Shown here: positions 1 through 64,000 of the stretch, piece by piece
Layout of the letters: every line of letters starts with the position of its first letter
How positions within the stretch are numbered: the stretch's first letter is position 1
DNA from: Candidatus Daviesbacteria bacterium
GTDB taxonomy: Bacteria > Patescibacteriota > Microgenomatia > Daviesbacterales > UBA10151
NCBI GenBank assembly: GCA_028687915.1
Contig: JAQTZF010000001.1
Span: 802,634-866,633, forward strand
Reading direction: 5' to 3'
Length of the DNA stretch: 64,000 bases
Made by a program: the position numbers and the translations under genes
The notes under the pieces: generated by a model
What the model saw: only the letters and a program-made list of their open reading frames with translations
Told to the model about the DNA's origin: nothing
Databases searched by the model: none

Positions 1-1
1 C

Positions 2-1099
2 ACCAGAAATCTGGAAGAGGTTTTGACTGAAGAAGAATTAAAAAAACTTATAGAATCAGGTACCCCTTTAAAACATTATATCGGCTATGAAATTTCCGGA
101 AAACTACATATTGGGCATTTTTTTACTTTGCTTAAAGTAAAGGACATGCAGGATGCGGGAGCAGATACCATTATCTGGATGGCTGATTTACACTCTGCTA
201 TAAACGATAAGCTTGACGGAAATTTGGAAACTATCTCCAGGTTGGCAAAAGAATATTTTGAGCAAACTATGAAAGTTTTGTTCAAATCAATTGGGGGAGA
301 TCCGGAAAAACTGGATTTTCAGCTAACTTCTGAAACATATGCCAAAAATCCAAGTATTTGGCAAACTCTTTTGGAAATCGGCAAAAACACATCACTTTCA
401 CGGATAATGAGGTCAATTACTATCATGGGTAGGGAAGAAGCTGACGGCATAGATTCAGCCAAGATTATGTATCCTTTAATGCAGGCTGCTGATATATTTT
501 TGCTTCAGGTAAATATTGCTCAAGCCGGATTAGATCAAAGAAAAGTGCATGTAATTGCTATTGACTCTGCCAATCAGGTAAAAACAAATGCTATCAAGGA
601 CAAGAATGGTAAAACCATTAAGCCAATTGCAATTCACACCCCAATTTTACTTGGCTTAACTCCACCTGAAGCAGTTTCAGAGAATTTATCTGATGATGAA
701 ATTGCCATGAAAACCAAAATGAGCAAGTCCAAGGCTGATTCTGGAGTATCTGTTCATGAAACACCAGAGGATATTAGAGCCAAAATTAACAAGGCTTTTG
801 CACCAGAAGGAGAGACAGAAAATAATCCAATTTTAAACTGGACTAAACATCTGATTTTTTATTATCCTGACTCAAAACTGGAAATAAAAAGGGATGAAAA
901 GTTTGGAGGAAATGTAACTTATAACTCTTATGAAGATTTAGAAAAAGATTACCAGGATAAGAAACTGCACCCAATGGACTTAAAAAACGCAGTTGCTGAA
1001 TGGTTGATTAAAACTATGGAACCAGTCAGAACCTTTTTTGAAGATCCAAAAAGAAAAGCATCTTTAGAAGAAATAGAGAGTTTAGCCTCAAGAGCCTGA
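2..1099 (+). CDS. tyrS: Tyrosyl-tRNA synthetase, archaeal/eukaryotic-type class I (5' end probably outside window; annotated start is TTG at 23 but the frame stays open to the window edge)
   Basis: HIGH motif (KLHIGHFF), ADLHS, LDQRKVH and KMSKS motifs; colinear with M. jannaschii and human TyrRS. Confidence 0.75.
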   Translation, partial: TRNLEEVLTEEELKKLIESGTPLKHYIGYEISGKLHIGHFFTLLKVKDMQDAGADTIIWMADLHSAINDKLDGNLETISRLAKEYFEQTMKVLFKSIGGDPEKLDFQLTSETYAKNPSIWQTLLEIGKNTSLSRIMRSITIMGREEADGIDSAKIMYPLMQAADIFLLQVNIAQAGLDQRKVHVIAIDSANQVKTNAIKDKNGKTIKPIAIHTPILLGLTPPEAVSENLSDDEIAMKTKMSKSKADSGVSVHETPEDIRAKINKAFAPEGETENNPILNWTKHLIFYYPDSKLEIKRDEKFGGNVTYNSYEDLEKDYQDKKLHPMDLKNAVAEWLIKTMEPVRTFFEDPKRKASLEEIESLASRA

Positions 1100-1300
1100 T
1101 TGATCTATACCCAAAGCCTTCTTTAGAGTCTTAGTAAAATTTGAAATACGTTCTTGCGCATTTTCTACAGAGAAACGTTTACTTCCCTGGGGAAGAGGTA
1201 TTGGTTCTGCATCGGAAATAACCTCAGGCTCGACTTCTGCTTTATGGACAGCAGTAAAATTATGCTCGTGATGCGGATGAAAGCTATCATGGTTTGGCAT
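1088..1300 (-). CDS. Hypothetical His-rich small protein (70 aa), convergent and 12 nt overlapping with tyrS
   Basis: ORF only; N-terminal HDSFHPHHEHNF; no SD seen. Confidence 0.2.
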   Translation of the reverse strand: MPNHDSFHPHHEHNFTAVHKAEVEPEVISDAEPIPLPQGSKRFSVENAQERISNFTKTLKKALGIDQSGS

Positions 1301-1352
1301 AAAAGAAATATAACTATATAATTTTTATCTGACAAGAGTTAAAATAAAAATC

Positions 1353-1457
1353 ATGATGTATTCAAAGAAATTTAGAGTATTTTGGATTATTTTATCTGTT
1401 GTGGCAGGAGCATCTATTTTGCTTTTTTCCTTGCTTCCTCTTTTAACTACACTCTGA
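1353..1457 (+). CDS. Candidate 34-aa hydrophobic peptide MMYSKKFRVFWIILSVVAGASILLFSLLPLLTTL
   Basis: ATG ORF with basic N-terminus and one TM-like segment, immediately followed by a palindromic repeat; below the ORF-track cutoff. Confidence 0.2.
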   Translation: MMYSKKFRVFWIILSVVAGASILLFSLLPLLTTL

Positions 1458-1472
1458 ATTAATACACCACGC

Positions 1473-1544
1473 GTCATCCTGAGGAACGAAGTGACGAAGG
1501 ATCTATTCTATTAACGAGATTCTTCGCTTATCGCTCAGAATGAC
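1473..1544. repeat. Copy A of a ~70-bp imperfect palindromic repeat (nested stems GTCATYCTGAG/CTCAGRATGAC and GAAGRATC/GATYCTTC)
   Basis: Reverse complement nearly identical to 54793-54860 except in the central loop; sits between convergent genes. Confidence 0.65.
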
Positions 1545-1552
1545 AGAGGGGA

Positions 1553-2233
1553 TTAAGCTTTTAGCATTTTAGCTATAAAGATAAATAATAAATCTATAGT
1601 AATTGGAATTAACAATAGTAATGAGAAAACCTTAAATAATTCAGATAAATTTGGAAAATGTAGTGCTCCTAACCAATTTAAAAAAGGAATTAAAAGATTA
1701 GAAAAATATAAAGCTCCAAAGAATGAGAATAAAATAATAAAAGTCACTATAAATAAAGCTAAAGCTCCTTCCATATCTTTTTTACTGGAAAACATGGTAT
1801 TAGCAATCTCAAATACCACAAAAACAACTAAAGCTAACTGCCACCATGGAGTTTCTGAGCTATAAAATTGCAGACTGGTAAATAAAAGTGCCAGTATTAT
1901 AAACATCCCAAAAATAATCGGGGCTGCCCCAATAAAGAATCTTTTAACAGGTTCTGTTTCAGCTATTTTAATACTCCCAAATCTTACCTCATCTCCATCA
2001 ATCTCCGGAAAAATACTAATTTCTCCGGAAGGCACAAGAAACATTCCTGCAATAAGCATGTGTGCAAGCTCATGAACCAATGTTCCAGGTAAAAAGATTA
2101 CTGCTAAAGCATTATAAGTAAATATCCTGCTGTGGCTGATTCTATATAACAAACGAGCTAAACTATTTGTTAAAGAACGGGAGAAAAGAAACAAAAATAA
2201 TATTTCTAAAACAAAAATCAAAAAGAAAATCAT
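1553..2233 (-). CDS. Polytopic membrane protein with intramembrane HExxH (LVHELAHMLIAG); putative membrane zinc metalloprotease (M50 / DUF3267-like)
   Basis: HExxH inside a hydrophobic segment; multiple TM helices. Confidence 0.45.
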   Translation of the reverse strand: MIFFLIFVLEILFLFLFSRSLTNSLARLLYRISHSRIFTYNALAVIFLPGTLVHELAHMLIAGMFLVPSGEISIFPEIDGDEVRFGSIKIAETEPVKRFFIGAAPIIFGMFIILALLFTSLQFYSSETPWWQLALVVFVVFEIANTMFSSKKDMEGALALFIVTFIILFSFFGALYFSNLLIPFLNWLGALHFPNLSELFKVFSLLLLIPITIDLLFIFIAKMLKA

Positions 2234-2261
2234 ATATCCAGTATATTGATCTCCACCTCTC

Positions 2262-2290
2262 TTGACAACACTATATTAATAAGAAATACT
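2262..2290 (+). promoter_or_regulatory. Candidate sigma70-type promoter (TTGACA-17-AATACT) for the 2309-11668 operon
   Basis: Perfect -35 hexamer at 2262-2267, 4/6 -10 at 2285-2290, in a divergent intergenic region. Confidence 0.3.
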
Positions 2291-2308
2291 GAGTATATAC
2301 AATAATTT

Positions 2309-2671
2309 ATGGATAATACTTTGGCTAACATCCCACCAGAAGTTATAAGCTATCTGGATAATCTTTTAAGAGAAGCAAATATTACCCCTGTTGATGAAAC
2401 AATGCGTGAACAATTATTACTCGAGCTATATGCCAGATTAGATAGCTTTATTACCACCACCATTGTTGAAAATATGGATCCACAAAATTTGGATGCATTT
2501 ATTAAATTAAATGAGGAAAATCACCCACGGGAAGAGATAGAAGCTTTTATCAAAGAAAAAATGCCGGATGCAGATCAGGTTTTTGCCAAAGCTTTTATAG
2601 ATTTCCGCGACCTCTATTTAGGAAATACAGGAGTCGAAGTGCCTCAAACTGAAAATCCATCAACTAATTAA
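2309..2671 (+). CDS. Small acidic hypothetical protein (120 aa), first gene of the operon
   Basis: ORF; its stop lies 3 nt before the next start. Confidence 0.5.
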   Translation: MDNTLANIPPEVISYLDNLLREANITPVDETMREQLLLELYARLDSFITTTIVENMDPQNLDAFIKLNEENHPREEIEAFIKEKMPDADQVFAKAFIDFRDLYLGNTGVEVPQTENPSTN

Positions 2672-2674
2672 CTT

Positions 2675-5600
2675 ATGTTAACATCTGCCGAAACCGGAAT
2701 AGATACATCTGCTGAGGCTGGAGCAAAACCAGAAATTACACAAGAAAAAGTTTTAAAAGATTTCAGATATGCAAAAGAAAAGTACAAAAGAGAAGTTGGA
2801 AATAAACCTAAAGCAGAATTAACCGCAGATGAAATATTTGATTTAAATGCTTTTAATGGTGCATTTGAAACAAATGAGCACCGCATTGGTGCAAATTTTG
2901 AAAAAAACAGATTTACTTACACAAACAAAATTACCAATCCTAATGGTGGACCTGATATTGAACAAGAAGAAGGTGTGCCCATAGAAGGAATGCTAAACTT
3001 CCTGGAAAAAAAGCTAAGTATATCAAAAAGTAAAGCAGAGAGGGACAAAATTGAAGAAGTATTAAAAACGTTAAAAAATCCCGATGTTTCAAAAACCTAT
3101 GAAGAGGCTCATGAGAACCAAATAATCGATATCCAGCCTGGTGAAACAGATGATCCTATTATGTTTGCCAGAAAAAGGCAGGAAGCTTTATTTGCTTCAA
3201 AAGACCACCGGGCAACGGGCAATATGCTTGAAAATTACAATGCAGGATTAGCTACCCTTAAAAGACGTAGAGAGTTGATAATTCCACCTAAAGTTGCAGC
3301 TACAGTGCCTGCAACAGGCACTGGATCCACCACTGCCCCAATTGCTGCACCACCAGTTACTACTGCAGGCCCAGAAGGAACCAGTATTATAGAAGCAGCT
3401 GAAGAATCTGAAGATGATTTAGCAGATACAGAAGAGGATACAGCAGCTGTAGAAGATATAAAACCAGCAGTAGCAGAAGGCACTGGAATTCCCGGGGACA
3501 CAATATTGCCTGAAACTCTAGAAACAGCTGAGGAGGATTCTGAAGAAGAAAATGCTCCTGTAACGTCAGAAGGTAATTTAGAGCCGGAGATATCAACAGA
3601 GCGAGGCACAAACACAACAGCTCAAACCCGAGGAAGATACGAATTTGGTGTTATCAGGGATGATGATGTAATTGATAAAAATGCCAGCTTACAAGCCAGA
3701 AAAGATTTCCACGAAAGAATTAGCAAGGGAAGATGGTTTGAATTCTGGAGATGGCCGGAAAAAATCGCCTTAAGGCTTAGTGAAGGTGGAATAGAAAATA
3801 TTCAGCAGGAAAAGCTTAGAAACGCCTGTATTGCAAATGGAGTTTCATTTTTAGATATAAAACAAATAAAAAGTGCTATAACTGAGGCAGACAGGATTCA
3901 ATCTAATGAACGACAAGAATCCCTCTTGGAAAGATTTGCAGCAGGAAGAATTGTTAAAAGAGAAGATGATAAAAAACCAATAATCGAAGAAAAAGTATTA
4001 TTGGCAGAAGATTCTCCTCTTAGGGCAGCTTTGTTAAGCGACATTATTAAGCCTGTGGTAGATGGCGAGATTACTGGTTCGCGCACTGAACAACAAAAGC
4101 AGATTCAGGAGAAATTAGCTGCAGTAATTAAAAAAAATCTCAATGATCCAAAAGTAAAAGAAATCTTTGGAGCAGAAGCCAGTGATTTTGGTTATGTTGC
4201 TGAATATTTTGCCACAGACCTTCTTGAAAAAAGCCTGGCAGTCAAAGAACAAATGGAGTTTCATAAAGAATCTCTGGAACAAATATCAGCTTATATAGAT
4301 ATCCATATTGGAATTGCCAGAGATCAAAGCAATACAGATACCAGAAACACTGTTGATAGGGCTGTAGCATGGGCTAGAAGCAGACAAAATGATCGAATGT
4401 TTACTAAGGGAGTACAGGAAGTAGTAGGGAATAGGGGATGGATTTTAAATCCTGCTGTAGTGGGTATAGCTACCAGCTTAGCAACCCATGGTTTATTAAG
4501 CAGTGTCGGTTTTGGAGGAAGAGTAGCTGGAATAGCAGCACCTATAGCTGGTGCTATGGGAGGTGCTGTTGTGGCTGGAGCCAGAAGGTATTTTGAAATC
4601 GGCGGTGACAGAAGAATGCAGGAAGCGGAACTTTCCATGGGAGAAGTACTTCCGGAAAAACGCCATGCCACAGACCGTATCGGAAAATGGATGGAACGAG
4701 CTATGGGTGGATACCGCAGAGAAGACTTGCTTCAATATAGATATGATTCTGTTAAGACAAGTGACCTTATTAATGGCAGCGGGGAAATTAATAATATATT
4801 TGACACAGATAGCACTAATCCAAAGAGAACGCTTAAGAGCGTTGACCAGTTGTTATCCCAACCTTTGGATATTCCAGCTGGAATTGATGATACTACCAAG
4901 GAAATAAGGGAATCTAATAGAAAAGCTGTTGCCGAAAGAATGGAAGAAATTCGTCTTAGAATTAACAGAGGTAAAAGACAAAAAGTTGATTTACTCACAT
5001 TCTCTGACAAAACTCAGGTTAACCAGGAGCTTAATGCTTTATATGATGCTGCAGATAAATTAGAACAGGCATTAACAGCTAGTGATGCAGATGTGGCAGC
5101 ATTAAAGTTTTTTGCTGACACCGCACTAAATGATGCCTTTGATAGAGATAAAAAACTAAAAGACAATGGTTTTAGAGGCTATAGAGCAAGACAAGCTGCT
5201 GGTGCAGCAGTTTTTGGAGGAACAGTAGGACTTGCAGGAGCACTAACCACAGGAGTCTTTTTACAACATGGAGCAGCAGAAATAGCCAGGCATAACCCAG
5301 GTATTTCTAAAGTACCTATTATTGGTGGGTTATTTCAACCAGGACAAACAGCGCTTGAAAAAACTGCACATAATATAGGTACAGTTTTAGGACATCCAGA
5401 AATAGGCACAGGACCAGCCAGTGTTGATACTTTCAAAGATATGTTTGATCACGGAGGCAGGGTAAATATTGGCAATACCACTCTTGAAGCAAACCCAGAC
5501 CACACTGTTACTTTTTTTGATCGAAACACAAACCAGCCACTTTCAAACATACCAAAAACATATTTGGAAGCTGATGGTAAATTAATTGTCCCTGGAAATA

Positions 5601-6079
5601 TTGGTGACTTACCTGGAGAAATGCACAGTTGGGCTCACAGTGAAACTTTTGAACATTCTATAAGACAACAAATTCAGGAAGCAATGGCAGTTAATGAAGT
5701 CACTAAAATTGATATTGGTGAACTTACAGTTGGTATCAAGGGTAATGAAGTACATATTTTAACAAGTGACCAAATAGATCCTATAACAGGGAAACTTATA
5801 CCAGGACAGAAACCTTTGATTGGAACAATTGACCAAAACTCTAACTTTCACTTTACCGGAGCTACTTCAGAAGAAATTAGTAAAGTTCAGGCAGAATTAG
5901 CAGCCCATGGTTTTAAAACCCAGGTTGAAGATATTCCTGGCAAATCTGAAATAAAAGGAGTCATAGATCATTTCAAGGAAAAAGGTATGGTTGAAAAGGC
6001 CAATAGGCTTTTTTGGCATGATAACAACACCACAATGCACTTAAATGCACAGGGAATTCTGGTGGGTGCAAGATGGTAA
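2675..6079 (+). CDS. Giant hypothetical membrane protein (1134 aa) with an acidic/Pro-rich linker and two Gly-zipper TM regions
   Basis: Long ORF; TM-like segments GWILNPAVVGIATSLATHGLL…AGIAAPIAGAMGGAVVAGA and AAGAAVFGGTVGLAGALTTGVFL. Confidence 0.6.
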   Translation: MLTSAETGIDTSAEAGAKPEITQEKVLKDFRYAKEKYKREVGNKPKAELTADEIFDLNAFNGAFETNEHRIGANFEKNRFTYTNKITNPNGGPDIEQEEGVPIEGMLNFLEKKLSISKSKAERDKIEEVLKTLKNPDVSKTYEEAHENQIIDIQPGETDDPIMFARKRQEALFASKDHRATGNMLENYNAGLATLKRRRELIIPPKVAATVPATGTGSTTAPIAAPPVTTAGPEGTSIIEAAEESEDDLADTEEDTAAVEDIKPAVAEGTGIPGDTILPETLETAEEDSEEENAPVTSEGNLEPEISTERGTNTTAQTRGRYEFGVIRDDDVIDKNASLQARKDFHERISKGRWFEFWRWPEKIALRLSEGGIENIQQEKLRNACIANGVSFLDIKQIKSAITEADRIQSNERQESLLERFAAGRIVKREDDKKPIIEEKVLLAEDSPLRAALLSDIIKPVVDGEITGSRTEQQKQIQEKLAAVIKKNLNDPKVKEIFGAEASDFGYVAEYFATDLLEKSLAVKEQMEFHKESLEQISAYIDIHIGIARDQSNTDTRNTVDRAVAWARSRQNDRMFTKGVQEVVGNRGWILNPAVVGIATSLATHGLLSSVGFGGRVAGIAAPIAGAMGGAVVAGARRYFEIGGDRRMQEAELSMGEVLPEKRHATDRIGKWMERAMGGYRREDLLQYRYDSVKTSDLINGSGEINNIFDTDSTNPKRTLKSVDQLLSQPLDIPAGIDDTTKEIRESNRKAVAERMEEIRLRINRGKRQKVDLLTFSDKTQVNQELNALYDAADKLEQALTASDADVAALKFFADTALNDAFDRDKKLKDNGFRGYRARQAAGAAVFGGTVGLAGALTTGVFLQHGAAEIARHNPGISKVPIIGGLFQPGQTALEKTAHNIGTVLGHPEIGTGPASVDTFKDMFDHGGRVNIGNTTLEANPDHTVTFFDRNTNQPLSNIPKTYLEADGKLIVPGNIGDLPGEMHSWAHSETFEHSIRQQIQEAMAVNEVTKIDIGELTVGIKGNEVHILTSDQIDPITGKLIPGQKPLIGTIDQNSNFHFTGATSEEISKVQAELAAHGFKTQVEDIPGKSEIKGVIDHFKEKGMVEKANRLFWHDNNTTMHLNAQGILVGARW

Positions 6080-9000
6080 GGAATTGCAGTTTTATCACCA
6101 CCTTTTACCCGGTGAAACTGTTGATTTGGATATGAGCAAGATGATTTCCCAAATGACTCCAGCAGGAGGGGTAAATTGGGATAACACCATTGATAGCCAA
6201 TATAGTCACCTTATGAATGACATCACAACCAACCCTGATGGAACCCACAATTACAAGAACTTTGAATTTTTAATTACCCCAAATGATGCTGCTGATAATG
6301 CCAGAGATATAATAAAAATTACCGTAGGGGCTGATGGACATGCACAAATCCCCAAAGGAGTAGATTTACACCAATTTTTTGATACCAAAAGTGGTGATGT
6401 GAAGCAATTAGCAAGGTTTATAGAAGTAGCTCATGTAGAAGCAGATGGGTCCAGAACAATTATTTCTACCTCAGTAGGGAAGGGAATTGATAATATTTTA
6501 GTAGAAGGTCCAGGTACTCATACTCTTAATGCTATACCCCCACTTGCTAAAGAATTAATCCCTCCATCATTTGAAGCTCCACCAATCATCCCAATCCCAT
6601 TCGCCCCAAGACATCCTTTAGAAGAAATTGGAGAGGAGGAGATAGGAGGAGGTTACTACCCTGAGGGAGTATTTCCGCGCGGAACAAGAATTGCAGACGT
6701 AATAAGAAGAGGAAGGGGAATCCGACGAGGACACTCGCCATATGAACTTTCAGAAAGAGACATAACCATTGATCATGAAGAAGGAATGGCTGCCTTAGCC
6801 GAGTTGAGACAGTCATTTGAAAATACTGATGGAGTTTATGTTGTTTTAGGTGGTGCTATAGGGGATGCTGTTATTAGTACCGCTTATATCAAAGGCATTC
6901 AACAAGCTCTAAACCAATCTGGAAAGAGTATACCTTTGACAATCATGGTAAGCCAGGATCAGGGAGATCTTTACGATGCTTGGGGACAGGGAAATATCAA
7001 AATAGTTAAAGTAGCTAGAAATAGCGGTTTGGCTGAAGCAACATCTGCGATTACCGCTTCTAGCTTAAAGAATCCTCTTATTTTTGACTTTGAACATGCA
7101 AGAGCTGCAAATCCTACTATTGAAATAGAGGAAGTAAATAATCAAAAAATCACAACCGTCGCAAATCTCTTAATCCCGGCAGTACACCTTTATAATAATG
7201 GCTCAGATAGTGAAAAAAGATATTCAAAATTCATTGAAGAATTATTGTCCCTTCCTGAAAACTCAGTTGATCCGCAAATTGCAAAACCAACAATTGAGCT
7301 GCCAAGTAATAAAGATCAACTCTATGAAAACCTTGCAAATCGTTGCGGAATTGATACTAATAATCCAAATCAAATTTCAATTATTGTAGAAGGATCACGT
7401 CCGGGAAAACGCTATGGTATGCAAAATTGGGCAACTGTCATTACTGAAATACAAAAACAATATCCCAACTATCAGTTCAATGTCCTCTTTAACAAACAAG
7501 ATAGACGCGTCGGTTATACAGAAGATGATATTAGAACAACATTAACTAACGCTGGTGTTATAAATAGCTGTCATTTAGTAGATGGCACTTTAATGGAGCT
7601 AGCAGTTCTTTTGGAAAAACAAAAGTTAACACTTACAAATGATAGTGGGCTTGCACACATCGCAGGTGCACTTAAAAATGGCCCTAGTGTAGTAATGCTA
7701 TTTTTACCAAAAGATTCGTCAGTAAACATGTGGGCTTCAAGCAAAAAGCACATACCTATAGCTTTATCAAAAGAGGAAGAACAAAATCTCAGTAATGTTG
7801 ATATTAATGATGAGAATGAAGACCGTAAATTAATGAATAAAATCCCTCCTGAAAGGATAATTCAAAAAGCTCTTGAAGTATTAAACTCACAACCTACAGC
7901 AATCTCAACACCAGCACCACGAAGAAGTACTGGAACAGGAGCTCCTCCGACCATAGATAATACATTTAGTCCTGGTACACCTGCTTATAATGCCATGGAA
8001 AATCATTCAGAAGCAGAAAGATTATTACCAGTTTGGCGAAACCTTTTACAAGTAAAAACTACAGGAGATCCGACTCAATTAGAAGAAACTATAAAAACAA
8101 TTGAAGCAAAGTGGCCAGATTTAGCAGCTTCTACTACACCACAAACGACACCAGCATCTACACAGCCAGTTGTAACAACACCTCCTATCGCGATAACTGA
8201 TGAGGAATTGGCAGCAACAACTCCAGAAAATCCTAATATCAACCCCTTCCGTCGCACACAATTAGCAGCCTGGAATTCTTTCGAAAACCATAGGGAAGCC
8301 GAACGATGGTTGCCAGTATTGAGAAACATTTTACAAGAAGGCGCTGAAAGGGATCCAGATCAATTAGAAAAAGATATAAAAACAATTGAAGCAAAATGGC
8401 CTGATTTGGCAATAACAATTCTGCCAGCCCCTACCGTAACCGCATCAGGAGGTCCAGCCCAGTCAAAAATGTCAATTTGGGGAAGAGAGATTCCTAGAAC
8501 TTTCCAACCTGACAGCTCAGGTTCTTTACCTCGCAGCATGGGAGGCAACCGTTATGATCTGGATATGAATGGAAATTTATACATCGACGAAAGACCAGCC
8601 TCTGAAAAAGAGGTCGAAGACTTCAATAAACTTCACCCTCATCCCAGAGGACTACAAGCCCGCGTTCCAATACTAGCACCACCAACAGCTGAAGAGTTAA
8701 ATGCTCCCGCACCAACCAAACCCGGAGGAACTTTACTTGTAAATCTACCAAGACCTGCCCCAGCTCCAACAACACCTCCAATAGCAATAACTGATGAGGA
8801 ATTGACTGCAGCAACGCCGCCAGAGCAACCACCTGTCGCAACCTCACCTTTACCTCAACCCGGTCCAAGACAAAGAGTTCTTCTGACAAATATGCCAAGA
8901 CCTACTGTTATTCCACCAACTCCAGCACCAACAACTGAACCCAATGAATCAGTTACTTCAGCTAATAATGAAGAAACTCTTAATATCAGTGAAGAACAAT

Positions 9001-9689
9001 CAAGGGTAATTAATAGTATCCAAAGGATTGCCCCTCAACTAAATCAAGAGAAAATACTAGAATTTATTGCAAGAGCCCACACTATAAACCCAAGCAGTAT
9101 TCTTAAAACCACCAGTTTATTAAGTGAAGAGTTAGCCATAGAAGAATTTATCCGCGAGTGGGAGACTGAATCAACTGCAGGTAAAACGAACGATCCGCTT
9201 GAAGTATGGCTAAACAATAAGCTTACTGCAACTGAACCAACACCTGTTGAAAACACAAGTACACCAGCTGCTTTTGAATTTACAGAGGAACAAAAAGCTC
9301 AGTTTGAAGATCAAAAAGAAAAAATTGCTGCAACTTTAGAAACTAATGGAATAATGGATGATAATAATTTAGGGGAGCTTTACCAAATTTATAATTTAAT
9401 TACAGATCAATGGTCTTTGATTGATATAGAACCTGCTGAAGATTTAAAAGAGCTTGCTACTTCCATTTCAGATAGAATCAAAGGAACTGATGATAAATTT
9501 AAGTTAGCTGGTCTTTTGGCTAACCTCTTTTCCAATCCTGATGTTCAAACCAAATATCCTGACTTAAACGATTACTTTAATAATAGATCCATTGATACTG
9601 CGGATCAAAGAGCTATTGTACGTAGACAGTTCTTTGAATTTATGTACTCCTTAAAAGCTGTTAATGATCTTGTCTCACCTCAGCCTTAA
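6045..9689 (+). CDS. Giant repeat-rich protein (1214 aa) with an embedded GT9 (heptosyltransferase-like) glycosyltransferase domain (about nt 6807-7725); start uncertain, may be a frameshifted continuation of the previous ORF
   Basis: GT9 motifs VVLGGAIGDAVIST, EGSRPGKRYGMQNW and LTNDSGLAHIAGALKNGPSVVMLF; Pro/Thr-rich C-terminal repeats. Confidence 0.6.
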   Translation: MHREFWWVQDGKELQFYHHLLPGETVDLDMSKMISQMTPAGGVNWDNTIDSQYSHLMNDITTNPDGTHNYKNFEFLITPNDAADNARDIIKITVGADGHAQIPKGVDLHQFFDTKSGDVKQLARFIEVAHVEADGSRTIISTSVGKGIDNILVEGPGTHTLNAIPPLAKELIPPSFEAPPIIPIPFAPRHPLEEIGEEEIGGGYYPEGVFPRGTRIADVIRRGRGIRRGHSPYELSERDITIDHEEGMAALAELRQSFENTDGVYVVLGGAIGDAVISTAYIKGIQQALNQSGKSIPLTIMVSQDQGDLYDAWGQGNIKIVKVARNSGLAEATSAITASSLKNPLIFDFEHARAANPTIEIEEVNNQKITTVANLLIPAVHLYNNGSDSEKRYSKFIEELLSLPENSVDPQIAKPTIELPSNKDQLYENLANRCGIDTNNPNQISIIVEGSRPGKRYGMQNWATVITEIQKQYPNYQFNVLFNKQDRRVGYTEDDIRTTLTNAGVINSCHLVDGTLMELAVLLEKQKLTLTNDSGLAHIAGALKNGPSVVMLFLPKDSSVNMWASSKKHIPIALSKEEEQNLSNVDINDENEDRKLMNKIPPERIIQKALEVLNSQPTAISTPAPRRSTGTGAPPTIDNTFSPGTPAYNAMENHSEAERLLPVWRNLLQVKTTGDPTQLEETIKTIEAKWPDLAASTTPQTTPASTQPVVTTPPIAITDEELAATTPENPNINPFRRTQLAAWNSFENHREAERWLPVLRNILQEGAERDPDQLEKDIKTIEAKWPDLAITILPAPTVTASGGPAQSKMSIWGREIPRTFQPDSSGSLPRSMGGNRYDLDMNGNLYIDERPASEKEVEDFNKLHPHPRGLQARVPILAPPTAEELNAPAPTKPGGTLLVNLPRPAPAPTTPPIAITDEELTAATPPEQPPVATSPLPQPGPRQRVLLTNMPRPTVIPPTPAPTTEPNESVTSANNEETLNISEEQSRVINSIQRIAPQLNQEKILEFIARAHTINPSSILKTTSLLSEELAIEEFIREWETESTAGKTNDPLEVWLNNKLTATEPTPVENTSTPAAFEFTEEQKAQFEDQKEKIAATLETNGIMDDNNLGELYQIYNLITDQWSLIDIEPAEDLKELATSISDRIKGTDDKFKLAGLLANLFSNPDVQTKYPDLNDYFNNRSIDTADQRAIVRRQFFEFMYSLKAVNDLVSPQP

Positions 9690-9694
9690 TCAAC

Positions 9695-11668
9695 ATGGAA
9701 GAAAAAGGTGCTGAACCGGCTATGATATCCAGAAGGCAGTTTTTTAATCTGGTAAAAGATAAAGCCCCTGCTGTTATTACTGCTCCTTTTGTATTGGACA
9801 ATATTTTAACAAACCAAACAACAAACCCTCCAGAAATAAACTCTAAGGAAAGTGAAGATTTTTTAGAAAAATCTACCTCACAATTGTCTAACAGCATATT
9901 GTCTTTGAGCCCTGATAAAAAACAATCCAGTTCAACAACAACTCTACTTGCATCAGCAGCTTTTCTAAGTTCTAAGAAAGATAGCCAACAAGAAAAACTT
10001 ACACCAAGTGACCCTTTTTTTGGGAACACACTGGAATTACTTCTACCGGAAATTGAAGATCCTTTTTTTGGAGGCGGTCTGGAACTACTTTTACCAGACT
10101 TGGAAGAGACAAAAGGCAAAAAAGAGGGAGTGTTAAATAAATTGTGGACCAGAAGACAAACTATTGGCGCATTAGGAGCTGGACTAATAACAGCAACTGC
10201 CTTATCCAAACTCACAATTCCTACAGTATCAGAATATATGAAGAAAGTGTTTAATACGGTTGAGGCAGAAGCAGTTGAATTTGATCCAAATAAGATCTTC
10301 CCTCCAGTCCCAACCCCTATCCCAGGTAAAAAAGAATCAAAACCTATCCAAAAACCCAATCCAGAAAAACCTAAACCTTTACCAACACCAGAAAAACCAC
10401 CCAAAGAAATTGTTGGTAATAAAAATTTAGCAGAATTTTTTCTTGGTGACCTTTTAGAAAAATTTAAAACTAGAAGACAGGAGAGAGTAAAAAATCCTGA
10501 CGCAGCCGAACGAATTAATAAAGAATTACTTGGATCAGATAGTATTTTCACGGTTTATATGGGAATAGATGAAACTCGTGACAGACCAAAAGTCTTTAGT
10601 TCTGTTGGATGGGGCAGATCAGACATTGTTCTTTTAACCGCTTTTAATATTCATACTTTTCAAACAAAAGTTGTTTCTATACCAAGGGATTTATTTGCAC
10701 CAGAACTCGCAAAATACTTTCCTAAAGATCCTAAAAATCCCAATGCAGCTCCACCTAAAGTTAATTCAATGACAACCGTTGAGTATGCAAAATCAATTGG
10801 AAATATTAAAGAAAGCGTAAATGAGTATGAATTAATTAAAAAAATCATTGAATCAGCAACCGGATGCCCGATTGATATGATGGTAAAAACTAATATCGAT
10901 TTTATGCAGGGATCATGGGATAGAAAAATACCAGGAATTTTTGACAGACTCACACCAAATGGAATTGATGTATTAATACCAGAAAGTTTTACAGATAAAG
11001 AATACCCAACACCTGGGGAAGGAGATGAAACTATCTTTTTTGAAAAAGGATGGCAAACACTTAGTACAGGAAAATACCCAAAAAGAGCTGGTAATCCAGG
11101 AAAAGGAGGTTATACAAATCCTGATACAGTTTCCAGAAACATTACTGCATATGCTAGATCAAGAAAAGGGGACTCTGATTTTGCCAGGTCAGACAGACAA
11201 AGACAGATACTTTCTGCTTCACTTAAGGCAATTATGCCTGACGTTCTAAAAGATTTAACTGCTGGGTCTTCAAAGTCATTGGATACAATTGTCTCTGCCC
11301 TTGAAGGACAAAAACAGGCTGCAAATCTCTTTTTTGACGTTGATATTATCGAGATTGTTAAAACACTAAACGCAAATATTTTAAAACTAAGACAAACTGC
11401 AAACGGCACAGCTGCACTAGGTGTGTTGATTGCAAATACTGCAGGTGTTGTAAGTAAAATCTCGAAAGATGACAAAAACTCGTTTGTCTCATATGGGCCC
11501 ACTTTTACTGATGGACTAGATAAAGTAGACGAAAAAGATCCGAATTTTTGGTTTGCTGAATCAAAGCCTGCTGGTTCTTCAACTAGCTTACCGCCCACTC
11601 AACTAGGTAATTATTTATCTTATTGGGCACCCTTAAGAAATAAAGTTATGAGTATAATGAAAAACTGA
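9695..11668 (+). CDS. LCP (LytR-CpsA-Psr) family glycopolymer phosphotransferase with Tat-like N-terminal motif
   Basis: LCP signature GIDETRDRPKVFSSVGWGRSDIVLLTAFN…VVSIPRDL; SRRQFF and TRRQTIGALGAGL motifs. Confidence 0.7.
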   Translation: MEEKGAEPAMISRRQFFNLVKDKAPAVITAPFVLDNILTNQTTNPPEINSKESEDFLEKSTSQLSNSILSLSPDKKQSSSTTTLLASAAFLSSKKDSQQEKLTPSDPFFGNTLELLLPEIEDPFFGGGLELLLPDLEETKGKKEGVLNKLWTRRQTIGALGAGLITATALSKLTIPTVSEYMKKVFNTVEAEAVEFDPNKIFPPVPTPIPGKKESKPIQKPNPEKPKPLPTPEKPPKEIVGNKNLAEFFLGDLLEKFKTRRQERVKNPDAAERINKELLGSDSIFTVYMGIDETRDRPKVFSSVGWGRSDIVLLTAFNIHTFQTKVVSIPRDLFAPELAKYFPKDPKNPNAAPPKVNSMTTVEYAKSIGNIKESVNEYELIKKIIESATGCPIDMMVKTNIDFMQGSWDRKIPGIFDRLTPNGIDVLIPESFTDKEYPTPGEGDETIFFEKGWQTLSTGKYPKRAGNPGKGGYTNPDTVSRNITAYARSRKGDSDFARSDRQRQILSASLKAIMPDVLKDLTAGSSKSLDTIVSALEGQKQAANLFFDVDIIEIVKTLNANILKLRQTANGTAALGVLIANTAGVVSKISKDDKNSFVSYGPTFTDGLDKVDEKDPNFWFAESKPAGSSTSLPPTQLGNYLSYWAPLRNKVMSIMKN

Positions 11669-11682
11669 AGTATAATCTCCTC

Positions 11683-13686
11683 ATGGATTTAAGTACTAAA
11701 TTAGTTCACACATCTGGCATTGGACCATCGCTCCAGGCTAAATTAGATAAATTAAACCTTACAACAGTTGAAGATTTAGTTACTCATTATCCTTTTAGAT
11801 ATGAAGATTTTGCTAAAATCTCCAAAATTGCTGAAGCCAGGGCAGGGGAGATTGTCACATTTTCTGGTGATGTTTTGTCTATTAAAAATACTTATACAAA
11901 ATCACATAAAATTTTAACCAAAGCTATATTAAATGATGGTTCCGGATCTGTAGAAATAATTTGGTTTAACAACCGCTGGATTATCAAAAATATTAAAGTA
12001 GGGGATAAGATCCAAACTTCCGGGAAATTAGACTTTTTTGCTGGAAAATTAGGCTTAATTGCTCCTGAGTGGGAAAAAGTAGACATTAATCAAGCATTAC
12101 ACACTGGAAGATTAGTACCAGTTTATCCTGAAACATATGGTTTAACCTCAAAATGGTTAAGAGCAAAAATCCATCAATTCTTACCACAAATTACTCCTAC
12201 TATTGTGGACCCTATTCCTGTTGAAGCCACCAAAGATTTCCTACCTTTAGCCAAAGCATTAGAAAAAATACATTTTCCAGATACTTATTCTGAGATTTTA
12301 CAAGCTAAAAAAAGACTTTCCTTTGATGAACTTTTCTATATCCAGCTTTCTACTTTAAAGAAGCGGGAAGACTGGCAAAATAAACAGGTTACCAAAGCAT
12401 TTAAAATTGATAAGGAAAAATTACAGGAATTTATAGATAAATTACCTTTTAAACTAACAAAAGCACAAGATAAAGTAATTCAGGAAGTATTAAAGGATGT
12501 GAATAAAACAAGCCCTGCTAATAGATTAATCCAGGGAGAAGTAGGTTCAGGAAAAACAGTAGTAGCAGCAGTAATTATCTATTTAGCTTATCTTAATGGG
12601 CTAAAGTCGTTACTTATGGCACCAACAGAAATTCTGGCATTTCAGCATAATGCTACTTTAACAAAATTACTAGAACCTTTTGGTATTAGCGTTGGCCTTT
12701 ACACTGGTAGCAAAAAGTTTACTAATATACCAGATGTTATTGTAGGAACCCATGCTCTCTTATCAGAAAAGTTAGAGTTAAATGATATTGGTTTAATTGT
12801 GGTAGATGAACAACAAAGATTTGGTGTTGCCCAAAGAAGTTTACTTCGGGCAAGAGCAAAAAGCCCACATTTTATTACTATGACAGCCACACCAATCCCC
12901 CGAACTGTTGCCTTAACAATTTATGGAGATTTAGATTTATCTGTTATCGATGAAATGCCTGTGGGCAGGCTTGAAGTTAAAACTCACTATGTTCCTGAGA
13001 TAAAAAGAGAAGATTCATATAAGTTTATGGAAAAAGTTGTTCAAGAAGGGCAACAAATTTATATTATCACTCCATTAATTGATGAATCTGAGACATTAGT
13101 TTCTGCCAAAGCTGCTAAAGCTGAATTTGAAAAACTTCAAACTAAAATCTTCCCAAATCTTAAGTTAGGATTATTGCATGGTAAATTAAAGCCAAAAGAA
13201 AAAGAAGAAGTAATTAATGCTTTTAAGAACCATAAAATTGATATTTTAGTATCCACTTCTGTGGTGGAAGTGGGAATGGATATTCCCAACGCAACCATCA
13301 TGGTTATAGAAGGAGCAGAAAGATTTGGCTTATCCCAATTACACCAGTTAAGGGGAAGGGTGGGCAGGGGAAACCTGCAATCATATTGCTTCTTATTTGC
13401 TGAGCAGGAAATTCCTCAAGTAATAAGCAGGTTAAAGAATCTTGAACATATTCATGATGGTTTGAAGTTAGCAGAACTTGATCTGCAAATTAGAGGCTCA
13501 GGAGAAATCTTTGGAACCAGACAAAGTGGTGATTGGGACCTTAAAATTGCTTCATTATCTAATTTAGAATTAATTGAACAAGCCAGAAATGAAGCTAAAA
13601 AAATACTACAGGACGATTTAACCCTTGACAAACATCAACCACTTCTGGGAAAATTGTTAAACTTAGAAAATATAATGCCCGATTAA
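11683..13686 (+). CDS. recG: ATP-dependent DNA helicase RecG
   Basis: Walker A GEVGSGKTVVA, DEQQRFGV motif, 667 aa; wedge/OB N-terminus. Confidence 0.85.
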   Translation: MDLSTKLVHTSGIGPSLQAKLDKLNLTTVEDLVTHYPFRYEDFAKISKIAEARAGEIVTFSGDVLSIKNTYTKSHKILTKAILNDGSGSVEIIWFNNRWIIKNIKVGDKIQTSGKLDFFAGKLGLIAPEWEKVDINQALHTGRLVPVYPETYGLTSKWLRAKIHQFLPQITPTIVDPIPVEATKDFLPLAKALEKIHFPDTYSEILQAKKRLSFDELFYIQLSTLKKREDWQNKQVTKAFKIDKEKLQEFIDKLPFKLTKAQDKVIQEVLKDVNKTSPANRLIQGEVGSGKTVVAAVIIYLAYLNGLKSLLMAPTEILAFQHNATLTKLLEPFGISVGLYTGSKKFTNIPDVIVGTHALLSEKLELNDIGLIVVDEQQRFGVAQRSLLRARAKSPHFITMTATPIPRTVALTIYGDLDLSVIDEMPVGRLEVKTHYVPEIKREDSYKFMEKVVQEGQQIYIITPLIDESETLVSAKAAKAEFEKLQTKIFPNLKLGLLHGKLKPKEKEEVINAFKNHKIDILVSTSVVEVGMDIPNATIMVIEGAERFGLSQLHQLRGRVGRGNLQSYCFLFAEQEIPQVISRLKNLEHIHDGLKLAELDLQIRGSGEIFGTRQSGDWDLKIASLSNLELIEQARNEAKKILQDDLTLDKHQPLLGKLLNLENIMPD

Positions 13687-13694
13687 GGAAAAAT

Positions 13695-13898
13695 ATGGCT
13701 GCAGAACCAAAAAGAAGACATAGTAAAGCAAGAAAAAGAACCAGAAGAGCCTCCATTAAGTTGGAGCCTAATCAATTGATTAAATGCACAAGTTGTGGAG
13801 AATTAAAGTTATCTCATATCGTTTGTGCTGCTTGTGGTATGTACAACGATAAACAGGTTATTACAAAGACAAAGGCCAAGATAACCCGAGCAGAGTGA
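13695..13898 (+). CDS. rpmF: 50S ribosomal protein L32
   Basis: Strong similarity to B. subtilis L32 (…RRHSKARKRTRR…CTSCGE…CAACG zinc ribbon); AAGGA SD upstream. Confidence 0.85.
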   Translation: MAAEPKRRHSKARKRTRRASIKLEPNQLIKCTSCGELKLSHIVCAACGMYNDKQVITKTKAKITRAE

Positions 13899-14269
13899 AG
13901 ACTTCTAACGACCCTAGACATCTAAAACGAGAGGCTATAGTCAAGGAATTATTTACATGGGCGTTTACAGATACTTATAAACTGCAAACAAAAGAGGCGG
14001 CTTTGATAGTTGATAATTTAACTAAAATTGACAAGGAGATTGAAGGTGGAGCACCAAGTTGGCCTCTAAACCAGATTAATCGCATTGATTTAGCTATCTT
14101 GCGTTTAGCAGTTTTTGAGTTAATAATGGTTAAAGATACCCCTTTTAAAGTGGTAGTAGATGAGGCCGTAGAAATGGCCAAAAAATATGGGGCAGATACC
14201 AGTTCTTCGTTTATTAATGGAGTTTTGGGAAACATAATAACTGCACATAAATTAAATATTAAAAAATAA
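13895..14269 (+). CDS. nusB: Transcription antitermination factor NusB
   Basis: NusB-like helical protein (ILRLAVFELI…SSSFINGVLG); ATGA overlap with rpmF. Confidence 0.75.
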   Translation: MKTSNDPRHLKREAIVKELFTWAFTDTYKLQTKEAALIVDNLTKIDKEIEGGAPSWPLNQINRIDLAILRLAVFELIMVKDTPFKVVVDEAVEMAKKYGADTSSSFINGVLGNIITAHKLNIKK

Positions 14270-14271
14270 AA

Positions 14272-14508
14272 ATGTTAGACCAAAAGAAAATTACAGAAGC
14301 AATAGCAGATAATCTGGGTTTACCACCTGCGGATATTGACGCGGAATCACATCTCCAGGATGATTTAGGATTAAATGCAGTGGAAATAGCAGATCTTTTG
14401 GGAGATTTAGCAGATAAATTCCAAATTGCTTTTCATCCATCTGAACCTGCTCAGGTAAAAACAGTAGGGGATTTAATTGAACTTGTTGAAGATAAGTTAC
14501 TAGAGTAA
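14272..14508 (+). CDS. Acyl carrier protein-like (78 aa) lacking the phosphopantetheine-attachment Ser (DSL replaced by LNAV)
   Basis: Acidic four-helix ACP-like sequence DDLGLNAVEIADLL; conserved rpmF…acpP…rnc synteny. Confidence 0.55.
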   Translation: MLDQKKITEAIADNLGLPPADIDAESHLQDDLGLNAVEIADLLGDLADKFQIAFHPSEPAQVKTVGDLIELVEDKLLE

Positions 14509-14514
14509 TTCTCC

Positions 14515-15207
14515 ATGGACAGCGAACTTTTAAATATCCTAACAAAAAACGGGATTAAACCTAAAGACATTGCCTTTTATAAAACAGCTTTTACTCATAG
14601 GTCATATCTTAATGAATCTAAAAGTGCCATGGAATCAAATGAAAGAATGGAATTTTTAGGTGATTCTGTATTGTCTTTTATTACCTCCTCATACCTTTTT
14701 AATAAAAGACTTAAAGATACTGAGGGTGATTTAACAAACCTCAGGGCTTTTATTGTTAAAACAGATTCCCTTGCTAAAGCCTCCAGTAAACTCGGACTGG
14801 GTGAGCTATTAAATCTTTCCAAAGGAGAAGAGATATCTGGTGGCAGAAACAACCCTCAACTTTTAGCTAATACCTTTGAAGCTCTTTTAGGAGCAGTCTA
14901 TCTTGATTTAGGCATTGAAGAAGCCACCAAATTTGTGGAGAGCACTCTATTACCAATATTTAAAGAAGAGATGGAAAAAGGGGCTCCTAAGGACTCTAAA
15001 AGCCTATTACAGGAACAAATACAAGCAAGAATGCAGACTTCACCTAAATATAAAATATTGGGCACTACAGGCCCAGATCATGCTAAGAAATTTACTGTAG
15101 GGGTTTTTATCAATAATACTTTATCAGGACAGGGAACAGGATCCAATAAACAACAGGCAGAAGAAGCTGCAGCCGAACAGGCACTAATTAGCCTTGAGAA
15201 GCATTAA
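14515..15207 (+). CDS. rnc: Ribonuclease III
   Basis: Signature ERMEFLGDSVL and C-terminal dsRBD. Confidence 0.85.
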   Translation: MDSELLNILTKNGIKPKDIAFYKTAFTHRSYLNESKSAMESNERMEFLGDSVLSFITSSYLFNKRLKDTEGDLTNLRAFIVKTDSLAKASSKLGLGELLNLSKGEEISGGRNNPQLLANTFEALLGAVYLDLGIEEATKFVESTLLPIFKEEMEKGAPKDSKSLLQEQIQARMQTSPKYKILGTTGPDHAKKFTVGVFINNTLSGQGTGSNKQQAEEAAAEQALISLEKH

Positions 15208-15255
15208 AGTACTCCCAAAATTGCTTATTTAAATATCTTATAGTAAAATACTGCA

Positions 15256-16047
15256 ATGACTTACGATCTTGAGCCACGCAGCTTCGTTTACAATAGAACT
15301 GGAAATCTTTCTAAATCAACAACTTTAAACACAACAATTGCTGAAAAGTTTATGAAGGAAGCAGATATCCGACGCGATATAATTATTCTTGATTCAGGCA
15401 AGGAACCTGAACGCCAGTCTGTTTCTGTTGGAGATGATATTTTAGCCTGGAGAACTATTGCCCCTATAACCGAGCTTACTAAAAAAATCCTCAAGCCTAA
15501 AAAATACCATCAAGTTGAGCTTGTTGATGACCAATACCGAGTTTTAATACACGACAAAATAATCGATGCAGACATCAACGAAAAAGGTTATGAGAGTAGA
15601 GAAGATTATGAGTATAAATTTCTTTCAAAAATAAAGGGAGAGGTCAGAGATTCTGTCAAGGAAATCCTTTTCAGCGAAAAATTGGGCTTCCACGAACATA
15701 TGTTCTTTTATTTCTTTTATGGTTTGGAGGCAGCTAATATTATCAGTACTCTTACTTCCCAAAATTTTACCGGTGCTGCTATAAACGCAGGAATTACTTT
15801 TTTTATAGTACCCGCTCTAAACAATTTACATGCTATCACTTCTTATAGAAGGTCGCAGCATTGGGATGAATTAGGAAAACATTTATTCAAAGACTATAAA
15901 GGGGTGCCATTAAATCCTATCTTAAACCCAAGACCATGGAACAAAGCTTTTTATCCTTTAATACCAGTAGATAAATGGATAAAAGGTAATAAAGTTCTTC
16001 ATGATCATGGTAGTGATTTAATCATTATCAGAAACGAAAAAGAATAA
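15256..16047 (+). CDS. Hypothetical protein (263 aa) with a C-terminal hydrophobic region
   Basis: ORF only. Confidence 0.4.
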   Translation: MTYDLEPRSFVYNRTGNLSKSTTLNTTIAEKFMKEADIRRDIIILDSGKEPERQSVSVGDDILAWRTIAPITELTKKILKPKKYHQVELVDDQYRVLIHDKIIDADINEKGYESREDYEYKFLSKIKGEVRDSVKEILFSEKLGFHEHMFFYFFYGLEAANIISTLTSQNFTGAAINAGITFFIVPALNNLHAITSYRRSQHWDELGKHLFKDYKGVPLNPILNPRPWNKAFYPLIPVDKWIKGNKVLHDHGSDLIIIRNEKE

Positions 16048-16080
16048 TCTTTGTTTCTTATAAAATCCAGCACAATTAGA

Positions 16081-16109
16081 TTGACGAAGAAGCTAGGTTA
16101 GGTTATACT
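16081..16109 (+). promoter_or_regulatory. rpsP promoter TTGACG-17-TATACT, with the -10 box ending 7 nt before the ATG (leaderless)
   Basis: Near-consensus sigma70 hexamers with 17-nt spacing; no SD. Confidence 0.5.
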
Positions 16110-16116
16110 ATCCCAC

Positions 16117-16566
16117 ATGCCAGTAAAGATTAGATTAATGCGAATAGGTGCCAAGAAACGTCCATTCTATAGGATTGTGGCAATTGATGAGCGAAAAAAG
16201 AGATCAGGAGAATACCTGGAACTTTTGGGAACCTATAATCCTTTAACAAATCCTAAAGAAATTATCTTAAAACAAGATAAAATTGATGAGTGGATTAAAA
16301 AAGGTGCAGTGTTATCTGATGGATATTTAAGAATTACCAAACAAGCACCACAAAAGCAACCAAGAGCTCCTAAAAAAGAAAAGAAAGAAGAACCAGCAAA
16401 AGTAGAAGAAGCTAAAGAAGAAACAAAAGAAGAGGCACCAGAAGCTGAGACCACAGCAGAAGAAGTTACAACAGAAACTCCAGTTGAATCAGAAACAGTT
16501 GAAACTACAGAAATAACCGAAGAAGCTCCTGTAGAAGAAACAAAAACAGAAGAAGAGACAAAATAA
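16117..16566 (+). CDS. rpsP: 30S ribosomal protein S16 with an E/K/T-rich C-terminal extension
   Basis: MPVKIRLMRIGAKKRPFYRIVAIDERKKRSGEYLELLGTYNP. Confidence 0.85.
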   Translation: MPVKIRLMRIGAKKRPFYRIVAIDERKKRSGEYLELLGTYNPLTNPKEIILKQDKIDEWIKKGAVLSDGYLRITKQAPQKQPRAPKKEKKEEPAKVEEAKEETKEEAPEAETTAEEVTTETPVESETVETTEITEEAPVEETKTEEETK

Positions 16567-16805
16567 TGGAAGAACTAGTCTTATATATTGTTAAAAGCCT
16601 GGTATCAAAACCTGACGATGTAAAACTTGATACCAAAAACGAAGATGGAATGGTATCTATCCAACTAACTGTTTCCCCTGATGATATGGGAGTTGTAATC
16701 GGAAAAAACGGACAAACTATAAGATCTATCAGAAAGTTACTTGTTGCCCGGGTTATGGCTGAAAACAATAATTTAAGAGTAAATCTGACATTGCAGGAAA
16801 ATTAA
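16566..16805 (+). CDS. KH-domain RNA-binding protein (YlqC/UPF0109-like)
   Basis: VIGKNGQTIRSIRKLL KH motif; position between rpsP and trmD. Confidence 0.7.
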   Translation: MEELVLYIVKSLVSKPDDVKLDTKNEDGMVSIQLTVSPDDMGVVIGKNGQTIRSIRKLLVARVMAENNNLRVNLTLQEN

Positions 16806-16813
16806 GCACACCA

Positions 16814-17506
16814 GTGAAAATTTCCATTATCACCCTGTTCCCAAATCAAATCCAAGTCACAATAGACACATCCATGTTAGGCCGAGCTCAAAAAAAGGGT
16901 TTAGTTAATTTTGAGATTATTGATTTGAGAGAGTTTGGAGAAGGAGTACATCAAATTGTTGATGGTAGACCCTATGGTGGAGGACCAGGAATGTTATTTA
17001 GAGCAGATATTCTAGCAAAAGCATGGAAAGAAGCCGCCAGCCGTCAGCCATTAGATACAAAACAAAAACCTTATACTATATTAACATCAGCTTCCGGAAC
17101 ACCCTTTAAACAACCAAAGGCACAAGAGCTATCAAAACTAGAACATTTAATTATTATTTGTGGTCATTATGAGGGTGTTGATCAAAGATTTATTGATAAG
17201 TATATTATGGAGGAAATCTCTATTGGTGATTATGTTTTAACAGGAGGAGAATTACCAGCTCTTGTAATTACAGATGCAGTAACACGCCTAATCCCTGGTG
17301 TCCTTAAATCAGAGGAAGCAAGTATTGATGAAAGTTTTACAGAAAATCTGCTTGAACATCCACAATATACAAGGCCAGAAGTTTTTGAAGAAATGAGGGT
17401 ACCTGAAATCTTATTATCAGGTCATCATGGTCAAATTAAAACCTGGAAAAAAGAAAAATCAATAGAAAAAACCACTAAAATCAGACCTGATATCTTAAAT
17501 AAATAA
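16814..17506 (+). CDS. trmD: tRNA (guanine37-N1)-methyltransferase TrmD (GTG start)
   Basis: ITLFP…GRPYGGGPGML SPOUT motifs. Confidence 0.85.
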   Translation: MKISIITLFPNQIQVTIDTSMLGRAQKKGLVNFEIIDLREFGEGVHQIVDGRPYGGGPGMLFRADILAKAWKEAASRQPLDTKQKPYTILTSASGTPFKQPKAQELSKLEHLIIICGHYEGVDQRFIDKYIMEEISIGDYVLTGGELPALVITDAVTRLIPGVLKSEEASIDESFTENLLEHPQYTRPEVFEEMRVPEILLSGHHGQIKTWKKEKSIEKTTKIRPDILNK

Positions 17507-18190
17507 TTACTGGAAAAGATCAACCTTACCCAATGGAGTGGATGAAGCACTTGATTCTGCCACAGACTGAATTTTATATTTAGACAAACTTTGAATTAAT
17601 GTATTCTCCTTTTCAGTAATCTCCGCAATTGGCTGATCCATTGTTAAAACAGTTGAAGGAGCTGCCTGATAATAAACACTTAAAGGAATATCTGCTACAA
17701 GTGATCCCTCTCCACTTTGAAACTTTAATGCGATTGATTCAACCTTAAACAACCGCGCAGCATCCTGCAGGCTATTTAAAAAATTCCTGGTGGCTGGCAG
17801 GGAACCTGCTACGGAAATAGCAAAGGAAAAATTTTCCTGGTTAGCAGTTTTGGCACTTGATGAATAAGAAGTACTTTTTAAAGTTAAATTTGATTTAGCA
17901 ACTAATTCCTGTAAAACTGCCATGGCCTGAGGGACATCACGTCCGGTTGGCAAAACAGTTAAGGCTGTAACTAAATCCTGTTCTAGTTTAGTTTGATCAA
18001 GGCTTTCTAACTCTGATGATTTTTTATTTAATAATTCAATTCTATTTAAAACTAAATCAGCTTTTTCTTTATCTTTAAAGAAATCCATCATTTGCGGAAT
18101 AATAACAAATATTATTATGGCTAAACAAATAAAACCTACTACAGAGGGGATAATATATATTCGATATTTAAGATAAAATTCTTTTACCAT
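17507..18190 (-). CDS. pilO: Type IV pilus assembly protein PilO-like
   Basis: N-terminal TM, coiled coil, location after pilM-pilN. Confidence 0.5.
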   Translation of the reverse strand: MVKEFYLKYRIYIIPSVVGFICLAIIIFVIIPQMMDFFKDKEKADLVLNRIELLNKKSSELESLDQTKLEQDLVTALTVLPTGRDVPQAMAVLQELVAKSNLTLKSTSYSSSAKTANQENFSFAISVAGSLPATRNFLNSLQDAARLFKVESIALKFQSGEGSLVADIPLSVYYQAAPSTVLTMDQPIAEITEKENTLIQSLSKYKIQSVAESSASSTPLGKVDLFQ

Positions 18191-18191
18191 T

Positions 18192-18743
18192 TTATTTTAC
18201 TGCAGCAATCCTCAACGAAAAACGATAGGTTGATTCTTTCCCCAAAGATATACCGGCTAAATCAACTTTAGATACCAAATTCATATTTGTTTCTTTATTG
18301 GAAAGGCCTAAAAAAAGCTTATCAATACCTGCAAGCGACTTACTGTTAAAGGAAGCCGTAATAGATCCATTCTTATCAACAGACACATCTGTTAAGGTTA
18401 CCTCCGGAGGTGTTAAATATACGATCAAATTAAACATCGTTTTGACCTTTTCATCAGTTCCAAGTTTTGATGAAATTGCATCTAATCTATTTTTCAGAGC
18501 ATATACTGCAACCTCTTTATTTCTAAATGATAAAACTTTATCTTCTGCAACCTTAACCTCATCCATCATCTTGCTACTTTCACGATTTTGGTTGATTCGA
18601 AGAAGCAATACACCCACGGTTAAAATAATCACCAAAACCAATACACCAATACTTAATTTATTAACCAAACTAAGCTTGCTGCTTTGAATTCTTTCTAATA
18701 ATACTGTTTGTGGTAATAAGTTAATAGAAATCTTATTCATCAC
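18192..18743 (-). CDS. pilN: Type IV pilus assembly protein PilN-like
   Basis: INLLP motif, single TM; 4-nt overlap with pilM. Confidence 0.55.
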   Translation of the reverse strand: MMNKISINLLPQTVLLERIQSSKLSLVNKLSIGVLVLVIILTVGVLLLRINQNRESSKMMDEVKVAEDKVLSFRNKEVAVYALKNRLDAISSKLGTDEKVKTMFNLIVYLTPPEVTLTDVSVDKNGSITASFNSKSLAGIDKLFLGLSNKETNMNLVSKVDLAGISLGKESTYRFSLRIAAVK

Positions 18744-19768
18744 TCTTCCCTTAGGGCTAAGCCTACAGCAATGGTATACTGGGCAGAATCAACAAGTTTT
18801 GAAGCAAGGGCTTTATCTTTACCAATAAAATACCAGGGATCAGCCTCCTGAATTTCCAATCCTAAGGTATTAGCAAAATATATTACCAAACCAGGTAATT
18901 TTGCTCCTCCTCCGGATAAAACAATTCTCTTAATCGGATTTTGAACATTTTTTGATTGGAATGCCTGAATCACTCTTTGCGCTTCAGATAAAATCATATC
19001 AATTAAAGGCTTCAGTACCTCATAAATCTTACCACCCAACTGATCTTCCAGTAATCCATAAACCTTTTTATATTCTTCTGCCTGAACTGGCTCAAAGTTT
19101 AAATATTGGGAAATTGCTCTGGTTAAAGCCATTCCACCTGTTCCAATAGATCTGGTCAATAAAATTAAACCTTTTGAAACAACAGCAAAGTCTGTGGAGT
19201 GAGATCCTAGCTGAACAATTAAAGTGGTTGGGGCATAAGGATTATTGCCTACCAAAGCCCTTGTGGCAGCAATTAATTCTGTTTCCAGGGCTTGAGGCTT
19301 TAATTTAACATAATCTAATACCTGTAAATATTTATTTACAGTATTTTTGGGAGATGCTACCACAAACACCGAGGTATTATTTTGAGGTTTAGACCGATTA
19401 ATAACCTGCCAATACAGGTTAACCTGATCAGCCGGCAGAGGAACAAATTCCTCAGCAGAGTAGTGAATAGAAGAAGATAATTCTTCATCAGATAAAAAGG
19501 GCAGGTCATTAATAACTCTGGTAAAAATTTTTGATTCAGGAAGGGCTAAAACTACTGGTAAATCTGGTGCTTTAATAGAGGTTAATAAGGTTTTAATTGC
19601 CTTAGCTTCTCCCTCTAAATCAAATGGATTTTCAGAACTTATTCCAGGCTGAGGCGCGGCAATAGACCCAAAAGACACTAAAGAAGCAGGCTTTGTTTTG
19701 TGGGACAAAACAACCGCTTTTATCGAAAAACTTCCAATATCTAATCCAATAGAATAATCTTGAGCCAT
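18740..19768 (-). CDS. pilM: Type IV pilus assembly ATPase-fold protein PilM
   Basis: Actin-like fold motifs (IGLDIGSFSIKAVV…; SGGGAKLPGL). Confidence 0.75.
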   Translation of the reverse strand: MAQDYSIGLDIGSFSIKAVVLSHKTKPASLVSFGSIAAPQPGISSENPFDLEGEAKAIKTLLTSIKAPDLPVVLALPESKIFTRVINDLPFLSDEELSSSIHYSAEEFVPLPADQVNLYWQVINRSKPQNNTSVFVVASPKNTVNKYLQVLDYVKLKPQALETELIAATRALVGNNPYAPTTLIVQLGSHSTDFAVVSKGLILLTRSIGTGGMALTRAISQYLNFEPVQAEEYKKVYGLLEDQLGGKIYEVLKPLIDMILSEAQRVIQAFQSKNVQNPIKRIVLSGGGAKLPGLVIYFANTLGLEIQEADPWYFIGKDKALASKLVDSAQYTIAVGLALREE

Positions 19769-19791
19769 AGGCAGTAATATTATTGTATCAT

Positions 19792-21558
19792 CTACTTTAT
19801 CTGATAGGTACCCTTAACAATTGAGTATGACCCGGATGGACCTGAACTAAAAAAGGGCGAAGAAAGCCCTGTATCATAATTGATTGTAACCCCATTATCC
19901 AACTTTACCTTCCAGGCAGTTAGCTCTGTTAAATGACTGACATTAGCAATATGTGCTATACCTAAACCCGCATATAGTATTCCCTGGCTTGTACTGTTAT
20001 TTACAGACAGAGCAGTCTGACCATTTACCCTGGAATCATAAGTAGTTAATACCATTATGTAACTTCCAGCAGTTCCTGAACCATTTATGTTTACATTATT
20101 TGCCATGGTAATTATTCCATCTACCACAATTACCCCTGATGATTCTGCATAATTTGAATTTAACCTTAATATACTATTGTTATTTAAATCTAAATTACCT
20201 GTAATCCAAATAGGATCATTGATTACCACATTACAACCATTAGCAAATGTAACATTCCCAACATATTTACCTGGTCCAAGAGTTGTTCTGCAACTGCTTA
20301 TATCTCCGGTGTAAACAACAGCATCCTGTGCCCGTTGTTTCCATTCAGAAATATTTCCTTCAGAAACAGGTAAGTTAGCAGGTAAGGGATCAGTGGAATT
20401 TGGATAATATTTAGCTGCAGTAATATTATTCTTAGTTTGATAATACGCAGAACCGGAAATAGCTAAGTTTTCTAAATTGTCAGCATGAGCACTGCCTCCG
20501 ATAGTTACACCAGGAGCCCCAATAATTGAAGTTACAACACCTCCCATATATGTTTTAAAATCAAGGTCATAAAGGGCAGAGGTCCAGACTGGATTTCTAA
20601 CAGACCAATTAGAAGACCAGGCTGTATTACCTCTGGTATAAGATTGTAAGGAATCAGCTGACCAAACCCAATAATTGCTATTATTAGATGAAGTATCCAG
20701 CATAATCCAATATGTAGTATCTAAAGAGAGACTAACAGGAGAATTAAATGTAATATCTACCCAATTATAGCTAGTGGTGACTAAATTTGCAGTTAAAGTA
20801 CCTGTTGTTAAAACATTACCTTTATCTGGTTTACCACCACTATCAGCCATTAACCGGACAACAATATCCGAAGGAGTACCAACCTTCTTAAGCCTTAACG
20901 ATATTTTATTAATATTACCGCTTATACTCGGTTTAAAACTTTGAGCAACATCCAATACATCATTTCCGGCAATGTTTTTCCCAAAAGTATAATCACTACA
21001 ACTTGGGCTGCTACAAATATTTTGCTGATCAGATAGAGGAGCGGTGCCACCGGCAACAAAAACATCACCGGTAATAAAGGCATTATTACTCATTGAAATA
21101 TTGCCATTTGAATAAACAGATCCATTAATACTGCTATTATTCTCCATCTCAAAGCCACCTTCTCCTACCAAAACACCATAATTAAAAGCATACCCCACAC
21201 CTTTGGAAGCAGTAATCTTTACTGTTTTTTGAGATTTTGGATTTTGCTTAGAAGGATAATAGCCAGTTGATTCAATAATTTTAGATGACTGATTAGGGCT
21301 GGTTACTTTAATAGAAACAGATCCATTATCTAAATTTAATTCTGTATCACCTGAATAAGAGCCCCCAAGGTTTAAAGAAGCCAGCGCCTTATCAACACCA
21401 GCTTCTGCTAAGTCTACTGCGTGAGTAGACTGAACAGAATAATATGTATTTTGAGAGTAAATATTTGCTCCGCCAATAATTGCCAAAGAGTTTAATAAGA
21501 CTAAACCTACAACAATAATTGCCAATACTAATACTTGTCCGGATTCACTTTTTTTCAT
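19792..21558 (-). CDS. Large (588 aa) pilus-associated protein with a prepilin-like N-terminus (SGQVLVLAIIVVGL, no Glu5) and a beta-helix-like repetitive body; putative tip adhesin
   Basis: N-terminal hydrophobic segment after Gly; Asn/Gly-rich turn repeats; position in the pilin gene array. Confidence 0.4.
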   Translation of the reverse strand: MKKSESGQVLVLAIIVVGLVLLNSLAIIGGANIYSQNTYYSVQSTHAVDLAEAGVDKALASLNLGGSYSGDTELNLDNGSVSIKVTSPNQSSKIIESTGYYPSKQNPKSQKTVKITASKGVGYAFNYGVLVGEGGFEMENNSSINGSVYSNGNISMSNNAFITGDVFVAGGTAPLSDQQNICSSPSCSDYTFGKNIAGNDVLDVAQSFKPSISGNINKISLRLKKVGTPSDIVVRLMADSGGKPDKGNVLTTGTLTANLVTTSYNWVDITFNSPVSLSLDTTYWIMLDTSSNNSNYWVWSADSLQSYTRGNTAWSSNWSVRNPVWTSALYDLDFKTYMGGVVTSIIGAPGVTIGGSAHADNLENLAISGSAYYQTKNNITAAKYYPNSTDPLPANLPVSEGNISEWKQRAQDAVVYTGDISSCRTTLGPGKYVGNVTFANGCNVVINDPIWITGNLDLNNNSILRLNSNYAESSGVIVVDGIITMANNVNINGSGTAGSYIMVLTTYDSRVNGQTALSVNNSTSQGILYAGLGIAHIANVSHLTELTAWKVKLDNGVTINYDTGLSSPFFSSGPSGSYSIVKGTYQIK

Positions 21559-22121
21559 ATATTCCTTAAGTTTGTTACTATTATTGAACTTCTGGATTTA
21601 TCAGAAACATTACTTCCGGGCAAAACAGTTATTTGAGTTTTAACTTTTTCTGCTGAAGTTGCAGTAACAATGTTATCGTTTTTATCAAGATATATAAACT
21701 CTACCGACTGCAAAATACTACTTAAAACTCTGTTTTGACTACTTCTGTCGCTTAAAGCATCAGGAAAAATATACTCCCAAAGCAAATTAGTTTTTGCATT
21801 ATCTTTTGTAAAAACTACATAATCATACGTATTAGCAATTACACCCAAAGCATTAAAGGCAGGAACTTTTAACACTAAAGTAGTACTGTTTGAAATATAC
21901 GTTGGAGAAACATCTGGATATCCACTAACCACTGACGATGCCTGACGAGTAAAGTTTTCAATTTCATGAATTGCATCATTAGTATTTAAACCGGATGTTA
22001 CCAAAGAACTCTGACTGTTATATATACCTGTATTATTAACTAAAATACCAGCCAGAACTGTACCAACTATTAAGAATATAGCTGTTACTATTAAAATCTC
22101 CACCAATGTAAATCCTTTCAT
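21555..22121 (-). CDS. Type IV pilin-like protein (MKGFTLVEILIV)
   Basis: Class III signal peptide G|FTLVE. Confidence 0.6.
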   Translation of the reverse strand: MKGFTLVEILIVTAIFLIVGTVLAGILVNNTGIYNSQSSLVTSGLNTNDAIHEIENFTRQASSVVSGYPDVSPTYISNSTTLVLKVPAFNALGVIANTYDYVVFTKDNAKTNLLWEYIFPDALSDRSSQNRVLSSILQSVEFIYLDKNDNIVTATSAEKVKTQITVLPGSNVSDKSRSSIIVTNLRNI

Positions 22122-22522
22122 TGACCTATTCCTCCTTCAGTAACCAAAGTTTCTAAACTTAATTCTTTAGTTTGCCCTTGTTCCTGCCAATTAATTTTAA
22201 CTTTAACTTTTTTTGCCTCTTCTCCGGATAAGCATACAGTTACAGGACAATCATCTATTTCGTATTCAGCTATGGAAGAGGGGAGCTTGGATAAGCTAAC
22301 ATCACTAAATGAGTTGGATCCATTTGATAAACTTTCATAAGGTTGTTTTCTAAAATAATCCAATTCTTTACTGGCAATTTCCCTGGCTAAAGAAACATTT
22401 CCACTGTGACTAATACTTTGAATAGAAGAGGGGAGAGAGGAAACAATTATTGCCAACACTGCAATTGCTCCAATCACTAAAATAAGCTCAATCAAAGAAA
22501 TTCCGCGCTCGTGGTTTCTCAT
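22118..22522 (-). CDS. Type IV pilin-like protein (ERGISLIELILVIG)
   Basis: Prepilin N-terminus with Glu5. Confidence 0.55.
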   Translation of the reverse strand: MRNHERGISLIELILVIGAIAVLAIIVSSLPSSIQSISHSGNVSLAREIASKELDYFRKQPYESLSNGSNSFSDVSLSKLPSSIAEYEIDDCPVTVCLSGEEAKKVKVKINWQEQGQTKELSLETLVTEGGIGQ

Positions 22523-23466
22523 TATTTAGTTAAATTATTTGCAGAAAATAAAACATAATCAAAGAAAAACGGCATTACGTTTTTATAACTTGTTACTTTA
22601 AGAGTTCTTTTTACTTCTCCGGAAGTACCATCAGAAGAATAAACAGTTGCCTGTTTAGGGAAAGAAGCTTCAGCAGTTGTTTCTGGCTTTAAAGCCACAT
22701 CATGATCAAGCTCTGAGTATAAGATTCTTACTCTGACTACAACCGGAAAAACAGTATCCGAATTTATAAAAGGTAGGGTAAATGTGGCTTTGCAATAATA
22801 ATCTTTTGAAGTTCCATCATTAATGTATGTTGTTGTATTTGTGTGATCACAACCACTAAATCCAGAACCTGCACGAAGCGGAGTAGGAACAAAACCATCT
22901 CTGTCTAAAAAAGAATCATAGTATTTTCTTGATGATTTATACTGCCCAGCTGTATTATCCCAATATATAACAGTAATCTCTATAGCAGGTTGATTATCAA
23001 GATTCCCAGGGGGAGAGGGGCGATAATTTGCATTAGGATCTCCAAAATAAAGATCAAATGAATTCCCGGTATATTTTTGAACAGTAATATTATTTGGATC
23101 TGCTAACCAAAATTGAGCAAAATTTCGTTTAGTTAAAGGCTCATCCCAGGCCAAAGCATAATTAGAAGCAGCAGGAATACTCATACCTGTAACTGCTCCT
23201 GCTGCCTGATTATTGCTTGAACTAAAGCCTGTCACCGGAAGATAAGTTCCTCCAATATTATTCTCATTAGCCTTCATTGCTCTTTCTATTGCAGCTTCTG
23301 CTGCAGAAAAAGCCCGGGACGAATCCTCACTTTTTCTTGATGTAGAAACCTCTAAAATACTTCTGCCAATAGTTGATAAACCAATAGCTAAAGCTACCAC
23401 CATGATCAGTAGTAATAAAATTACCACTTGTCCGGAACTATTCTGTTTAAAGGCTTGTTTATTCAT
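22522..23466 (-). CDS. GspK/PilX-like large minor (pseudo)pilin (314 aa, no Glu5)
   Basis: SSGQVVILLLLIMVVALAIG N-terminus; size and missing E5 as in GspK-type tip pseudopilins. Confidence 0.4.
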   Translation of the reverse strand: MNKQAFKQNSSGQVVILLLLIMVVALAIGLSTIGRSILEVSTSRKSEDSSRAFSAAEAAIERAMKANENNIGGTYLPVTGFSSSNNQAAGAVTGMSIPAASNYALAWDEPLTKRNFAQFWLADPNNITVQKYTGNSFDLYFGDPNANYRPSPPGNLDNQPAIEITVIYWDNTAGQYKSSRKYYDSFLDRDGFVPTPLRAGSGFSGCDHTNTTTYINDGTSKDYYCKATFTLPFINSDTVFPVVVRVRILYSELDHDVALKPETTAEASFPKQATVYSSDGTSGEVKRTLKVTSYKNVMPFFFDYVLFSANNLTK

Positions 23467-23468
23467 GT

Positions 23469-24197
23469 TTATCTGGAAATACCTCTTACTTGTACAGATG
23501 TTGAAAAAGGTATTCCACCTTCTACTACAGTAACATCATATGCGTATCCTGCAGAGACACCAGCTGAAGCATTAAATTTAACAAGTATATTGTCACCGTT
23601 TTTCTTAAATACATCTTCAAAAGTTCCTAAGCCAAGTGGGGTATAGCTTACTGAAACTCCGTTTACAGGGTCTGAATCAGTCAGGGATTGCTTATAATTA
23701 GTCCCACCGGTAATAAAATCCTGTGAAGAACAAAGACTAGAATCAAGAGTACCATCTGCTAAATCAGATCTGATAAAACTTATTTTTTGAATTTTACCAT
23801 TACTTGGAGGAGTACTCGTTAAATTTGGCGGAATAAATCTAAATTGAGTATAAGTCCCACCATTTGTTACCACTATAGTATTATTTACAACATTACTATC
23901 TGCAGCATCTATAAATTTTCCAACACAAACCACTCCATCAGCATTCCTAATTTCATTTGATAACTGATCCAAAACAACCTGACCATTTTGCTTAACTTGA
24001 TTTATAGCCTTAACTTTATTCCTTCCCCTTAAAGCATCAATTAGAATATTGGTAAAAATTACCCCTAAAATTACCATAATTGAAACAACTACTAAAAGTT
24101 CAATAATGGTGAAGCCATTACAAGATCTCCGACTTCGTCGGAACAGACCTATTATAGTAAATCCTTTAGAATTTTCTTCTTTATAAAATGCAGTCAT
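23469..24197 (-). CDS. Type IV pilin-like protein (NGFTIIELLVVVS); start uncertain
   Basis: Prepilin motif; the ORF extends further upstream, start trimmed to an internal Met. Confidence 0.5.
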   Translation of the reverse strand: MTAFYKEENSKGFTIIGLFRRSRRSCNGFTIIELLVVVSIMVILGVIFTNILIDALRGRNKVKAINQVKQNGQVVLDQLSNEIRNADGVVCVGKFIDAADSNVVNNTIVVTNGGTYTQFRFIPPNLTSTPPSNGKIQKISFIRSDLADGTLDSSLCSSQDFITGGTNYKQSLTDSDPVNGVSVSYTPLGLGTFEDVFKKNGDNILVKFNASAGVSAGYAYDVTVVEGGIPFSTSVQVRGISR

Positions 24198-24696
24198 AAT
24201 TTGGTTTAGTAATAATTGTCTCCAGGGTTGAATTATGATCTCCTGATGAATCACTCCAACTAATTATTGCAGTTACAGCAACCTCATTTGGAAAAGGTTG
24301 AGTTACTTTAATCTGTCTTAAAAATGACCCTGTTAAACTAACCACTGATGAAGCTAAAGTAACTTTGTTTAAAACAGTCCCAGTATTATTGAGGGAATAA
24401 TAACAATAACCACCAGCTCCACAATATAAAGGGTCACCAACACCTCCCCATAATTTGTTAAAGCAATAATATGTACCATCATCATTAATAGTACTCTCCT
24501 TATTATTATCTCTGAGTATTCTAATTCTATCAATTGTATCTTGAGCGTATTTAGTTGCCTGTGTCTGGTTTTGCGCAAATTGGGCATTCTTTAAGCTATT
24601 TAAAATAATAGCTATTAAGGCAATAATCATGATGGCAGAAACCACGCCTACCACTAGTACCTCAATTAAACTTTGTCCTGATTGTTTAGTATCCAT
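24181..24696 (-). CDS. Type IV pilin-like protein (MDTKQSGQSLIEVLVV); start uncertain
   Basis: Prepilin motif G|QSLIE. Confidence 0.5.
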   Translation of the reverse strand: MDTKQSGQSLIEVLVVGVVSAIMIIALIAIILNSLKNAQFAQNQTQATKYAQDTIDRIRILRDNNKESTINDDGTYYCFNKLWGGVGDPLYCGAGGYCYYSLNNTGTVLNKVTLASSVVSLTGSFLRQIKVTQPFPNEVAVTAIISWSDSSGDHNSTLETIITKPNYDCIL

Positions 24697-26245
24697 AAAC
24701 TTGGAATTCATATAACGAGTAGCCATAAGTCGTTCCTCTGGCAGTCCCATACATTCTCACATATCTGCCTACACCAGAAACATTTAATGTCTCATTCCCA
24801 CCAACACCATTTGGTTGGGTATAGATAGTTGTCCAGTTAATTGCATCATCTGAAGTCTGAATTGTGTAATTTCTACCATAAGCAGCTTCCCAATACAATT
24901 TTATCTGCGTTATGGTGCTTGTAACTCCTAAATCTACATAAATCCATTGGGGATCACTATATGCTGAGGACCAGCGTGAAGTTGTAAGATCATTATCTAC
25001 AGCTTTAGCGCCTTCATGCCCTCCATAATCAATACTTGAAACAGTAGTTATTTTATTTAATGAGATATTTGTGCTGGCAGGAGTAGGGGTGGGGGTAGGA
25101 GGTGGTGTTGATGTTGGCGTAGGTGCTGGTGTGCCTGCAGCTCCATATACTTCAAATTCATACAATGAATAACCATAAATCGTGCCCCTGGCAGTTCCAT
25201 ACATTCTAATATATCTACCGTTGCCAATTGCATTAATTGTATCCACACCACCATCACCATTTACTTGTGTGTAAATCGTTGTCCAATTAGTTGCATCCGG
25301 CGATGTTTGAATCAAATAATCCTTGCCATTTGCAGTTTCCCACCTGAGTATAACCTGAGAAATATCATAACTTGCACCTAAATCTACATAAATCCATTGG
25401 GGATCACTCCACGCAGACGCCCATCTGCTCGTACCAACCCCATCAACAGCTTTGGAACCATTGCTTGAGGAACTTTCGTCCGAAGATGTTGTTGTTATTC
25501 TATTTAAAGCCAGGTTTGCCCCTGCTGGAGGCGGAGTAGCCGTAGGGGTGGGAATAGAGGTAGTAGTTGGTGATGCAGTAGGAGCGGCTGAAGAAGTAGG
25601 CGTTACAGAGGGGGTTGCTGTTGGGGTTGGCGTTGGAGTTGGTGATGAAACAGGAATAGTAATGCCAACAGGAAGATGATCTGTTGTATTTACAAAAACA
25701 GGGCCTCCTTTTTCCACTATTACATTTCTTACATTATTTGTCCCCTGTAATCCAAGTGTTACTTCCAGATATTTATTAGTTGTATCCGTACAACCACTAC
25801 TTGAATCATATAAATGCACTTCAGAGCTAATATTAGTATATCTAACTTGTGCGTTACTGGGCTCACATGGAGTACCACCAACACTTTCCTTAAAACTTAT
25901 CTTATAAATAACTACACCCTGAGGTAAAGGTGTTTCTTGAGCAACAGGAGCTGTACCTACACAATTAGCTAAAAGAGAATAGGAATTATTAGAACCTTCA
26001 GTACTATCTAAACTTACATACCAATAATTTGCTTTACTTACGCTGGCACCGTTTTTACATTGGGTACCAGTTTGAGCATTATTTTGAGCTTGACGTAAGA
26101 CTACCTGAAGCTGATTGGCGGCTTCACTTAATTTTTGATTTTTGCTGTAGTCATTGTAACTTGGCACAGCAACCACTGTTAGGATTGAGATAATACCAAT
26201 AACTATGATTAACTCAATAAGAGTGAAACCCTTTATTCCCCACAT
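24686..26245 (-). CDS. Type IV pilin fused to two tandem discoidin (F5/8 type C / CBM32-like) lectin domains joined by Pro/Thr linkers
   Basis: N-terminal GFTLIELIIVIG; two ~130-aa repeats carrying SRW-S…DPQWIYVDLG…RYVRMYGTARGT-YGYSLYEF-VYG. Confidence 0.65.
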   Translation of the reverse strand: MWGIKGFTLIELIIVIGIISILTVVAVPSYNDYSKNQKLSEAANQLQVVLRQAQNNAQTGTQCKNGASVSKANYWYVSLDSTEGSNNSYSLLANCVGTAPVAQETPLPQGVVIYKISFKESVGGTPCEPSNAQVRYTNISSEVHLYDSSSGCTDTTNKYLEVTLGLQGTNNVRNVIVEKGGPVFVNTTDHLPVGITIPVSSPTPTPTPTATPSVTPTSSAAPTASPTTTSIPTPTATPPPAGANLALNRITTTSSDESSSSNGSKAVDGVGTSRWASAWSDPQWIYVDLGASYDISQVILRWETANGKDYLIQTSPDATNWTTIYTQVNGDGGVDTINAIGNGRYIRMYGTARGTIYGYSLYEFEVYGAAGTPAPTPTSTPPPTPTPTPASTNISLNKITTVSSIDYGGHEGAKAVDNDLTTSRWSSAYSDPQWIYVDLGVTSTITQIKLYWEAAYGRNYTIQTSDDAINWTTIYTQPNGVGGNETLNVSGVGRYVRMYGTARGTTYGYSLYEFQVYGY

Positions 26246-26280
26246 ATATTAAACGTATCAACTTTTAGCAAAATTAGCAA

Positions 26281-26763
26281 TTATTGAGAAGAAATACCCA
26301 TGTCACAATCTCCTCCACAACTGGATAATGGAACCAGGCTGGTATTTGCACAATCAATATTCGTATAAGTACTCTCTGAACCATCTTTTTTTGCACAAAG
26401 AACAAAACCAGTACAGGCTGTTGCCTGGGAAGTATTATTACAGCTTACCGGAGTTGCTGCATAAAAGTATCGCTTGTTGGGATTTATATCAATTGGAATC
26501 TGACTTAAATAAATTCGACTTCCATCATCAGAATCTAAGGGAGCAGTAATATCAGCTAAGTTTAAATCACCTGTAGCAGGGTATTTATGTTCATCGCTTC
26601 TATAAAGTTCTAAGGCTTGCTTTACTACCTGTAAATCCTTAATTCTTTGTCCATCTCTGACTTTAGCAGTAACACCACTATAAACAGCAAAACCAACAGT
26701 TGCCATAATAGCAAGAATTGATATAACCACAAGGAGTTCAATTACAGTAAAACCTCTTTTCAT
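26281..26763 (-). CDS. Type IV pilin-like protein (MKRGFTVIELLVVIS)
   Basis: Prepilin motif; C-terminal Cys pairs. Confidence 0.55.
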   Translation of the reverse strand: MKRGFTVIELLVVISILAIMATVGFAVYSGVTAKVRDGQRIKDLQVVKQALELYRSDEHKYPATGDLNLADITAPLDSDDGSRIYLSQIPIDINPNKRYFYAATPVSCNNTSQATACTGFVLCAKKDGSESTYTNIDCANTSLVPLSSCGGDCDMGISSQ

Positions 26764-27260
26764 GGTGCTTGAACTTGATAAGTTGATGCGGGAGCTGATA
26801 CCGGTGCTGTAGAGCATAGAGAGAGGGAGGGTGTAGTAGCGTTTGAACTATTCTCTAATGTTGCATATAAACAGTAATTTATACAACGAGTAGTAGTGTT
26901 ATCACAAGAGACAACTGATGGCCCAGTAACATTAGAGGCTGTATAAGAATATGTTCCTGAAGCAGGAAGTGGCATTTTTGAAATATATACTTTTGATCCA
27001 AAAGAAATAGTACTACTGCTTGTAAAGGTAATACTGGCAGTAGTAGGGTAATAACCTTGATCAGCATGGTATTGTTCTAAGGCAGACTGGATAGTTGAAA
27101 TATCAGATTTTCTCTTATTATCCCTAGCATTTTTTTGAAGGTTTTGAAAAGAAATAATTGCAATAGTCATTAAAACAGCTAAGATAGAAATTGTTACTAA
27201 TAGCTCTATAAGAGTGAAGCCTTTACTTCTCGCTTGTGCACTAAACCCCTTTTCCCTCAT
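26760..27260 (-). CDS. Type IV pilin-like protein (KGFTLIELLVTIS)
   Basis: Prepilin motif. Confidence 0.55.
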   Translation of the reverse strand: MREKGFSAQARSKGFTLIELLVTISILAVLMTIAIISFQNLQKNARDNKRKSDISTIQSALEQYHADQGYYPTTASITFTSSSTISFGSKVYISKMPLPASGTYSYTASNVTGPSVVSCDNTTTRCINYCLYATLENSSNATTPSLSLCSTAPVSAPASTYQVQAP

Positions 27261-27287
27261 ATATTTACAATATCATATTTAATGAGA

Positions 27288-28931
27288 TTATTTTAGACTT
27301 ACCTTGTATAAGTTACATTTACCATCACATCCATCTGCTACTTTATCCAGACGAAAGTAATAATTAATTTTCATTAAGTCAAAAGAATATACAAAGTTCG
27401 GATCAGTTTTAAATGCAGAAACATATAGTGAATAGCCAGAATTTAAATACTTTCTATATAAGTTTATCAAGTCAGAGTAGTCATCTGTTCCCCATGCAGC
27501 ATCCGCAATACCCATAAACACCTGTCTTTGTGATAACGGTAGTAACTTATAATTAGGTTTTTCATAATAATCAAATAAATAAGGGGGAATTACAGATATA
27601 ATAACTACCTTTTTACTGTTTGTTAAACCTTTAAAGCTACTATTCAATGTTTTTATCACAAGTCGGTTAGAATCGCCTTTAATTAAGTTGTTTTTACCGG
27701 TTAATTCATTAACTACAGGTGGCACCTGACTAAAGAGAATGAAGCCTGCAATAATAACTGCGGTTAAGTATATTAAATATAATTTATCTTTACCTTGAAA
27801 AAAAATCCATAACCGATCTACAAAAATTGCAAAACTTAAAATAAGTACAGGAATAACAAAGAATATATACCTACCCTCTACAATGTAAAAAAATAAACAA
27901 AAAATCAAAGTACTCATAAATGTTAATAAAAAGTACGATGTAATAAGTCTATACTCTTTATTAAAGGGATTAAGAAACAAACCAATTAAACCAAGCATCC
28001 CAATAATAGGGGATGCAATAATTAAACCTTGCCCTGCTGTAGTTAATTCTCCACCTAATATACCTGCCAAATATTGATAAAGGTTAAAGTCGATATTTGC
28101 AATATCCATATAGCCAACAAGAGGCAGACTAAGCTGACTAGAACCAGTTACACCGAAATTAAAAAAACGGAATATATCAGATAGCGGCCATATATGAGAG
28201 CCTTTAGTGTAATATTCAATTAAATCAAAAAATAATAAGGGAACAGTAATAGAAAGGATAAAGATAAACAAACTAGTAATTAGTTTCTTTTTATTTTTAA
28301 TTGATAAAGATATTTTTAAAAAATAACTAGCTGCTAATATACCGCTAACTATAATTTCAACGTATTTTGTAGCATAAAGACAAATTACAACCAAACCAGC
28401 TACAATTATATTTCGTTTATTTACTTCACTTATTAATAACCAAACGGACAAAAGATATAAAAACAAAAATAAGTTCTCTGCCATTGCAGCAGAGGGATAC
28501 CAGTACAAAGCAATATTTGTACAAAAAGCAAAGAATGAAAGCACTTTTAATATAGGATTTAGTTTAAGCTTAGATAATAAAAGGTAGAATAAAACTGCCG
28601 AAAGCAAGCTTAATACAACATTTGCAAAATAATATGTTCGGGCATCATTATTAATAAGATAATAAGGAGCTAAATACAAAGAATAGAGTGGGGGTACTGC
28701 CGCGCTTGCTGACCTACCTTCATAATATAAGTTTAAGCCAAAGCCTAAAGCTAAACTACGAGCAGGAGTAACATAATGAATTGCATCAGGTAAAGGTAAA
28801 AAATCTGAAATAATATTCTCATCCGAATAAGGATTCTTCAGAAGAAGCAAAAATAATAAGAAAATAATTAACAGGATTAAAACCGAACTTATTTCATAAC
28901 GAAATTTATATAAAAAGGAGAACAATTTCAA
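27288..28931 (-). CDS. Polytopic GT-C fold glycosyltransferase (PMT/ArnT GT39/GT83-like); candidate pilin O-glycosyltransferase
   Basis: More than 10 TM segments, DE motif in the first extracytoplasmic loop (YSDENIISDF), embedded among pilin genes. Confidence 0.45.
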   Translation of the reverse strand: MKLFSFLYKFRYEISSVLILLIIFLLFLLLLKNPYSDENIISDFLPLPDAIHYVTPARSLALGFGLNLYYEGRSASAAVPPLYSLYLAPYYLINNDARTYYFANVVLSLLSAVLFYLLLSKLKLNPILKVLSFFAFCTNIALYWYPSAAMAENLFLFLYLLSVWLLISEVNKRNIIVAGLVVICLYATKYVEIIVSGILAASYFLKISLSIKNKKKLITSLFIFILSITVPLLFFDLIEYYTKGSHIWPLSDIFRFFNFGVTGSSQLSLPLVGYMDIANIDFNLYQYLAGILGGELTTAGQGLIIASPIIGMLGLIGLFLNPFNKEYRLITSYFLLTFMSTLIFCLFFYIVEGRYIFFVIPVLILSFAIFVDRLWIFFQGKDKLYLIYLTAVIIAGFILFSQVPPVVNELTGKNNLIKGDSNRLVIKTLNSSFKGLTNSKKVVIISVIPPYLFDYYEKPNYKLLPLSQRQVFMGIADAAWGTDDYSDLINLYRKYLNSGYSLYVSAFKTDPNFVYSFDLMKINYYFRLDKVADGCDGKCNLYKVSLK

Positions 28932-28939
28932 TATCTTCT

Positions 28940-29395
28940 TTAATTAGCTTGCGTTGAGGAACAAACCACCTGTGGTGATACTGTAGTATCTTCTAATGAA
29001 GCACAAACTCTGATTTTGGCAGCACCAGCTGCGGGTACACCATTGCCCATAACAGCCCAACTTCCAGAACAACCACCTGTTGCCCAGGCTGTTGGATCAG
29101 TAGCAAAAGCTGCTCCGCTAGAAGCTGCTGTTGTTACACAGTAATTCTTACCTGTAACTGGATCAGTAGGTACCTTACCAGGAGTAAACAAAGTATCAAC
29201 TAACGCAGGGAATACGGCATTATCAGCTCCTTTTGCTACATCTAATGCTTTTGTTACTTCATGTACATCAGATCTTCTTTTTGCGTCTCTGCCTTTGCTT
29301 TGAACACTTGAGAAAACTGCCATACCAATTGTTGCAAGAATTGCTAAAATTGCGATAACTACCAGAAGTTCAATTAAGGTAAAACCTTTTTTCAT
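28940..29395 (-). CDS. Major type IVa pilin paralog 1 (151 aa)
   Basis: MKKGFTLIELLVVIAILAILATIG; C-terminal Cys pair. Confidence 0.7.
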   Translation of the reverse strand: MKKGFTLIELLVVIAILAILATIGMAVFSSVQSKGRDAKRRSDVHEVTKALDVAKGADNAVFPALVDTLFTPGKVPTDPVTGKNYCVTTAASSGAAFATDPTAWATGGCSGSWAVMGNGVPAAGAAKIRVCASLEDTTVSPQVVCSSTQAN

Positions 29396-29398
29396 GCT

Positions 29399-29884
29399 CT
29401 AATTAGCTTGCGTTGAGGAACAAACCACTTGTGGTGATGCTGTGGTATCTTCTAATGAAGCACAAACTCTGATTTTAGCAGCACCAGCTGCTGGTACACC
29501 ATTTGTCAAAAGTGCCCAACTTCCAGAACAACCACCTGTTGCCCAGGCTGTTGGATCAGTAGCAAAAGCTGCTCCGCTAGAAGCTGCTGTTGTTACACAG
29601 TAATTCTTACCTGTAACTGGATCAGTAGGTACCTTACCAGTTGTAAATTGTGTATCAAGTACTGCTGGAAATGTAGCATTATCAGCTCCTTTTGCTACAT
29701 CTAATGCTTTTGTTACTTCTGCAACATCTTGTCTTCTTTTAGCATCTCTGCCTTTGCTTTGAACACTTGAGAAAACTGCCATACCAATTGTTGCAAGAAT
29801 TGCTAAAATTGCGATAACTACCAGAAGTTCAATAAGTGTGAAACCTTGAGTATTTGTTGATGTCTTGGGCAGAACTTTTTTCAT
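29399..29884 (-). CDS. Major type IVa pilin paralog 2 (161 aa); tandem near-duplicate of 28940-29395
   Basis: Same N-terminus; long identical DNA tracts with paralog 1. Confidence 0.7.
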   Translation of the reverse strand: MKKVLPKTSTNTQGFTLIELLVVIAILAILATIGMAVFSSVQSKGRDAKRRQDVAEVTKALDVAKGADNATFPAVLDTQFTTGKVPTDPVTGKNYCVTTAASSGAAFATDPTAWATGGCSGSWALLTNGVPAAGAAKIRVCASLEDTTASPQVVCSSTQAN

Positions 29885-29932
29885 TTATTTTTCTTTATCT
29901 TTCTCATTATTGTCATAGGGCAATATACTCTG

Positions 29933-30862
29933 TCAATACCCCAGTTTGAAGCTATTTAAATACCAATTTAGAATTTGAGGACCCCAAAGCAGGGCAATAT
30001 AAGCCCCAAGACTTAAGAAAGGACCAAAGGGAATTGTTTGTCCAAAATGCTTTTTACCAAAACCCATAAGAATGACGGAGAAAACTGCTCCTATTAGAAA
30101 AGCCAGAAATAAACCAATGATGGCATTAGGAAAACCCAATGCAATTCCTAAAAATAAAACATATTTAACATCACCCCAACCCATCCCTCTTCCTTTGGTT
30201 ATTATTATAAGAAAAGCAAAGAATAAAGCAGAAACTATTCCTATAATAATAGAGAAAATCGCTGGTTCCCAAATTCTGTAAATTAAAGTCCAAAAATAAT
30301 TAGAGTATGGAGGCATCAAATACTTACCAAGAAAGTTAGATTTTAAACTTAAATAAAACAACCAGGAATTCAAGCCACAAGCCACTAACCAATACCCAAT
30401 AGCTATACCCACAGCAGGATAGGTAACCTTATCCGGCAATAATCCTGTTTTAATATCCGTCAGAAAGAGAATGAATAAAACTAAAACAATAAATATTTTA
30501 AATATAAAATTTAAAATAAGTGGTATTGATTGGACTGTAGGATTTAAAAGAATATTAAAATCAAAGGCTTGAGTTAAAAAAAGACCTGCAACTAAAAACC
30601 CCATCACTAATTCTGCAGCTAGATTGGTAAAAGGGATTGATTTACGACAATATCTACATTTACCAAGTAACATAATGTAGGAAAAAACAGGAAAGAGGTC
30701 GTACCATGCAAGTATATGTTTACACTTTACGCAATACGACCTTCCCCTCAAACTATCCTGCTTGTTTAGCCGATCGGCTACAGCTTTAGCAAAACTTCCT
30801 AAAATTGTACCTATCAAAAAGCCAAAAAAACTTAAACCAATCCACATAATTAATAAGTACAA
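29933..30862 (-). CDS. pilD: Prepilin peptidase / N-methyltransferase PilD (A24 family)
   Basis: CxxC…CxxC zinc site, GMGWGDVKYVLFLG catalytic motif, 8 TM. Confidence 0.8.
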   Translation of the reverse strand: MYLLIMWIGLSFFGFLIGTILGSFAKAVADRLNKQDSLRGRSYCVKCKHILAWYDLFPVFSYIMLLGKCRYCRKSIPFTNLAAELVMGFLVAGLFLTQAFDFNILLNPTVQSIPLILNFIFKIFIVLVLFILFLTDIKTGLLPDKVTYPAVGIAIGYWLVACGLNSWLFYLSLKSNFLGKYLMPPYSNYFWTLIYRIWEPAIFSIIIGIVSALFFAFLIIITKGRGMGWGDVKYVLFLGIALGFPNAIIGLFLAFLIGAVFSVILMGFGKKHFGQTIPFGPFLSLGAYIALLWGPQILNWYLNSFKLGY

Positions 30863-31404
30863 GCAAGCAACATATTAGAACCAACTTCATAAGACAAAGG
30901 ATCTGTTCCTCCGTCATTTGCTCTTCTGTCATTTGGAGCTGTTGTTTGTTGTTCAGATTCTAAATGTGTCATTATCTTCCAATGCGTTCCAGACCCACAA
31001 TATGTGTAATGTAAGGGTGTGGTATTTGTCGGATCTACTGGTAAGGTAGGCACTGTAACGTTTGATTGACCAGCAAAGTTAATGCTAACCCAACCTCCGC
31101 CATTAGTAAGCCTCTTAGTAGTATTTCCTGCTGGAATAATACTATTGTCTGTACAAGTTACGTCTGGAGTACCACTATTACATGCCGGACTTGCCTGACC
31201 TGCTGCTGTACCTTCCTGTAAAGCAACATTAATTGCTTGTTGGATGTTTGCCAAGTCAGTTAATCTGGAGGCATCCCTTGTTCTTCTTGTAAGTTCCAAT
31301 GGATTAATAATAAGTACTACGACCGCTGCTAAAATTGCAATAATTGCAATAACGACTAAAAGTTCTACAAGTGTAAAACCACGGGCAGTTTTTTTCAAAT
31401 TCAT
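30850..31404 (-). CDS. Type IV pilin (ARGFTLVELLVVIAIIAILAAVVV)
   Basis: Prepilin motif. Confidence 0.6.
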   Translation of the reverse strand: MNLKKTARGFTLVELLVVIAIIAILAAVVVLIINPLELTRRTRDASRLTDLANIQQAINVALQEGTAAGQASPACNSGTPDVTCTDNSIIPAGNTTKRLTNGGGWVSINFAGQSNVTVPTLPVDPTNTTPLHYTYCGSGTHWKIMTHLESEQQTTAPNDRRANDGGTDPLSYEVGSNMLLACTY

Positions 31405-31472
31405 TCACCTCCTTTCATCTACTTATTTAAGATTGTCACAGTTTTAAATTTTCGTCAAGTCTCTTTAAACTA

Positions 31473-32681
31473 CTATTTTATGTTTGTAGTTAACTGGTAA
31501 ATTGGTAAAATAATTGATACTACTAAAAAGCCTACCCCAATACCTAAAATCACTAAAACAACTGGTTCAATTAATGTTGTTATATTCTTTAATGAATTAT
31601 CTGATTCTGATTCAAAATAATCAGCTAATTTAAACATGATTTCATCTAACTTCCCAGTCTCCTCACCGGTTTTTATCATCTGTCCGATAATACGGGGGAA
31701 TTCTGGCAACCTAAGCACCTGGCTGGAGAAAGACAAACCTCTTTCAACTCCCTGATAAGCTAATATCAATCCATCTTGATAAACTCTGTTACCGGTAATT
31801 GCAGAAACAATTTTAATTGAGTCCAAAATCGAAAGGCCGGAAGAAACCAATAATCCAAAAGTCCTGGTAAAACTTGTTAAGATAACCAAAGAAGTAATTT
31901 TACCAATTGCCGGTGCTTTTAATAAAAACTCGTCAACCCGTAAGCGACCATCCTGGGTTTGTGAATACCTTCTAAATGATACTAAAGCTACTACAATTAC
32001 TACTAATATTAACCACCAATAACCTAACATAAAATTTGAAAAACCCATTAAAATCTTTGTTGGCAGCGGTAATTCTATATTTGAGTCACCATATAAACTT
32101 AAAAGCTTTGGCATCACAAAAAATACCATAATTAGCATGACCCCAACCATCATTGTTACCACGACGATTGGATAAATCATGGCACCTCTGATTTTTCCCT
32201 TAAACTCCCTTTCTTTTTCTAAATTATTAGCCAGCTGAAGTAATATAATATCTAACTTTCCTGATGCCTGACCTGCAGCAACCAACTGACCATATATCGC
32301 AGGAAAAACATCCGGATGTTTTTGCAATGCTGCTGCAAAATCCAAACCACCTTTAATATCTGCCAATATATCTATTAATACTTTTTTAAATTTCTTATTT
32401 TCCTGTTGGTCTTGCAAAATATCCAAAGCCTCAGATAAAACAAGACCAGCTTGTACCATAGTTGCCAGCTGTCTTGTCATAACAACTACCACACTAAAAG
32501 GTATTCTGTTAAAGTATTTATCAAATAAATTTTCCTGATTTTTATTCTTCTCTTTTATGGAAATAATAATCAGTCTTTTGCGACGCAAAAGCGTGGCTGC
32601 CTGAAACTGATCAACAGTCTCAACTTCACCTTTGTGATATTCTCCATTCATATCCTTGGTTGTGTAAGAAAATATAGGCAT
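31473..32681 (-). CDS. pilC: Type IV pilus platform protein PilC (GspF family)
   Basis: GspF-type duplicated domain architecture with TM segments. Confidence 0.8.
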   Translation of the reverse strand: MPIFSYTTKDMNGEYHKGEVETVDQFQAATLLRRKRLIIISIKEKNKNQENLFDKYFNRIPFSVVVVMTRQLATMVQAGLVLSEALDILQDQQENKKFKKVLIDILADIKGGLDFAAALQKHPDVFPAIYGQLVAAGQASGKLDIILLQLANNLEKEREFKGKIRGAMIYPIVVVTMMVGVMLIMVFFVMPKLLSLYGDSNIELPLPTKILMGFSNFMLGYWWLILVVIVVALVSFRRYSQTQDGRLRVDEFLLKAPAIGKITSLVILTSFTRTFGLLVSSGLSILDSIKIVSAITGNRVYQDGLILAYQGVERGLSFSSQVLRLPEFPRIIGQMIKTGEETGKLDEIMFKLADYFESESDNSLKNITTLIEPVVLVILGIGVGFLVVSIILPIYQLTTNIK

Positions 32682-32685
32682 AATA

Positions 32686-33738
32686 TTACCCTAAGATTTT
32701 GGCTAACAAATCTGGCCGCAGGCTATAAGCCTGACCCATTTCAAGAGAGATTTTTCCTTCCCGAACTAATTTAGCAAGAGAAGCTTCCATTGAAACCATT
32801 CCTAATTCACCGGAGGTTTGAATTAAGTTATCAATCATGTGAGTTTTTGCATCTCTGATTAATGAAGAAAGAGCATTAGTTTTAAGCAGTAGCTCAACTG
32901 CCAAAGCCCTGCCAGGAACAATTGTTGGGATTAGTCTTTGTGAAATAATTGCTTCAAGTACTGCTGCCAGCTGCAGCCTGATCTGTGGTTGTTGATTTTG
33001 GGGAAAAACATCAATCATTCTGTCAATGGATTGCGCAGCAGAATTAGTGTGTAGCGTAGCAAAAACCAAATGACCTGTTTCAGCTATAGTTATTGCAGCA
33101 GCAATGGTTTCATAATCACGCATTTCTCCAACTAAAACCACATCAGGATCTTCCCGAAGAGCAGATCTCAAAGCATTAGGCCAGGTTTTAGTATCCAAAA
33201 GAAGTTCTCTTTGCGTCACGATAGACTTTCCCTTGGGATAAATATATTCGATTGGATCTTCTATAGTTAATATATTTGCGTTGTGTTTTAAATTAATTTG
33301 ATTAATCATGGAAGCTAAAGTGGTAGATTTACCATGCCCGGTTGGACCAGTAATTAAAATAAAGCCCTGGCGGGGAACAATCAATTTATTAGCTACTTCA
33401 GGCAAACCCAAAGTAGACATCTCCGGAATCTGAAGAGGAATTAGCCTTAAAGCAGCTGCTAAATGCCCCTGTTCTTTAAATAAATTAATTCTAAATCTGG
33501 CTTTATCTTCAAATGAAAAACCAAAATCAAGTTCAAAATTTTCATCAAAAGCTTTTTTTTGAACAACAGATAAAAGTGGAGTGACTAAACCAAGTATGTC
33601 AGCATCAAGAAGGGGGGTAGTACCAGTAATTGGCAATAACTCTCCATTTAAACGAAGTGAGGGAGGATATCCGACCACTAAATGTAAATCTGATGCTTTC
33701 CTGGCAACTGCAATGTCTAATAATTGATGTATATTCAT
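32686..33738 (-). CDS. pilT: Twitching-motility / retraction ATPase PilT
   Basis: Walker A GPTGHGKSTT; PilT-length GspE-family ATPase. Confidence 0.8.
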   Translation of the reverse strand: MNIHQLLDIAVARKASDLHLVVGYPPSLRLNGELLPITGTTPLLDADILGLVTPLLSVVQKKAFDENFELDFGFSFEDKARFRINLFKEQGHLAAALRLIPLQIPEMSTLGLPEVANKLIVPRQGFILITGPTGHGKSTTLASMINQINLKHNANILTIEDPIEYIYPKGKSIVTQRELLLDTKTWPNALRSALREDPDVVLVGEMRDYETIAAAITIAETGHLVFATLHTNSAAQSIDRMIDVFPQNQQPQIRLQLAAVLEAIISQRLIPTIVPGRALAVELLLKTNALSSLIRDAKTHMIDNLIQTSGELGMVSMEASLAKLVREGKISLEMGQAYSLRPDLLAKILG

Positions 33739-35442
33739 TTATTCCTCTGCAACCCTCAAAACCTCCTCTAAACTGGTAGTTCCTTCTAAAGCTTTCATAT
33801 AACCATCTTGTTTCAAAGTAATCATTCCTTCTTTTATAGATTCTTCTTCAATAGCCTGAGACGAGGCTCTTTCCAGTACCATTGGCATAATTTTAGAGGA
33901 AACAACTAATACTTCATAAATACCTATTCTTCCCTGATAACCTGTTCCACCACATTCTGCACAACCTGTTCCTTTATAAAGTATGATTGGTTTTTCTTTT
34001 GGATAGAGATTTCCCAATACTCTTCTAAAATTTTCAGCAATCTCAGGCACAGGAGTATAAGTACTCTTGCAATGAGTACAAAGTTTTCTTAATATCCTTT
34101 GTCCAACACAAGCGTTGATAGAGGAAGCCAAAAGAAATGGCTCAATACCCATATCTAAAAGTCGGGGAAGCGCACCGGCAGCAGTATTTGTATGAAGTGT
34201 AGAAAAGACCTGATGCCCTGTTAAAGCAGCCTGAACAGCTAACTCTGCTGTCTCTGTGTCACGAACCTCTCCTACTAACATAATATTAGGATCTTGTCGT
34301 AAAAATGAACGCAAAGCAGAAGCAAAAGTTAAACCTATTGCCGGATTAACCTGAACCTGATTTGCTCCGGGAATTTGATACTCAACCGGATCTTCTACTG
34401 TAACCATATTTACTTTTGTGGTTGATAATCTGGTTAGAACAGAATATAAAGTTGTTGTTTTACCACTACCCGTTGGTCCGCAAATTAAAACAATACCATG
34501 TGGCCTAAGTATTTGTGTTTCAAAATTCTTTAATGCAATGCCACGAAGACCAAGTTCTTGCAAAGTAGGGGGGACAGTAGTTTTTGGCAATAACCTCATA
34601 ACCACTTTCTCACCATAGATTGTAGGAACTGTTGAAACACGAAGGTCATAAATATCCTTCCCAGCACTGTAACTAAAACGTCCATCCTGAGGTAAACGTT
34701 TTTCCTCAATTTTTAGATTTGACAGGATTTTAATTCGTGAGACAAGAGCATCATGCACAGTTCTTGGTAAAATAATCTTTTCATGCAAGATACCATCAAT
34801 ACGATAACGAACCCTGGTCCGATCATCCAGTGGTTCTATATGAATATCAGAAGCTCTGGATGAAACAGCAAACTGAAGAAGTTGGGTAATAATATTTGCC
34901 ACCGGAGCTTCATGAATAACTTCAGCTTTCTCTTCAACAGCTGTTTCCGTAGCCTGAAGTTCACTTACTTCCTTTAAAGCAGAAGTTACCTCAGAAGTTA
35001 AATTTTGAGAATACTGGTCTCCAATAGCCTTCATAATATCTTCCGGAACAGCCAGATAAGGCTTTACATACAGAGCGGATTTTTTCTCAATAAACTGAAT
35101 TACCTGTAAATCCAGAGGGTCAGCCATAGCAACAAATAATTTATCGCCCTTTTTATCAAATGGAATAATTCGATAGCGCCTGGCAACTACTTCAGGTACG
35201 AAATTTAATACTTCTGAAGAGACGGCTTTTCCTTCCAGATTAATAAAAGGCACACCCATCAAAGATGCTCGGGCAGCAGTCATTTTTGCAGGAGCTACGA
35301 GCTGATGTTGGGTAATTACCTGTTCTGTAGAGGAACCACTGTTAATGGATTCTAGTTTAACTGCAGATAGTTGTTGAGCTGTAAGTAAGCCTTGTTTAAA
35401 TAAAACATCTTCAATGCCAAATTGTTCTTGGGCAGTAGCCAT
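33739..35442 (-). CDS. pilB: Type IV pilus assembly ATPase PilB (GspE family)
   Basis: Walker A GPTGSGKTTT, tetracysteine motif CTHCK…CAECGGTG, N1/N2 domains. Confidence 0.85.
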   Translation of the reverse strand: MATAQEQFGIEDVLFKQGLLTAQQLSAVKLESINSGSSTEQVITQHQLVAPAKMTAARASLMGVPFINLEGKAVSSEVLNFVPEVVARRYRIIPFDKKGDKLFVAMADPLDLQVIQFIEKKSALYVKPYLAVPEDIMKAIGDQYSQNLTSEVTSALKEVSELQATETAVEEKAEVIHEAPVANIITQLLQFAVSSRASDIHIEPLDDRTRVRYRIDGILHEKIILPRTVHDALVSRIKILSNLKIEEKRLPQDGRFSYSAGKDIYDLRVSTVPTIYGEKVVMRLLPKTTVPPTLQELGLRGIALKNFETQILRPHGIVLICGPTGSGKTTTLYSVLTRLSTTKVNMVTVEDPVEYQIPGANQVQVNPAIGLTFASALRSFLRQDPNIMLVGEVRDTETAELAVQAALTGHQVFSTLHTNTAAGALPRLLDMGIEPFLLASSINACVGQRILRKLCTHCKSTYTPVPEIAENFRRVLGNLYPKEKPIILYKGTGCAECGGTGYQGRIGIYEVLVVSSKIMPMVLERASSQAIEEESIKEGMITLKQDGYMKALEGTTSLEEVLRVAEE

Positions 35443-35451
35443 AAAATATAT

Positions 35452-35469
35452 GTCCGAAATATTTCGGAC
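35452..35469. promoter_or_regulatory. 18-bp perfect palindrome GTCCGAAATATTTCGGAC 10 nt upstream of the pilB ATG (operator and/or 5'UTR hairpin)
   Basis: Perfect dyad in the 60-bp divergent pilB | holB' intergenic region; a TTGACA -35 box for pilB lies upstream on the minus strand. Confidence 0.4.
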
Positions 35470-35508
35470 CCCTCATATCTATTATTGCTTGAGTGACTAG
35501 AGGTGTCA

Positions 35509-36171
35509 ATGATATATAATCTGTTCATGATTCCAACATTATTAATTCATCCTGAGCCAGCTGAGCGTGAACAACATACCCTTAAAATAATAACCAGCCT
35601 TGGATTTCATGCAAACCATCCAGATTTAATGTGGTTTGGACCGGATGAAAAATTAGGGGTAGAACAAACTAAAAAGATTAAAAATTTTCTTAAGCTTAAG
35701 CCGTATCAGGCAAAAGGCCAAATGATTGTAATCATTGCTGCTGAAAACCTAACAACAGATGCCCAAAATGTATTACTTAAAACCCTGGAGGAACACGAAG
35801 ACCAGGTTAATTTGATGTTAGGTGCAGCCAGTGAAGAGCAACTCTTACCAACATTACTTTCCAGATGTCAGATAAAAAGTTTATCTATTAATCCCACACC
35901 TGAAATAGAAACAAAATATCAAAAGGATATTGATAAACTTTTAAGTTCTGCCACTGAAGAAAGATTTCAATTTATCGAAAAAATAAAGGATAGAGAAGAA
36001 CTTTTACCAGCTTTATTAATCTATTCAAGACAAAAACTATTAGAAAATCCATCCTCAGAAATATGGATAGATTTTTTAAAAGCACTTATGGAGGCAGAAA
36101 AATGGGCTACAAACAATGTTAATCTTAGAGCAATTTTAGAATATTTGATGTTAAAACTACCTGAAAATTAG
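35509..36171 (+). CDS. holB: DNA polymerase III delta'-like clamp-loader subunit (AAA+ lacking Walker A)
   Basis: NVLLKTLEE…LLPTLLSRCQ sensor motifs; AGAGGTG SD 4 nt upstream of the ATG. Confidence 0.55.
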   Translation: MIYNLFMIPTLLIHPEPAEREQHTLKIITSLGFHANHPDLMWFGPDEKLGVEQTKKIKNFLKLKPYQAKGQMIVIIAAENLTTDAQNVLLKTLEEHEDQVNLMLGAASEEQLLPTLLSRCQIKSLSINPTPEIETKYQKDIDKLLSSATEERFQFIEKIKDREELLPALLIYSRQKLLENPSSEIWIDFLKALMEAEKWATNNVNLRAILEYLMLKLPEN

Positions 36172-36229
36172 ATTAGCTTAAAATGTTATTGTTTAGATTG
36201 CTGCAATAAGCTAATCTAGCTATACATAT

Positions 36230-36258
36230 TTGCATAAATCATGTTTTCCTGCTAATAT
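36230..36258 (+). promoter_or_regulatory. gyrB promoter TTGCAT-17-TAATAT, with the -10 box ending 8 nt before the ATG (leaderless)
   Basis: Hexamers with 17-nt spacing; no SD. Confidence 0.4.
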
Positions 36259-36260
36259 GA

Positions 36261-38222
<1,962 letters not shown>

Positions 38223-38230
38223 ACCACACC

Positions 38231-38998
38231 ATGGATAAATCTGATCCACAAAATTTAGCTGCCATCGTACTTGCCGGAGGTAAGGGAACCCGAATGCAGG
38301 CAACCTTACCCAAAGTTCTTCACCACATAGCTGATCAACCAATGATTTTTTACACCCTGGAAACCATTAATAAATTAGGGTTATCACAAGTTTATGTAGT
38401 AGTAGGTCATCAATCTAAAGAAGTTAGAAAAAGAATTTCTTCTAAATTTAAATGTAAATTTGCTTATCAACCAAAACCACTGGGAACAGGACATGCTGTT
38501 GAATGTGCTTTGGAAAAAATAGGAGATAATACTTCTACTATTATTGTTTTAAACGGTGATGATTCCGCTTTCTATAAAATTTCTACTTTACAAAAACTTT
38601 TAACATCTCATTTTGAAAGCAACTGTCCAGTTAGTATGATGACACTAAATATAAACCGAAATAGACGCTTGGGTCGAATTATCCGGGATGAACAGGGGAA
38701 TTTTGAAAAAATAGTTGAAGCAGAAAAAGACCCTGCAAATGGAATTAACAGCGATGAAATTAACTGTGGTTTATATGTATTTAATGTTAAATGGTTAAAA
38801 GAAAATATTGATAATATAAAATTAAGTGACAGAGGAGAATATTATCTAACAGATATTTTTAATCTTGCTAAGACAAATAATATTTGCATAAATTTATTTA
38901 ACCTCAAAAGCAAAGATGAGTGGGTTGGAGTTAATACACCTGATGAATTAAGCTTAGCTAATGAGAAAATGAAAAAGAAATTAACTAAGGGTAAATGA
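38231..38998 (+). CDS. Sugar-1-phosphate nucleotidyltransferase (GlmU N-terminal-like, no LbH domain)
   Basis: AAIVLAGGKGTRM nucleotide-binding motif. Confidence 0.6.
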   Translation: MDKSDPQNLAAIVLAGGKGTRMQATLPKVLHHIADQPMIFYTLETINKLGLSQVYVVVGHQSKEVRKRISSKFKCKFAYQPKPLGTGHAVECALEKIGDNTSTIIVLNGDDSAFYKISTLQKLLTSHFESNCPVSMMTLNINRNRRLGRIIRDEQGNFEKIVEAEKDPANGINSDEINCGLYVFNVKWLKENIDNIKLSDRGEYYLTDIFNLAKTNNICINLFNLKSKDEWVGVNTPDELSLANEKMKKKLTKGK

Positions 38999-40275
38999 AA
39001 AAAATACACTTTTTAGGCATTGGAGGGAGCGGGGCTTCTGCCATTGCTAAAATTGCCGAAGCACAAGGGTACGAAGTAACAGGCTGTGATCTTTACCCTA
39101 ATAATGAATTTACTATTGTTTTTCAAAAAGACCAGATTTTTGAGGGTCATTCTCCAAACCACCTTAAAAATGTTGATATTTTAGCTGTTACTCCTGCCAT
39201 TTATTCTTTAGACCCAAACAATATAGAACTTCAAGAAGCCAAAGAAAAAAATATTGAAATATTAACCTGGCAGGAATTTATGGGTAAATATTTACAAAAA
39301 GAAAAACAAGTAATCGCTGTTTGTGGCACCCATGGAAAATCAACCACTACTGCTATGATAGGTTTACTACTGGAAGATGTTGGTCTTGATCCAACAGTAC
39401 AACTTGGTGCAATCATTCCACAATGGGGACATAATTACCGAATTGGAAACAGTAAATATTTTGTAACAGAGGCTGACGAATTTAATGATAACTTTTTATC
39501 AACACATCCAAACATTACTGTTGTAACTACTGTGGAAATGGATCATCCGGAATATTTTAAAGACTTTGAAGCTTATAAAAAATCTTTTACTAATTTTTTA
39601 AACCAAACAAAAGATAAAATTATTGCTAATTTGCAAGATAAAGGAGTGGTAGATATATTGTCTTCAGACTCAAGTTTAAAAGATAAAACAATAGACTACT
39701 CAAAAGAAATCATAGATTTTGAATTAAAGATTCCAGGAGAACATAATAAATTAAATGCTTCTGCAGCATTTCAGGTTGGTCTTAACTTAGGAATTAAACC
39801 GGAAATTATCCAAAAAAGTTTAGAAAATTTTACCGGAATTGGGCGCAGATTTGAATACTTGGGAAACTTTCAGGGATCTGAAGTCTATAGTGATTTTGGT
39901 CATCATCCAACAGAACTTAAAGTAACATTAGAAGCAGCTATTTCAAAATTTCCTGATAAAAAAATTACAGTAATTTTTCAACCACACATGTTCTCACGAA
40001 CTCTTGCCTTATTTAATGATTTTGTTAATGTATTAAAAAATCTGGCTGTTGATAAAATCTTTATTATGGATATTTATAAATCACGGGAATTAGACAAAGG
40101 TTTAGTTAATAGTAAACAACTAGTTGAAGCAATTAATAAGGAAAATGTTTTTTATACTGGTAGTGAAAAAGATATACTTAATAAAATTGAATCAATGAAT
40201 AAAGATAATCAAATCATATTTTTTATTGGAGCAGGGGATATACATGACTTAGCAAAAAAATTAGTTACAAATTAG
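38995..40275 (+). CDS. murC: UDP-N-acetylmuramate--L-alanine ligase
   Basis: GIGGSGASAIA…; VCGTHGKSTTTAMIG P-loop; Mur ligase domains; ATGA overlap with upstream gene. Confidence 0.75.
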   Translation: MKKIHFLGIGGSGASAIAKIAEAQGYEVTGCDLYPNNEFTIVFQKDQIFEGHSPNHLKNVDILAVTPAIYSLDPNNIELQEAKEKNIEILTWQEFMGKYLQKEKQVIAVCGTHGKSTTTAMIGLLLEDVGLDPTVQLGAIIPQWGHNYRIGNSKYFVTEADEFNDNFLSTHPNITVVTTVEMDHPEYFKDFEAYKKSFTNFLNQTKDKIIANLQDKGVVDILSSDSSLKDKTIDYSKEIIDFELKIPGEHNKLNASAAFQVGLNLGIKPEIIQKSLENFTGIGRRFEYLGNFQGSEVYSDFGHHPTELKVTLEAAISKFPDKKITVIFQPHMFSRTLALFNDFVNVLKNLAVDKIFIMDIYKSRELDKGLVNSKQLVEAINKENVFYTGSEKDILNKIESMNKDNQIIFFIGAGDIHDLAKKLVTN

Positions 40276-41071
40276 CTAAGACAACTTCCTTTAATCCCCC
40301 TGGTAAAGGATCTCCCAAAAACTGCTCAGCAATTATTTGAACCCTTTGTGGAGCATCAGTCACATGAATTTCCAGCTTTCCTGAAAGGCTTCCATTATTT
40401 AACAAACCTTTTTCCTGTAACATTACTTCAAGGGTTTCTGCAGCAGGTTTAGCAGAATCAACTAAGGTAATATTTTCTCCCAACACCTCTTTAATAGTAT
40501 TAGATAAAAGAGGGTAGTGTGTACAACCCAAAATTAATGTATCTACATCCTGATCTTTAAAAATTGATAAATAATCTTTGGCAATAAGCCTAGTACCAGG
40601 GTGATCACCCAAACCCTCTTCTGCAATTGGTACAAACAGAGGACAACTTGCTACAACAACCTGAGCCTTGTTATCTTTTTGTTTAATTTCTGTTTCATAA
40701 ATCCCTGAACCAATTGTTGCTCTGGTACCAATTACTCCAATTCTTTTACTCTTACTGGTTTTTAATGCATGATCTACTGTAGGATCAATAACCCCAAGGA
40801 CAGGAACAGGGGAGACAGCGATAATTTTATCAAGACAAACAGCAGAAATAGTATTACAGGCAACTACTAAAAACTTAACATCTTTGGATAACAAAAAATC
40901 TACCATTTCCAAAGCAAACTGAGTAATTACATCCTTGCCTCTGGTTCCATAAGGAACCCTGGCAGTATCTCCTAAATATATGATATTTTCATTTGGAAGT
41001 GACTTAACTATCTCTTTAACTACTGTTAAGCCACCAATTCCTGAATCAAGTACACCAATAGATCTAACCAT
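40265..41071 (-). CDS. murI: Glutamate racemase
   Basis: IGVLDSGIGGLTV and GCTHYP motifs. Confidence 0.8.
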   Translation of the reverse strand: MVRSIGVLDSGIGGLTVVKEIVKSLPNENIIYLGDTARVPYGTRGKDVITQFALEMVDFLLSKDVKFLVVACNTISAVCLDKIIAVSPVPVLGVIDPTVDHALKTSKSKRIGVIGTRATIGSGIYETEIKQKDNKAQVVVASCPLFVPIAEEGLGDHPGTRLIAKDYLSIFKDQDVDTLILGCTHYPLLSNTIKEVLGENITLVDSAKPAAETLEVMLQEKGLLNNGSLSGKLEIHVTDAPQRVQIIAEQFLGDPLPGGLKEVVLANL

Positions 41072-41110
41072 AATGTTGTTAATTTTAACAGATTTGACTA
41101 ATATATAGAT

Positions 41111-42472
41111 ATGGCAAATCTTAAATCTCCTCAGGAAATTATTAAGGAGAATTTTAGTGGTAAAAAAGTATTAATATTAGGCTTGGGAGTAAACCAGGGG
41201 GGGATAGGTGCTACCAAGTTTTTTGTGAGCAATGGCTCAAAAGTTAAAGTCACAGATATTAAAGATCAGGATACTCTAGCAAGCTCACTTAGAGAATTGG
41301 AAGAATATGCCGGAATTGAATATACCCTTGGAGAACACAAATATGAAGATATAGATTGGGCTGACCTAATTATCAAAAATCCTGCTATTAAGCCAGATAA
41401 TCCATACTTACTATATGCACAAAAACATAATAAACAAGTTGAGATGGACATGGGTATTTTTCTACAAATTGCTTCTCAGACACAAATAATTGGAATAACA
41501 GGCACCAAAGGAAAATCAACCACCTCGAGTTTAATATATGAAATTCTTAAAAAATCTGATGAAAAAGTAATTTTTGCCGGCAATATCGGTAAAAGTGTCC
41601 TTGATACTATTCCGTTAGTTAAACCAGACAGTACAATTATTTTAGAATTATCTTCCTTTCAGCTTGAAGCTTTTGAACAACATAAAATTTCACCTCATGT
41701 TGCGGTTATAACTAATATTTACCCTGACCATTTAAACTATTATGGAACTATTGAACAATATGTTGAATCTAAAAAAATAATTGCCAAAGAACAGGCACTT
41801 AGCGATTTCTTAGTATTAAAGAAAGATGATCCTGTAACCAGTATGCCAAACTTTCAAAATGGAATATCATCACAAATAATTTATTTTTCTCCGGAAGACC
41901 TGCCATCTGATTTTACTCTAAAGTTACCAGGAGAATATAACTTATGGAACGCAGCCGCTGCTTTAAAAGTAGCAGAGATCTATGGTATTGAAAAAGCAGA
42001 TGCTTTAGAAGTAATAAAAGATTTTAATGGGGTAGAGTACAGACTCCAATTAATTAAAGAAATAAATGGTATAAAAATTTATAATGATTCTGCTTCTACC
42101 ATGCCTGAATCAGCTATCTGGGCTATTAAAAGTTTACAGCAAAGTATCTTAATTTGTGGAGGAATGAATAAAAACCTGGATTATCAGGAACTCGCAAAAG
42201 TTATTACAACTAATGCAAAAATGATTTTCTTTGTTGATGGAGATGCAACTGATGAAATAAAAAAACATCTATCTTTAATAGATCCTAAATCTTCAGATAA
42301 AATCAAAGGAACCTACTCTGATTTAGAAAAATTATTAACTGATGTAAAAGCAGTAGCACAACCCGGGGATACAATATTATTTTCCCCAGGAGCAACTTCG
42401 TTTAATTTCTTTCAAAATGAATTTGACAGGGCAAGAAAATTTAATGAAGCAGTAACAAAAATCTTCGGATAA
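41111..42472 (+). CDS. murD: UDP-N-acetylmuramoylalanine--D-glutamate ligase
   Basis: GITGTKGKSTT P-loop; Mur ligase architecture. Confidence 0.8.
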   Translation: MANLKSPQEIIKENFSGKKVLILGLGVNQGGIGATKFFVSNGSKVKVTDIKDQDTLASSLRELEEYAGIEYTLGEHKYEDIDWADLIIKNPAIKPDNPYLLYAQKHNKQVEMDMGIFLQIASQTQIIGITGTKGKSTTSSLIYEILKKSDEKVIFAGNIGKSVLDTIPLVKPDSTIILELSSFQLEAFEQHKISPHVAVITNIYPDHLNYYGTIEQYVESKKIIAKEQALSDFLVLKKDDPVTSMPNFQNGISSQIIYFSPEDLPSDFTLKLPGEYNLWNAAAALKVAEIYGIEKADALEVIKDFNGVEYRLQLIKEINGIKIYNDSASTMPESAIWAIKSLQQSILICGGMNKNLDYQELAKVITTNAKMIFFVDGDATDEIKKHLSLIDPKSSDKIKGTYSDLEKLLTDVKAVAQPGDTILFSPGATSFNFFQNEFDRARKFNEAVTKIFG

Positions 42473-42480
42473 TTAAAGTA

Positions 42481-42508
42481 TTGACAAATATTTCAAGATA
42501 AGTAAAAT
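42481..42508 (+). promoter_or_regulatory. Promoter TTGACA-16-TAAAAT, with the -10 box ending 6 nt before the ATG of the 97-aa ORF (leaderless)
   Basis: Perfect -35 hexamer, 5/6 -10. Confidence 0.45.
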
Positions 42509-42514
42509 CTCAAT

Positions 42515-42808
42515 ATGGCAGAAAGAATTCAAAAATTAACTCTTGCATCAGCAAAAGCACTTGTTTTCCAATCAGAATTTCTAGCACAATCTACCCTTGG
42601 AGAATCCAGAGATCCAAGAGTTCCATTAGCCTACAAGGCTATAGAGCAAGAAGAGAGCAGGGTAGCACGAATATTTGAAAATGCAAAATATAATGCTCAA
42701 GAAAAACGTAGAAGAAGATTTGAGACAGGTAATGTCTATATACCTAAAGAGAGGACATCACGAGAAACTTATAAAAGCCCTTATTCCCGTCCTTTCCGCT
42801 GGTACTAA
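42515..42808 (+). CDS. Hypothetical basic small protein (97 aa)
   Basis: ORF preceded by a near-consensus promoter. Confidence 0.4.
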   Translation: MAERIQKLTLASAKALVFQSEFLAQSTLGESRDPRVPLAYKAIEQEESRVARIFENAKYNAQEKRRRRFETGNVYIPKERTSRETYKSPYSRPFRWY

Positions 42809-42870
42809 TTAACTTTTATTCCAATTCATCTCAAAAATAGCTTTTTATGCTGTGGAAAAAATTTTTGGAT

Positions 42871-42924
42871 GAGTTATAATCGTCTCGATTACATCTCGCG
42901 CTTGAAACTCTAGCGAGTTATAAT
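42871..42924 (+). promoter_or_regulatory. def upstream region: two GAGTTATAAT direct repeats (each a perfect TATAAT -10 box) flanking a small hairpin; the second -10 ends 8 nt before the def ATG
   Basis: Direct 10-mers at 42871-42880 and 42915-42924; CTCGCG…CGCGAG-type dyad between them. Confidence 0.4.
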
Positions 42925-42932
42925 TGCTCCAA

Positions 42933-43562
42933 ATGCCACATCAAATCAAAGATTACTTTGTTAAGCCATCTGATCCAATTTTGAAAAATATAGCAAAACC
43001 CATCCCTCAGGAAAAAATACATTTACCAAAAACCAAACAAATAATTAAAAAAATGCTGTCTATTGCTTACGGGGAACAGATGGATAAATCTAAACCATTT
43101 TTAGTTGGAGTAGCTGCCCCACAACTGGGAATATCAGAAAGAATTGTTTTGGTAGATAGATTAGCTGATGGTAAAGGCAAAGCAGGGGATTTAAATGTTT
43201 ATATTAATCCAGAAATTACTTGGAAATCAGAAGAAGAATGGGAATGGTACGAAGGCTGTTATAGTGCTGATCGAGTTTGTGGAATAGTATCAAGGCCTAT
43301 TGCTATCAAAATTAAGGCCCATGATCAAAACGGAAATATAATAGAAGAAGATTTTGAGTATTACACAGCCCGAATTTTTCAACATGAAATTGATCATCTA
43401 AACGGACATGAATTTGTAGAATTAGTTTTAACTCAAAATCCAAACAACCTACATTGGGTAGAGGATAAGGAATTTATGAATTACAGAAATAATGAAGCCT
43501 GGCGTAACTGGCCAAAAAAATGTTCCAGAGAAAAATGGGAAAAAATCAAAGGAATTAAATAA
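42933..43562 (+). CDS. def: Peptide deformylase (start reassigned to the ATG at 42933)
   Basis: Motifs GVAAPQLG, EGCYS, HEIDHLNG. Confidence 0.85.
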   Translation: MPHQIKDYFVKPSDPILKNIAKPIPQEKIHLPKTKQIIKKMLSIAYGEQMDKSKPFLVGVAAPQLGISERIVLVDRLADGKGKAGDLNVYINPEITWKSEEEWEWYEGCYSADRVCGIVSRPIAIKIKAHDQNGNIIEEDFEYYTARIFQHEIDHLNGHEFVELVLTQNPNNLHWVEDKEFMNYRNNEAWRNWPKKCSREKWEKIKGIK

Positions 43563-44310
43563 TCGAATTCCAAAGCATTTCAAACAAAGTTTTTTGAGCT
43601 TCAGTTATTGGCTGACTTTCTATGATAACTCCAATAATATCTTTGTTGTAATCTAAAGTTGCTATCTTATTATCATAAATATAAATTTCAGGACTAAATT
43701 TATAACCCTCTGAAAGTAATTTCGTTTGACGCAAACATTCTTTATCTGATTTCATTAATTTTTTCCCTTCTTTGTTATCCACTGCCAAAACCCGGATTGA
43801 AATATTACGCTTTATTCTTTCCTCAATAAATTTTAAATGTAATTTTTCATTAAAAAATAAGTTTTCAGTTTCCTGATTAGTCCAAAGTAAAACTTCGCCC
43901 CTGGAAGAGAGAATGTCTTTCCAAACAGAAAGCAAGCCATTATTCCCTTCATAGACTTTAACTTTTGGGCGAATTTCTGAGGTTTGATATAAAGCCTGAA
44001 GTTCTGGTAAATTATCTATAATTTCAGCTTCCTGTCTTTTAAGTAATTTTCCCCTGTTTTCAATCATCTGTAACAACCTTTCAGGTTTAATACAAGTTAC
44101 TTTCTTTTTATAGCTTTTGAGATCTTCTTCTAAATAACCTGATTTTAAAAGCTTCTCAGCAATAAGATAAGCAGTAGATCGCTGTAATTTAGATGCAGAA
44201 GCAACCTCATTAATAGAGGAGGGACCTGATTTTAAACAGGTTACAAAAAACTTAATTTCTTTTGGGTTTAAACCAAGTAGATCAAGAGAAGCTAAAATTA
44301 TTTTTTCCAT
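43555..44310 (-). CDS. TrmB-family transcriptional regulator
   Basis: N-terminal wHTH (LKSGPSSINEVASASKLQRSTAYLIAEKLLKSGYL) plus C-terminal TrmB-like domain. Confidence 0.55.
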   Translation of the reverse strand: MEKIILASLDLLGLNPKEIKFFVTCLKSGPSSINEVASASKLQRSTAYLIAEKLLKSGYLEEDLKSYKKKVTCIKPERLLQMIENRGKLLKRQEAEIIDNLPELQALYQTSEIRPKVKVYEGNNGLLSVWKDILSSRGEVLLWTNQETENLFFNEKLHLKFIEERIKRNISIRVLAVDNKEGKKLMKSDKECLRQTKLLSEGYKFSPEIYIYDNKIATLDYNKDIIGVIIESQPITEAQKTLFEMLWNSII

Positions 44311-44459
44311 AATATTTAGATTAAATTATAGCACAAAATTAATTACATGTCTGATTATTTTGGACAACAAATTTATCAAGCTCAAAACAAAGCTGGAAAT
44401 TTTATATATATTAATTAAAAATTGCTTTAATAGATTTCTTAAGGATAAAATAACAGTCA

Positions 44460-45392
44460 ATGAATATTTTACTTATTACAGGAGGCATATCCAGTGAAAG
44501 AAGTGTGTCTTTGATTTCTGCAAAAGAAGTTAAAAAAGCGCTTGAAGAAAACAAACACAAAGTTAAGATGTTTGATATTAAACATGGGACTGATGAGATG
44601 GTCAAGTTAATTAAAAACTGTGATCTGGTTTTTCCTGTACTACACGGCGAAGAAGGTGAGGGAGGAGATTTACAAAAATTATTACAAAAATCAGGCAAAC
44701 TTTACATTGGAGGTGATCCTGAGGGTTTAAAAGTGGGCTGGTATAAAATTCCATTTAAACAATTTTGTGATAAAAATAACGTCCCTTCAGCCCCCTGGAA
44801 AGAAGTTAATACTATTGATGAAGTTATTAAATTTGGTTTACCATGTGTGGTAAAAAGCACCAATGGGGGATCCTCAAAGGAAGTGGCTATTTTAAAAACA
44901 AATGCAGATTTAAAGCAAAAAATGTTTTTAGATTTATTTAAACTGAATCAACCCTTATATGCAGAAAAATTCTTACCTGGGATAGAAATTACTGTAGGAA
45001 TTTTAGGAAATAAGGCTTTACCTGTTGTAGAAATTGTTCCACCAGAGGGAAGTTGGTTTGATTTTAAAAATAAATATTCAGGAGAAACGAAGGAAATAGT
45101 TAATACCCCAAATTTAACTCCTAAAATTAAAAAACAGGTTCAGGAAATTGCTTTAAAAATTCACAAAGACTTAAACCTTGGGCCATATTCCAGAATAGAC
45201 TTTATAGTTTCAGATTTACCTTCCCACATATCAGGCGGGGAAGCTAAACCATATGTTCTTGAAGTTAATATTATTCCGGGCATGACCCCCAATAGTCTTT
45301 TTCCTAAAGCAGCACTTGGAGCAGGATATACCTTCCCTCAGCTTATTCAAAAGTTGATTAAGCTAGCTATTCAGAATACTAAGAACCAGTAA
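44460..45392 (+). CDS. ddl: D-alanine--D-alanine ligase
   Basis: VFPVLHGEEGEGG; ATP-grasp motifs. Confidence 0.8.
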   Translation: MNILLITGGISSERSVSLISAKEVKKALEENKHKVKMFDIKHGTDEMVKLIKNCDLVFPVLHGEEGEGGDLQKLLQKSGKLYIGGDPEGLKVGWYKIPFKQFCDKNNVPSAPWKEVNTIDEVIKFGLPCVVKSTNGGSSKEVAILKTNADLKQKMFLDLFKLNQPLYAEKFLPGIEITVGILGNKALPVVEIVPPEGSWFDFKNKYSGETKEIVNTPNLTPKIKKQVQEIALKIHKDLNLGPYSRIDFIVSDLPSHISGGEAKPYVLEVNIIPGMTPNSLFPKAALGAGYTFPQLIQKLIKLAIQNTKNQ

Positions 45393-45645
45393 GTATTGAA
45401 GAAAAAACTTCTGTGTGAGTAAAAAAAGCAGATGTGTTTCTGTGCGTATAACCTGTTCGTCTTCTTAAAGAAACAATAAAGCTATCAGGTTCATACATTC
45501 CGGATTCTAGAAGAGTTTCTTTCCTATTAAGAAACCAATTTAAACAATATGCGGCTGATTTATCGATTATATAATCATCACCTTTTACAGTAAGTATGTC
45601 TCCAATATCAAATCTTACAACACTTCCTTTTTCATCAAACTCCAT
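45379..45645 (-). CDS. Hypothetical 88-aa protein
   Basis: ORF only. Confidence 0.25.
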   Translation of the reverse strand: MEFDEKGSVVRFDIGDILTVKGDDYIIDKSAAYCLNWFLNRKETLLESGMYEPDSFIVSLRRRTGYTHRNTSAFFTHTEVFSSILTGS

Positions 45646-45903
45646 TATTTTTACCTCCTAAATCAAAATTATATCATGACAATTAATCCCATAAACTTCT
45701 ACAGAAGTTTGAAAGCTACGCTTATAATAATATACTCTTTTTGCTTCCAAAAGGCTTGTTTTTATGCCTCAAAAAAGGGTATAATAGCTGAACAGCTTAA
45801 GGCTTTTTTTAATGTCTTTTTAGGCTAATTTTATGAGCAACATAAGCAACTGTTCGATCGTTTGGATCTCACAGCGCTTGAGTTGCAAGAAAGAATTAAT
45901 AAT

Positions 45904-48471
45904 ATGAGCAACATTGGTAAGATTGAACTAACACCTATAGTAGAAGAGATGCGCAGGTCATACCTTGATTATGCCATGTCTGTTATTGTTTCCCGTGCCT
46001 TACCAGATGTCCGCGATGGTCTTAAACCAGTACAAAGAAGGATTATCTTTGTGATGTATGAGTTAGGGTTATTGCATTCATCTACTTTTAGAAAATGTGC
46101 CAAGATTGCCGGAGACACTTCTGGTAACTACCATCCACACGGAGAATCAAATGTTTACGGAGCTTTGGTTAACTTAGTACAAGACTTCTCCATGCGTTAT
46201 CCTCTGATTGATGGTCAGGGAAACTTTGGTTCTGTTGATGGTGATATGCCTGCTGCCATGAGGTACACAGAAGCACGTCTTGCCAATATTTCAGAAGAAA
46301 TGCTTCGGGATATTAACAAGGGAACTGTTGATTTTATTCCAAACTATGACCAAACCAAAAATGAACCAACTGTTCTACCAGCCGGAATTCCAAATCTTTT
46401 ATTAAACGGCGCTTCTGGTATTGCTGTAGGTATGGCAACTCAAATTCCACCACATAATTTAGGAGAACTTATTAATGCGATCACATTCATGATCGACAAA
46501 CCAGTCAAACCAGAAAATCAGAAAGTCAGCGGTTCAGCAATTCAGCAGGAAAGCAATGCTGATTCTGCCGAAATAGCCGACGTTGCCGATACTCAGATTC
46601 CAGCTGAAACTACTGGAAAATTCCGTTCTGAAGCAACAGTAGAAGATTTACTCCAGTTTGTAAAAGGACCTGATTTTCCAACTGGTGGCTCAATCTATGA
46701 CCAATCAGAAATCATAAATGCTTATGCTACTGGTAAAGGTAGAATTGTGATGAGAGCCAAAGCAGAAATTGAAGAAGCTAAAAATGGCAGGTTTGATATT
46801 ATTGTTACAGAATTACCATATCAGGTTAATAAAGCAACACTTATTACCAGAATTGCAGAATTACATAAAGATAAAAAGATTGAAGGAATCTCTGATTTAA
46901 GGGATGAATCAGACAGAAGGGGAATGAGGATTGTAATGGAACTTAAGCGCGATGCAAAGCCCCAATCTCTACTTAATAACCTCTATAAGCATACTTCAAT
47001 GCAATCAGTTTTTAATGTAAACATGGTGGCTTTGGTAGATGGGGTGCCACATTTATTACCACTTAAATATATATTGGAAGAATTTATAACCCACAGGCAA
47101 GTTATTGTCCGCCGCAGGTCTGAATATGAATTGGCAGAAGCCAGAGCCAGAGAACATATCCTGGAAGGATTAAAAATTGCTGTTGATAATATTGATGAAG
47201 TCATTGCTACAATCCGAAAAAGCAAGGATGCAGAAGACGCTAAACTTAACTTAATGACCAAATTTAAATTAAGTGATTTACAATCCCAGGCAATCCTGGA
47301 CATGCAACTTCGAAGACTGGCAGCATTGGAGCGACAAAAGATTGAAGATGAGTTAAAAACAGTTCGCGAAACAATTGCTTATTTAGTAGATTTATTAGCC
47401 CATCCTGAAAAGATTTTAGGAGTAATTAAAGATGAACTTACCAGAATTAAAGATAAATATGCAGATGAGAGAAAAACCAGAGTCTACAAACAAAAAATTG
47501 GTGAATTTTCAGAAGAAGATTTGATTGCAGATGAACAAACAATAGTCACCATTACAGAGGGCGGTTATATAAAGAGGCAGCTTCCATCTACTTTTAGAGT
47601 TCAAAATAGGGGAGGCAAGGGAGTTTCTGGTATTACTACTAAGGAAGAAGATGCAGTTTCACATATTTTTTACACTAAAACTTTAGATAATATTTTATTC
47701 TTTACTGATCGGGGCAGAGTATTCCAAATGAAGGTTTGGGAAATACCAGAAGCCTCCAGAATAGCCAAAGGTCAGGCAATAGTTAACCTTATTAATATTG
47801 AGCAAGGTGAAAAAATTACTGCCATCTTAACTCTTAGACAAAAAGACACAACTAAATACCTATTTATGTGTACCAAGTTTGGGAACGTCAAAAAGACAGA
47901 AATTGCAGAATACTCTTCTATTAGAAAAAATGGTTTAATTTCTATTAAATTAGATGATGGAGATGAATTGGGTTGGGTTAATCCAACAACAGGTGAGGAT
48001 GAGATGATAATTGTTTCAAGGGATGGTCAATCAATCAGATTTAGTGAAAAAGATGTTCGTTCCACCCACAGAGATACTGCTGGTGTTAGAGGAGTAAAAC
48101 TTGGAAAAGATGATACTGTAGTATCAGCACAAAAGATTGATGACCCTAAATCAGATACAGTGCTAGTGGTAATGGCTAATGGTTTAGGTAAGAAAACTAT
48201 GATCTCTAATTGGACTAAACAAATCAGGGGAGGTATGGGAGTCAAAGCAGCCCAGGTAACTGCAAAAACAGGACCAATTATGACTGCTCAAATTGTAGAA
48301 AAAGGTGTTGATACCTTAGTTCTAACTTCAAATAAAGGCCAAATAATAAAATTAAATTTAAATGATGTTCCAACTTTACAAAGACAAACTCAGGGAGTAA
48401 TCTTGATGAGAATGAGAGAAGGCGAAAAAGTAGCTGCAGCAGCTATTGTCTCATCAAAAGAAAAAGAGTAA
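45904..48471 (+). CDS. gyrA: DNA gyrase subunit A (likely start MSNIGK…; the ORF is open from 45862)
   Basis: SYLDYAMSVIVSRALPDVRDGLKPVQRRI; active-site Tyr region; C-terminal beta-pinwheel repeats. Confidence 0.9.
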   Translation: MSNIGKIELTPIVEEMRRSYLDYAMSVIVSRALPDVRDGLKPVQRRIIFVMYELGLLHSSTFRKCAKIAGDTSGNYHPHGESNVYGALVNLVQDFSMRYPLIDGQGNFGSVDGDMPAAMRYTEARLANISEEMLRDINKGTVDFIPNYDQTKNEPTVLPAGIPNLLLNGASGIAVGMATQIPPHNLGELINAITFMIDKPVKPENQKVSGSAIQQESNADSAEIADVADTQIPAETTGKFRSEATVEDLLQFVKGPDFPTGGSIYDQSEIINAYATGKGRIVMRAKAEIEEAKNGRFDIIVTELPYQVNKATLITRIAELHKDKKIEGISDLRDESDRRGMRIVMELKRDAKPQSLLNNLYKHTSMQSVFNVNMVALVDGVPHLLPLKYILEEFITHRQVIVRRRSEYELAEARAREHILEGLKIAVDNIDEVIATIRKSKDAEDAKLNLMTKFKLSDLQSQAILDMQLRRLAALERQKIEDELKTVRETIAYLVDLLAHPEKILGVIKDELTRIKDKYADERKTRVYKQKIGEFSEEDLIADEQTIVTITEGGYIKRQLPSTFRVQNRGGKGVSGITTKEEDAVSHIFYTKTLDNILFFTDRGRVFQMKVWEIPEASRIAKGQAIVNLINIEQGEKITAILTLRQKDTTKYLFMCTKFGNVKKTEIAEYSSIRKNGLISIKLDDGDELGWVNPTTGEDEMIIVSRDGQSIRFSEKDVRSTHRDTAGVRGVKLGKDDTVVSAQKIDDPKSDTVLVVMANGLGKKTMISNWTKQIRGGMGVKAAQVTAKTGPIMTAQIVEKGVDTLVLTSNKGQIIKLNLNDVPTLQRQTQGVILMRMREGEKVAAAAIVSSKEKE

Positions 48472-48482
48472 ATTATATATAG

Positions 48483-48686
48483 ATGGAGAAAAAAATTACT
48501 GCCATAGCTATCGTGTATTTTGTAATTGGACTAATCGTCGCTATCACTTTTGCTACTTTTTATCACTGGCCACCTTTATCATATTTCAGCCCTAATTTTT
48601 ATTCTGTAGTCTTAACCTGGCCTTTTCAACTTAGTGGTTTGATTAGTGATTTCCAATATTACGGCTTCGCAGGCAAACCATTCTAA
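48483..48686 (+). CDS. Small hydrophobic protein (67 aa)
   Basis: ORF with one or two TM segments. Confidence 0.3.
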   Translation: MEKKITAIAIVYFVIGLIVAITFATFYHWPPLSYFSPNFYSVVLTWPFQLSGLISDFQYYGFAGKPF

Positions 48687-48732
48687 ATATCCTTATTTCC
48701 TGAATGAAAAGATTTGTGCACGTCTTTCAAAT

Positions 48733-48759
48733 GCTTAAGACAACGAAGTTGTCGCAAGC
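48733..48759. terminator. Hairpin GCTTaaGACAACgaaGTTGTCgcAAGC between convergent genes (candidate bidirectional terminator)
   Basis: 6-bp plus 4-bp stem; 3 nt beyond the xerC stop. Confidence 0.35.
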
Positions 48760-48761
48760 AT

Positions 48762-49685
48762 TTATTCCTTATTATTGCCGGAGTGAAACGACTTATGAAC
48801 ATCTTTTAAATGCTTATTGGTAACATGGGTATATATTTGGGTTGTAGCAATATTTGAATGACCTAGCATCTCCTGAACAGATCTGATATCAGCCCCATTA
48901 ATAAGCAAATCTGTAGCAAAACTGTGTCTTAATGTATGAGGAGTGGCTTTTACTAAAATACCAGTACCCTTAACATACTTTTCTACAATCCTTTCTATAG
49001 AGCGGGGAGTGAGCCTCATAGCTTCACCACCAGGAGTTATATCAACCTTACCCTGAAACCTAATAAACAGGGGAGAAAAATTATCTTTTCTATTTTTCAA
49101 ATATTGATCCAACCAATGAATAGCAGAATCAGATAAAAAAACCACTCTTTCTTTAGATCCTTTTCCCACCACGGAAAATTCAGATCTTTCTAAATTAATA
49201 GATTCACGATTTAAGGAAGCCAACTCTGCTACACGTAGTCCTGTTGAAAATAATGTTTCAAGCAAAGCTCTATCCCGAAGACCAGCAAGATCTGAGGTCT
49301 GGGGAGCCTCAAGCAGCTTTTTTAATGATTCATCATCCAGTATTTTAATAGGGGAGGCATCAGACTCACCTAACTCTATTTGTTCAGCAGAGAGTGATTC
49401 TATACCTTGTTTAGAAAGATAGCGTAAAAAAGCACGTAAAGCTATCATAAAATAATTTTGAGTAACTCTTTTTAAAGGTTCTTTAGTTTTGGGATCAAGC
49501 CAGCGGTTTAAAAATAAACGATATTTTCGAACAAGCGCCAGATTAATATCTGCAGGCTTAATATCCCCGGCATATTCGAGGAATCTTTTAAGATAGTGAT
49601 CGTAATTTTGTATTGTTTTTTGAGACGTATTACGTTCAATTTCTAAATATTCTAAAAAATCTGTTATTAAAGCGGAGAGCGTCAT
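48762..49685 (-). CDS. Tyrosine site-specific recombinase XerC/XerD family
   Basis: C-terminal catalytic HTLRHSFATDLL…LGHSNIATTQIYTHV. Confidence 0.8.
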   Translation of the reverse strand: MTLSALITDFLEYLEIERNTSQKTIQNYDHYLKRFLEYAGDIKPADINLALVRKYRLFLNRWLDPKTKEPLKRVTQNYFMIALRAFLRYLSKQGIESLSAEQIELGESDASPIKILDDESLKKLLEAPQTSDLAGLRDRALLETLFSTGLRVAELASLNRESINLERSEFSVVGKGSKERVVFLSDSAIHWLDQYLKNRKDNFSPLFIRFQGKVDITPGGEAMRLTPRSIERIVEKYVKGTGILVKATPHTLRHSFATDLLINGADIRSVQEMLGHSNIATTQIYTHVTNKHLKDVHKSFHSGNNKE

Positions 49686-49686
49686 G

Positions 49687-50382
49687 CTAACGTCTGGCTA
49701 GGCTAAAGAAACCTAGAAAAGTTAAAGAGCCCCCAATTCCGACCAATATTAAGGTAGGATTTACATCAGCTGTCCCAGGTAAAGGGGCCTGTGTTGGAGT
49801 CCATCTTGGTGGTTGAGTAATAGTAGCAGACCCAGTTGAAATAGGTCCGCCTTGTCCACAACTACCAGTTCCAATTACATAGTTACCATTTACAACCTGA
49901 TTTAAGGTTTCTACCATTGTAGTAATCTCAACCACATTTGTATCAGTGGTCTTACTTTTATCATTAGGATCAAAATCAAATTTAATCTGAGTGGCTCCAA
50001 CAGGAGCAGTTTCCAAAACCGTAAAATCAATAGTAGCAAATGTTCCTGCACCCTTAAAGAATGAGGTTGCAGAAGCTAAACCAGAGATAAGTATAGTACC
50101 TGTTAATGTATCAATACTATTTCCTGTATAATCCGGATAGATACTACCATTACTAATTTTATTAGCCACAAAACGGGTGGTATCATAATTAATAATCACA
50201 TCTGTACCAGCTGTTTCAAAAGTACTTGTATCTAAATTAACTGTTAATGAAAAATTACAATTTTTATTAAAAGTCCCGGTAGGAGGGGAGAGTGATAAGG
50301 TTGATCCGGCAGCAAAAGCTAAAGCAGGATTCATAAATATTAAGCTTAATGCACTTAAAAAAGAGATAAGTATTTTTTTCAT
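49687..50382 (-). CDS. Secreted cohesin-like domain protein with a C-terminal sortase-type sorting signal (LPGTA, hydrophobic stretch, RR)
   Basis: Signal peptide; cohesin-like beta-sandwich region; tripartite C-terminus PLPGTADVNPTLILVGIGGSLTFLGFFSLARR. Confidence 0.5.
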   Translation of the reverse strand: MKKILISFLSALSLIFMNPALAFAAGSTLSLSPPTGTFNKNCNFSLTVNLDTSTFETAGTDVIINYDTTRFVANKISNGSIYPDYTGNSIDTLTGTILISGLASATSFFKGAGTFATIDFTVLETAPVGATQIKFDFDPNDKSKTTDTNVVEITTMVETLNQVVNGNYVIGTGSCGQGGPISTGSATITQPPRWTPTQAPLPGTADVNPTLILVGIGGSLTFLGFFSLARR

Positions 50383-51008
50383 TGATTTATTTTAAGATCA
50401 AGATTTTTAACCTGTTCCAAAACATCAGCAGACTTTTTATTCTCTATAATATTACTGTCATTTGTTTTTCCTTTAGTGAATTCAATAAATACTTTAGCAG
50501 AGCCTGCAGCTTTTGCCTGAAATAAAATAGTACCAAATAAACCATTAGGAATAACTCCTGCTATATTATTTGTAATACCGGAAACTGTAATTACACCACT
50601 TTTTGATTCACTTTGATTAATGGGGTATTCATCATAAAGAGTACCCACAGTAACTGCACTTTTTGAAGAGGTAGGTGTAAGAGCTAATAAATTAGCATCA
50701 TAATGAATAATAATATCCGCCCCAGCTGTAGTTTTATCAGACTCAATGTTTATACCAACCGGTATCATTTCTCCAACCTTAAAATCAGTTTTAGGAACTG
50801 TTAAAGAAATAGTATTTAAGGCTTTAGTCTCTATTCCGGTTTTATTAGATTTAGGCTCAGACTGTTCAAATTGATCAGTTACCCTTAATGCCTGATAAGC
50901 CCAGGCACCCTGAATAGCAATCACAATTACCACAAAAATAATTACATAAAGTGGCTTAATATTACCAAGGAAGGTAGCTAATTTTGTTTTGATATTGGAC
51001 AGTTCCAT
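50379..51008 (-). CDS. Membrane-anchored cohesin-like domain protein
   Basis: N-terminal TM; cohesin-like region (…GADIIIHYDANLLAL…). Confidence 0.45.
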   Translation of the reverse strand: MELSNIKTKLATFLGNIKPLYVIIFVVIVIAIQGAWAYQALRVTDQFEQSEPKSNKTGIETKALNTISLTVPKTDFKVGEMIPVGINIESDKTTAGADIIIHYDANLLALTPTSSKSAVTVGTLYDEYPINQSESKSGVITVSGITNNIAGVIPNGLFGTILFQAKAAGSAKVFIEFTKGKTNDSNIIENKKSADVLEQVKNLDLKINQ

Positions 51009-51070
51009 TAATTTAAATCCTTACTATAATTGAACCACAAAGAGTTGTCTTCTGTCTAGTTTTATCATAC

Positions 51071-51316
51071 TTATGGTGCTGGTGGACCTAAAGGGGAGCG
51101 CAACTCAATAGTGAAGGTAGTACTGGTAGTAGTTCTTTTGTCAGGGCTAACACTATCTCCTGAAAAAGTAATTGGATCTGCTGCAGCCCTGGATTTAAAT
51201 AATTGCTGCTCACTAGCAAGCTTCACTCCAACCGGAATAACCAACAACATAATTCCAATAACCAGTAATGCAATAATATTTTTCTTATTCAATAAACCTT
51301 TATTTACTTCTTCCAT
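51071..51316 (-). CDS. 81-aa protein paralogous to the N-terminal anchor module of 53875-54567
   Basis: Shared motif KKNI…IPVGV-L…QLFK[SP][RK]AA…I-FSGD/SG. Confidence 0.35.
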   Translation of the reverse strand: MEEVNKGLLNKKNIIALLVIGIMLLVIPVGVKLASEQQLFKSRAAADPITFSGDSVSPDKRTTTSTTFTIELRSPLGPPAP

Positions 51317-53875
51317 TTATTCTCCTCCTTTATTGTAATTATTTTGTAAACAAGAGTAATCTACAGAATTAACCCGTGAGTCAGTATTTAAATCAGCAGT
51401 CCTGCTAACATCACTATTTAATGCCCACTCTCTAGACATTTCTCCTTTATCAAAAGCATTAACCTTATTATCAGGAGCAGCCACCGGATAAATATCTCCC
51501 ACATATAAAATTATATCACCCAAATTAGTAGTACCTTCTTCTGCTATAAACTCTACTTTTCTACTAACTGTTTTTGGTGCTTTAAGGCTTAAGACATACG
51601 TTTTTCCAATTTCTATACCAGGGGTAAAATCAACTGGTTTACCTTCTTTATCTATATTAATTTTCTTCTTGATAAGTGATTTAGCACCATCAACTTTTTC
51701 TTTAATTTCAACAGCCACATCTGTTGCTGATAAGTCACCAGATTGTGCTAAACAGGTAGTTTTCTCAGTAAAATCAACAGTGGTTAAATCCAATGAACAA
51801 TAGCCATTTATCACTGTACCATCATCAGTAGTTAATACTATCTGATGCCTGCCTCCGGTTAACCTGTCATTTAGGCTGGATTTAATCTCATACCTTGTAT
51901 CTTTATTAGAAGATACTGGAGTAGCGGATAGAGTAGCAGATGAAGTTGAACTTGTATCTTTTCCTAAAGAAACCCAGGAACTAATATTAGCCTGCTTGCC
52001 TTCAACTTTAATATTTCCGGTACCCTGATCATCGTGTAAGCCAAAGTTTATTCCCCTAACAGTTACTAAAGTTCCGGTACCAATAGGACTAAAGGTACAA
52101 TTAGCTGAAGTTATCCTTGGTTCTCCACCAATATACTTAATACTCTTTGAGGTTACTGTGCTTTTATTATCTTTATTATCTTTAAACTGACAAAACAAAG
52201 TTAAATTTCCACCTGGAACAACATTATAAGTAAATTCTTTTGTGAATGTGATAGGAGCACCAGATCCATCTCTATTTCTATATGGCTCCCATTGTGGGGC
52301 GCTGCTACCAGTATCATCTTTATCAAAGCTTTGTTCAGAACACCTATATTCTGTGGTATAAGTTGGAACTGGTGGAGGAGTTGGGGTTACATAGGTAATC
52401 TGGCGGGAGAAAACCTGACTGGTTGTTTCATCTGGCTTTTTAAATTGAACACAAACATTATAAACCTTACCAACAACAGGATTTGCTAATTGATAATTAT
52501 TAATTGATAGGGCATCTGTATTACCAGCAGCCGCATAAGATTCCCATGTAGGGGAAGCATCGCCTGCATTAAAACAGGCATCACCAACTGTGTAACGATA
52601 TTGATAAGTCCTGTCTGTAGGAGCGGCCGTAACGGTTGGTGGTGGTGTTGATGTAGTACTACTGGTTATATCAACAACTTTCCAGCCAACATTTTGACCA
52701 CCACAACTAAAATCTGATATTGTTCCACAATCAACGCATTGGCTTGCAGGTGAACCTAAAGAAGCTGCTGGGCAAGTAGAAGCTCCATACCATTTACAAA
52801 AAGGATTGCCGGAACACCAAACTCTTGGTGCACCACCTATACCAAGTTTGTAGGCTTGGTATTCTGTAGAAGCAGTAGAAACAAAAGGATTAATATAATA
52901 CCTGCCAGTAGACCTGGGGGTCCATTTGGCTGTAAGTATATATCTGTTTTCACCTGTAGTAAAAGTTGACTGATTAAAGGTAAATCCTTTTACGCCAAAA
53001 TTACAATATTGCCTATTAACATTATCTATAGTTGCAGGACTACCTCCACTTGCAACACAATCTGGATTAGGAACATTGTTATTATGATCTTGATCTGCCC
53101 GAACCCAAAGAAGACTTGTTGATAATAGACCGCCCAGTACACTAGTATTAGCAGTTGAGGTAAAGGAGAGCTCTTGACCCACCACACCGCTACTAGGACC
53201 TTCAACAGAGGCGCTGATGGCAGGATTTGTTCCATCTGGATTTCTAGCAGGTGCTCCAGAAGCTATGGATTGTCTAGTAAACCAAACATGATTCCATCTA
53301 CAATTACCCCAGTCATCTGTAGATGATGTTGGTTTCCTAACAGCTTTAATTTCAATTGACTGATCATTAGAAGGTGTTGCAAAAGTTCCTTGCTGAATAG
53401 GTACGCCACATTCATTACCAAGATTATCAGTCACTTTATGAAACCATTTGGTTAACTTAAAATTAGGGTCATCAACATGAATAGAAACTCTTGTTGGTAC
53501 ACCATCTACTGTACCCAAAGGAATACTTATACGTTCAAAAGTATAAAAAGGTTCATCATGGACAAAAGTGCTACCTTTTCCAGAAGGGTCAGGGTTGCAG
53601 CCACTGGAAAATGAATCACCATCAGATCCTTGACTCCATGTCACTTTATAAGTTGGAGTACCTTGACAAGCAGGGCCACCACAAGAACCGCCAATTATTT
53701 TTCTCTGATTAGTACAGCTACCATAAAGTGATGGATTCTCATCTGTCACCTGACCAAGTAAAACAGCACCCTCTCGTGAGCCATTCCAAACAGCAGATGC
53801 TTTTTGGGCAGAAAAAATAAAAAAGACAACCAATATTAAACTAAATAAATATGTAAATACTTTAATTTTTTTCAT
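51317..53875 (-). CDS. Large secreted Cys-rich protein (852 aa), hypothetical surface protein
   Basis: Signal peptide; many Cys pairs; Ig/fibronectin-like repetitive beta-rich regions. Confidence 0.55.
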   Translation of the reverse strand: MKKIKVFTYLFSLILVVFFIFSAQKASAVWNGSREGAVLLGQVTDENPSLYGSCTNQRKIIGGSCGGPACQGTPTYKVTWSQGSDGDSFSSGCNPDPSGKGSTFVHDEPFYTFERISIPLGTVDGVPTRVSIHVDDPNFKLTKWFHKVTDNLGNECGVPIQQGTFATPSNDQSIEIKAVRKPTSSTDDWGNCRWNHVWFTRQSIASGAPARNPDGTNPAISASVEGPSSGVVGQELSFTSTANTSVLGGLLSTSLLWVRADQDHNNNVPNPDCVASGGSPATIDNVNRQYCNFGVKGFTFNQSTFTTGENRYILTAKWTPRSTGRYYINPFVSTASTEYQAYKLGIGGAPRVWCSGNPFCKWYGASTCPAASLGSPASQCVDCGTISDFSCGGQNVGWKVVDITSSTTSTPPPTVTAAPTDRTYQYRYTVGDACFNAGDASPTWESYAAAGNTDALSINNYQLANPVVGKVYNVCVQFKKPDETTSQVFSRQITYVTPTPPPVPTYTTEYRCSEQSFDKDDTGSSAPQWEPYRNRDGSGAPITFTKEFTYNVVPGGNLTLFCQFKDNKDNKSTVTSKSIKYIGGEPRITSANCTFSPIGTGTLVTVRGINFGLHDDQGTGNIKVEGKQANISSWVSLGKDTSSTSSATLSATPVSSNKDTRYEIKSSLNDRLTGGRHQIVLTTDDGTVINGYCSLDLTTVDFTEKTTCLAQSGDLSATDVAVEIKEKVDGAKSLIKKKINIDKEGKPVDFTPGIEIGKTYVLSLKAPKTVSRKVEFIAEEGTTNLGDIILYVGDIYPVAAPDNKVNAFDKGEMSREWALNSDVSRTADLNTDSRVNSVDYSCLQNNYNKGGE

Positions 53876-54567
53876 TAGTGTTGCGGTGGCATCTCCAGTC
53901 TATCATTTGGTCCACATCGTGGGTTTTGTGAAATAGTTGCAACCGGATTACCACTACAATAAACCATACCATTAAATGTCTGAGCATTAGCTACAATATA
54001 ATAACGTTGGTTATCATTTGGATATGCCCATGTACCTGTAGCAGTACAAGTACTAGCCCCAGCACAGTCATTATTAACACCTATTAAAGTCCAGGAGTTT
54101 GGATCTTTTAAATCTTTAGCTTGATTGGCTACATATACCCATGCTTTTCGCAGATTTACTCCTGTTGCAGTTGTAGTATATGTATTACCAGATACCGATA
54201 ATGAAGCAGAAAGACCCGGAGCTGGAGTAGAGGTTGGAACTGATGTAGTAGTAGGAGTTGGGCTAGCTGAAGGAGTTGGTGCTTGAGTTCCAGTTGGATT
54301 CCCGCCCGAGCCAGGAGCTCCATAAGGACCATATGGGGAATGAAAAGTTATATTTACCTTAGGATCAGTGGTTTTACATCCACTTGCAATGCAATCAAAT
54401 ACCCCAGATCCACTAATTTCTATTGTTTCTCCTGCTGCTTTTGGTTTAAAAAGTTGTGTTTGTTGAACTAAATAAACTCCAATCGGAATTGATAAGGCAA
54501 TAAGACCTAAAATAATAGCAGAAGTAATATTTTTTTTCGTCAGAAGATAATTTAATGAGTCATTCAT
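53875..54567 (-). CDS. N-terminally anchored secreted protein with a Pro/Thr-rich linker and a Cys-containing C-terminal domain
   Basis: Conserved N-terminal anchor motif shared with 51071-51316. Confidence 0.5.
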   Translation of the reverse strand: MNDSLNYLLTKKNITSAIILGLIALSIPIGVYLVQQTQLFKPKAAGETIEISGSGVFDCIASGCKTTDPKVNITFHSPYGPYGAPGSGGNPTGTQAPTPSASPTPTTTSVPTSTPAPGLSASLSVSGNTYTTTATGVNLRKAWVYVANQAKDLKDPNSWTLIGVNNDCAGASTCTATGTWAYPNDNQRYYIVANAQTFNGMVYCSGNPVATISQNPRCGPNDRLEMPPQH

Positions 54568-54792
54568 CTATAATAGGGCATTAAGATCTAGATTAGAGTA
54601 AAAGGGCAAGTAATGTCAAGCACAGGCAGTGAATCAACAGGTAAGGGAATCGGCAGATCAGCAAGATCAGTGTATCAGAGAAGACTTTATATTGTGCGAC
54701 AACGATTATATTCAGATAGATCAGATAGAACCGGAAAGATACCAGTTTAAACTAAAGAATATCTATTTAAAATCATAAAGATCAAAAAGATA

Positions 54793-54860
54793 CACACTAA
54801 ACATATATAAAATGTCATTCTGAGCATAAGCGAAGAATCAATACTTATGAGATCCTTCGT
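54793..54860. repeat. Copy B of the ~70-bp imperfect palindromic repeat (inverted relative to copy A)
   Basis: GTCATTCTGAGC…GAAGAATC…GATCCTTC…CCTCAGGATGAC; immediately downstream of the GIY-YIG gene. Confidence 0.65.
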
Positions 54861-54903
54861 CATTTTATTCCTCAGGATGACAAGAACGTATTTATTAGAA
54901 CAT

Positions 54904-55179
54904 TCAACAAAGATCATCCCAGTTAGGGTTTTTAGATTCAATAAGCTTTATTTTCTTAATTCTTAGCCATCCTTTAATGCGTTTTTCAGCAGAAATTGCA
55001 TCATTAACATCTGTAAATTCCTCATAATAAACAAGCTTATTTAAGTTGTATTTATGGGTAAAACTAGGAATTAGTTTTATTTTATGTTCATGAATTCTTC
55101 TTTGAATATTATTAGTAACTCCCGTATATAAAACATTATTTGATTTGTTAGTTAGTATATAAACGAAAAAACTTCTCAT
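54904..55179 (-). CDS. GIY-YIG family nuclease (UPF0213/YhbQ-like, 91 aa)
   Basis: FVYILTNKSNNVLYTGVTNNIQRRIHEH motif. Confidence 0.8.
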   Translation of the reverse strand: MRSFFVYILTNKSNNVLYTGVTNNIQRRIHEHKIKLIPSFTHKYNLNKLVYYEEFTDVNDAISAEKRIKGWLRIKKIKLIESKNPNWDDLC

Positions 55180-55200
55180 AAATTTATACTCTCAAACATA

Positions 55201-55350
55201 AACTACCAGTCAAGAGATGTTTCGCTTTGCTCAACATGACGCTTTAAGGCTCCGTAGCCATGAGGCGCTACAATGGCCCTAAACCGGCTGGAAAGCAGGG
55301 CAGTGCTATGGTAAGCTATCCATAGTTTAGGCTGTCCTAAAGCCCCAAGC
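55201..55350 (+). ncRNA. Candidate structured ncRNA (GC-rich island with nested helices and a GCU-GGAA-AGC GNRA hairpin); family and strand unassigned
   Basis: GC content about 55% against the AT-rich surroundings; helices CCTAAAC/GTTTAGG, CTATGG/CCATAG, GCCAT/ATGGC; no ORF. Confidence 0.25.
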
Positions 55351-55850
55351 TAATTATATAGAAAAACAATAAAAACTCAAAAACAGATAAGAAAATTATT
55401 GAAGAAAAGTAGCAAAATATGGCACAAATAAATACTACTTAAAAACCAATAAAAATTGATTCAGGTACAAATTTATATATTTTTACCTCTCCTCCGGCTA
55501 GCCTCCACGACGTCGTATAAGATACATTGTGCGACGTCGTAATTGGGAAGTAAACTTACTCACTACATTCAGAGTAGAGCTAAGGCTAAATTAGGAGTAG
55601 TTTGTGGCTTCTATTCTTCTTATTTAGCCTCATTTTATGTATCTAAAGCAACCCCTGCCTCTCCTCCGTACTAGTAACTACTTATCTTTTCACGCGTGAA
55701 AATAGATGTTAGCAGTCTTACAGTTACTGTAGTAAGTTTAGCTTCAAAAAGAGAGTACTCCACTCCTGAATATATTTGCTAAAAAATGTATATTTATTGA
55801 GGCTAAATTGAAGCTACAGAAAAAGTCCAGAGAACACTATACCCTATAGT

Positions 55851-55871
55851 TTAGCCACAAAGTTATCCACA
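55851..55871 (+). promoter_or_regulatory. Tandem DnaA-box-like 9-mers TTAGCCACA-aag-TTATCCACA (second is a perfect consensus) next to an AT-rich tract
   Basis: Direct match to TTATCCACA; lies within an 840-bp gene-free region. Confidence 0.3.
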
Positions 55872-56022
55872 ACTGTCCTCTATCTGTATCAGACTATATC
55901 AAATATACTATCCTATAGTTTTTTATATTCACGAAATCTTATTTTTGATCAAAGGTATCAAACTATATCATTTGAAGCTAAAAATACCACTTCCCCTCTT
56001 CTCCACCTTCTTGCTCTGAATT

Positions 56023-56889
56023 TTATCCTGTCCAGGAAGTTGTTAAAACTGCAATTAAGAATACCCCCAAACCCCAGCCCAAAAATTGCCAAACGTCTAC
56101 TCTATTCAACCTGTCTTTTAGGGTGTGTGTAGCAATACCAAGAGTCACATAAAGTCCGGTTGAAATTATGAGTGATGACATAGGTTTAGCAATTGGCCAA
56201 AATGATAAAGAGAGCGCCATCTCCCCCACAATTAAAGCTAAAATTGCAGACCATACTAAAATAAAGCTGTTTAAGCCTTCCATATCCAAAGACCAAATTA
56301 CCTGTAAAATCAATGGAAAACTTATTAAAAATACTGCTACCCCATTCCAGATAAAAAATAAGTTTAGAGAAAAGACTACATTAAACAACATATAAGCAGT
56401 TATTAATGTCAGAACAAATACAGTAGTAGATGCTACACGATATAAAGGTATAGTTCTAATAGATGCAACATTAAATACATTTTGAGAAAGCAACAAAGTA
56501 TAGAATACCAATCCAAAGGCAATAGCTACAGGAAATCTGGTTAGCCATCTTACTGGTAACAAAAAATAATAGCTTGCAACAGCCAGAGTGAATGCAGTTG
56601 GTAAGATCATCAATACTATTGCTTTAAGACTGTTTAGACCCTCCCACAGAGCCCAAATAGATAAAGCAAATGCTAAAAGTGCCAGCCCTGCAATAAAGCG
56701 GTAAGTTAGATAAAATGGAACTAATTGTGTGGACAATAATCCAAAAGATAAAACAATAGAAACAATAATTATCTTATGGCGTTTACCCAAAGATAATCTT
56801 TCATGGCTTAAAGCAATAAAAACCTTAATTATGTAATCACTTACTCTAAAAATAAAATTCATTTCGCGACTAATTTTAGAACATGACAA
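56023..56889 (-). CDS. Polytopic membrane protein, hypothetical (start probably at a downstream Met)
   Basis: About 8 TM helices. Confidence 0.5.
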   Translation of the reverse strand: MSCSKISREMNFIFRVSDYIIKVFIALSHERLSLGKRHKIIIVSIVLSFGLLSTQLVPFYLTYRFIAGLALLAFALSIWALWEGLNSLKAIVLMILPTAFTLAVASYYFLLPVRWLTRFPVAIAFGLVFYTLLLSQNVFNVASIRTIPLYRVASTTVFVLTLITAYMLFNVVFSLNLFFIWNGVAVFLISFPLILQVIWSLDMEGLNSFILVWSAILALIVGEMALSLSFWPIAKPMSSLIISTGLYVTLGIATHTLKDRLNRVDVWQFLGWGLGVFLIAVLTTSWTG

Positions 56890-57410
56890 ATAGCAATAGC
56901 AAGTGCATCAACCGCATCATCAGAAAATTTCTTATCTCTTCTTGCTACACCGGACATTGGTTTTAAAAGTTCACGGGTTTTATTACCATTTTTTCCCAAA
57001 AACTTTCTTACCCCTTCATGAACTTCTTTTTTATCTGCCCTTCCCCCGCCTGCTACCATCAATTTTACCTGTGGACCTGTATATTCATGAATAGGAATAC
57101 TCCTCATCCCGGCAGAAAGCATTATGACTCCCCTGGCCTGACCTACTGAAATAGCAGTTCTGGTATTCGCCCCAAAAAATAACATCTCAATTACTATCAT
57201 ATCAGGCTTAAACTTATCTACAATCTTTTCTAACTCATGATGTAAAACAACTAATCTTTTTTCCATCACCTGATCTTTTTCTGTAGTGATAAAACCATAA
57301 TCAACCAATTCCAGATCATAGTTAAATTCCCGTTCCAAAATATCATCAGGAATTTTTATTAAACCATAACCAGTCGTCGCTGTTCCGGGATCAATGCCAA
57401 GTATTATCAT
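56859..57410 (-). CDS. ruvC: Holliday junction resolvase RuvC
   Basis: MIILGIDPGTATTGYGLI and catalytic acidic residues. Confidence 0.85.
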   Translation of the reverse strand: MIILGIDPGTATTGYGLIKIPDDILEREFNYDLELVDYGFITTEKDQVMEKRLVVLHHELEKIVDKFKPDMIVIEMLFFGANTRTAISVGQARGVIMLSAGMRSIPIHEYTGPQVKLMVAGGGRADKKEVHEGVRKFLGKNGNKTRELLKPMSGVARRDKKFSDDAVDALAIAICHVLKLVAK

Positions 57411-57423
57411 AGATGTTAAATCA

Positions 57424-58167
57424 CTATATCAGAATATCAAAGTTTGCGTAGACTTTATGAATATCTTCATGTTCTTCTAATTTCTCTGTAAAATTCATTA
57501 CCCTTTCCGCTAAACCTTCATCTTTAATTTCCACAACTATATTTGGTTTGTAGATTACTTCAGCCTCTTCTACTTCATATCCAGCCTGAGTAATTTTTGT
57601 ACTCATAGTATTTAACTCTGGGCTATCTACATATACTAAATACATCTTATTGCCCTCATCTTCAAAATCTTCAATATCATTTGCTCCAAGATCTATTAAC
57701 TCTAAAGTTTCCTCATCAATACTCTGACCTTTGCTTTTTACTTTTATCTCCCCTGTCTTATCAAACATATATGCAGTAGAACCAGGTACTCCTAGAACTC
57801 CCCCATTCTTATCAAAAAAATGTTTAATTTCCTGATTAGTTCTTAATCTATTATCAGTAACTCCCTGGATATAAAAAGCTACTTTGCCAGGCCCAAATCC
57901 CTCATATGTAACTTCTTCCAGTGTTTGTCCTGGTAACTTTCCTAAACCACGGTCTATAGCCCTTTGAACATTCTCTTTTGGCATATTAACTTTCTTGGCA
58001 GCATCAAGCTCCATTCTTAATCTGGGATTAAAATTTGGATCACCGGAATTTCCCAATCTGGCTGCAATAGAGATAGCATTAGCTGTTTTGGTGAAAGTTG
58101 CGGAACGTTTTACATCGGCTGCACCTTTTGCACGCTTAATAGTTGACCACTTAGAATGTCCTGACAT
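57424..58167 (-). CDS. yebC: YebC/PmpR family transcriptional regulator (start reassigned to MSGHSKW)
   Basis: MSGHSKWSTIKRAKGAADVKR… family signature. Confidence 0.85.
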   Translation of the reverse strand: MSGHSKWSTIKRAKGAADVKRSATFTKTANAISIAARLGNSGDPNFNPRLRMELDAAKKVNMPKENVQRAIDRGLGKLPGQTLEEVTYEGFGPGKVAFYIQGVTDNRLRTNQEIKHFFDKNGGVLGVPGSTAYMFDKTGEIKVKSKGQSIDEETLELIDLGANDIEDFEDEGNKMYLVYVDSPELNTMSTKITQAGYEVEEAEVIYKPNIVVEIKDEGLAERVMNFTEKLEEHEDIHKVYANFDILI

Positions 58168-58182
58168 ACGTTTAGATATTAC

Positions 58183-58977
58183 TTGAATACTTCGGGATTG
58201 ACAAGGTGCTTGAAAACCCGATATACTCCTTTCTTGATGACTGTCGACTCCAACAAATCTCTGCACCAACTAGCTATTAACGCTGCATTAAGTTCAAATT
58301 GGTTACAAGCCATTGATTTTAATTTAGAAATTTTGGCAGAAGAACCAAAAAGTGTTGAGGCTCTAAACAGGCTCGGAAGAGCTTACTTTGAGCTAGGTAA
58401 ATTACCAGAATCCAAAGAATCTTTTGATAAGTCATTAGCTTTTGACCCTTATAATCAAATCGCTGCTAAATTTATTAAAAGAATTGAAACTTGTAAAAAG
58501 AAAAATCCTAAAGCAAAAAGCAATAATGGAACCAACCATAATTGTGCTCAGGTTGATAGCGATTTATTTATTGAAGAACCAGGAAAAACAAAGTTAGTAT
58601 CCTTACTCAAGGTAGCTGAACCACAAAAACTATCTCTTCTATCACCTGGTGCACTCGTTAGTTTAATTATCAAAAATAAAGTCATTGCAATAACTGATCA
58701 GGATGAAGAATATTTAGGAGTATTACCTGATGATTTATCAAGATTGTTAGTTAGGCTTATTAATGGCGGAAATAAATATCAGGCCATTATTAAAACAGCC
58801 AAAATCAATGGGTTATCAATTTTAATAAGAGAAACATATCGCTCATCCAGATTTAAAAACCAACCATCATTCTTAGACAACTTAAATATGGCACAAACTT
58901 ATTCATCTGATAATATCGTAATCATTGATGATGAAGAAGATCCAGGCACTGAAAGTGATGAAGAAGAAAGAAGCTAA
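58183..58977 (+). CDS. TPR-repeat protein with an acidic C-terminus, hypothetical
   Basis: TPR-like helices (ALNRLGRAYFELGKLPESKESFDKSLAFDPYN). Confidence 0.4.
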   Translation: MNTSGLTRCLKTRYTPFLMTVDSNKSLHQLAINAALSSNWLQAIDFNLEILAEEPKSVEALNRLGRAYFELGKLPESKESFDKSLAFDPYNQIAAKFIKRIETCKKKNPKAKSNNGTNHNCAQVDSDLFIEEPGKTKLVSLLKVAEPQKLSLLSPGALVSLIIKNKVIAITDQDEEYLGVLPDDLSRLLVRLINGGNKYQAIIKTAKINGLSILIRETYRSSRFKNQPSFLDNLNMAQTYSSDNIVIIDDEEDPGTESDEEERS

Positions 58978-58981
58978 TACT

Positions 58982-59767
58982 TTAACTTAATAAATCTTTT
59001 ATATCATCCACTCCCACAATAAAATGTCCACCTTCTTTATCCAATAAATGTTGTGGTAAAGATCTTTTTTGGTAATTTTTAATTATTTGTTCGCTTGAAT
59101 AAGATTGAGGAATAGCTAATAAGTTTGTTTGCTTAACCTGATTATCTATTTTAGATTTAATTTCTTGTGCCTTATTATTATCACCAGCAATCACAACTAC
59201 TCTAATTAAAGCTTTAAAAATTGGCTGTAACCCATTTTTTTCACATTTAGGCTGAATCACCAGCTGCCACCATAATTCCTCCTGATCAGATAAGGCAAGT
59301 GGTATATTAGCTAAATCTATAATAGGAGCATCAGATTTTTGATAAGCAATTGGTTTGTCTGATTTGTGAAAATCCTTTGAACTAACCTCCCATGCCAAGA
59401 TACCAGCTTGTAAGTGGTTGCTATATTTTAAACTATAATCTTCCAGCTCCACTAAATTTAGGATATCAGCAAATTGTTTTAAAATAATAACAGGTCCATA
59501 TATAACTAAAGCTTGTTTAGACCCTCTGTACAACCTTTCTAAAGAAACAATCAGCCTTTTTTGATCAATAATATGATCTATCTTCATTAATAATTCATCA
59601 GTCAAGCCTGCTTCATTTTTAATTAGATATAAAGAATAATGTGTGTCTGTATGAACTGGCGCTTCTGTGTAATCACGCATTGAACGAAATGCTAAAAATA
59701 GTGAAATAAAAATAACAATGAAAAACAATAATACCCAAATGATCATAATTACCCACAATGATACCAC
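58982..59767 (-). CDS. N-terminally anchored hypothetical protein (261 aa)
   Basis: ORF with N-terminal TM. Confidence 0.4.
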   Translation of the reverse strand: MVSLWVIMIIWVLLFFIVIFISLFLAFRSMRDYTEAPVHTDTHYSLYLIKNEAGLTDELLMKIDHIIDQKRLIVSLERLYRGSKQALVIYGPVIILKQFADILNLVELEDYSLKYSNHLQAGILAWEVSSKDFHKSDKPIAYQKSDAPIIDLANIPLALSDQEELWWQLVIQPKCEKNGLQPIFKALIRVVVIAGDNNKAQEIKSKIDNQVKQTNLLAIPQSYSSEQIIKNYQKRSLPQHLLDKEGGHFIVGVDDIKDLLS

Positions 59768-59785
59768 AGAGAATGATTCTTAGAA

Positions 59786-60937
59786 TTATTTTTGATATTT
59801 TAAGAAGGTATCTTCACCTAAAATAATTGTAATATCAGCCCTTGTCGTATCCAAACTTACATTATCCAAAACACAATCCCCACCCTTTCCCAGACCTGGT
59901 AATGGAATGTTTTGCCAAAAGCTTACCAGCTTTTTCTGTGGACAGGATAAATTTAATTTTTCAGTTAAATATTTTGTTGTGTAACTATGTTTAGCTAAAA
60001 TTATACTTTTATCAACTTTTTCAGGAGCATTAGCAGTAAAGATAACCCGAGCTCCCATATTTGTTAATAGTTTAGCAGCCTGTTCTGCTAAACCAGGTAC
60101 CTCTGTAGCATTAAATATTCCAATAGTTTGACCATCCTTTTTAATTTGACCGGTTTCGAAATGCCCTTCTTCAAAGCGGTCTATTTTGATTTCATCTAAA
60201 GCGATTACCCTACTACCATCCGGCAGAAGCAGCCATTCTGTTAAATCTGATTTTTCCAAATCAATACTACTTATTTTATCTTCACGCACCTCTTTAATTG
60301 CCCACCATATCTTAAAGAACTCAATTAAATTTAAATCAGTTTTAGCACTCGCTAAAATATCCACTCCTGGTAATAAACTCCCTCTCTCTTTTTGTAATAA
60401 ATCTGATAACTTGCCATCACCATTATTAAATATTAAATAACCATCTGCCAAAATATCAAAGGAGCGGTTAATTGAATCCCTGAGTAGCTGAGGACCCATG
60501 GGGATGCTTTCTGACTGGCCAAGATCATAAATACTTCTCATTGGCCATCTGCCAAAATCATAAGGAACATTCAAATGAATATCTTCAGGAAATTTAATAA
60601 CAGTTAACTCTTTCCCTTCCGGCTGATAAGATAATAAATAAGAATCTTTCATCTTTACAACTAAATTAAATTGGCTTTGTCCATCCCAGGAATAAAGTTT
60701 TGGTTGATTGTTTTTAGTAATAGTTGTATTTAGCCCTCCCAAAAAGCCAAAAAGCTTACCTACTAAAATAAGAGCTATTAAGAAAAACAAAGCAGTGATG
60801 CCTAAGGTGATTTGATTGTTGCTGCGTGCAACTTTAAGTTTTTTCTTTTTCGGGGTTGATTGAAGCCGGATTGATGCTTTCCGTTCGTATTTTTTCCAAT
60901 TTAACTTAACGCTAGTTCTTCGGGCAGTTCTAGACAT
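59786..60937 (-). CDS. Membrane-anchored protein with a C-terminal LytR_C domain and a degenerate LCP-like core
   Basis: C-terminal GIFNATEVPGLAEQAAKLLTNMGARVIFTANAP; basic N-terminus plus TM. Confidence 0.5.
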   Translation of the reverse strand: MSRTARRTSVKLNWKKYERKASIRLQSTPKKKKLKVARSNNQITLGITALFFLIALILVGKLFGFLGGLNTTITKNNQPKLYSWDGQSQFNLVVKMKDSYLLSYQPEGKELTVIKFPEDIHLNVPYDFGRWPMRSIYDLGQSESIPMGPQLLRDSINRSFDILADGYLIFNNGDGKLSDLLQKERGSLLPGVDILASAKTDLNLIEFFKIWWAIKEVREDKISSIDLEKSDLTEWLLLPDGSRVIALDEIKIDRFEEGHFETGQIKKDGQTIGIFNATEVPGLAEQAAKLLTNMGARVIFTANAPEKVDKSIILAKHSYTTKYLTEKLNLSCPQKKLVSFWQNIPLPGLGKGGDCVLDNVSLDTTRADITIILGEDTFLKYQK

Positions 60938-60949
60938 AAAAAAACAATA

Positions 60950-61081
60950 TTACCTTTCTTTCTTTTCTTTGCTAATTACTTCTGGCGGAGTAAAAACGGG
61001 AGCGAATCCCGAATATCCTTCTGAAGCACTTTTCTTTTTCTTCTTTTTTTCGCCTTTATAAAAGCTACCAAATGATCCCAT
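60950..61081 (-). CDS. 43-aa Lys-rich small protein MGSFGSFYKGEKKKKKKSASEGYSGFAPVFTPPEVISKEKKER
   Basis: Perfect SD AAGGAGGTG 7 nt upstream of the ATG; stop 12 nt before the downstream gene start. Confidence 0.4.
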   Translation of the reverse strand: MGSFGSFYKGEKKKKKKSASEGYSGFAPVFTPPEVISKEKKER

Positions 61082-61114
61082 TTATAACACCTCCTTTAGT
61101 CCTCCGTTGGAGGA

Positions 61115-61339
61115 TTACGTAAACAAATATATTAACACTGTCATAATTAGCAAAGCAATTCCAGAATATAAAGTTAAACTTCGGGTTAACTCAATGAGGC
61201 CAACACCAGACAAAGTTAAGAGCAATCCTGAAACGCCAATCAAAAGAATTAGAATTACTTTTTTGAATCTATTAAACCCTTGCTCAAGAAAAATATTTAC
61301 TCTCTCCATAATTAAGTTTAGAGTAAAAGCCACACCCAA
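61115..61339 (-). CDS. Small two-TM membrane protein (TTG start, or 64 aa from the internal ATG)
   Basis: Hydrophobic ORF on the same strand as its neighbours; no SD. Confidence 0.25.
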   Translation of the reverse strand: MGVAFTLNLIMERVNIFLEQGFNRFKKVILILLIGVSGLLLTLSGVGLIELTRSLTLYSGIALLIMTVLIYLFT

Positions 61340-61349
61340 ATCAAGTGTT

Positions 61350-63059
61350 TCAATTAAATGTAGTATGCTTGCGGGAGAGCTTATTTATTTCTACTTTAGA
61401 ACGATCTTTAAAAAAGTCCATGTTTGGCCAATGACTTCTTAACATTTGTGTGACAAAATCTCCTGAAACTACATCCGGCAGGATTACATAATCAGCTCCT
61501 GCTTTATATAATTCCTCTGCTTCGGTCGTATCAGAAGCTCTGATAACAATTGCTGCTTTAGCATTTTTACGTCTTAACTCTGTTACCAGCACTAAATTAT
61601 CATCAGAACTATCGGTGGTAGAAATAATTAATTTAGCAGTATGCAAATCTAAAAACTCTAAAACCTCGGGATCACCAATATCACCAAAAAGAACATGTAC
61701 TCTTTCCCCAACTAATTTTTTAACAACATCCGGATCAATATCCACAACCAAAAATGGAATCCCTTCCCGTTTTAAGTATTTTACTATTTCTCCACCCATC
61801 CACTTTGCTCCAATCAATACCACATGGTCTTCTAACCCCACTACTTTTTTATCTACAGGTTTTGCTACCCCACTATGTTCAAAAAATCCTACAAATCCGC
61901 TCATTTTCTCATAAATCTGCCTGGAATAAGAAATCATAATGGATGAAAAAATAATAGAAATTACACCCACCAAAGCCATTGCAGTTAGGGCGCTTTGGGG
62001 AACTATACCCAAACGCACCCCTACCACCATGATGATTAGGGAAAATTCAGAAACTTGTGAAAGATTGATTGCTGTTTGAAACATTGTGTGTTTGCGGAAA
62101 CCAAAAGAGCCTAGTATTAAAAGAAAGATTAATGGTTTTAAAACAATGGCATAAAGAGTAAAAAGAATAATGATAGGTAAAACCTCTGATACATTTGAAA
62201 ACATAACCTGAGACCCTAGATAAACAAAAAATAATGTCACAAAGAAATCTCTTAATGGCTTTACTTTACCTTGAATTTCATAATGGAAAGGAGAATTAGC
62301 TAATGCTATTCCAGCCAGAAAGGCACCTATCACCACTGAAAATCCCATGGCCTGAGCTAAAACAATATAGATGAAACACCAGGCTAATGCTGTTAAAAAT
62401 AATAGTTCTGCAGATTTGGCAACAGCATTGAAAATTTTTGTTAATACATAGTGGGATAAAATTACAGCCAGAACAAAAAGCAAAATTCCTTTTAGAACAA
62501 GGGCCACCAATGGTAAGCTGCTTTGTAAGCCAGTATTAGCAAAAGAGGTAGAAACAGTCATAGCCATTAACACCATGATTGCAACCAAATCCTCTACTAA
62601 TAAAATACCAATACTTAATTTTCCATATAAGGAACCAAGATCTTTTTTCTCTAACAACATTTTAACAACCACTATAGTTGATGAAAAAGAAAGACCAGCC
62701 CCTAAATAAAAGCTAATAGTTTGAGAATACCCTAAGAATGTAGAGATTAAGAATCCTGTTAAAAAGGCAAATAATATTTGTCCTAAAGAGGCTGCTGCAA
62801 TAGGCTTACCCAGACTTTTTAACTCTTTTAAATCTAACTCCATACCAATAAAAAACAACACAAAAGCCACACCGATATCTGGTAAAAAGGTAGCAAATTG
62901 AAAAGTTGAGGAATTAAAAATTTGGAATAAAGATAAAACTACTCCTGCAACTAAATAAGCTACCACTAAAGGAAATTTAAAAATCCTTACTATAAATCCC
63001 AGGGCAGAAGATAAACCTAAAACTATTGCTAGCTGTATAAATAAAGAATTTGATGCCAT
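61350..63059 (-). CDS. CPA2-family monovalent cation/H+ antiporter (Kef-type) with a C-terminal RCK/TrkA-N domain
   Basis: 12 or more TM helices; Rossmann motif VVLIGAKWMGGEIVKYL…VVDIDPD. Confidence 0.8.
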   Translation of the reverse strand: MASNSLFIQLAIVLGLSSALGFIVRIFKFPLVVAYLVAGVVLSLFQIFNSSTFQFATFLPDIGVAFVLFFIGMELDLKELKSLGKPIAAASLGQILFAFLTGFLISTFLGYSQTISFYLGAGLSFSSTIVVVKMLLEKKDLGSLYGKLSIGILLVEDLVAIMVLMAMTVSTSFANTGLQSSLPLVALVLKGILLFVLAVILSHYVLTKIFNAVAKSAELLFLTALAWCFIYIVLAQAMGFSVVIGAFLAGIALANSPFHYEIQGKVKPLRDFFVTLFFVYLGSQVMFSNVSEVLPIIILFTLYAIVLKPLIFLLILGSFGFRKHTMFQTAINLSQVSEFSLIIMVVGVRLGIVPQSALTAMALVGVISIIFSSIMISYSRQIYEKMSGFVGFFEHSGVAKPVDKKVVGLEDHVVLIGAKWMGGEIVKYLKREGIPFLVVDIDPDVVKKLVGERVHVLFGDIGDPEVLEFLDLHTAKLIISTTDSSDDNLVLVTELRRKNAKAAIVIRASDTTEAEELYKAGADYVILPDVVSGDFVTQMLRSHWPNMDFFKDRSKVEINKLSRKHTTFN

Positions 63060-63064
63060 AAATA

Positions 63065-63847
63065 CTATTTTATTATTTGTAAATTATCCAAGGCTTCCTG
63101 TAAATCGTTAGGAAGAGGGCTGTCAAAGCTCATCCTTTTTCCTGTTGTGGGATGATCAAATTCCAAATGAGCAGCATGTAAAAATTGCCGTTTAACCCAT
63201 CTATGATCTAATCTGGTAGTTTTTCGACCACCATATTTATCATCCCCTACAATAGGAAAACCCAGGTACTTTAAATGTACCCTAATTTGATGAGTCCGTC
63301 CAGTCCGCGGAAAACAACGAAGTAATGTAAATTTTCCATAACCAGTTCTTTCCAGTTTTCGCATTTGGATTGAATTAAACCCTTCAAATATTTGCTGAAG
63401 ACTGACGACTGAAAGCTGAAAGCTATTCATTGGTTTATATTCAGTAACAGCTTCTTTTACTGTTAAACCTTCACCTTTAAATTTCAGCTGGTCTATTGTT
63501 GTAAATTTTTCTCTGTCACCAGGATGTCTTAAAATACTTGCTTCAATTATTCCTTCTTTTTCTACTAAACCATGAACTAATGCTAAATATTCTTTTTGGA
63601 CATTACGCTCTTTAAACTGTGACTGAAGATTTTCCAGAGACTCTTTAGTTTTTGCTACTACCAAAAGACCCGAAGTATCTTTATCCAATCTATGTACAAT
63701 CCCTGAACGATCAAGATTTATACTAAATTCTTTACCAAGAATATCCTCAAGTGAAGGTTCTATCTGAGTTTCAGAGGAGGTGGAAACTATACCAGCTGGT
63801 TTTTCTAAAACCAGGATTTGATCATCTTGGAAAACTACAGAAATCAT
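63065..63847 (-). CDS. RluA-family pseudouridine synthase
   Basis: Catalytic motif VHRLDKDTSGLLVVAKT. Confidence 0.8.
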   Translation of the reverse strand: MISVVFQDDQILVLEKPAGIVSTSSETQIEPSLEDILGKEFSINLDRSGIVHRLDKDTSGLLVVAKTKESLENLQSQFKERNVQKEYLALVHGLVEKEGIIEASILRHPGDREKFTTIDQLKFKGEGLTVKEAVTEYKPMNSFQLSVVSLQQIFEGFNSIQMRKLERTGYGKFTLLRCFPRTGRTHQIRVHLKYLGFPIVGDDKYGGRKTTRLDHRWVKRQFLHAAHLEFDHPTTGKRMSFDSPLPNDLQEALDNLQIIK

Positions 63848-64000
63848 TGTTTAGTCAGAAAGTTTTTGATTTCCTTTAAAATCTCATCAGGGTTCATTGC
63901 TGATTTAATTAAATAACCAGATGCCCCTAATTCAAAAGCCTGATTAATAACAGTGTTATTGCCTAAGTTTGTGAGAACAATAATTGGCCCATTAGAATTT
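63844..64000 (-). CDS. Response-regulator receiver domain protein, C-terminal part only (N-terminus beyond window end)
   Basis: …PIIVLTNLGNN…AFELGASGYLIKS… REC-domain end; ATGA overlap with the RluA gene. Confidence 0.45.
   Translation of the reverse strand, partial: NSNGPIIVLTNLGNNTVINQAFELGASGYLIKSAMNPDEILKEIKNFLTKQ

Follow-up and report, generated by a model that had tools for sequence, protein, structure and literature searches.

The window analysed here is a 64-kb stretch of Daviesbacteria DNA (35.5% G+C) that carries two copies of a paired, palindromic element, both of them intergenic. Copy A (1473-1544) lies between a class-I Trp/Tyr tRNA-synthetase gene (23-1099; Pfam PF00579) and a convergent ORF for a 226-aa HExxH membrane protein (2233-1553, minus strand), 8 nt past the stop codon of the latter. 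Copy B (54814-54881) begins 22 nt past the stop codon of a gene encoding a GIY-YIG nuclease. The initial annotation of this DNA gave copy A its exact position and described the gene context of both copies correctly; its copy B, at 54793-54860, was displaced by about 21 nt.

The two copies contain the same two blocks in the same orientation, GTCATCCTGAGGAA..GACGAAGGATC, then a spacer and GATTCTTCGCTTAT(C)GCTCAGAATGAC. Within the window, blastn gives 90.6% identity over 32 nt for the left arms and 96.4% over 28 nt for the right arms (E 7e-6 in each case), and the spacers, 14 nt in A and 11 nt in B, are unrelated in the alignment, in agreement with the earlier description of the copies as reverse complements of each other save at the centre. 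The exact motif GTCATYCTGAG occurs four times in the 64 kb, every time within copies A and B. With up to one mismatch it is found seven times against 1.2 expected, a number reached in 0 of 100 shuffles, and a chance palindrome is rejected on sequence and on these statistics. The arms share the frame (for example TGTCATTCTGAGCGATAAGCGAAGAATCTCG) of NTS (CGTCATTCCCGCGMAVGCGGGAATCYRG), the Neisseria form of the hairpin repeats, generally termed SRM, that are cognate to Ssn nucleases (PMC11893778). What had been described as a nested palindrome of about 70 bp is therefore real and non-random but consists of two convergent hairpin units set back to back, each copy comprising two inverted units GTCATYCTGAG..CGAAGRATC and a spacer of 11-14 nt.

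Scanning the window with a covariance model (R1) trained on 79 units from other loci gave five units with E values from 4e-9 to 3.5e-5, all of which start with GTCAT; the next match (E 0.13) lies inside a long ORF. The units and the gene associated with them are arranged as follows.

1473-1503, plus strand: unit A1, long type, GTCATCCTGAG-GA-AC-GAA-GT-GA-CGAAGGATC; R1 match 1471-1506 (+), 26.9 bits, E 3.5e-5
1504-1517: spacer of copy A, 14 nt, not conserved in the alignment of A with B
1518-1544, minus strand: unit A2, short type, GTCATTCTGAGCGATAAGCGAAGAATC (minus-strand reading); R1 match 1515-1546 (-), 40.9 bits, E 4e-9
54814-54839, plus strand: unit B2, short type, GTCATTCTGAGCATAAGCGAAGAATC; R1 match 54812-54842 (+), 31.6 bits, E 2e-6
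54840-54850: spacer of copy B, 11 nt
54851-54881, minus strand: unit B1, long type, GTCATCCTGAG-GA-AT-AAA-AT-GA-CGAAGGATC; R1 match 54848-54883 (-), 34.3 bits, E 3e-7
54904-55179 (stop included), minus strand: gene for a 91-aa single-domain GIY-YIG nuclease (Pfam PF01541)
55216-55240, minus strand: fifth unit, with a variant stem, upstream of the GIY-YIG gene, GTCATGTTGAGCAAAGCGAAACATC; R1 match 55213-55242 (-), 37.9 bits, E 3e-8
54814-55240, minus strand: whole cassette (unit, gene, unit, inverted unit), delimited by synteny and alignment

The 3' end of the fifth unit is 36 nt before the GIY-YIG start codon, and because this unit stands upstream of the gene, the gene sits in a cassette bounded by units. 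Copy A corresponds to the two outer ends of the cassette placed 14 nt apart with no gene between them; it is the same pair of ends without the gene, and thus a gene-less derivative, MITE-like in that sense. A tblastn search for a GIY-YIG remnant near copy A gave nothing above chance. The full hairpin unit in each arm, the fifth unit and the compensation of T/C differences within arms had all been missed earlier.

Rfam gave nothing at gathering thresholds in the whole window and only chance miRNA-like matches (E up to 1) in the region 55180-56050, ARAGORN found no tRNA or tmRNA genes in the window, and a literature search for the unit sequence strings returned primers and vector sequences only. 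A GC-rich conserved patch at 55245-55352 folds no better than shuffled sequences, and a consensus fold of four sequences of this patch is weak.

The GIY-YIG match (PF01541, E 2e-16) covers residues 4-75 and is the single domain of the 91-aa protein, for which the best match among solved structures is the 107-aa UPF0213 protein 1zg2. NCBI names it "GIY-YIG nuclease family protein" and nothing more specific, PADLOC returned only a marginal UzuA fragment, and PHROGs only generic fragments of GIY-YIG homing endonucleases. Homologues are numerous, with 1,867 detected at 65-80% identity in several phyla.

The hairpin within each unit

Each unit has GTC as a tail at its 5' end, a stem of 5 bp with the strands AT(N)(N)T and A(N)(N)AT, an internal loop made of tandem G.A/A.G, a short upper stem-loop that varies, and C at the 3' end. 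Base pairing in this layout was followed in two collections of units. The first, selected by DNA, comprises 111 parsed two-unit elements from other genomes with spacers of 4-39 nt. In 217 of the 222 units, the Y of GTCATY and the R of GAAGRATC within one arm form a Watson-Crick pair (131 C-G and 86 T-A), and the Ys of opposite arms are independent, being discordant in 50 of the 111 elements against 53 expected by chance. The second collection, 244 units adjoining GIY-YIG genes, was chosen by similarity of the protein and not of the DNA. Of these 244, 221 have full Watson-Crick complementarity at the two free stem positions, with seven pair types represented (TC/GA, CC/GG, GC/GC, GT/AC, CT/AG, AT/AT and AC/GT).

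In 79 distinct units of 25 nt, paired cells make up 99.1% of the total, and pairing falls to 20-54% when the partners are slid by 1-3 columns. Compensatory changes are seen in four of the seven pairs, the other three having been held constant by the search pattern, and double changes number 68 against 17.5 in shuffles. The search pattern itself required GTCAT, so the constancy of GTCAT across this alignment is not independent evidence. Within the window, the inner stems of A1 and B1 (AC/GT and AT/AT) differ by a compensatory change, and the unit at 55216-55240 has ATGTT/AACAT for ATYCT/AGRAT, a double compensatory change.

The selected structure is the small hairpin inside each unit, a result that covariation gives alike for DNA and RNA hairpins, and each element of about 70 bp is a convergent pair of directional hairpin repeats of 25-31 nt. 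A 70-nt hairpin is not supported because the two arms vary independently. The initial annotation had taken the T/C differences to keep G:U pairs of a long hairpin and hence to reflect selection on its RNA structure; the differences are instead Watson-Crick compensated within each arm, and the same-arm and opposite-arm counts given above refute selection on a 70-nt RNA hairpin. As free single-stranded DNA, single units have a predicted folding energy of -2 to -3.7 kcal/mol, similar to shuffled sequences (z about 0). A long hairpin formed by both units is predicted to be stabler (-12 to -13 kcal/mol), and it might therefore hide the units if neither protein nor G.A pairing shifts the balance.

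The elements had also been suggested to be bidirectional intrinsic terminators, and Rho-independent termination, or stabilisation of RNA by a 3' hairpin, would place the selection at the RNA level. Both copies do sit immediately 3' of genes, ATTTTATAT follows copy B at its minus-strand end, and the complete element gives a stable RNA fold on either strand (-24.6 to -30.5 kcal/mol, z -3.0 to -5.1). However, a terminator scan found no terminator-like site at copy A or copy B, a T-run is missing at three of the four element ends, and the independent variation of the arms leaves the long stem without selection. Units are also found alone, in arrays of a single direction, immediately before start codons and in frame within a recG gene, and their asymmetric features (the 5' GTC and the tandem G.A) track the orientation of the unit, not the direction of transcription. 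We consider termination or RNA stabilisation quite improbable as the basis of the conserved structure; the elements may have a secondary effect on transcripts.

Nuclease genes, distribution and polymorphism

The units cluster around GIY-YIG genes. In 82 homologue loci, fetched by protein similarity, 244 units were seen against 0.05 expected in shuffles; a unit lies within 300 nt of the gene in 65 of the 82 loci and units lie on both sides in 45, the corresponding SRM figures being 71% and 42% (PMC11893778). Unit density is 7.7 per kb within 100 nt of the gene, 4.3 per kb at 100-200 nt, 2.1 per kb at 200-300 nt and 0.06 per kb beyond 1 kb. The upstream and downstream units of the window gene fall inside the 500-bp criterion used for NTS/SRM. 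Where adjacent units are no more than 60 nt apart, the convergent pair is the commonest arrangement (45 of 100), mostly with spacers of 10-20 nt; single units and same-direction arrays are common at GIY-YIG loci. The arrangement at one locus (L001) is unit, 8 nt, gene, 3 nt and inverted unit, between carA and carB. A Roizmanbacteria locus (L002) has a pair, the gene and an inverted unit, and a Planktothrix plasmid has two pairs, the gene and one pair.

Further copies were found far beyond the window. A scan of GTDB species-representative genomes with the pattern GTCATYCTGAG-N38-68-CTCAGRATGAC located the two-unit element in at least 120 genome stretches from nearly all bacterial phyla. The phyla among the matches listed include Bacteroidota, Chloroflexota, Acidobacteriota, Planctomycetota, Verrucomicrobiota, Firmicutes, Cyanobacteria, Proteobacteria, Omnitrophota, Patescibacteria and others, and every match listed shares this two-unit build, its spacer measuring 4-39 nt. 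The asymmetric combination of the window, in which a long-type unit (GAG-GA-hairpin-GA-CGAAG) precedes an inverted short-type unit, is seen again in other genomes, among them Lachnospiraceae, Acidobacteriota and Aminivibrio. In IMG/VR, 32 viral contigs carry the element, some as tandem arrays of 4-5 pairs. The element had been called novel, a description that does not survive either this distribution or the publication of the Ssn/NTS/SRM system in 2025 (PMC11893778).

A GIY-YIG gene was present within the locus (up to 8 kb) for 1 of 120 solo pairs among the matches listed. Gene-less copies therefore far outnumber genes, and solo copies, should they act at all, would need a nuclease from a gene located elsewhere. 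The window contains 5 units in 64 kb, and its relatives have further copies.

Orthologous sites in related Daviesbacteria differ in the presence of both forms. At site A the gene order DUF5663, membrane ORF and tRNA synthetase is common to the relatives. The window and L206/L207 (membrane protein 76% identical) carry the element there, with one of its units partially duplicated in L206/L207. The site is empty in L204/L205 (71%) and L208/L209 (59%), and at the empty sites the stop codon of the membrane gene directly abuts the conserved downstream segment. The two flanks of the insert both match one 8-14-nt segment of the empty site (TTTAAAGTGTAGTT versus TTTATAATGTTGTT in L206); judged from this match, the flanks may be a decayed target duplication dating from a single old event. 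At site B the relatives have in common RuvC, DUF5656 and about 900 nt of non-coding sequence. The window and L211 (GIY-YIG protein 80% identical) carry the whole cassette together with its upstream unit; L212 and L210 lack it, and L210 has a 23S_rRNA_IVP gene in its place. The solo pair and the gene cassette are thus both polymorphic for presence and absence, and the initial comparison with REP or MITE-like elements holds in spirit, in that the repeats are dispersed, hairpin-forming, associated with a protein and variably present.

Two side observations were made in these relatives. L211 has an extra pair directly after the DUF5656 gene, absent from the others, and L206 has a two-unit element in frame within recG, where it encodes the peptide PVILSETKDLDSSLIAQNDK.

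Inverted termini, the lack of coding capacity and presence/absence polymorphism at orthologous sites would also be expected of a classical MITE, in which the two units would be the terminal inverted repeats of a transposon of DDE type, mobilised in trans by a transposase whose gene lies elsewhere, and the GIY-YIG gene would be passenger cargo. The flanks of site A resemble a decayed target duplication of 8-14 nt, although a target duplication is not established because it rests on one insertion event. Ordinary terminal repeats have no need of the internal compensatory changes seen in each terminus, single units and same-direction arrays are common, and the GIY-YIG nuclease is the only consistently linked gene, in loci that were themselves fetched by GIY-YIG similarity and leave room for a transposase partner. 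A DDE-type MITE seems to us very unlikely.

Integron attC sites have the core GTTRRRY. A small ORF followed by an imperfect palindrome of 60-90 bp that can fold as single-stranded DNA does recall a gene cassette of an integron, with the element as an attC-like site, but the element ends GTCATYC...GRATGAC do not fit that core, units lie on both sides of the gene, and the window elements show no cassette arrays, solo copies being placed between housekeeping genes. The chance that the GIY-YIG gene is an integron cassette is minimal.

Relationship to Ssn nucleases and their repeats

Chenal et al. 2025 (PMC11893778) described the Ssn proteins, single-domain GIY-YIG nucleases of about 94 aa whose only substrate is single-stranded DNA. 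The family was founded on SsnA, and the usual arrangement of its gene is NTS-ssnA-NTS. SsnA and three homologues bind their own repeat as single-stranded DNA and cut just upstream of it, with no cutting of the complementary strand, of double-stranded DNA or of RNA (PMC11893778). Movement of the repeat-gene-repeat unit as a mobile element was put forward in that paper as a hypothesis only.

Our reference for the family was a 94-aa ORF in a Neisseria gonorrhoeae chromosome mislabelled as a plasmid in PLSDB. It is surrounded by 16 NTS repeats in 3.2 kb, and was taken as the SsnA orthologue because of its size, domain and NTS context. The window protein is 44% identical to it over 85 aa (93% of the query), with E 4e-25 in pairwise comparison and E 2e-15 in a 7.3-Gb plasmid collection. 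These values lie within the published criterion for Ssn homology (blastp E < 1e-10 and at least 75% coverage against Neisseria SsnA; PMC11893778), the comparator here being the gonococcal orthologue and not N. meningitidis CAX49033.1 itself. The catalytic GIY-YIG residues are intact: Y7, Y18, R28, E31, H32, E65 and N84 show no variation across 21 homologues and line up with those of the gonococcal protein. On these alignments the 91-aa protein is an Ssn-family homologue, at about 44% identity to the assayed proteins.

The repeats resemble NTS in several respects. Both are directional hairpins that start (C)GTCAT(T/C)C and end G(A/G)ATC, in a GTCATTC...GAATC frame; both lie on either side of the gene and have dispersed gene-less copies; and inverted pairs occur in Neisseria too (for example +603/-681 and +1279/-1358 in L203). 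The length of the window units fits the published description of NTS/SRM as hairpin inverted repeats of 20-50 nt, a description in which a conserved, non-palindromic CGTCAT at the 5' end sets the orientation. They differ in the stem, which in the window units is ATYCT-GA-GC...GC-GA-AGRAT with a tandem G.A internal loop, whereas that of NTS is continuous (ATTCCCGC/GCGGGAAT) with C-G pairs where the window units have tandem G.A. Copy density in the window is low compared with NTS/SRM repeats, of which a genome has many copies, and the host belongs to the Patescibacteria (CPR), a group unnamed in the main text of PMC11893778.

The published SRM pattern, HGTCWYN(0-2)YYVSBRHN(0-5)WNVSBRGN(0-2)RNCYNB, matches 0 of the 5 window units and 0 of the 244 related units, and gave 9 matches in the gonococcal control locus. 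R1, which was built solely from units of the present type, recovers 16 of 16 gonococcal NTS repeats on the correct strand, but weakly (8.8-13.6 bits). Because of these weak scores and the failure of the SRM pattern to match, the window repeat is classed by motif comparison as a related but distinct type relative to NTS. The units and the gene belong to the NTS/SRM-Ssn class of repeat plus nuclease and are not a new kind of element.

Other families of dispersed palindromes share some of these features. REP/BIME elements are likewise short imperfect palindromes, oriented by a conserved 5' tail and often in inverted pairs, which flank the gene of a protein thought to act on single-stranded DNA hairpins and have many gene-less copies. 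That protein, RAYT, is an IS200/IS605-like HUH/Y1 transposase, whereas here it is a GIY-YIG nuclease, and the window units lack a GTAG-type head. Rickettsia palindromic elements (RPE), like the L206 copy in recG, can lie in frame in genes, but they differ in sequence and are longer, about 100-150 bp, and the window copies are intergenic. MITEs and the Correia elements of Neisseria are also non-coding, with inverted termini, insertion polymorphism and, as possibly at site A, target duplication; the termini described here differ in being covarying hairpins whose partner gene encodes a nuclease.

We think it likely that the window contains NTS/SRM-class units acting with an Ssn-type nuclease, present as one gene cassette and, in copy A, as a gene-less copy. 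This explanation builds on the anatomy of the units, the covariation inside them, the association of repeats with the gene, the homology of the protein and the polymorphism of both forms; by analogy with the assayed nucleases, the Daviesbacteria protein would bind and cleave the units, and copies would have spread. When DNA becomes single-stranded during replication, repair or DNA uptake, the GTCAT-strand of a unit would fold, and the nuclease would bind the folded unit and nick the DNA a few nucleotides to its 5' side, as expected from homology with SsnA. A convergent pair has a sense unit on each strand, so that either exposed strand would be recognisable. The inverted pair would thus offer one cleavable unit per strand, and the predicted cuts fall at its two outer borders on opposite strands, the geometry expected for release or copying of the segment. 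Such a scheme would suit both the spread and loss of cassettes and the control of single-stranded DNA.

A further possibility, which we advance tentatively and regard as unlikely, is that the cassette and the gene-less pair are the autonomous and non-autonomous forms of a class of mobile element that has gone unrecognised. Its "transposase" would then be a 91-aa GIY-YIG nuclease directed to hairpins in single-stranded DNA. If true, mobility could explain the occurrence of near-identical repeats and 65-80%-identical genes across phyla (Patescibacteria, Bacteroidota, Cyanobacteria, Firmicutes, Acidobacteriota and others) and on plasmids and viral contigs.

The likelier explanation, repeats of the NTS/SRM class working with an Ssn-type nuclease, has consequences for how the family is surveyed. 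The published SRM pattern misses a very widespread repeat type, and surveys based on the pattern therefore under-count the system. Read-through of units accounts for thousands of spurious small ORFs and C-terminal tails (for example ..DSSLRSE and VILSEAKDL) in metagenome proteins. To the published account this analysis adds the two-unit "solo" form, the failure of the SRM pattern, and the polymorphism of the solo pair and the cassette, which offers sequence-level support for a mobile repeat-gene-repeat unit with gene-less derivatives. It also extends the Ssn system of nuclease and hairpin repeat to a genome of the candidate phyla radiation (Patescibacteria).

Conserved segments beside the repeat elements

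Two conserved stretches adjoin the repeats in the window, one beside copy A, the gene-less two-unit element at 1473-1544, and the other beside the unit-bounded GIY-YIG cassette (54814-55240, minus strand). Both have counterparts at loci of relatives.

1325-1440, minus strand: conserved segment, about 100 nt long, with copy A on one side and the tRNA-synthetase gene on the other
L204 3676-3790, L206 3800-3900, L208 3690-3790: its counterparts
55245-56022, minus strand: ORF-free region, about 800-900 nt long, separating the DUF5656 gene from the GIY-YIG cassette
L210 4341-5219, L211 2140-3067, L212 1568-2515: its counterparts by DUF5656

At the DNA level, the segment by copy A shows stronger conservation than the genes next to it. 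It can be read as a small ORF (..SVVKRGSKEKSKIDAPATTDKIIQNTLNFFEYI..) whose ATG start, in the window, lies inside the repeat end (CTCAGGATGAC), and this ORF has no Pfam match. Conservation of the ORF-free region extends to three relatives, with near-invariant blocks, namely TTTTCACGCGTGAAAAGA, TACTTCCCAATTA..GTCGCACAATGTATCTTATGCGACGTCG and a GC-rich patch of 105 nt (55245-55352) preceded by TATAAT. Searches of this region for Rfam families, tRNA and tmRNA gave no matches, and its folding was not better than that of shuffled sequences. The region may be the site of at least one unknown non-coding RNA.

Repeat units within reading frames

In a related Daviesbacteria-like genome, recG carries a two-unit element in frame (L206 1841-1898; also L207 861-918), which in L206 contributes the peptide PVILSETKDLDSSLIAQNDK and leaves the ORF intact. 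In lying in frame within a gene, the L206 element resembles the Rickettsia palindromic elements. Many database homologues of the GIY-YIG protein, including P0024, P0034, P0056 and P0085 in alignment A2, have C-terminal tails such as ..RDSSLRSE and ..DPSLQAHRSG. These tails are the translated downstream inverted unit, and gene callers therefore read through into the repeat. Within the window, the unit covariance model R1 gave a weak sixth match at 51864-51890 on the plus strand (14.3 bits, E 0.13; CTGTCATT-12 nt-AATCTCA), located inside an 852-aa ORF and probably a chance match or a decayed unit.

Plasmid and viral occurrences and an alternative gene at the cassette site

The Planktothrix agardhii plasmid NZ_LR882964.1 (17347-20616) encodes a GIY-YIG homologue, 67% identical, with three two-unit elements. 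These are flanked by a MmeI-type restriction-modification gene and DISARM drmA, and the locus lies within a plasmid-borne defence island. The PLSDB record NZ_CP119140.1, listed as a plasmid, is a 2.17-Mb Neisseria gonorrhoeae chromosome, and its presence in that plasmid collection made the comparison with SsnA, the founding Ssn nuclease, possible. Predicted viral contigs from IMG/VR carry tandem arrays of four to five two-unit elements with a period of about 88 nt.

L225 8546-8969: two-unit element array at a viral contig end
L234 9003-9429: two-unit element array at a viral contig end

Where the window has the GIY-YIG cassette, the opposite strand of the related locus L210 encodes a 116-aa 23S_rRNA_IVP (PF05635) protein (5220-5570), which suggests that the cassette site is a hotspot for small selfish-looking genes.

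Follow-up and report, generated by a model that had tools for sequence, protein, structure and literature searches.

A giant-protein gene apparently split by one extra base in a Candidatus Daviesbacteria genome, and the recurrent type IV secretion context of its family

In Rickettsiales, extended VirB6 proteins are encoded as tandem paralogues and bear large hydrophilic extensions, and the F-plasmid protein TraG acts in the recipient cell through its C-terminal part. In Microgenomatia, VirB6 homologues are reported to be scarce (PMC12102498). The role of type IV secretion systems (T4SS) in Patescibacteria has been described as completely unknown, effector delivery having only been speculated upon (PMC11665869), and a T4SS-linked giant protein would bear on this question. 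Moderate hydrophobicity in T4SS membrane effectors has been linked in a review to escape from SRP targeting and to direct secretion (PMC12981334).

Analysis of a 64-kb stretch of a Candidatus Daviesbacteria contig (the window, 64,000 nucleotides) confirmed by coordinates the four plus-strand ORFs and the spacings reported earlier. The first ORF, g1 (2309..2671), encoded a small acidic protein of 120 aa with a net charge of -15, assigned by Pfam to DUF5663. It was followed by g2 (2675-6079, 1134 aa), g3 (6045-9689, 1214 aa, with its ATG at 6045 and annotated as "glycosyltransferase family 9 protein"), and g4 (9695-11668, 657 aa), a LytR-CpsA-Psr (LCP) family protein according to Pfam. The gap between g1 and g2 was 3 nt, g2 and g3 overlapped by 35 nt, and g3 and g4 were 5 nt apart. 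The same tight spacing continued past g4, with recG starting 15 nt beyond its end and no terminator-like site found between the two, and the proposed delimitation of a four-gene unit by tight spacing was not upheld. A 226-aa polytopic membrane protein, a candidate M50/site-2-protease-like intramembrane zinc metalloprotease, was encoded on the minus strand (1553..2233), divergent to g1. The 75-nt divergent intergenic region held back-to-back promoter-like hexamer pairs (2240..2290; TTGACA-17-AATACT on the plus strand and TTGTCA-17-TATACT on the minus strand), which were consensus matches only, their total count in the region not exceeding shuffled expectation.

The sequence-only reading had taken g2 and g3 for two giant proteins, and this was wrong. 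They form a single ancestral gene of ~2,337 codons (~2,340 residues) interrupted by one extra base, so that the 35-nt overlap reflects a +1 frameshift within one gene. The extra A lay at 6071..6071 on the plus strand (GGT GCA [A] GAT GGT AAG), between the N-terminal 1,132 codons (2675..6070, annotated separately as the 1134-aa protein ending at 6079) and the C-terminal 1,205 codons (6072..9689). The window frame read ...GILVGA up to the codon ending at 6070 and resumed with DGKELQ from 6072. Homologues ran through ...HLNEQGILVGADGKELQFYHH... continuously in one frame, and the uninterrupted protein across the junction would be ...GILVGADGKELQ.... In 9 of 9 homologues with both sides of the junction aligned (P0002, P0007, P0010-P0012, and loci L007-L010 and L012), g2 residue ~1132 met g3 residue 10 in one frame, and residues 1035-1654 of P0002 were 65% identical to g3 residues 10-623.

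The copy in this genome may be inactive; either it has lost function very recently, or its two halves are expressed separately, or one base was misread. A real frameshift, which would make it a recent pseudogene or a split gene of impaired function at a locus doing little or nothing, was considered plausible, if short of even odds. The extra base falls outside a homopolymer run (GCAAGAT) and hence not at a typical site of sequencing error, the break lies within the best-conserved domain of the family, and no Shine-Dalgarno-like sequence precedes the ATG at 6045. The exact products of both ORFs were on record from NCBI and from Logan assemblies, the independence of these records being assumed. 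Against this account, the halves were intact apart from the break (no further stop in 1,134 and 1,214 codons of 37-39% GC DNA) and both kept all conserved residues, so any inactivation would be very recent. Moreover, the second half could still be produced by termination-reinitiation, as its ATG at 6045 lies within the reading frame upstream. A sequencing or consensus error, with the gene intact in the organism, was somewhat doubtful: a single base aside, the frame is perfect over 2,337 codons, the frameshift was unique to the window sequence against the nine junction-aligned homologues, and the sequence comes from a single-contig, 1,096,538-bp metagenome-assembled genome that may derive from long reads, but identical ORF products came from two source collections and an AA dinucleotide is not an error-prone context. 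Programmed +1 ribosomal frameshifting at GCA-AGA to give the full-length protein was highly improbable, for although the shift needed is +1 and yields exactly the consensus ...VGA-DGKE..., there is no slippery P-site codon, tRNA-Ala is unable to re-pair on CAA, AGA is presumably used often at a genomic GC of 35%, and the homologues read through in one frame with none requiring a shift, so that the site is not conserved.

The repaired giant belongs to a large, uncharacterised and undescribed family of giant proteins. The core profile search returned 695 cluster representatives at E <= 1e-3, of which 117 remained at E <= 1e-30; lengths in the family were almost all 1,200-2,900 aa, and members with source names were Patescibacteria (Daviesbacteria, "Patescibacteria group"). 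The conserved N-terminal part of ~1,300 residues was made up of helical domains of cytoplasmic appearance, three Gly/Ala-zipper segments of moderate hydrophobicity and a conserved junction domain. The acidic linker, the Gly-rich hydrophobic segments (g2 residues 590-635 and 844-863) and the Pro/Thr-rich g3 tail described earlier were all present. The linker (g2 residues 210-318; 3302..3628, plus strand) was Thr/Pro/Glu-rich and predicted to be disordered, with a net charge of -25 across residues 200-330, a pLDDT of ~33, and low occupancy and conservation in the family alignment. The first hydrophobic region (4442..4579, plus strand) was a moderately hydrophobic, Gly/Ala-rich helical hairpin, predicted TM1 and TM2, with Kyte-Doolittle 19-residue means of 1.4-1.7 and an equivalent relative position in 12 of 12 homologues. 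The other (5204..5263, plus strand), predicted TM3, had a hydropathy of 1.63, a conserved position and a Lys/Arg-rich flank before it (DKKLKDNGFRGYRAR). By the positive-inside rule this flank would put the C-terminal 1,470 residues outside the cell, a predicted topology that rests on hydropathy and charge bias in weakly hydrophobic segments where AF2 confidence is <50. The junction domain (6005..6578, plus strand; WHDN...GADGKELQ...FLITPNDAAD...QLARFIEVAH), which is cut by the frameshift, had low AF2 confidence and 67% mean column identity in a six-sequence alignment; the conservation peak of the family fell at repaired residues 1101-1350.

A conserved Pro-rich boundary motif, PPIIPIPFAPRHPLE, followed at 6579..6623 (plus strand, from the family consensus), and family members diverged beyond it; as a regular expression it matched in 42 of 156 proteins scanned. 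P0002 and P0007 were each ~65% identical to the window before the motif and carried GT9 in one case and a GT-A-like module in the other after it, and the module beyond the motif is swappable. Among ~150 representatives, the C-terminal module was GT9 in 29 and GT-A-like in 65, never both, so that about two thirds bore a glycosyltransferase module. In 25 non-GT9 members scanned, PP2C, protein kinase, ATP-grasp, Metallophos, FkbM methyltransferase and C39-like peptidase modules were found once each, and PP2C also occurred in two GT9 members.

In the window, the module was a divergent GT9 (GT-B) glycosyltransferase domain (g3 residues 217-618; 6693..7898, plus strand), recognised by Pfam, motifs and the family profile. 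The Glyco_transf_9 (PF01075) match at g3 residues 393-557 scored 34.1 bits against a gathering score of 22, and the motifs pointed out earlier (GGAIGDAVIST, SRPGKRYG and NDSGLAHIAGAL) were found. The G-A-I-G-D residues, the K within PGKRY and N-D-x-G-L-x-H-x-A were invariant across eight family GT9 domains, and the catalytic signature residues of the module are intact. The family GT9 profile reached WaaF 1psw at E 2.5e-4 and 3tov at 6.4e-4 and no TibC-type PDB structure at E <= 1, and the domain scored far under the NCBIfam cut-offs for LPS heptosyltransferases I, II and III. No ADP-heptose genes were in view: SIS/GmhA and PfkB/HldE-type genes were absent, as were polyprenyl-glycan genes, among the 45 window ORFs scanned with Pfam, a set that excludes five longer ORFs (>=150 aa) at 56-60 kb.

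Two partners accompanied the giant. The g1 match to DUF5663 scored 27.2 bits against a gathering score of 23.7, and in each of the 14 cases that had sequence a DUF5663 gene stood immediately before the giant or next to it; no PDB relative of the protein was found. It is an obligate partner of the giant and a candidate chaperone or adaptor. The M50-like protein has ~6-7 strongly hydrophobic segments, and its homologues adjoined the giant in 8 loci, with H54-E55-x-x-H58 and N145...D153-x-E-G invariant; Pfam Peptidase_M50 matches were sub-threshold only (4 of 6 members, best E 0.09). The conserved unit is the divergently transcribed M50-like HExxH membrane protein, the DUF5663 protein and the giant, and locus L010, which is syntenic with the window and L013, carried two cassettes in tandem.

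The recurrent wider context of the giants is a type IV secretion cluster, which the sequence-only reading had overlooked. Genes for PrgI (VirB3-like) and VirB4 lay downstream of the giant in 5 of 13 giant loci, a small and partly descent-related set, together with an annotated cell-wall hydrolase gene in three. L001 carried DUF5663, giant, PrgI, TraC-like, VirB4 ... Amidase_2 on one strand, L003 and L004 a four-gene T4SS pilin array followed by giant, PrgI, TraC-like and VirB4, and L011 and L015 PrgI and VirB4 1-3 kb 3' of the giant. In monoderm T4SS this slot is taken by the VirB6-like subunit. No polytopic VirB6 candidate was seen among the larger unannotated neighbours checked in these loci, as each has <=2 strongly hydrophobic segments.

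The whole is best explained by a T4SS-linked giant that, with a chaperone-like partner, would insert in a membrane and carry a glycosyltransferase; the probability given to this tentative reading was roughly 45%. The DUF5663 protein, as chaperone or adaptor, would hold or target the T4SS-coupled giant, which would insert via its Gly-zipper helices. Its C-terminal nucleotide-sugar-dependent enzyme would be presented or delivered at or into a host cell, or at the secretion channel, and would glycosylate a target. The M50-like protease may process the giant within the glycine-rich helices, and the LCP gene would serve the envelope as an optional accessory with no fixed tie to GT9. The hydropathy of 1.4-1.7 is of the class linked to direct secretion (PMC12981334) and so fits this reading. 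Counting against it, no T4SS genes occurred in the entire window or in L002, L010, L013 and L014, no immunity-like gene was found 3' of the giant, and the gene is broken in this genome. Furthermore, most C-terminal modules are glycosyltransferases, and the giants repeatedly have LCP, stand-alone GT-TPR enzymes and a weak polysaccharide deacetylase match as neighbours, observations that cell-autonomous envelope glycosylation fits equally well.

Such an envelope or pilus glycosylation enzyme, a revision of the original idea, was considered an unlikely role overall. A GT9 or GT-A-like module, sometimes with a stand-alone GT-TPR enzyme, would assemble a glycan on either a lipid carrier or a protein, the latter possibly the giant's own Pro/Thr-rich regions or T4SS pilins, and LCP would then move it to the wall or a surface protein. 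The g4 protein matched LytR_cpsA_psr (PF03816) with 44.1 bits against a gathering score of 24.6, and its LCP domain (residues 308-459) follows a single predicted TM (residues 157-175) and a Pro/Lys-rich linker; since both Pfam matches exceeded their gathering scores, the earlier GT9 and LCP assignments held. In favour of this role, four of the 13 loci (the window, L005, L013 and L015), representing three distinct contexts, had a related LCP gene near the giant, compared with a rough chance estimate of ~5% of loci within 10 kb (for a few LCP genes per ~1,000-gene genome), and the positional orthologue of g4 in L013 shared 23% identity and a YWxPLR C-terminal tail. GT9+TPR or GT2+TPR genes without TM segments were found 3' of the giant in L004, L005 and L014, a gene near the L014 giant had a faint Polysacc_deac_1 match, and the pilin arrays and the prevalence of glycosyltransferase modules also favour this role. 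However, nine of the 13 loci lacked LCP, syntenic L010 and 4 of 5 T4SS-linked loci among them, and in L013 it adjoined a giant with a GT-A-like module. LCP is a recurrent but optional neighbour of the giants: the suggested GT9-LCP pairing stood as to recurrence and not as a fixed link. The quartet was not a conserved module, and g2 and g3 are one frameshifted gene. The predicted topology would also place the nucleotide-sugar-dependent domain outside the producer without donor sugar, no ADP-heptose or polyprenyl-glycan genes accompanied it among the ORFs scanned, and the kinase, PP2C, ATP-grasp, methyltransferase and peptidase modules, the obligate DUF5663 partner and the 1,300 conserved non-enzymatic residues would be left unexplained.

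A structural role for the giant in the T4SS, as a subunit of the "extended VirB6" type that stands in for the missing Microgenomatia VirB6/PrgH as part of the membrane channel, with the variable C-terminal domain as an accessory, was distinctly improbable. In its favour are the place of the giant just before prgI and virB4 in five loci, the lack of another polytopic protein among the neighbours checked there, and the scarcity of VirB6 reported for Microgenomatia (PMC12102498); the Rickettsiales proteins and TraG offer precedents. Yet the giant has three weakly hydrophobic segments only, against >=5 in VirB6, TrbL or PrgH, resembles no T4SS component by Pfam, PDB sequence or fold, and is often encoded apart from virB4; swappable enzymatic modules and tandem paralogues with differing modules would be unusual for a core channel subunit.

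Beyond GT9, the g3 tail (7902..9686, plus strand) gave no Pfam match and was lineage-specific, nearly without counterpart in homologues (occupancy <0.1 beyond repaired residue 2000). It comprised two ~48-aa helical repeats reading ...EAER(L/W)LPV(W/L)RN(L/I)L...IEAKWPDLA, two Pro/Thr linkers reading TPPIAITDEEL, and a helical end region.

In this Candidatus Daviesbacteria (Patescibacteria/CPR) metagenome-assembled genome, four plus-strand ORFs were located exactly where the sequence-only reading had placed them: g1 (2309-2671, 120 aa, MDD2823283), g2 (2675-6079, 1134 aa), g3 (6045-9689, 1214 aa) and g4 (9695-11668, 657 aa), the last three recorded as MDD2823284-86 on a contig of 1,096,538 bp and g1 on two contigs, of which that is one. 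The spacing (a gap of 3 nt, an overlap of 35 nt and a gap of 5 nt) was also exact, and the motifs, acidic linker, glycine-rich hydrophobic segments and Pro/Thr-rich tail named in that reading were all found in the translations. The tight spacing was not special to these four genes, as recG began 15 nt past g4 and the co-directional run continued to nusB and rnc, with no convincing terminator along the run from g4 to rnc.

The same reading counted two giant proteins, which had to be corrected: g2 and g3 are one gene, both parts of which were carried in a single frame by homologues. Twelve homologues of g3 from a large protein collection were 1,576-2,033 aa long, and their N-terminal halves aligned to g2 and the next part to g3; in the homologue P0002, residues 77-1034 aligned with g2 81-1132 and residues 1035-1654 with g3 10-623. 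The homologues read through the junction in one frame (...WHDNxTPMHLNEQGILVGADGKELQFYHH...), whereas in the window the g2 frame ended in ...GILVGARW-stop and the g3 frame read ...WVQDGKELQFYHH. The DNA at the junction was GGT GCA A GAT GGT AAG, with the Ala codon ending at 6070, the Asp codon starting at 6072 and a surplus A at 6071. The one-frame junction was present in all nine homologues that aligned on both sides (five protein homologues and the five loci L007-L010 and L012, two loci encoding the same proteins). Dropping the surplus A gave a repaired protein of 2,337 aa, referred to here as the giant. The frameshift cut the best-conserved block of the family (repaired residues 1101-1350), and the two halves were otherwise intact.

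Programmed +1 frameshifting was rejected, as a slippery site was absent and the site was not conserved among homologues. Position 6071 lay in no homopolymer, and no Shine-Dalgarno-like sequence was found before the ATG at 6045. NCBI and Logan assemblies both list the exact g2 and g3 products, a weak argument against a one-off assembly artefact. For this copy, a split gene or a very recent inactivating mutation is tentatively proposed, at a little under even odds; a consensus error that introduced the extra A is doubtful, and some other cause makes up the rest. The public annotation as two proteins (MDD2823284 and MDD2823285) hides the frameshift.

When 1.84 billion cluster representatives were searched with a profile of the conserved core (repaired residues 751-1400), 695 proteins matched at E <= 1e-3, 410 of them at <= 1e-10 and 117 at <= 1e-30; almost all of these representatives were 1,200-2,900 aa long. 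Conservation ran from residue 1 to about residue 1750 of the repaired protein, and the last ~590 residues of g3 were lineage-specific and contained two helical repeats of 48 aa as well as two TPPIAITDEEL linkers. The N-terminal ~1,300 residues, including g2, had no Pfam family match and no PDB sequence relative, and a profile of the whole family had zero matches among PDB sequences. AF2 modelling of g2 from a 36-sequence alignment gave a mean pLDDT of 70 with four confident domains, and that of repaired residues 751-1400 from nine sequences gave a mean pLDDT of 55; Foldseek found nothing significant in the PDB with the latter model. The BFVD viral structure library returned nothing meaningful (top match a 'minor tail protein', E 6e-4, TM 0.06), its weak matches including a 'large polyvalent protein associated domain' protein and minor tail proteins at meaningless TM-scores of about 0.06. 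PADLOC defence models had zero matches.

All homologues contained three moderately hydrophobic Gly/Ala-rich segments at fixed relative positions, located in g2 at 590-635 (a hairpin) and 844-863. The stretch preceding the third segment was Lys/Arg-rich, which suggests that the protein is oriented N-in, C-out, although the signals are weak and AF2 was unconfident there. A scan of contigs of species-representative genomes with the junction-domain alignment gave a single locus, L006 (CAYRCR010000008.1), and a scan of metagenomes gave three short loci. The L006 contig is labelled as an 'uncultured Gammaproteobacteria bacterium' MAG, which is probably a binning or labelling error because every other named relative belongs to the Patescibacteria.

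The GT9 glycosyltransferase call made from the sequence was upheld, g3 matching Pfam Glyco_transf_9 (PF01075) with 34.1 bits against a gathering score of 22 (E 2.3e-8), and seven homologues matched the same family. The domain occupied residues ~1340-1740 of the 2,337-aa repaired protein. GAIGD, the K of PGKRY and NDxGLxHxA were invariant in eight GT9 domains of the family and kept in the window, and the D-S-G-L-x-H block lined up with the same block of WaaF, 3tov and HepI; the signature residues presumably have the roles known from HepI. At 401 positions, the family GT9 profile was of a length that would accommodate a full GT-B domain, and its nearest solved sequence relatives were WaaF (1psw), a Veillonella GT9 (3tov) and HepI (E 2.5e-4 to 0.05). 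Judged by sequence, the window domain is a divergent GT9 enzyme domain with an intact signature.

The giant's GT9 domain shared with the LPS heptosyltransferases the Pfam match, the N-terminal G-D, the Lys of PGKRY and N-D-S/T-G-L-x-H-x-A, but it was embedded in a 2,337-aa protein of a lineage, the Patescibacteria, that is not known to have an outer membrane or LPS. Identity with heptosyltransferase I, II or III (WaaC, WaaF, WaaQ) was rejected, with NCBIfam scores of 33.3 against a cut-off of 134.6 (II), 27.9 against 185.3 (I) and 20.2 against 170.2 (III). With 20-33 bits against equivalog cut-offs of 134-569, the domain has no orthologue among the LPS heptosyltransferases. TibC and AAH (the BAHT group) are GT9-fold enzymes that glycosylate Ser/Thr on protein, and we know of no other precedent for a GT9 enzyme acting on proteins. 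Stand-alone GT9+TPR genes adjoining some giants hint at protein substrates as in BAHT, whereas the giant loci have no autotransporter substrate. BAHT membership failed on the absence of TibC structures when the family GT9 profile was searched against all PDB sequences at E <= 1, which returned only WaaF, 3tov and HepI entries.

No SIS or PfkB/cytidylyltransferase gene, of the kinds that would supply ADP-heptose (gmhA, hldE, gmhB), occurred among the 45 window ORFs scanned, five ORFs at 56-60 kb and 94% of the 1.10-Mb genome lying outside the scan. A peptidoglycan precursor block at 38231-45392 contained a sugar-phosphate nucleotidyltransferase (255 aa), two Mur ligases, an Asp/Glu racemase and a D-Ala-D-Ala ligase. 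The 255-aa enzyme was the sole nucleotide-sugar enzyme among the scanned ORFs and was generic, not a heptose-pathway gene.

A Pro-rich boundary motif, PPIIPIPFAPRHPLE, at g3 residues 179-193 was conserved across the family, and the sequences diverged after it. Among the ~150 best representatives, the family GT9 profile matched 29 and a second domain matched 65 others, the two never occurring together. The second domain had an invariant DxD and weak, sub-threshold matches to Glycos_transf_2, Glyco_tranf_2_3, GT21 and CHGN, and thus bears the hallmarks of a putative GT-A glycosyltransferase (GT-A-like). A Pfam scan of 25 members without GT9 revealed PP2C, protein kinase, ATP-grasp, Metallophos, FkbM methyltransferase, Kdo/WaaP kinase and C39-like peptidase domains, once each, and PP2C was additionally present in two GT9 members. 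The homologues P0002 and P0007 were each ~65% identical to the window just 5' of the motif, one having GT9 and the other the GT-A-like domain; this similarity before the motif and difference after it is a module-exchange pattern as in polymorphic effector systems. Locus L010 contained two DUF5663+giant cassettes in tandem (543-11007), the first giant with 1,578 aa and a GT9-like C-terminus and the second (P0010) with 1,576 aa, a Pro-rich tail and no glycosyltransferase.

The small acidic g1 product matched Pfam DUF5663 (PF18908) with 27.2 bits against a gathering score of 23.7, and 13 further giant neighbours matched a profile built from 12 of them. A DUF5663 gene lay immediately upstream of the giant (beside it in L008) in 14/14 cases with sequence, both L010 cassettes included. 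The DUF5663 profile had zero matches among PDB sequences, and no published mention of DUF5663 was found in the literature. A divergently transcribed ORF at 1553-2233 (minus strand) encoded a membrane protein of a type (190-235 aa) present in eight loci; HExxH (54-58) and N145-x7-D153-x-E-G were invariant in six homologues. The classical second motif of M50 peptidases is NxxPxxxLDG, from which the second motif of this M50-like protein departs. The Peptidase_M50 profile matched four of six members weakly and below threshold over profile positions 3-174 (best E 0.09, ~10 bits against a gathering score of 27.2), and the protein's own profile had zero matches among PDB sequences.

Type IV secretion system (T4SS) genes adjoined the giant in 5 of the 13 loci compared, a small sample that includes the window and is partly related by descent. 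The L001 locus carried, on one strand, DUF5663, giant, PrgI, TraC-like, VirB4 and, further on, Amidase_2; in L003 and L004 the giant stood between a four-gene T4SS-pilin array and PrgI, TraC-like and VirB4, while L011 and L015 had PrgI and VirB4 1-3 kb downstream of it. This place upstream of PrgI/VirB4 is the slot of VirB6-like genes in monoderm T4SS clusters. No VirB4 or PrgI gene was present anywhere in the 64-kb window, and the window's contig was not among the best 120 of >7,600 matches in a search with a related VirB4.

Small PF05635 genes ('23S rRNA intervening sequence protein') recurred within the T4SS/giant loci (L003 4159-4563 and 5976-6398, L004 16443-16853, L015 16340-16747), directly 5' of prgI in two. 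A Trans_reg_C (OmpR-type winged-helix) protein of 400-450 aa was encoded 5' of the pilin array or giant unit in L003 (4610-5941), L004 (43-1395) and L015 (4808-6016) and may be a dedicated regulator.

The window was syntenic with L010 and L013. The order in L013 was an aminoacyl-tRNA synthetase gene (tRNA-synt_1b family), membrane protein, DUF5663, giant(s), recG, nusB, rnc and a type IV pilus cluster; in L010 the shared order began at the membrane protein and extended to the contig end at rnc. The gene order shared with these loci places the giant at a fixed chromosomal site in the lineage. In the window, recG, nusB and rnc were found at 11683-15207 (plus strand), and the order from the aminoacyl-tRNA synthetase gene through recG, rnc and trmD to pilO was kept in L013, that from recG to rnc in L010.

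The reading preferred here is that the locus encodes a single gene of a family of T4SS-coupled giants, held by DUF5663, which would deliver a glycosyltransferase; as a whole it is given a probability of about 45%. Its identity parts are very probable, and the delivery mechanism is tentative, leaning towards doubtful. The family combines frequent T4SS linkage, a DUF5663 partner, a conserved boundary, swappable modules dominated by glycosyltransferases and an intact GT9 signature. DUF5663 would keep the giant secretion-competent, and the T4SS-coupled giant would insert through its glycine-zipper helices and bring the glycosyltransferase to or into the host cell; the neighbouring M50-like protease could cut within helix-breaking glycine-rich segments. 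The C-terminal enzymes require ATP, nucleotide sugars or SAM and so must work in cytoplasm; if the N-in, C-out topology is right, that cytoplasm would not be the producer's. Moderate hydrophobicity is typical of secreted membrane effectors (PMC12981334). The acidic upstream partner, this hydrophobicity, the T4SS linkage and the cytoplasm argument together favour the T4SS-coupled model. The value of this particular locus is reduced by the frameshift, by the lack of T4SS genes in view and by the small, partly related locus sample.

A stronger form holds that DUF5663-paired giants are T4SS substrates or a host-contact element of Patescibacteria, threading through the T4SS, with the glycine-zipper helices entering the host membrane, the enzyme entering the host and the M50-like protease controlling release. 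This form is rather unlikely as it stands; the swappable, nucleotide-dependent enzyme placed in the host would most often be a glycosyltransferase, with a kinase, phosphatase or ATP-grasp enzyme in some cases.

The T4SS-coupled model resembles known systems in part. Like the T4SS transmembrane effectors with chaperones (VirE2-VirE1 and IcmSW-dependent Legionella effectors), the giant has moderately hydrophobic helices, an acidic upstream partner and T4SS proximity (PMC12981334), but the characterised effectors all come from diderm pathogens of eukaryotes and the giant is far larger. Like the polymorphic toxins (Rhs, CdiA, LXG, MAFB), giants begin with an extended, conserved 'delivery' region that is followed by a short conserved boundary motif and a variable C-terminal module, and they show tandem cassettes, a small partner gene and secretion-system linkage. 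Sequence comparison gave the architecture of polymorphic effectors (conserved N-terminus, boundary, and a C-terminus variable in close relatives), and the tie to a secretion system was one of genomic linkage, with T4SS genes at 5/13 loci. Unlike those toxins, the giants carry mostly glycosyltransferases and not nucleases, deaminases or pore formers, are linked to a monoderm-type T4SS and not to T5, T6 or T7, and have no sequence domains in common with them. No small partner recurred downstream as an immunity gene would, the downstream genes varying between LCP, PrgI, GT-TPR, a 574-aa kinase-like protein and small ORFs; classical polymorphic toxin membership therefore fails.

An alternative, revised from the sequence-only reading of GT9 and an LCP enzyme as one surface glycoconjugate module, is that the giant is a cell-autonomous glycosylation machine acting with LCP. 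The LCP call itself was borne out, g4 matching Pfam LytR_cpsA_psr (PF03816) with 44.1 bits (gathering score 24.6), although NCBIfam TIGR00350 gave 32 bits, under its cut-off of 62.3. The protein had one hydrophobic segment (157-175), a Pro-rich linker and an LCP domain (308-459), so that its catalytic domain is predicted to be extracytoplasmic behind an N-terminal anchor. This arrangement agrees with LCP proteins, from which g4 differs in having an N-terminal region of 300 residues and a C-terminal extension of 200 residues that contain no known domain, and in its facultative tie to the giant. LCP genes recurred in 4/13 loci, by a rough estimate more than expected by chance if a genome has a handful of them: the window, L013 (a positional orthologue of g4 with 23% identity over 262 residues and a common YWxPLR tail), L015 (between the giant and prgI-virB4, starting 0.6 kb past the giant) and L005 (8 kb downstream). 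The recurrence thus stood, but a fixed partnership with GT9 did not, as no LCP gene was present in L010, syntenic with the window, nor in eight other loci, and the L013 giant has a GT-A-like module, making LCP a recurrent, facultative neighbour with no tie to GT9.

Stand-alone GT9+TPR genes occurred in L004 (9993-11780) and L005 (5592-7301) and a GT2+TPR gene in L014 (15811-17688), all without membrane segments and right after or near the giant, in a layout that recalls TPR-guided protein glycosyltransferases. These genes make envelope or protein glycosylation a real theme at those loci and speak for the cell-autonomous machine, while the argument from topology and cytoplasm speaks against it; on balance it is unlikely.

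Less probable still is a divergent 'extended VirB6' structural T4SS subunit. Extended VirB6 proteins (Rickettsiales RvhB6 paralogues, F-plasmid TraG) are large membrane proteins with hydrophilic extensions and tandem paralogues, whose C-terminal part may act in the target cell. The giant occupies the same slot beside virB3/virB4 in L001, L003, L004, L011 and L015, but not in the window, and the larger unannotated neighbours checked in T4SS loci, with <=2 strongly hydrophobic segments, included no polytopic candidate. VirB6 homologues are scarce in Microgenomatia according to a survey of Patescibacteria T4SSs (PMC12102498). In contrast to extended VirB6, the giant has no VirB6/TrbL homology, only three weak TM segments and swappable enzymatic C-termini; VirB6, TrbL or PrgH identity was rejected for lack of sequence or fold similarity and with fewer than five transmembrane helices. 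The T4SS-coupled, cell-autonomous and extended-VirB6 readings grade into each other.

Polyvalent proteins (PMC5512222) are likewise giant multi-domain proteins uniting unrelated enzymes and thought to travel via conjugation-type apparatus, but the giants are chromosomal and syntenic between genomes (window, L010 and L013). Mobile-element, tape-measure and polyvalent-protein readings were dropped because tblastn of g2 found no match in 72,556 plasmids or 50,697 phages, and polyvalent membership was further countered by the synteny between the aminoacyl-tRNA synthetase gene and recG and by the absence of MuF, ArdC and zincin MPTase header domains from the giants (Pfam); glycosyltransferases do not appear in the main text of the polyvalent-protein survey (PMC5512222). 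The family thus fails membership of the LPS heptosyltransferases, BAHT, VirB6, polyvalent proteins and classical polymorphic toxins. Known relatives exist for its parts (GT9, LCP, DUF5663, an M50-like protease and a monoderm T4SS), and its logic resembles that of polymorphic effectors, chaperoned T4SS membrane effectors and extended VirB6.

Much of bacterial diversity belongs to the Patescibacteria, which live attached to other microbes. In the single species examined by genetics their T4SS is essential, and its role has been called completely unknown, with no substrate named (PMC11665869, PMC12102498). The giant family matters because the function and substrates of this essential system are unknown (PMC11665869) and because ~1,300 conserved residues have no Pfam or PDB model; some 700 giants in the VirB6 slot of T4SS clusters, always with a small partner and swapping enzyme modules, are concrete candidates. 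Otherwise known almost exclusively from the synthesis of the LPS core and the heptosylation of autotransporters, the GT9 fold serves here, without LPS, as a module of a far larger protein. Neither the text nor the supplementary files of PMC12102498, in the parts available, mention giants, DUF5663 or GT9, and no published Patescibacteria GT9 giant was found in the literature. If the T4SS-substrate reading is true, the giants would represent the first family of effectors from an episymbiotic ultra-small bacterium and would include the first GT9 enzyme acting as an inter-bacterial effector.

Elsewhere in the window, a large type IV pilus cluster on the minus strand (17507-35442) contained PilO- and PilM-like genes, a prepilin peptidase, PilC, two T2SSE-family ATPases (350 aa and 567 aa, the latter with an MshEN domain) and at least eight ORFs with prepilin N-methylation motifs. 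The start of the same cluster (PilO- and PilM-like) followed the same housekeeping genes in L013, after which that locus ends. A 519-aa ORF at 24686-26245 (minus strand) combined a prepilin N-methylation motif with two F5/8 type C (discoidin/NedA-like galactose-binding) domains (E 1e-42); it looks like a pilin whose tip binds sugar and may serve in host adhesion. The window that holds the LCP gene also has, at 59786-60937 (minus strand), an ORF of 383 aa with a LytR_C domain (E 2.8e-6). At 48762-53875 (minus strand), a tyrosine recombinase (307 aa) lay beside an 852-aa ORF without Pfam match and two ORFs (231 and 209 aa) with cohesin domains, which are uncommon for a genome of ~1 Mb.

Follow-up and report, generated by a model that had tools for sequence, protein, structure and literature searches.

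Gene content of the locus

The DNA analyzed here is a 64-kb window from a metagenome-assembled genome of Candidatus Daviesbacteria, an ultrasmall bacterium (Microgenomates, CPR/Patescibacteria). Between positions 17507 and 35442 it harbors 20 tightly packed ORFs, all on the minus strand, with intergenic gaps of -74 to +68 nt (Table 1). They follow the order PilB, PilT, PilC, pilin, PilD, two short pilins, a GT-C-fold protein, two pilins, a 519-aa lectin-pilin, five minor pilins, a 588-aa protein and PilM-N-O. An earlier note on this DNA had given essentially the same order and strand, but it left out the two small minor pilins (134 and 188 aa) upstream of the 588-aa gene. Housekeeping genes flank the locus; DUF5663 and DUF5656 are among the families detected in the window (Pfam).

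Table 1. Features of the type IV pilus locus. The arrow marks the position after the conserved glycine of the prepilin motif.
Feature	Coordinates	Strand	Evidence
Promoter-like site TTGACA-17-AATAAT	35481..35509	-	60-nt divergent gap upstream of pilB; 11/12 consensus, best match in region
PilB, extension ATPase, 567 aa	33739..35442	-	T2SSE 9.6e-128; MshEN/T2SSE_N 3e-18 (Pfam)
PilT, retraction ATPase, 350 aa	32686..33738	-	T2SSE 7e-46, core domain only (Pfam)
PilC, platform protein, 402 aa	31473..32681	-	T2SSF 5e-59, two repeats (Pfam)
Conserved pilin, 184 aa, RG↓FTLVE	30850..31404	-	N_methyl 35.7 bits; between pilC and pilD
PilD, prepilin peptidase and N-methyltransferase, 309 aa	29933..30862	-	A24_N_bact 7e-23; Peptidase_A24 3.6e-9
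Candidate major pilin copy 1, 161 aa, QG↓FTLIE	29399..29884	-	N_methyl 34.5 bits; 14-residue leader ending in Gly
Candidate major pilin copy 2, 151 aa	28940..29395	-	N_methyl 33.5 bits; 4-residue leader
GT-C-fold membrane glycosyltransferase, 547 aa, candidate pilin glycosyltransferase	27288..28931	-	AlphaFold and Foldseek
Conserved pilin, 166 aa, KG↓FTLIE	26760..27260	-	N_methyl 35.8 bits; T2SSG 22.2 bits
Pilin, 178-aa ORF	26281..26817	-	N_methyl 26.5 bits, residues 20-41
Modular lectin-pilin, 519 aa	24686..26245	-	N_methyl 23.0 bits; two F5/8-type-C (CBM32) domains, 1.6e-42
PilV-like minor pilin, 189 aa, SG↓QSLIE	24181..24750	-	TIGR02523 PilV N-terminus 5.7e-11, below cut-off
Minor pilin, 261 aa, NG↓FTIIE at ORF residue 47	23469..24254	-	N_methyl 26.7 bits
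PilX/GspK-type E5-less minor pilin, 314 aa, SG↓QVVIL, AEAA motif	22522..23466	-	PilX_N 22.4 bits, below cut-off 25.5
Small minor pilin, 134 aa, RG↓ISLIE, triad member 1	22118..22522	-	N_methyl 19.3 bits, below cut-off 21.2
Minor pilin, 188 aa, KG↓FTLVE, triad member 2	21555..22121	-	N_methyl 22.6 bits
E5-less pilin-like protein, 588 aa, candidate tip/priming subunit	19792..21558	-	AlphaFold pLDDT 82.9; NF041539 48.7 bits, cut-off 30
PilM, actin-like ATPase-fold alignment protein, 342 aa	18740..19768	-	PilM_2 3.4e-46, full length
PilN, 183 aa, bitopic	18192..18743	-	N-terminal INLLP motif; position and homology kept in 58 related loci
PilO, 227 aa	17507..18190	-	PilO 25.9 bits, 1e-5 (cut-off 22); T2SSM_b 23.7 bits

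The set of pilus machinery genes is complete and strongly supported by HMM scores (Pfam). The PilB translation carries the Walker A sequence GPTGSGKTT and a C-terminal CxxC...CxxC motif, and that of PilD the cysteine pairs CVKC...CRYC and a GMGWGD motif. PilT has the size expected of this protein and, as is typical, no N-terminal domain. PilN had no HMM match in Pfam or NCBIfam. The promoter-like site upstream of pilB is only a candidate, since the total count of such sites does not exceed the shuffled expectation; another one, at 29936-29909, precedes the first of the two short pilins.

A motif scan of the translations found the prepilin motif G↓(F/Q/I)xxxE in 10 proteins. Two further proteins, of 314 and 588 aa, have a PilX-type N terminus without E5, reading G↓QVVIL and G↓QVLVL, respectively. 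The locus thus encodes 12 prepilin-like proteins, in agreement with the "ten or more" of the earlier note and with its mention of large E5-less members. When the pilin calls were checked against the N_methyl HMM, eight proteins (184, 161, 151, 166, 178, 519, 261 and 188 aa) scored above the Pfam gathering cut-off, and two more were recognized by motif or TIGRFAM. The two short pilins right after pilD are 92% identical to each other; judging from their size, duplication and position, they would be the major pilins. PDB matches of the first copy were Geobacter, PilA and PilE pilins.

Orthologs of the 184-aa and 166-aa pilins were found in 46 (median identity, 54%) and 53 related loci, and those of the 189-aa and 261-aa minor pilins in 57 and 54 loci. 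Some starts need revision: the 178-aa ORF probably begins at the internal Met of MKRG↓FTVIE, which would abolish a 58-nt overlap, the 189-aa minor pilin likely starts at an internal Met, and the true start of the 261-aa minor pilin is probably further downstream. The 189-aa protein, whose N terminus reads SGQSLIEVLVV, had no Pfam match. The 314-aa minor pilin had no PDB sequence match, but its N terminus and the N terminus of the 588-aa protein are homologous (30% over 70 aa, E 2e-8). Its earlier description as GspK-like draws on a subthreshold PilX_N match and the missing E5 and is best taken as tentative.

A secretin-less pilus shared by the lineage

Pfam searches on 47 ORFs of the 64-kb window (all those of at least 100 aa except antisense or overlapping ones, plus one of 87 aa) found no secretin, PilP or PilQ, as the earlier note had claimed. 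A secretin adjacent to the locus had been named beforehand as an observation that would speak against this claim; the window reaches 17.5 kb and 28.5 kb past the locus on its two sides, and none was found within these 17 to 28 kb.

About 60 Daviesbacteria-type genomes have the same order, PilB-T-C-pilin-PilD-variable pilins-pilins-minor pilins-588aa-PilMNO, with gyrB/holB on one side and trmD/rpsP on the other. Because gene order and flanks are shared to this extent, we regard the locus as the ordinary pilus locus of the lineage rather than a special one, and the "specialised" apparatus proposed earlier went too far. Very probably, it is a chromosomal, vertically inherited type IVa-like pilus operon with a monoderm-style build.

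[quoted passage not shown] Indeed, Nanosynbacter lyticus TM7x (T4P-1/T4P-2), Southlakia epibionticum and Microgenomates Ch65 likewise possess PilB, PilT, PilC, PilD, PilM, small major pilins and many minor pilins but no PilQ (PMC11623550, PMC10633639, PMC7143001), and large E5-less or noncanonical "PilX" proteins with beta-sandwich lectin-like domains also occur in such pili. Ch65 has a single locus, as in our window, whereas TM7x distributes two systems over four loci instead of one 18-kb operon. What the present locus adds is a pilin with tandem CBM32 modules and a GT-C gene within the operon. Since such pili are well documented, only a few parts are new in detail, namely, the variable slot between pilD and the conserved pilins, the tandem-CBM32 pilin and the CPR-wide 588-aa protein.

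Several of the pilins score against the N termini of GspG, GspH and GspJ and against T2SSG, and pseudopilin-like minor pilins were also noted in TM7x (PMC11623550), so that one might think of a type II secretion-like pseudopilus, or of another type IV filament exporting proteins across the wall, instead of a long adhesive pilus. We consider this highly improbable. The Gsp scores, without exception, fall far short of the equivalog cut-offs and are confined to the N-terminal helix that these proteins share, and the T2SSM_b match falls on the PilO protein, where PilO scores higher. Furthermore, the PilT retraction ATPase and PilM-N-O are present while GspL, GspM, GspC and GspD homologs are absent, and lectin modules on a pilin of 519 aa are easier to understand if the filament is exposed.

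Lectin-pilin, GT-C enzyme and the variable slot

Between pilD and the conserved pilins is a slot that differs from genome to genome; it contains one to six pilins, repeatedly unrelated GT-C enzymes (some with TfpW-like architecture) and pilins with swapped lectin modules. The lectin-pilin recognized in the earlier note does carry two F5/8-type-C domains, arranged as pilin domain, Pro/Thr linker, CBM32, second linker and second CBM32. The two modules are approximately 65% identical to each other and, over the whole module, approximately 55% identical to DD1 and DD2 of the Paenibacillus sp. IK-5 GH8 chitosanase/glucanase (PDB 4zy9, 2rv9; E 2.5e-37), which are experimentally characterized chitosan-binding modules (PMC5635096). 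These are likewise in tandem, but on a glycoside hydrolase instead of a pilin. The tandem-CBM32 pilin is rare; in the same region, relatives have pilins with ConA-like or DUF1554 lectin modules. The secretin-less monoderm pili of Streptococcus sanguinis similarly combine PilT with pilins bearing grafted adhesin or lectin modules, PilB with a vWA module and PilC with a ConA-like one (10.1101/2021.01.27.428410), the latter type being that used in relatives of our locus. However, the window has a CBM32 pair on Pro/Thr linkers and no detectable sequence relationship to the S. sanguinis pilins past the N-terminal helix.

The 547-aa protein had no Pfam, NCBIfam or PDB sequence match. Its AlphaFold model (pLDDT 84.6, pTM 0.85) nevertheless retrieved GT-C enzymes as all of its top 21 Foldseek PDB matches (ArnT, ALG9/12, STT3, PglB, AftA/B, Pmt4; best match E 1.7e-6, TMq 0.55), and the GT-C glycosyltransferase proposed earlier is therefore borne out by fold without sequence-level support. 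In this small family (27 homologs found), the Asp of a PLPD motif after TM1 is invariant, as is a CxxxC in a small alpha/beta C-terminal domain; a TPR domain is absent.

Whether this enzyme belongs to the pilus was weighed against the alternative that a cell envelope glycan enzyme landed in a recombination-prone operon slot. Its homologs at 30 to 36% identity lie in surface polysaccharide clusters among GT2, GT4, epimerase, PMT_2 and Polysacc_synt genes, not in pilus loci, indicating that the family is not dedicated to pilins. The same slot holds an IS66 transposase in one relative, and most related loci have no GT-C-type gene there: a large multi-TM protein fills it in only about 8 of the approximately 47 loci covering the slot, so that glycosylation, if real, is optional. 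On the other hand, spacers of 8 nt and 27 nt separate the gene from the second candidate major pilin ahead of it and from the pilin that follows, all three being on one strand, and in a relative with a 54%-identical GT-C it likewise adjoins pilins. Five other relatives have nonorthologous GT-C proteins in the slot. Some are PMT_2 proteins; others are multi-TM proteins that combine an FAWDD motif with TPR repeats at the C terminus, and this latter architecture has been described for TfpW, a pilin glycosyltransferase whose gene directly follows pilA (bioRxiv 10.1101/2020.04.19.049825). At least three nonorthologous GT-C types (the family of the window, PMT_2 and TPR-bearing TfpW-like) thus occur beside candidate major pilins in separate lineages, together with a fourth, unclassified large multi-TM protein. 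There is also established precedent in the pilA-tfpW (group IV) and pilA-tfpO (group I) arrangements of Pseudomonas aeruginosa, where a GT-C likewise neighbors the major pilin, has an acidic motif in the first external loop and lies in a variable, strain-specific neighborhood (10.1101/2020.04.19.049825). Unlike TfpW, the enzyme of the window lacks the TPR domain found in relatives and has no sequence similarity to known families. Overall, we find an enzyme unconnected to the pilus the less likely reading and regard this one as a candidate pilin glycosyltransferase.

The 588-aa protein and proposed function

The AlphaFold model of the 588-aa protein has an N-terminal helix with a small pilin sheet, a series of short strands that may form a beta-solenoid, and an inserted beta-sandwich (choice-of-anchor R). 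The "beta-helix giant" of the earlier note thus fits the strand pattern, but the protein is actually of the PilX_N pilin-like type with an inserted beta-sandwich. It has more than 740 homologs, across which G7 and Q8 hardly vary and the motif LAEAG..K does not vary at all, and it is the best-conserved extracellular component of the locus (median identity of 49% within Daviesbacteria and 38% in other CPR phyla versus 30 to 41% for the pilins). The 188-aa pilin gene is kept next to it in 77 of 80 loci, and the 134-aa pilin gene is upstream of both also in Kaiserbacteria, Paceibacterota and Doudnabacteria loci; the triad is conserved across CPR. We suspect that the 588-aa protein is homologous to PilX1 of TM7x.

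Local Foldseek matches were to beta-sandwich domains of phage baseplates and tails (E 2e-6 to 3e-8). Among its top hits, the only near-full-length matches were Thermus ComZ chains (6qvi; E 1.8e-3, probability 0.63) and ice-binding protein folds such as FfIBP, the latter being the closest relatives of ComZ (PMC6561018). The resemblance to this tip pilin is weak. Like ComZ of the Thermus thermophilus ComZ-PilA2 pair (PMC6561018; PDB 6qvi), the 588-aa protein is a large GspK/PilX-like E5-less protein that carries a bulky beta-rich domain and would not fit into the filament body, and its gene comes just after that of a small minor pilin. However, the fold similarity is marginal, sequence similarity is absent, and the choice-of-anchor-R beta-sandwich, which resembles phage tail and receptor-binding domains, is an addition.

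These features could also mean that the locus is primarily a competence pilus, in which the triad acts as a ComZ/PilA2-like tip DNA receptor and PilT retraction delivers DNA to ComEA/ComEC for nucleotide scavenging. The pilin-like E5-less N terminus with its solenoid-like strand pattern and the ComZ matches would suit such a role, and the strong conservation would fit an invariant ligand such as DNA. Neither comEC nor comEA was found in the 64-kb window, and in Saccharibacteria the type IV pilus is essential independently of comEC (PMC10633639). We hold a pilus mainly for DNA uptake to be a minority possibility, and the episymbiotic or DNA-scavenging lifestyle put forward in the earlier note to be speculative.

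Adhesion, DNA uptake and pilin glycosylation are functions that we infer for this locus. Judging from homology, PilD would cleave and N-methylate about 10 prepilins, PilB, PilC and PilM-N-O would assemble the filament at the cytoplasmic membrane, and PilT would retract it. The filament body would consist of the two 92%-identical short pilins, while the minor pilins (189, 261, 314, 134 and 188 aa) and the 588-aa PilX_N-type protein may prime assembly and end at the tip. The two CBM32 modules of the 519-aa pilin are predicted to bind glycan on another cell or polymer surface, and the GT-C enzyme might glycosylate pilins outside the membrane from a polyprenyl-phosphate-linked sugar, by analogy with Pseudomonas TfpW/TfpO. 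The net function would be retractile adhesion to a partner cell or surface and twitching on it, with DNA capture as a possible second function. Type IV pili are essential in Saccharibacteria, where they carry lectin-like minor pilins and mediate host binding and twitching (PMC11623550, PMC10633639).

The type IV pilus operon and its conservation

The annotation of the locus as a type IV pilus operon, proposed in the earlier note, is correct, and Pfam searches confirmed the machinery genes. PilB is an ATPase of the extension type (T2SSE, 426 bits, 9.6e-128) with an N-terminal MshEN/T2SSE_N domain, and its translation contains a Walker A and a tetracysteine motif. A look-up of its exact sequence returned no match. 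We do not claim that it is a c-di-GMP receptor of the MshEN type, as the Pfam match covers only the generic T2SSE N-terminal domain. PilT is a retraction ATPase of 350 aa (T2SSE core match, 157 bits, 7e-46), PilC the platform protein (T2SSF, 198 bits, 5e-59) and PilD the prepilin peptidase (A24_N_bact, 80.9 bits; Peptidase_A24, 37.4 bits). PilM (PilM_2, 158 bits, 3e-46) and PilO (PilO, 25.9 bits, above the cut-off of 22) were likewise recognized. PilN gave no HMM match and was called only from its N-terminal INLLP motif, its topology and its position, which is kept in 58 related loci.

Pfam scans of 47 ORFs of the window, among them every non-overlapping one of at least 100 aa, gave no match to Secretin or PilP, which bears out within the 64-kb window the earlier statement that PilQ and PilP are missing. 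This absence is expected in the monoderm/CPR form of the type IV pilus, and for a Microgenomates genome a single-locus, secretin-less type IV pilus has been described and interpreted in the same way with regard to the envelope (PMC7143001). The kind of system is thus already known. On its two sides, over 17.5 kb and 28.5 kb, the locus has housekeeping genes as neighbors. One flank includes recG, nusB, rnc, rpsP, trmD and the gene of a class I tRNA synthetase of the Trp/Tyr type; the other includes holB, gyrB, murC/D, ddl, def, gyrA, ruvC and others. No match came out of tRNA and Rfam scans of the window, and a promoter and terminator scan returned 67 promoter-like sites versus 70 expected from shuffled sequence, with two candidate sites only.

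Direct reading of the translations revealed a class III signal peptide with Gly(-1) and Glu(+5) in 10 proteins. Eight proteins scored above the Pfam curated cut-off for N_methyl and one more just below it (19.3 bits), while one pilin matched only the N terminus of TIGR02523 PilV. Glu5 is absent from the 314-aa (G/QVVIL) and 588-aa (G/QVLVL) proteins, the former of which matched PilX_N at 22.4 bits, under the cut-off of 25.5, and had no sequence match in the PDB. With 12 pilin-like genes by motif and 8 by strict HMM, the previous count of "ten or more" is correct. The first two pilins after pilD are 92% identical, lie downstream of a promoter-like site and are presumably the filament subunits. 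For three other pilins (see table), the longest ORF overlaps the upstream gene by 58 to 74 nt and the prepilin motif occurs 20 to 47 residues in, so that these genes probably start further in. One of the three, the 261-aa ORF, harbors a second, degenerate KGFTIIG upstream of the genuine NGFTIIE.

GTDB species representatives were scanned with the 588-aa family, yielding 80 loci; ORFs were called in the related loci and compared with the window proteins by phmmer and BLASTP. The gene order proved fixed in about 60 genomes of the Daviesbacteria type: PilB-PilT-PilC-184-aa pilin-PilD, then variable pilins, the 166-aa pilin, the ortholog of the 519-aa lectin-pilin (hereafter lecN), the 189-, 261-, 314-, 134-, 188- and 588-aa proteins, and PilM-PilN-PilO, with trmD/rpsP next to them on the opposite strand. 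In L086, a metagenomic relative, the flanks on both sides were those of the window locus. The locus is therefore an ordinary, vertically inherited pilus operon of its lineage and not an island, and the earlier description of it as a "specialised" apparatus was overstated. Pilus loci and flanks of the Daviesbacteria type also occurred in many "binchicken" MAG records that bear the title "uncultured Gammaproteobacteria bacterium" (L010, L012-L017 and others), indicating that record titles are unreliable as taxonomy.

Few tools of the episymbiotic lifestyle of CPR bacteria have experimental support. Type IV pili do, so far in Saccharibacteria only, where they are essential, serve host binding and twitching, and contain large lectin-like minor pilins (PMC11623550, PMC10633639). 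The present locus shows that such a system, complete, retractile and secretin-less, is maintained as one operon in an uncultivated lineage of Microgenomates. This leaves the current picture of CPR pili unchanged and adds detail to it.

Lectin-module pilins and GT-C enzymes in a variable slot

The stretch that follows pilD was variable. In the 40 loci containing both PilD and a lecN ortholog, the segment between the two measured 516 to 5202 bp and encoded 1 to 6 pilins; that of the window lies at the elaborate end, being about 3.7 kb long and encoding four pilins as well as the GT-C protein. In one relative an IS66-family transposase is located inside the slot, consistent with a recombination-prone site.

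The 519-aa lectin-pilin has a normal prepilin N terminus followed by two F5/8-type-C domains joined by Pro/Thr linkers; the tandem CBM32 segment covers residues 241 to 519 approximately. Both copies scored above the curated cut-off (F5_F8_type_C and F5_F8_type_C_2, 145 bits each, Pfam), and the structure PDB 4zy9 was matched at E 2.5e-37. The domains are about 65% identical to one another, and each is about 55% identical to the DD1/DD2 CBM32 modules of a Paenibacillus IK-5 enzyme, which bind chitosan (PMC5635096). In database searches, the tandem pair was most closely related to modules at the ends of GH16, GH46, GH18 and beta-1,3-glucanase enzymes from Actinobacteria, Chloroflexi and Paenibacillus. 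By this homology, the CBM32 modules of the pilin are candidate glycan binders. We considered their recent horizontal transfer and rejected it, since their GC3 (0.26-0.29) is within the range of the locus (0.15-0.29).

CBM32 domains were found on the orthologous pilin in 0 of the 80 species-representative loci, where the orthologs measure 144 to 251 aa. Nevertheless, the CBM32 pilin is not unique to the window: in a second lineage, a full-length homolog with 44% identity is encoded at the orthologous place, where the flanking genes are unchanged and a GT-C gene is missing. Together with the pilins of other relatives that bear ConA-like or DUF1554 modules, this indicates from domain matches that lectin-module pilins are a recurring theme. 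Lectin-module pilins are also known from Streptococcus sanguinis (PilC), and PilX1 and PilX2 of TM7x are lectin-like (PMC11623550).

The GT-C protein (547 aa, membrane) is 100% identical to the hypothetical protein PHQ59_04500 of a Candidatus Daviesbacteria MAG, encoded on a contig of 1,096,538 bp. Neither as a single sequence nor as a profile did it match Pfam, NCBIfam or PDB sequences; it was not placed by sequence in a described GT-C family (PMT_2, ArnT, STT3 and others), and it has 27 homologs only. We built an AlphaFold model on 25 homologs (pLDDT 84.6, pTM 0.85), and its best 21 Foldseek matches in the PDB were all GT-C enzymes (best E 1.7e-6, TMq 0.55-0.57), including ArnT, ALG9/12, STT3, PglB, AftA/B, Pmt4 and Emb. 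In GT-C enzymes the catalytic acidic residue sits just after the first TM helix. In the present family, the Asp of a PxPD motif directly after TM1 is invariant (25/25 members) and, judging from sequence and model, would lie in the first external loop. The fold matches and the invariant Asp thus uphold the earlier GT-C call.

The second candidate major pilin gene lies 8 nt upstream of the GT-C gene. Homologs at 30 to 36% identity reside in surface-glycan clusters outside pilus loci, as would be expected of a passenger gene unrelated to the pilus. However, a 54%-identical homolog in a relative retains the pilus-locus position, and in five other relatives the same slot contains GT-C proteins unrelated to that of the window, namely PMT_2 members and multi-TM proteins with a FAWDD motif and C-terminal TPRs, which makes a passenger rather unlikely. 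We infer that the GT-C protein would glycosylate pilin, which is best argued by the repeated non-orthologous insertion of GT-C genes beside candidate major pilin genes. The Pseudomonas pilin arabinosyltransferase TfpW has about 11 TM helices, a DDX motif and TPR repeats, and its gene lies right after pilA (bioRxiv 10.1101/2020.04.19.049825). The FAWDD/TPR proteins of the relatives have the TfpW architecture. Like TfpW and TfpO, the window GT-C protein is encoded beside a (candidate) major pilin gene, but it lacks the C-terminal TPR domain of TfpW and the Wzy_C domain of TfpO. In a full-text literature search of incomplete coverage, CPR pilin glycosylation came up in a single CPR paper, as a prediction that names no enzyme.

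Features of the window and of related loci (L numbers)
Feature	Location	Strand	Remarks
Type IV pilus locus	17507-35442	minus	20 consecutive ORFs, spacing -74 to +68 nt
Pilin ORF	26281-26817	minus	start probably internal
Pilin ORF	24181-24750	minus	start probably internal
Pilin ORF, 261 aa	23469-24254	minus	start probably internal
ORF	18298-18687	plus	antisense to pilN; treated as spurious
523-aa pilin with two F5/8-type-C domains	L086:10001-11572, L087:9689-11260		second lineage, JGI 3300014208, 191,802-bp contig
305-510-aa pilins with Laminin_G_3 (ConA-like) or DUF1554/endostatin-like modules	L010:52-5886, L024:271-1488, L028:3913-4830, L029:3490-4614, L047:4572-5657		variable slot
PMT_2 or FAWDD/TPR multi-TM proteins	L006:1206-4724, L007:3094-5247, L026:2189-5609, L027:1780-5267, L056:1799-5247	mostly opposite	variable slot; TPR-bearing in L006, L007, L026, L056
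IS66-family transposase	L048:2957-4345		inside pilin slot
588-aa homolog, 50% identical	L020:10001-11761		outside any recognizable pilus locus; one Daviesbacteria MAG
Two large ORFs and LytR_cpsA_psr protein	2675-11668	plus	1134 aa, no Pfam match; 1214 aa, Glyco_transf_9 (34.1 bits) over residues 393-557 only; then 657 aa, LytR_cpsA_psr
GyrA	45862-48471		DNA_topoisoIV domain matched as two separate stretches
XerC-like integrase	48762-49685		adjoins cohesin-domain genes
Cohesin and possible dockerin genes	49687-54567	minus	two cohesin-domain proteins (231, 209 aa), 852-aa protein, then 230-aa Pro/Thr-rich protein
ORF, 91 aa	54904-55179		N terminus GIY-YIG-like by eye
Region of ~840 bp	55180-56022		no ORF of at least 45 aa, no Rfam or tRNA match

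The 588-aa protein and the two small pilins upstream

The 588-aa protein, 100% identical to the hypothetical protein PHQ59_04455 of the same Candidatus Daviesbacteria MAG as the GT-C match, has a GspK/PilX-like pilin domain. Its N terminus comprises the G/Q site, a hydrophobic helix and an LAEAG motif and shares homology with the N terminus of the 314-aa, PilX_N-like protein; among 38 homologs, G7-Q8 is nearly invariant and LAEAG..K invariant. The AlphaFold model (pLDDT 82.9) contains a 58-residue helix, a small sheet, runs of short strands and an inserted beta-sandwich. The sandwich matches NCBIfam choice-of-anchor R (48.7 bits versus a cut-off of 30) and, according to Foldseek, recurs in phage baseplate, tail and receptor-binding proteins. 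The protein had been described as a beta-helix giant; the short-strand runs do suggest a solenoid in the model, but with its PilX_N-like N terminus and inserted sandwich it is not simply that.

Among the top Foldseek matches, the only near-full-length alignments were weak ones to chains of Thermus ComZ (6qvi, E 1.8e-3, probability 0.63), a protein that binds DNA. ComZ is a competence tip pilin whose own nearest folds are ice-binding-protein solenoids (PMC6561018), and such solenoids were also among the matches of the 588-aa model. Profile searches with the 588-aa family gave no sequence link to ComZ, and PDB searches with this family, the GT-C family and the 314-aa protein, as single sequences and profiles, gave no usable match. 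Among the matches listed in the full-text literature search, whose coverage was incomplete, no paper connected ComZ with CPR. We read the 588-aa protein, from sequence and model, as a putative tip or priming subunit.

With the two small pilins upstream (134 and 188 aa), the 588-aa gene forms a triad that recurs outside Daviesbacteria, in Kaiserbacteria, Paceibacterota, Doudnabacteria and Saccharibacteria-titled MAGs, where the 588-aa gene is conserved at 35 to 40% identity. Within Daviesbacteria the 588-aa protein is 49% conserved versus 30 to 41% for the pilins, a comparison biased by the selection of the loci through the 588-aa protein. The homolog in one Daviesbacteria MAG (L020) is possibly a second copy.

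It is conceivable, though doubtful, that the triad is a CPR-wide, ComZ/PilA2-like tip complex and, at the same time, the segment from pilD to the conserved pilins a diversification cassette. The tip complex would then recognize an invariant ligand, DNA or a universal cell-wall glycan, and tie the pilus to nucleotide scavenging, while the swapping of CBM32, ConA-like and DUF1554 lectin pilins and of unrelated GT-C enzymes in the cassette would set host range and phage evasion. That the pilus itself is a DNA-uptake apparatus is a less likely reading, weakened by Saccharibacteria, in which the requirement for pili does not depend on comEC and T4P-2 mutants show normal transformation (PMC11623550, PMC10633639).

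All functions of the locus beyond homology are proposals. They provide candidates for a pilus ligand-binding subunit (the tandem-CBM32 pilin), for CPR pilin glycosylation (the GT-C enzyme beside candidate major pilins) and for the role of a large tip protein. Modestly new, and testable, are four details of the components: the tandem-CBM32 pilin, the variable slot in which lectin pilins and GT-C enzymes occur, the GT-C family that no model describes, and the 588-aa protein with its CPR-wide occurrence.

Other features of the window

The cohesin-domain genes next to the XerC-like integrase may encode a surface assembly of the cohesin-dockerin type, here in a CPR bacterium; the 852-aa protein among them has a C-terminal dockerin match of 21.8 bits, under the cut-off of 22.9. 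The plus-strand genes at the beginning of the window look like an envelope glycopolymer module. The plus-strand AT skew stays at or above about zero even over 18 kb of minus-strand-only genes, whereas the GC skew flips with gene orientation, a pattern that recalls the strand composition disparity of Microgenomates Ch65 (PMC7143001). Finally, the divided domain match in GyrA may reflect an insertion in the catalytic domain.

Follow-up and report, generated by a model that had tools for sequence, protein, structure and literature searches.

The presence of two adjacent, closely similar type IV pilin genes in a metagenome-assembled genome (MAG) of Candidatus Daviesbacteria raises the question of how stretches of perfect nucleotide identity and stretches of sharp divergence came to alternate along the two copies, and whether this mosaic reflects a system for varying the pilus surface. 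A first-pass annotation of the locus had proposed recurrent gene conversion between the paralogs and, as a possible consequence, antigenic variation of the pilin. Both genes are located on one contig of 1,096,538 bp, a 64-kb stretch of which (hereafter, the window) was analysed in this study. As annotated, they are two complete ORFs on the minus strand, i.e. pilin B (29399–29884, 161 aa, MDD2823310.1), which is the upstream copy, and pilin A (28940–29395, 151 aa, MDD2823309.1), which is the downstream copy. The two genes are separated by a spacer of 3 nt, and the B–A junction reads TAG-AGC-ATG. Among approximately 15 billion proteins, A and B are the sole two members of their own 90% cluster.

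Both products carry the prepilin cleavage/methylation motif, namely MKKG/FTLIELL in A and ...TQG/FTLIELL in B (the slash marks the cleavage site), with the Gly, Phe at position +1, Glu at position +5, and the hydrophobic helix. They match the Pfam N_methyl family (E=2.6e-8 and 1.3e-8 for A and B, respectively) and score above the cut-off of TIGR02532. The leader of B contains 14 aa (MKKVLPKTSTNTQG/FTLIELL) and is canonical in the pilin family, being common to the relatives P0002–P0009, whereas that of A is short (4 aa). Because all close relatives keep the long form, the leader of A is regarded as derived, by a 30-nt in-frame deletion; in the alignment, the leader-coding nucleotides missing from A correspond to positions 29848–29877 (minus strand) of B. 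After cleavage at the Gly residue, both mature proteins consist of 147 aa and differ at 11 of these residues, and the protein identity between A and B is 92%.

An AlphaFold model of B, which was obtained with an input alignment of 63 sequences and has a mean pLDDT of 89.1, shows the lollipop topology of pilins, with a predicted helix at residues 17–65 and predicted strands at residues 95–100, 137–143, and 153–157. A Foldseek search of the PDB with this model returned zero significant matches. The family profile matches the solved pilins 8pfb, 6xxd, and 8tj2, and the matched regions extend past the N-terminal helix in S. sanguinis PilE1 (8pfb, 16–132) and Thermus PilA4 (6xxd, 16–116). Four cysteines are conserved or nearly so across the pilin family, and the GAST content of A and B (0.42–0.44) is the highest value in the operon. 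Because of the profile similarity to solved major pilins and the top GAST content, A and B were taken as the probable major pilins; their small size and a promoter-like site upstream of the pair also point in this direction. The major subunit could instead be a pilin of 184 aa encoded between pilC and pilD (30850–31404), which is preceded by the strongest Shine-Dalgarno sequence of the operon.

The pilin pair is embedded in a complete type IV pilus operon that was delineated by Pfam scans (17507–35442) and is encoded entirely on the minus strand. It includes the genes for PilB (33739–35442), PilT (32686–33738), PilC (31473–32681), the 184-aa pilin-like protein, and the prepilin peptidase PilD (29933–30862; Pfam A24_N_bact and Peptidase_A24), the last of which is located directly upstream of the pair, as well as those for PilM (18740–19768) and PilO (17507–18190). 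An ORF of 183 aa between the latter two (18192–18743) has no family match and can be regarded as PilN by position only. Several minor pilins are encoded in the same operon, one of which bears two F5/8 type C domains. Directly downstream of the pair lies the gene for a polytopic membrane protein of 547 aa (27288–28931), whose position is kept in one of the related loci (L003). This protein gave zero matches in Pfam, NCBIfam, and PDB sequence searches, and comparisons with GT-C glycosyltransferases yielded no clear assignment (a PMT_2 protein was matched by blastp at E=0.034, and the hhalign probability was 2%). The window was also scanned for Rfam families and tRNAs, with zero matches.

In the spacer between pilD and pilin B, a promoter-like site (TTGACA-16-GACAAT; 29909–29936, minus strand) was found, which is a consensus match only, the number of promoter-like sites in this region being no higher than that in shuffled sequence. 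Since the 3-nt spacer leaves no space for a promoter of A itself and the promoter-like site lies upstream of B, A and B are likely co-transcribed, and we infer that both are expressed. A Shine-Dalgarno sequence is missing before A, but this is uninformative because most genes of the window likewise have none.

In a global alignment, A and B differ by 39 substitutions over 456 aligned nt (91.4% identity), in addition to the 30-nt indel in the leader. These substitutions cluster strongly, with uninterrupted identity over 127, 89, and 44 nt between patches of 10–35 nt in which the identity falls to 40–64%. The alignment thus consists of alternating identical and divergent blocks, not of uniform divergence. 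The identical stretch of about 130 nt that had been quoted in the first-pass annotation is an exact run of 127 nt (29055–29181 in A and 29514–29640 in B). The 89-nt run (29286–29374 in A and 29745–29833 in B) encodes the hydrophobic N-terminal helix, and the 44-nt run is located at 29217–29260 in A and 29676–29719 in B; the coordinates of all three runs were verified. The identity that had been ascribed to the N-terminal coding region therefore holds for the 89 nt encoding the helix but not for the 5' end, where the copies are set apart by the leader indel and by four synonymous substitutions in codons 5–7.

The sharp divergence noted in the central segment is real and takes the form of three patches, all read on the minus strand. 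Patch 1 (29261–29285 in A and 29720–29744 in B; A nt 111–135) is identical at 16 of 25 nt (64%), with a proportion of synonymous differences (pS) of 0.71; patch 2 (29182–29216 and 29641–29675; A nt 180–214) at 21 of 35 nt (60%), with a pS of 0.77; and patch 3 (29045–29054 and 29504–29513; A nt 342–351) at 4 of 10 nt (40%). In the AlphaFold model, patch 2, the largest, falls in the alpha-beta loop, where the divergence had been placed, whereas patch 1 maps to the C-terminal half of helix alpha1 and patch 3 to a loop of the head, where VMG in A is replaced by LLT in B. The sharp divergence that had also been noted at the extreme C-terminus was not confirmed: the last 105 nt (28940–29044 in A and 29399–29503 in B) are identical at 99 sites and form an intermediate class with a pS of 0.15, and in the final 29 nt, the stop codon (TAA/TAG) is the sole difference. 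The differences between the mature proteins follow the same distribution, with S38Q and H41A in patch 1, V57T, L61V, V62L, L65Q, and P68T in patch 2, V111L, M112L, and G113T in patch 3, and V135A in the loop joining the last two strands. Of these 11 substitutions, 4 add or remove a Ser or Thr residue.

The longest identical run is significantly longer than expected (permutation P=4e-5). A further test, of the GENECONV type, considered only the sites at which A, B, and four outgroup pilins show polymorphism; A and B agree over 90 such sites in succession, and 0 of 200,000 permutations gave a run of this length. The synonymous differences fall into three classes, with a pS of 0 in the three identical tracts (approximately 63 synonymous sites), 0.15 in codons 118–151, and 0.71–0.77 in patches 1 and 2, indicating several events of different ages. 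Selection at the protein level cannot clear synonymous differences from the tracts or pile them into the patches, and it was rejected as the cause for this reason. A permutation test of the distance from codons with synonymous differences to the nearest nonsynonymous difference was not significant (P=0.10) because synonymous changes are also scattered in the leader and the C-terminal third; it is the tests of run length and of segments that carry the information.

The segments were compared in a codon alignment of A and B with P0002, which is their closest relative (75% amino-acid identity; locus L086), and with three other relatives. The 127-nt tract, which is 100% identical between A and B, shows 63% identity to P0002, the lowest conservation of any segment apart from the 10-nt patch 3. 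Were the differences between A and B to follow the divergence from P0002, this tract should contain 13.9 of them, yet it contains 0 (P=3.5e-8). In patch 2, A and B share 60% identity with each other and 74% each with P0002, and for patch 1 of B, the identity is 80% with P0002 versus 64% with A, although these segment identities rest on few sites, the patches being short (10–35 nt). Furthermore, the second half of patch 2 in B (ACACAATTTACA) is the same as the allele of another relative, P0003, whereas the version in A resembles that of P0002. This segment-wise incongruence relative to the outgroup pilins indicates that the segments differ in history. The recombination between paralogs that had been proposed from the sequence is thus borne out by the synonymous pattern and the segment-specific phylogenies, and the mosaic is, to judge from these sequence comparisons, a product of recombination and not of selective constraint.

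A second tandem arrangement was found in locus L002 (ENA ERZ27249449), which encodes a pilin with 52% identity to B and has the gene order PilB-PilT-PilC-pilin-PilD-pilin, as in the window. In this locus, a second pilin gene starts 7 nt past the first and is cut by the contig end. The upstream copy has a canonical leader (MKKLLPKTSTNTQG) and the downstream copy a derived one. The two copies are divergent in the leader (pS 0.61) and in codons 52–73 (pS 0.63), where alpha1 ends and the alpha-beta region starts; in codons 74–114, the pS is 0, and the stretch of 122 nt that precedes the contig end is identical in both copies, which 0 of 100,000 permutations equalled. This second pair is independent of that in the window and shares its layout. 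It is mildly unusual that a homogenised head and divergent islands are common to two distant lineages.

A single pilin copy is present in the four close relatives with a readable context (L001, L003, L004, and L087), and the contig of the closest relative, L086, ends 4 nt past the pilin gene. The tandem pair in L002 and the single copies elsewhere indicate that the duplication is patchy among the relatives. A metagenome scan with a generic N-terminal motif retrieved mostly distant pilins. It also revealed three more distant tandem pairs (L079, L046, and L032), which exhibit the conventional pattern, the N-terminal half being identical and the C-terminal half divergent. Two other pairs, in L091 and L092, were rejected as recent paralogs (approximately 50% nucleotide identity), and a scan of genome contigs yielded just one distant, irrelevant locus.

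Several other explanations for this pattern were weighed. The main rival is itself a recombination scenario, in which the identity between A and B results from a recent tandem duplication and the islands are short foreign segments acquired from related strains or species, with no conversion between A and B. The single-copy state of the closest relatives with a known context and the occurrence of the P0003 allele in patch 2 of B, together with a P0002-like version in A, are consistent with this scenario, and natural competence has been demonstrated in Saccharibacteria, another CPR lineage (PMC10187176). However, this scenario requires a minimum of four separate imports of short segments, in the leader region and in patches 1–3, the pS of 0.15 in the C-terminal third would need a separate account, and the layout is repeated in L002. 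No donor sequence for the islands was found. We therefore regard this scenario as unlikely, although it is the one that has to be taken most seriously. An origin by point mutation only, with diversifying selection at surface patches of a recent duplicate, purifying selection elsewhere, and no recombination, would account for the gathering of the 11 residue differences in the C-terminal part of alpha1 and the loops. Nevertheless, the synonymous changes are clustered in the same way as the nonsynonymous ones, the invariant GFTLIE motif contains four synonymous differences in a span of 7 nt, all three positions differ between A and B in each of four codons, and the identical tract is the region that is least constrained between species, making this origin highly improbable. 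Neither a reverse transcriptase nor a template repeat, as would belong to a diversity-generating retroelement acting as a localised mutational process, was noticed in a non-systematic inspection of the surroundings. The tandem pair could also be an assembly artefact in which two strain alleles of one pilin gene were joined, given that the source is a MAG and that the L002 and L086 contigs stop inside or just past a pilin gene, as is typical of assemblies at repeats. Yet the repeat unit corresponds exactly to the ORF, the promoter region and the downstream flank being unduplicated; the junction is unique; the deletion in the leader of A is clean and in frame; the contig exceeds 1 Mb; and the independently assembled L002 has the same tandem layout with a different, 7-nt spacer. 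An artefact is thus extremely improbable.

The proposed antigenic variation would imply a programmed system of the Neisseria pilE/pilS kind, in which one copy serves as a donor cassette for frequent variants. In both cases, a type IV pilin gene is a nucleotide mosaic of conserved and variable mini-segments, which in Neisseria arises from non-reciprocal recombination, and the variable residues of A and B lie in the C-terminal part of alpha1 and the alpha-beta loop, which are likely at the surface according to the model. The two systems differ in most other respects. A and B are both complete and co-oriented, with start codons and signal peptides, and blastn and tblastn searches of the window with A and B recovered nothing but the two genes themselves, at full length, and distant minor pilins; silent, 5'-truncated, or promoterless copies were not found in it. 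A 29-nt similarity between the start of A and that of a minor pilin gene at 26763 was considered as a trace of conversion but was judged to be a conserved signal-peptide motif. No G4 motif is present within approximately 15 kb of the pair, the only G4-like motifs in the window being located at 10300 and 13352. In addition, population variants are absent from the databases, and the MAG represents an organism without a known animal host. The part of the head that is most variable between species is identical in A and B, which is the opposite of the output expected from a diversity generator, and the mature proteins differ at only 11 of 147 residues. Judging from this 64 kb of a 1.1-Mb genome, a programmed system is very unlikely, and the view of A and B as a dedicated antigenic-variation device is not supported.

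We consider it probable that A and B are tandem, co-oriented major-pilin paralogs that have been homogenised by repeated gene conversion and are likely co-assembled. According to this explanation, the two direct repeats would recombine repeatedly by intra-locus gene conversion, one copy overwriting most of the other. The newest conversion events would have generated the exact tracts of 127, 89, and 44 nt, and an older event the C-terminal third, which is approximately 95% identical. The short islands would either have been spared by homogenisation or have been imported through recombination with a diverged allele, and they are located in the leader, in helix alpha1 towards its exposed C-terminal end, in the alpha-beta loop, and in a single loop of the head. 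The result would be two pilin isoforms, each of 147 aa after cleavage by PilD and 11 residues apart. We infer that the route of recombination was conversion between A and B rather than import from outside; given the single copies in L001, L003, L004, and L087, the duplicate may be young and the islands imported into it, in which case they would not be old relics. The main effect of recombination at this locus is to homogenise the pair, not to diversify it.

A more elaborate reading, which we regard as rather doubtful, is that some Daviesbacteria use the pair as a minimal system of two cassettes: A and B would be co-expressed and kept near-identical for co-polymerisation, the islands would be protected by selection, and exchange between the copies would yield chimeric pilins. 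If this were true, the shuffled islands would alter the pilus surface or its glycosylation sites, which might allow escape from pilus-specific phages or retune the attachment to a host cell, and the recurrence of the layout at 52% identity would represent convergent selection and not a coincidence.

For the preferred explanation, i.e. homogenised paralogs that are likely co-assembled, the closest characterised system is PilE1/PilE2 of S. sanguinis. In this species, two or three adjacent, near-identical major pilins are encoded, both being present in the filament (PMC4832360, PMC10628169). PilE1 and PilE2 are found in comparable amounts in the filament, and a third pilE gene occurs in half of the strains, the copy number varying between relatives (PMC4832360); the arrangement of the two subunits in the filament is apparently stochastic (PMC10628169). 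The Daviesbacteria genes resemble this system in that similar, co-oriented major pilin genes are adjacent to each other in a pil locus, by pilD, that the leaders are unusually long (18 aa in S. sanguinis and 14 aa in copy B), and that the pilin copy number differs among relatives in both. There are also differences. The first 110 residues are near-identical in S. sanguinis and the diversity resides in the C-terminal 30%, whereas the C-terminal globular part is homogenised in Daviesbacteria and the leader, the C-terminal part of alpha1, and the alpha-beta loop differ; moreover, the leaders of PilE1 and PilE2 are equal in length, while those of A and B are unequal. S. sanguinis PilE1/PilE2 nevertheless provides a plausible functional model, with stochastic co-assembly and a mosaic pilus surface (PMC10628169). 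By analogy, A and B are most likely assembled into one filament.

Concerted evolution by gene conversion is found in duplicated bacterial genes such as Salmonella tufA/tufB and Helicobacter pylori babA/babB. The A/B pair shares with these the exact tracts that include synonymous sites, the segment-specific phylogenies, and the islands of divergence. It differs from them in that A and B are immediately tandem (3 nt apart) and encode the subunit of a surface filament, and in that the islands coincide with likely surface or interface positions. Among CPR bacteria, the Saccharibacteria strain TM7x is comparable in possessing type IV pili with small, lollipop-shaped major pilins of high GAST content and many minor pilins (PMC11623550). 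Each of its major pilins, PilA1 and PilA2, is part of a pilus system of its own, and the two systems are encoded at separate loci (PMC11623550). PilA1 and PilA2 do not form a near-identical tandem pair as A and B do.

That tandem paralogs can evolve in concert is already well known, and the A/B locus is probably a clear example of it, in which conversion tracts of different ages can be cleanly quantified in a very small genome. Among the candidate means by which CPR bacteria (Patescibacteria) attach to host cells and interact with them, type IV pili are the best, and, to our knowledge, almost nothing is known about CPR type IV pili outside Saccharibacteria. The positions that resist homogenisation mark residues at which the two isoforms may differ functionally. 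The presence of a near-identical major pilin pair in Daviesbacteria suggests that heteropolymeric pili, documented so far in S. sanguinis, may extend to the CPR.

The mosaic layout of the tandem pilin genes A and B, in which exact identity tracts alternate with short divergent patches, recurs in a contig of a related organism (L002, 52% identity), where the two pilin copies (positions 7135–7632 and 7640–7981) provide an independent instance of this arrangement. The second L002 copy is cut off by the contig end, which falls in the identical tract, as expected of an assembly break at a repeat. Three further tandem pairs were found in metagenome contigs, i.e. L079 (22–930), L046 (460–1411), and L032 (620–1550), sharing 70–82% nucleotide identity; these follow the conventional pattern, the copies being nearly identical in their N-terminal halves and divergent in their C-terminal halves. 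Tandem duplication thus appears to be common among metagenome-recovered pilin loci.

Several other genes of the operon, all on the minus strand, encode pilin-like proteins. In the 519-aa product of 24686–26245, the methylation motif at the N-terminus precedes a pair of F5/8 type C (discoidin, galactose-binding-like) domains; this protein is a modular minor pilin and could serve as a carbohydrate-binding tip adhesin. A 184-aa pilin-like gene (30850–31404) lies between pilC and pilD, a position that is kept in four other loci (L001, L002, L004, and L091), and is preceded by the strongest Shine-Dalgarno sequence of the operon (AAAGGAGGTGA); such sequences are absent from most genes in the window. 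Its product may be regarded as a candidate second major pilin or a candidate priming pilin. The ORF listed as 178 aa in length (26281–26817) overlaps the upstream pilin gene (26760–27260, also minus strand) by 58 nt; translation probably begins instead at the ATG in position 26763 (MKRGFTVIEL), from which this ORF encodes a pilin with a 4-aa leader resembling that of pilin A. The 64-kb window has a GC content of 35.5%, and neither tRNA genes nor Rfam families at the gathering threshold were found in positions 1–64000.

A 547-aa polytopic membrane protein is encoded 8 nt 3' of pilin A (27288–28931, minus strand). Sequence searches of Pfam, NCBIfam, and PDB yielded no matches to this protein, and a counterpart with 53% identity occupies the same post-pilin position in the related locus L003 (1133–2647). 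Because the alignment with this counterpart covers the protein only from residue 45 onward, its true start may lie 3' of the TTG. The protein exhibits a faint likeness, including a PPLY motif, to a PMT_2 (GT-C) glycosyltransferase (blastp, E=0.034), and in three other loci (L092–L094), a glycosyltransferase gene of the PMT_2 (GT-C) type is flanked by pilin genes on either side. The 547-aa protein is a tentative candidate for a pilin glycosyltransferase.

Mature pilins A and B (28940–29884) differ at 11 amino-acid positions, and Ser or Thr residues are gained or lost at four of these (S38Q, V57T, P68T, and G113T). If the pilins are O-glycosylated, these four substitutions would alter potential glycosylation sites.
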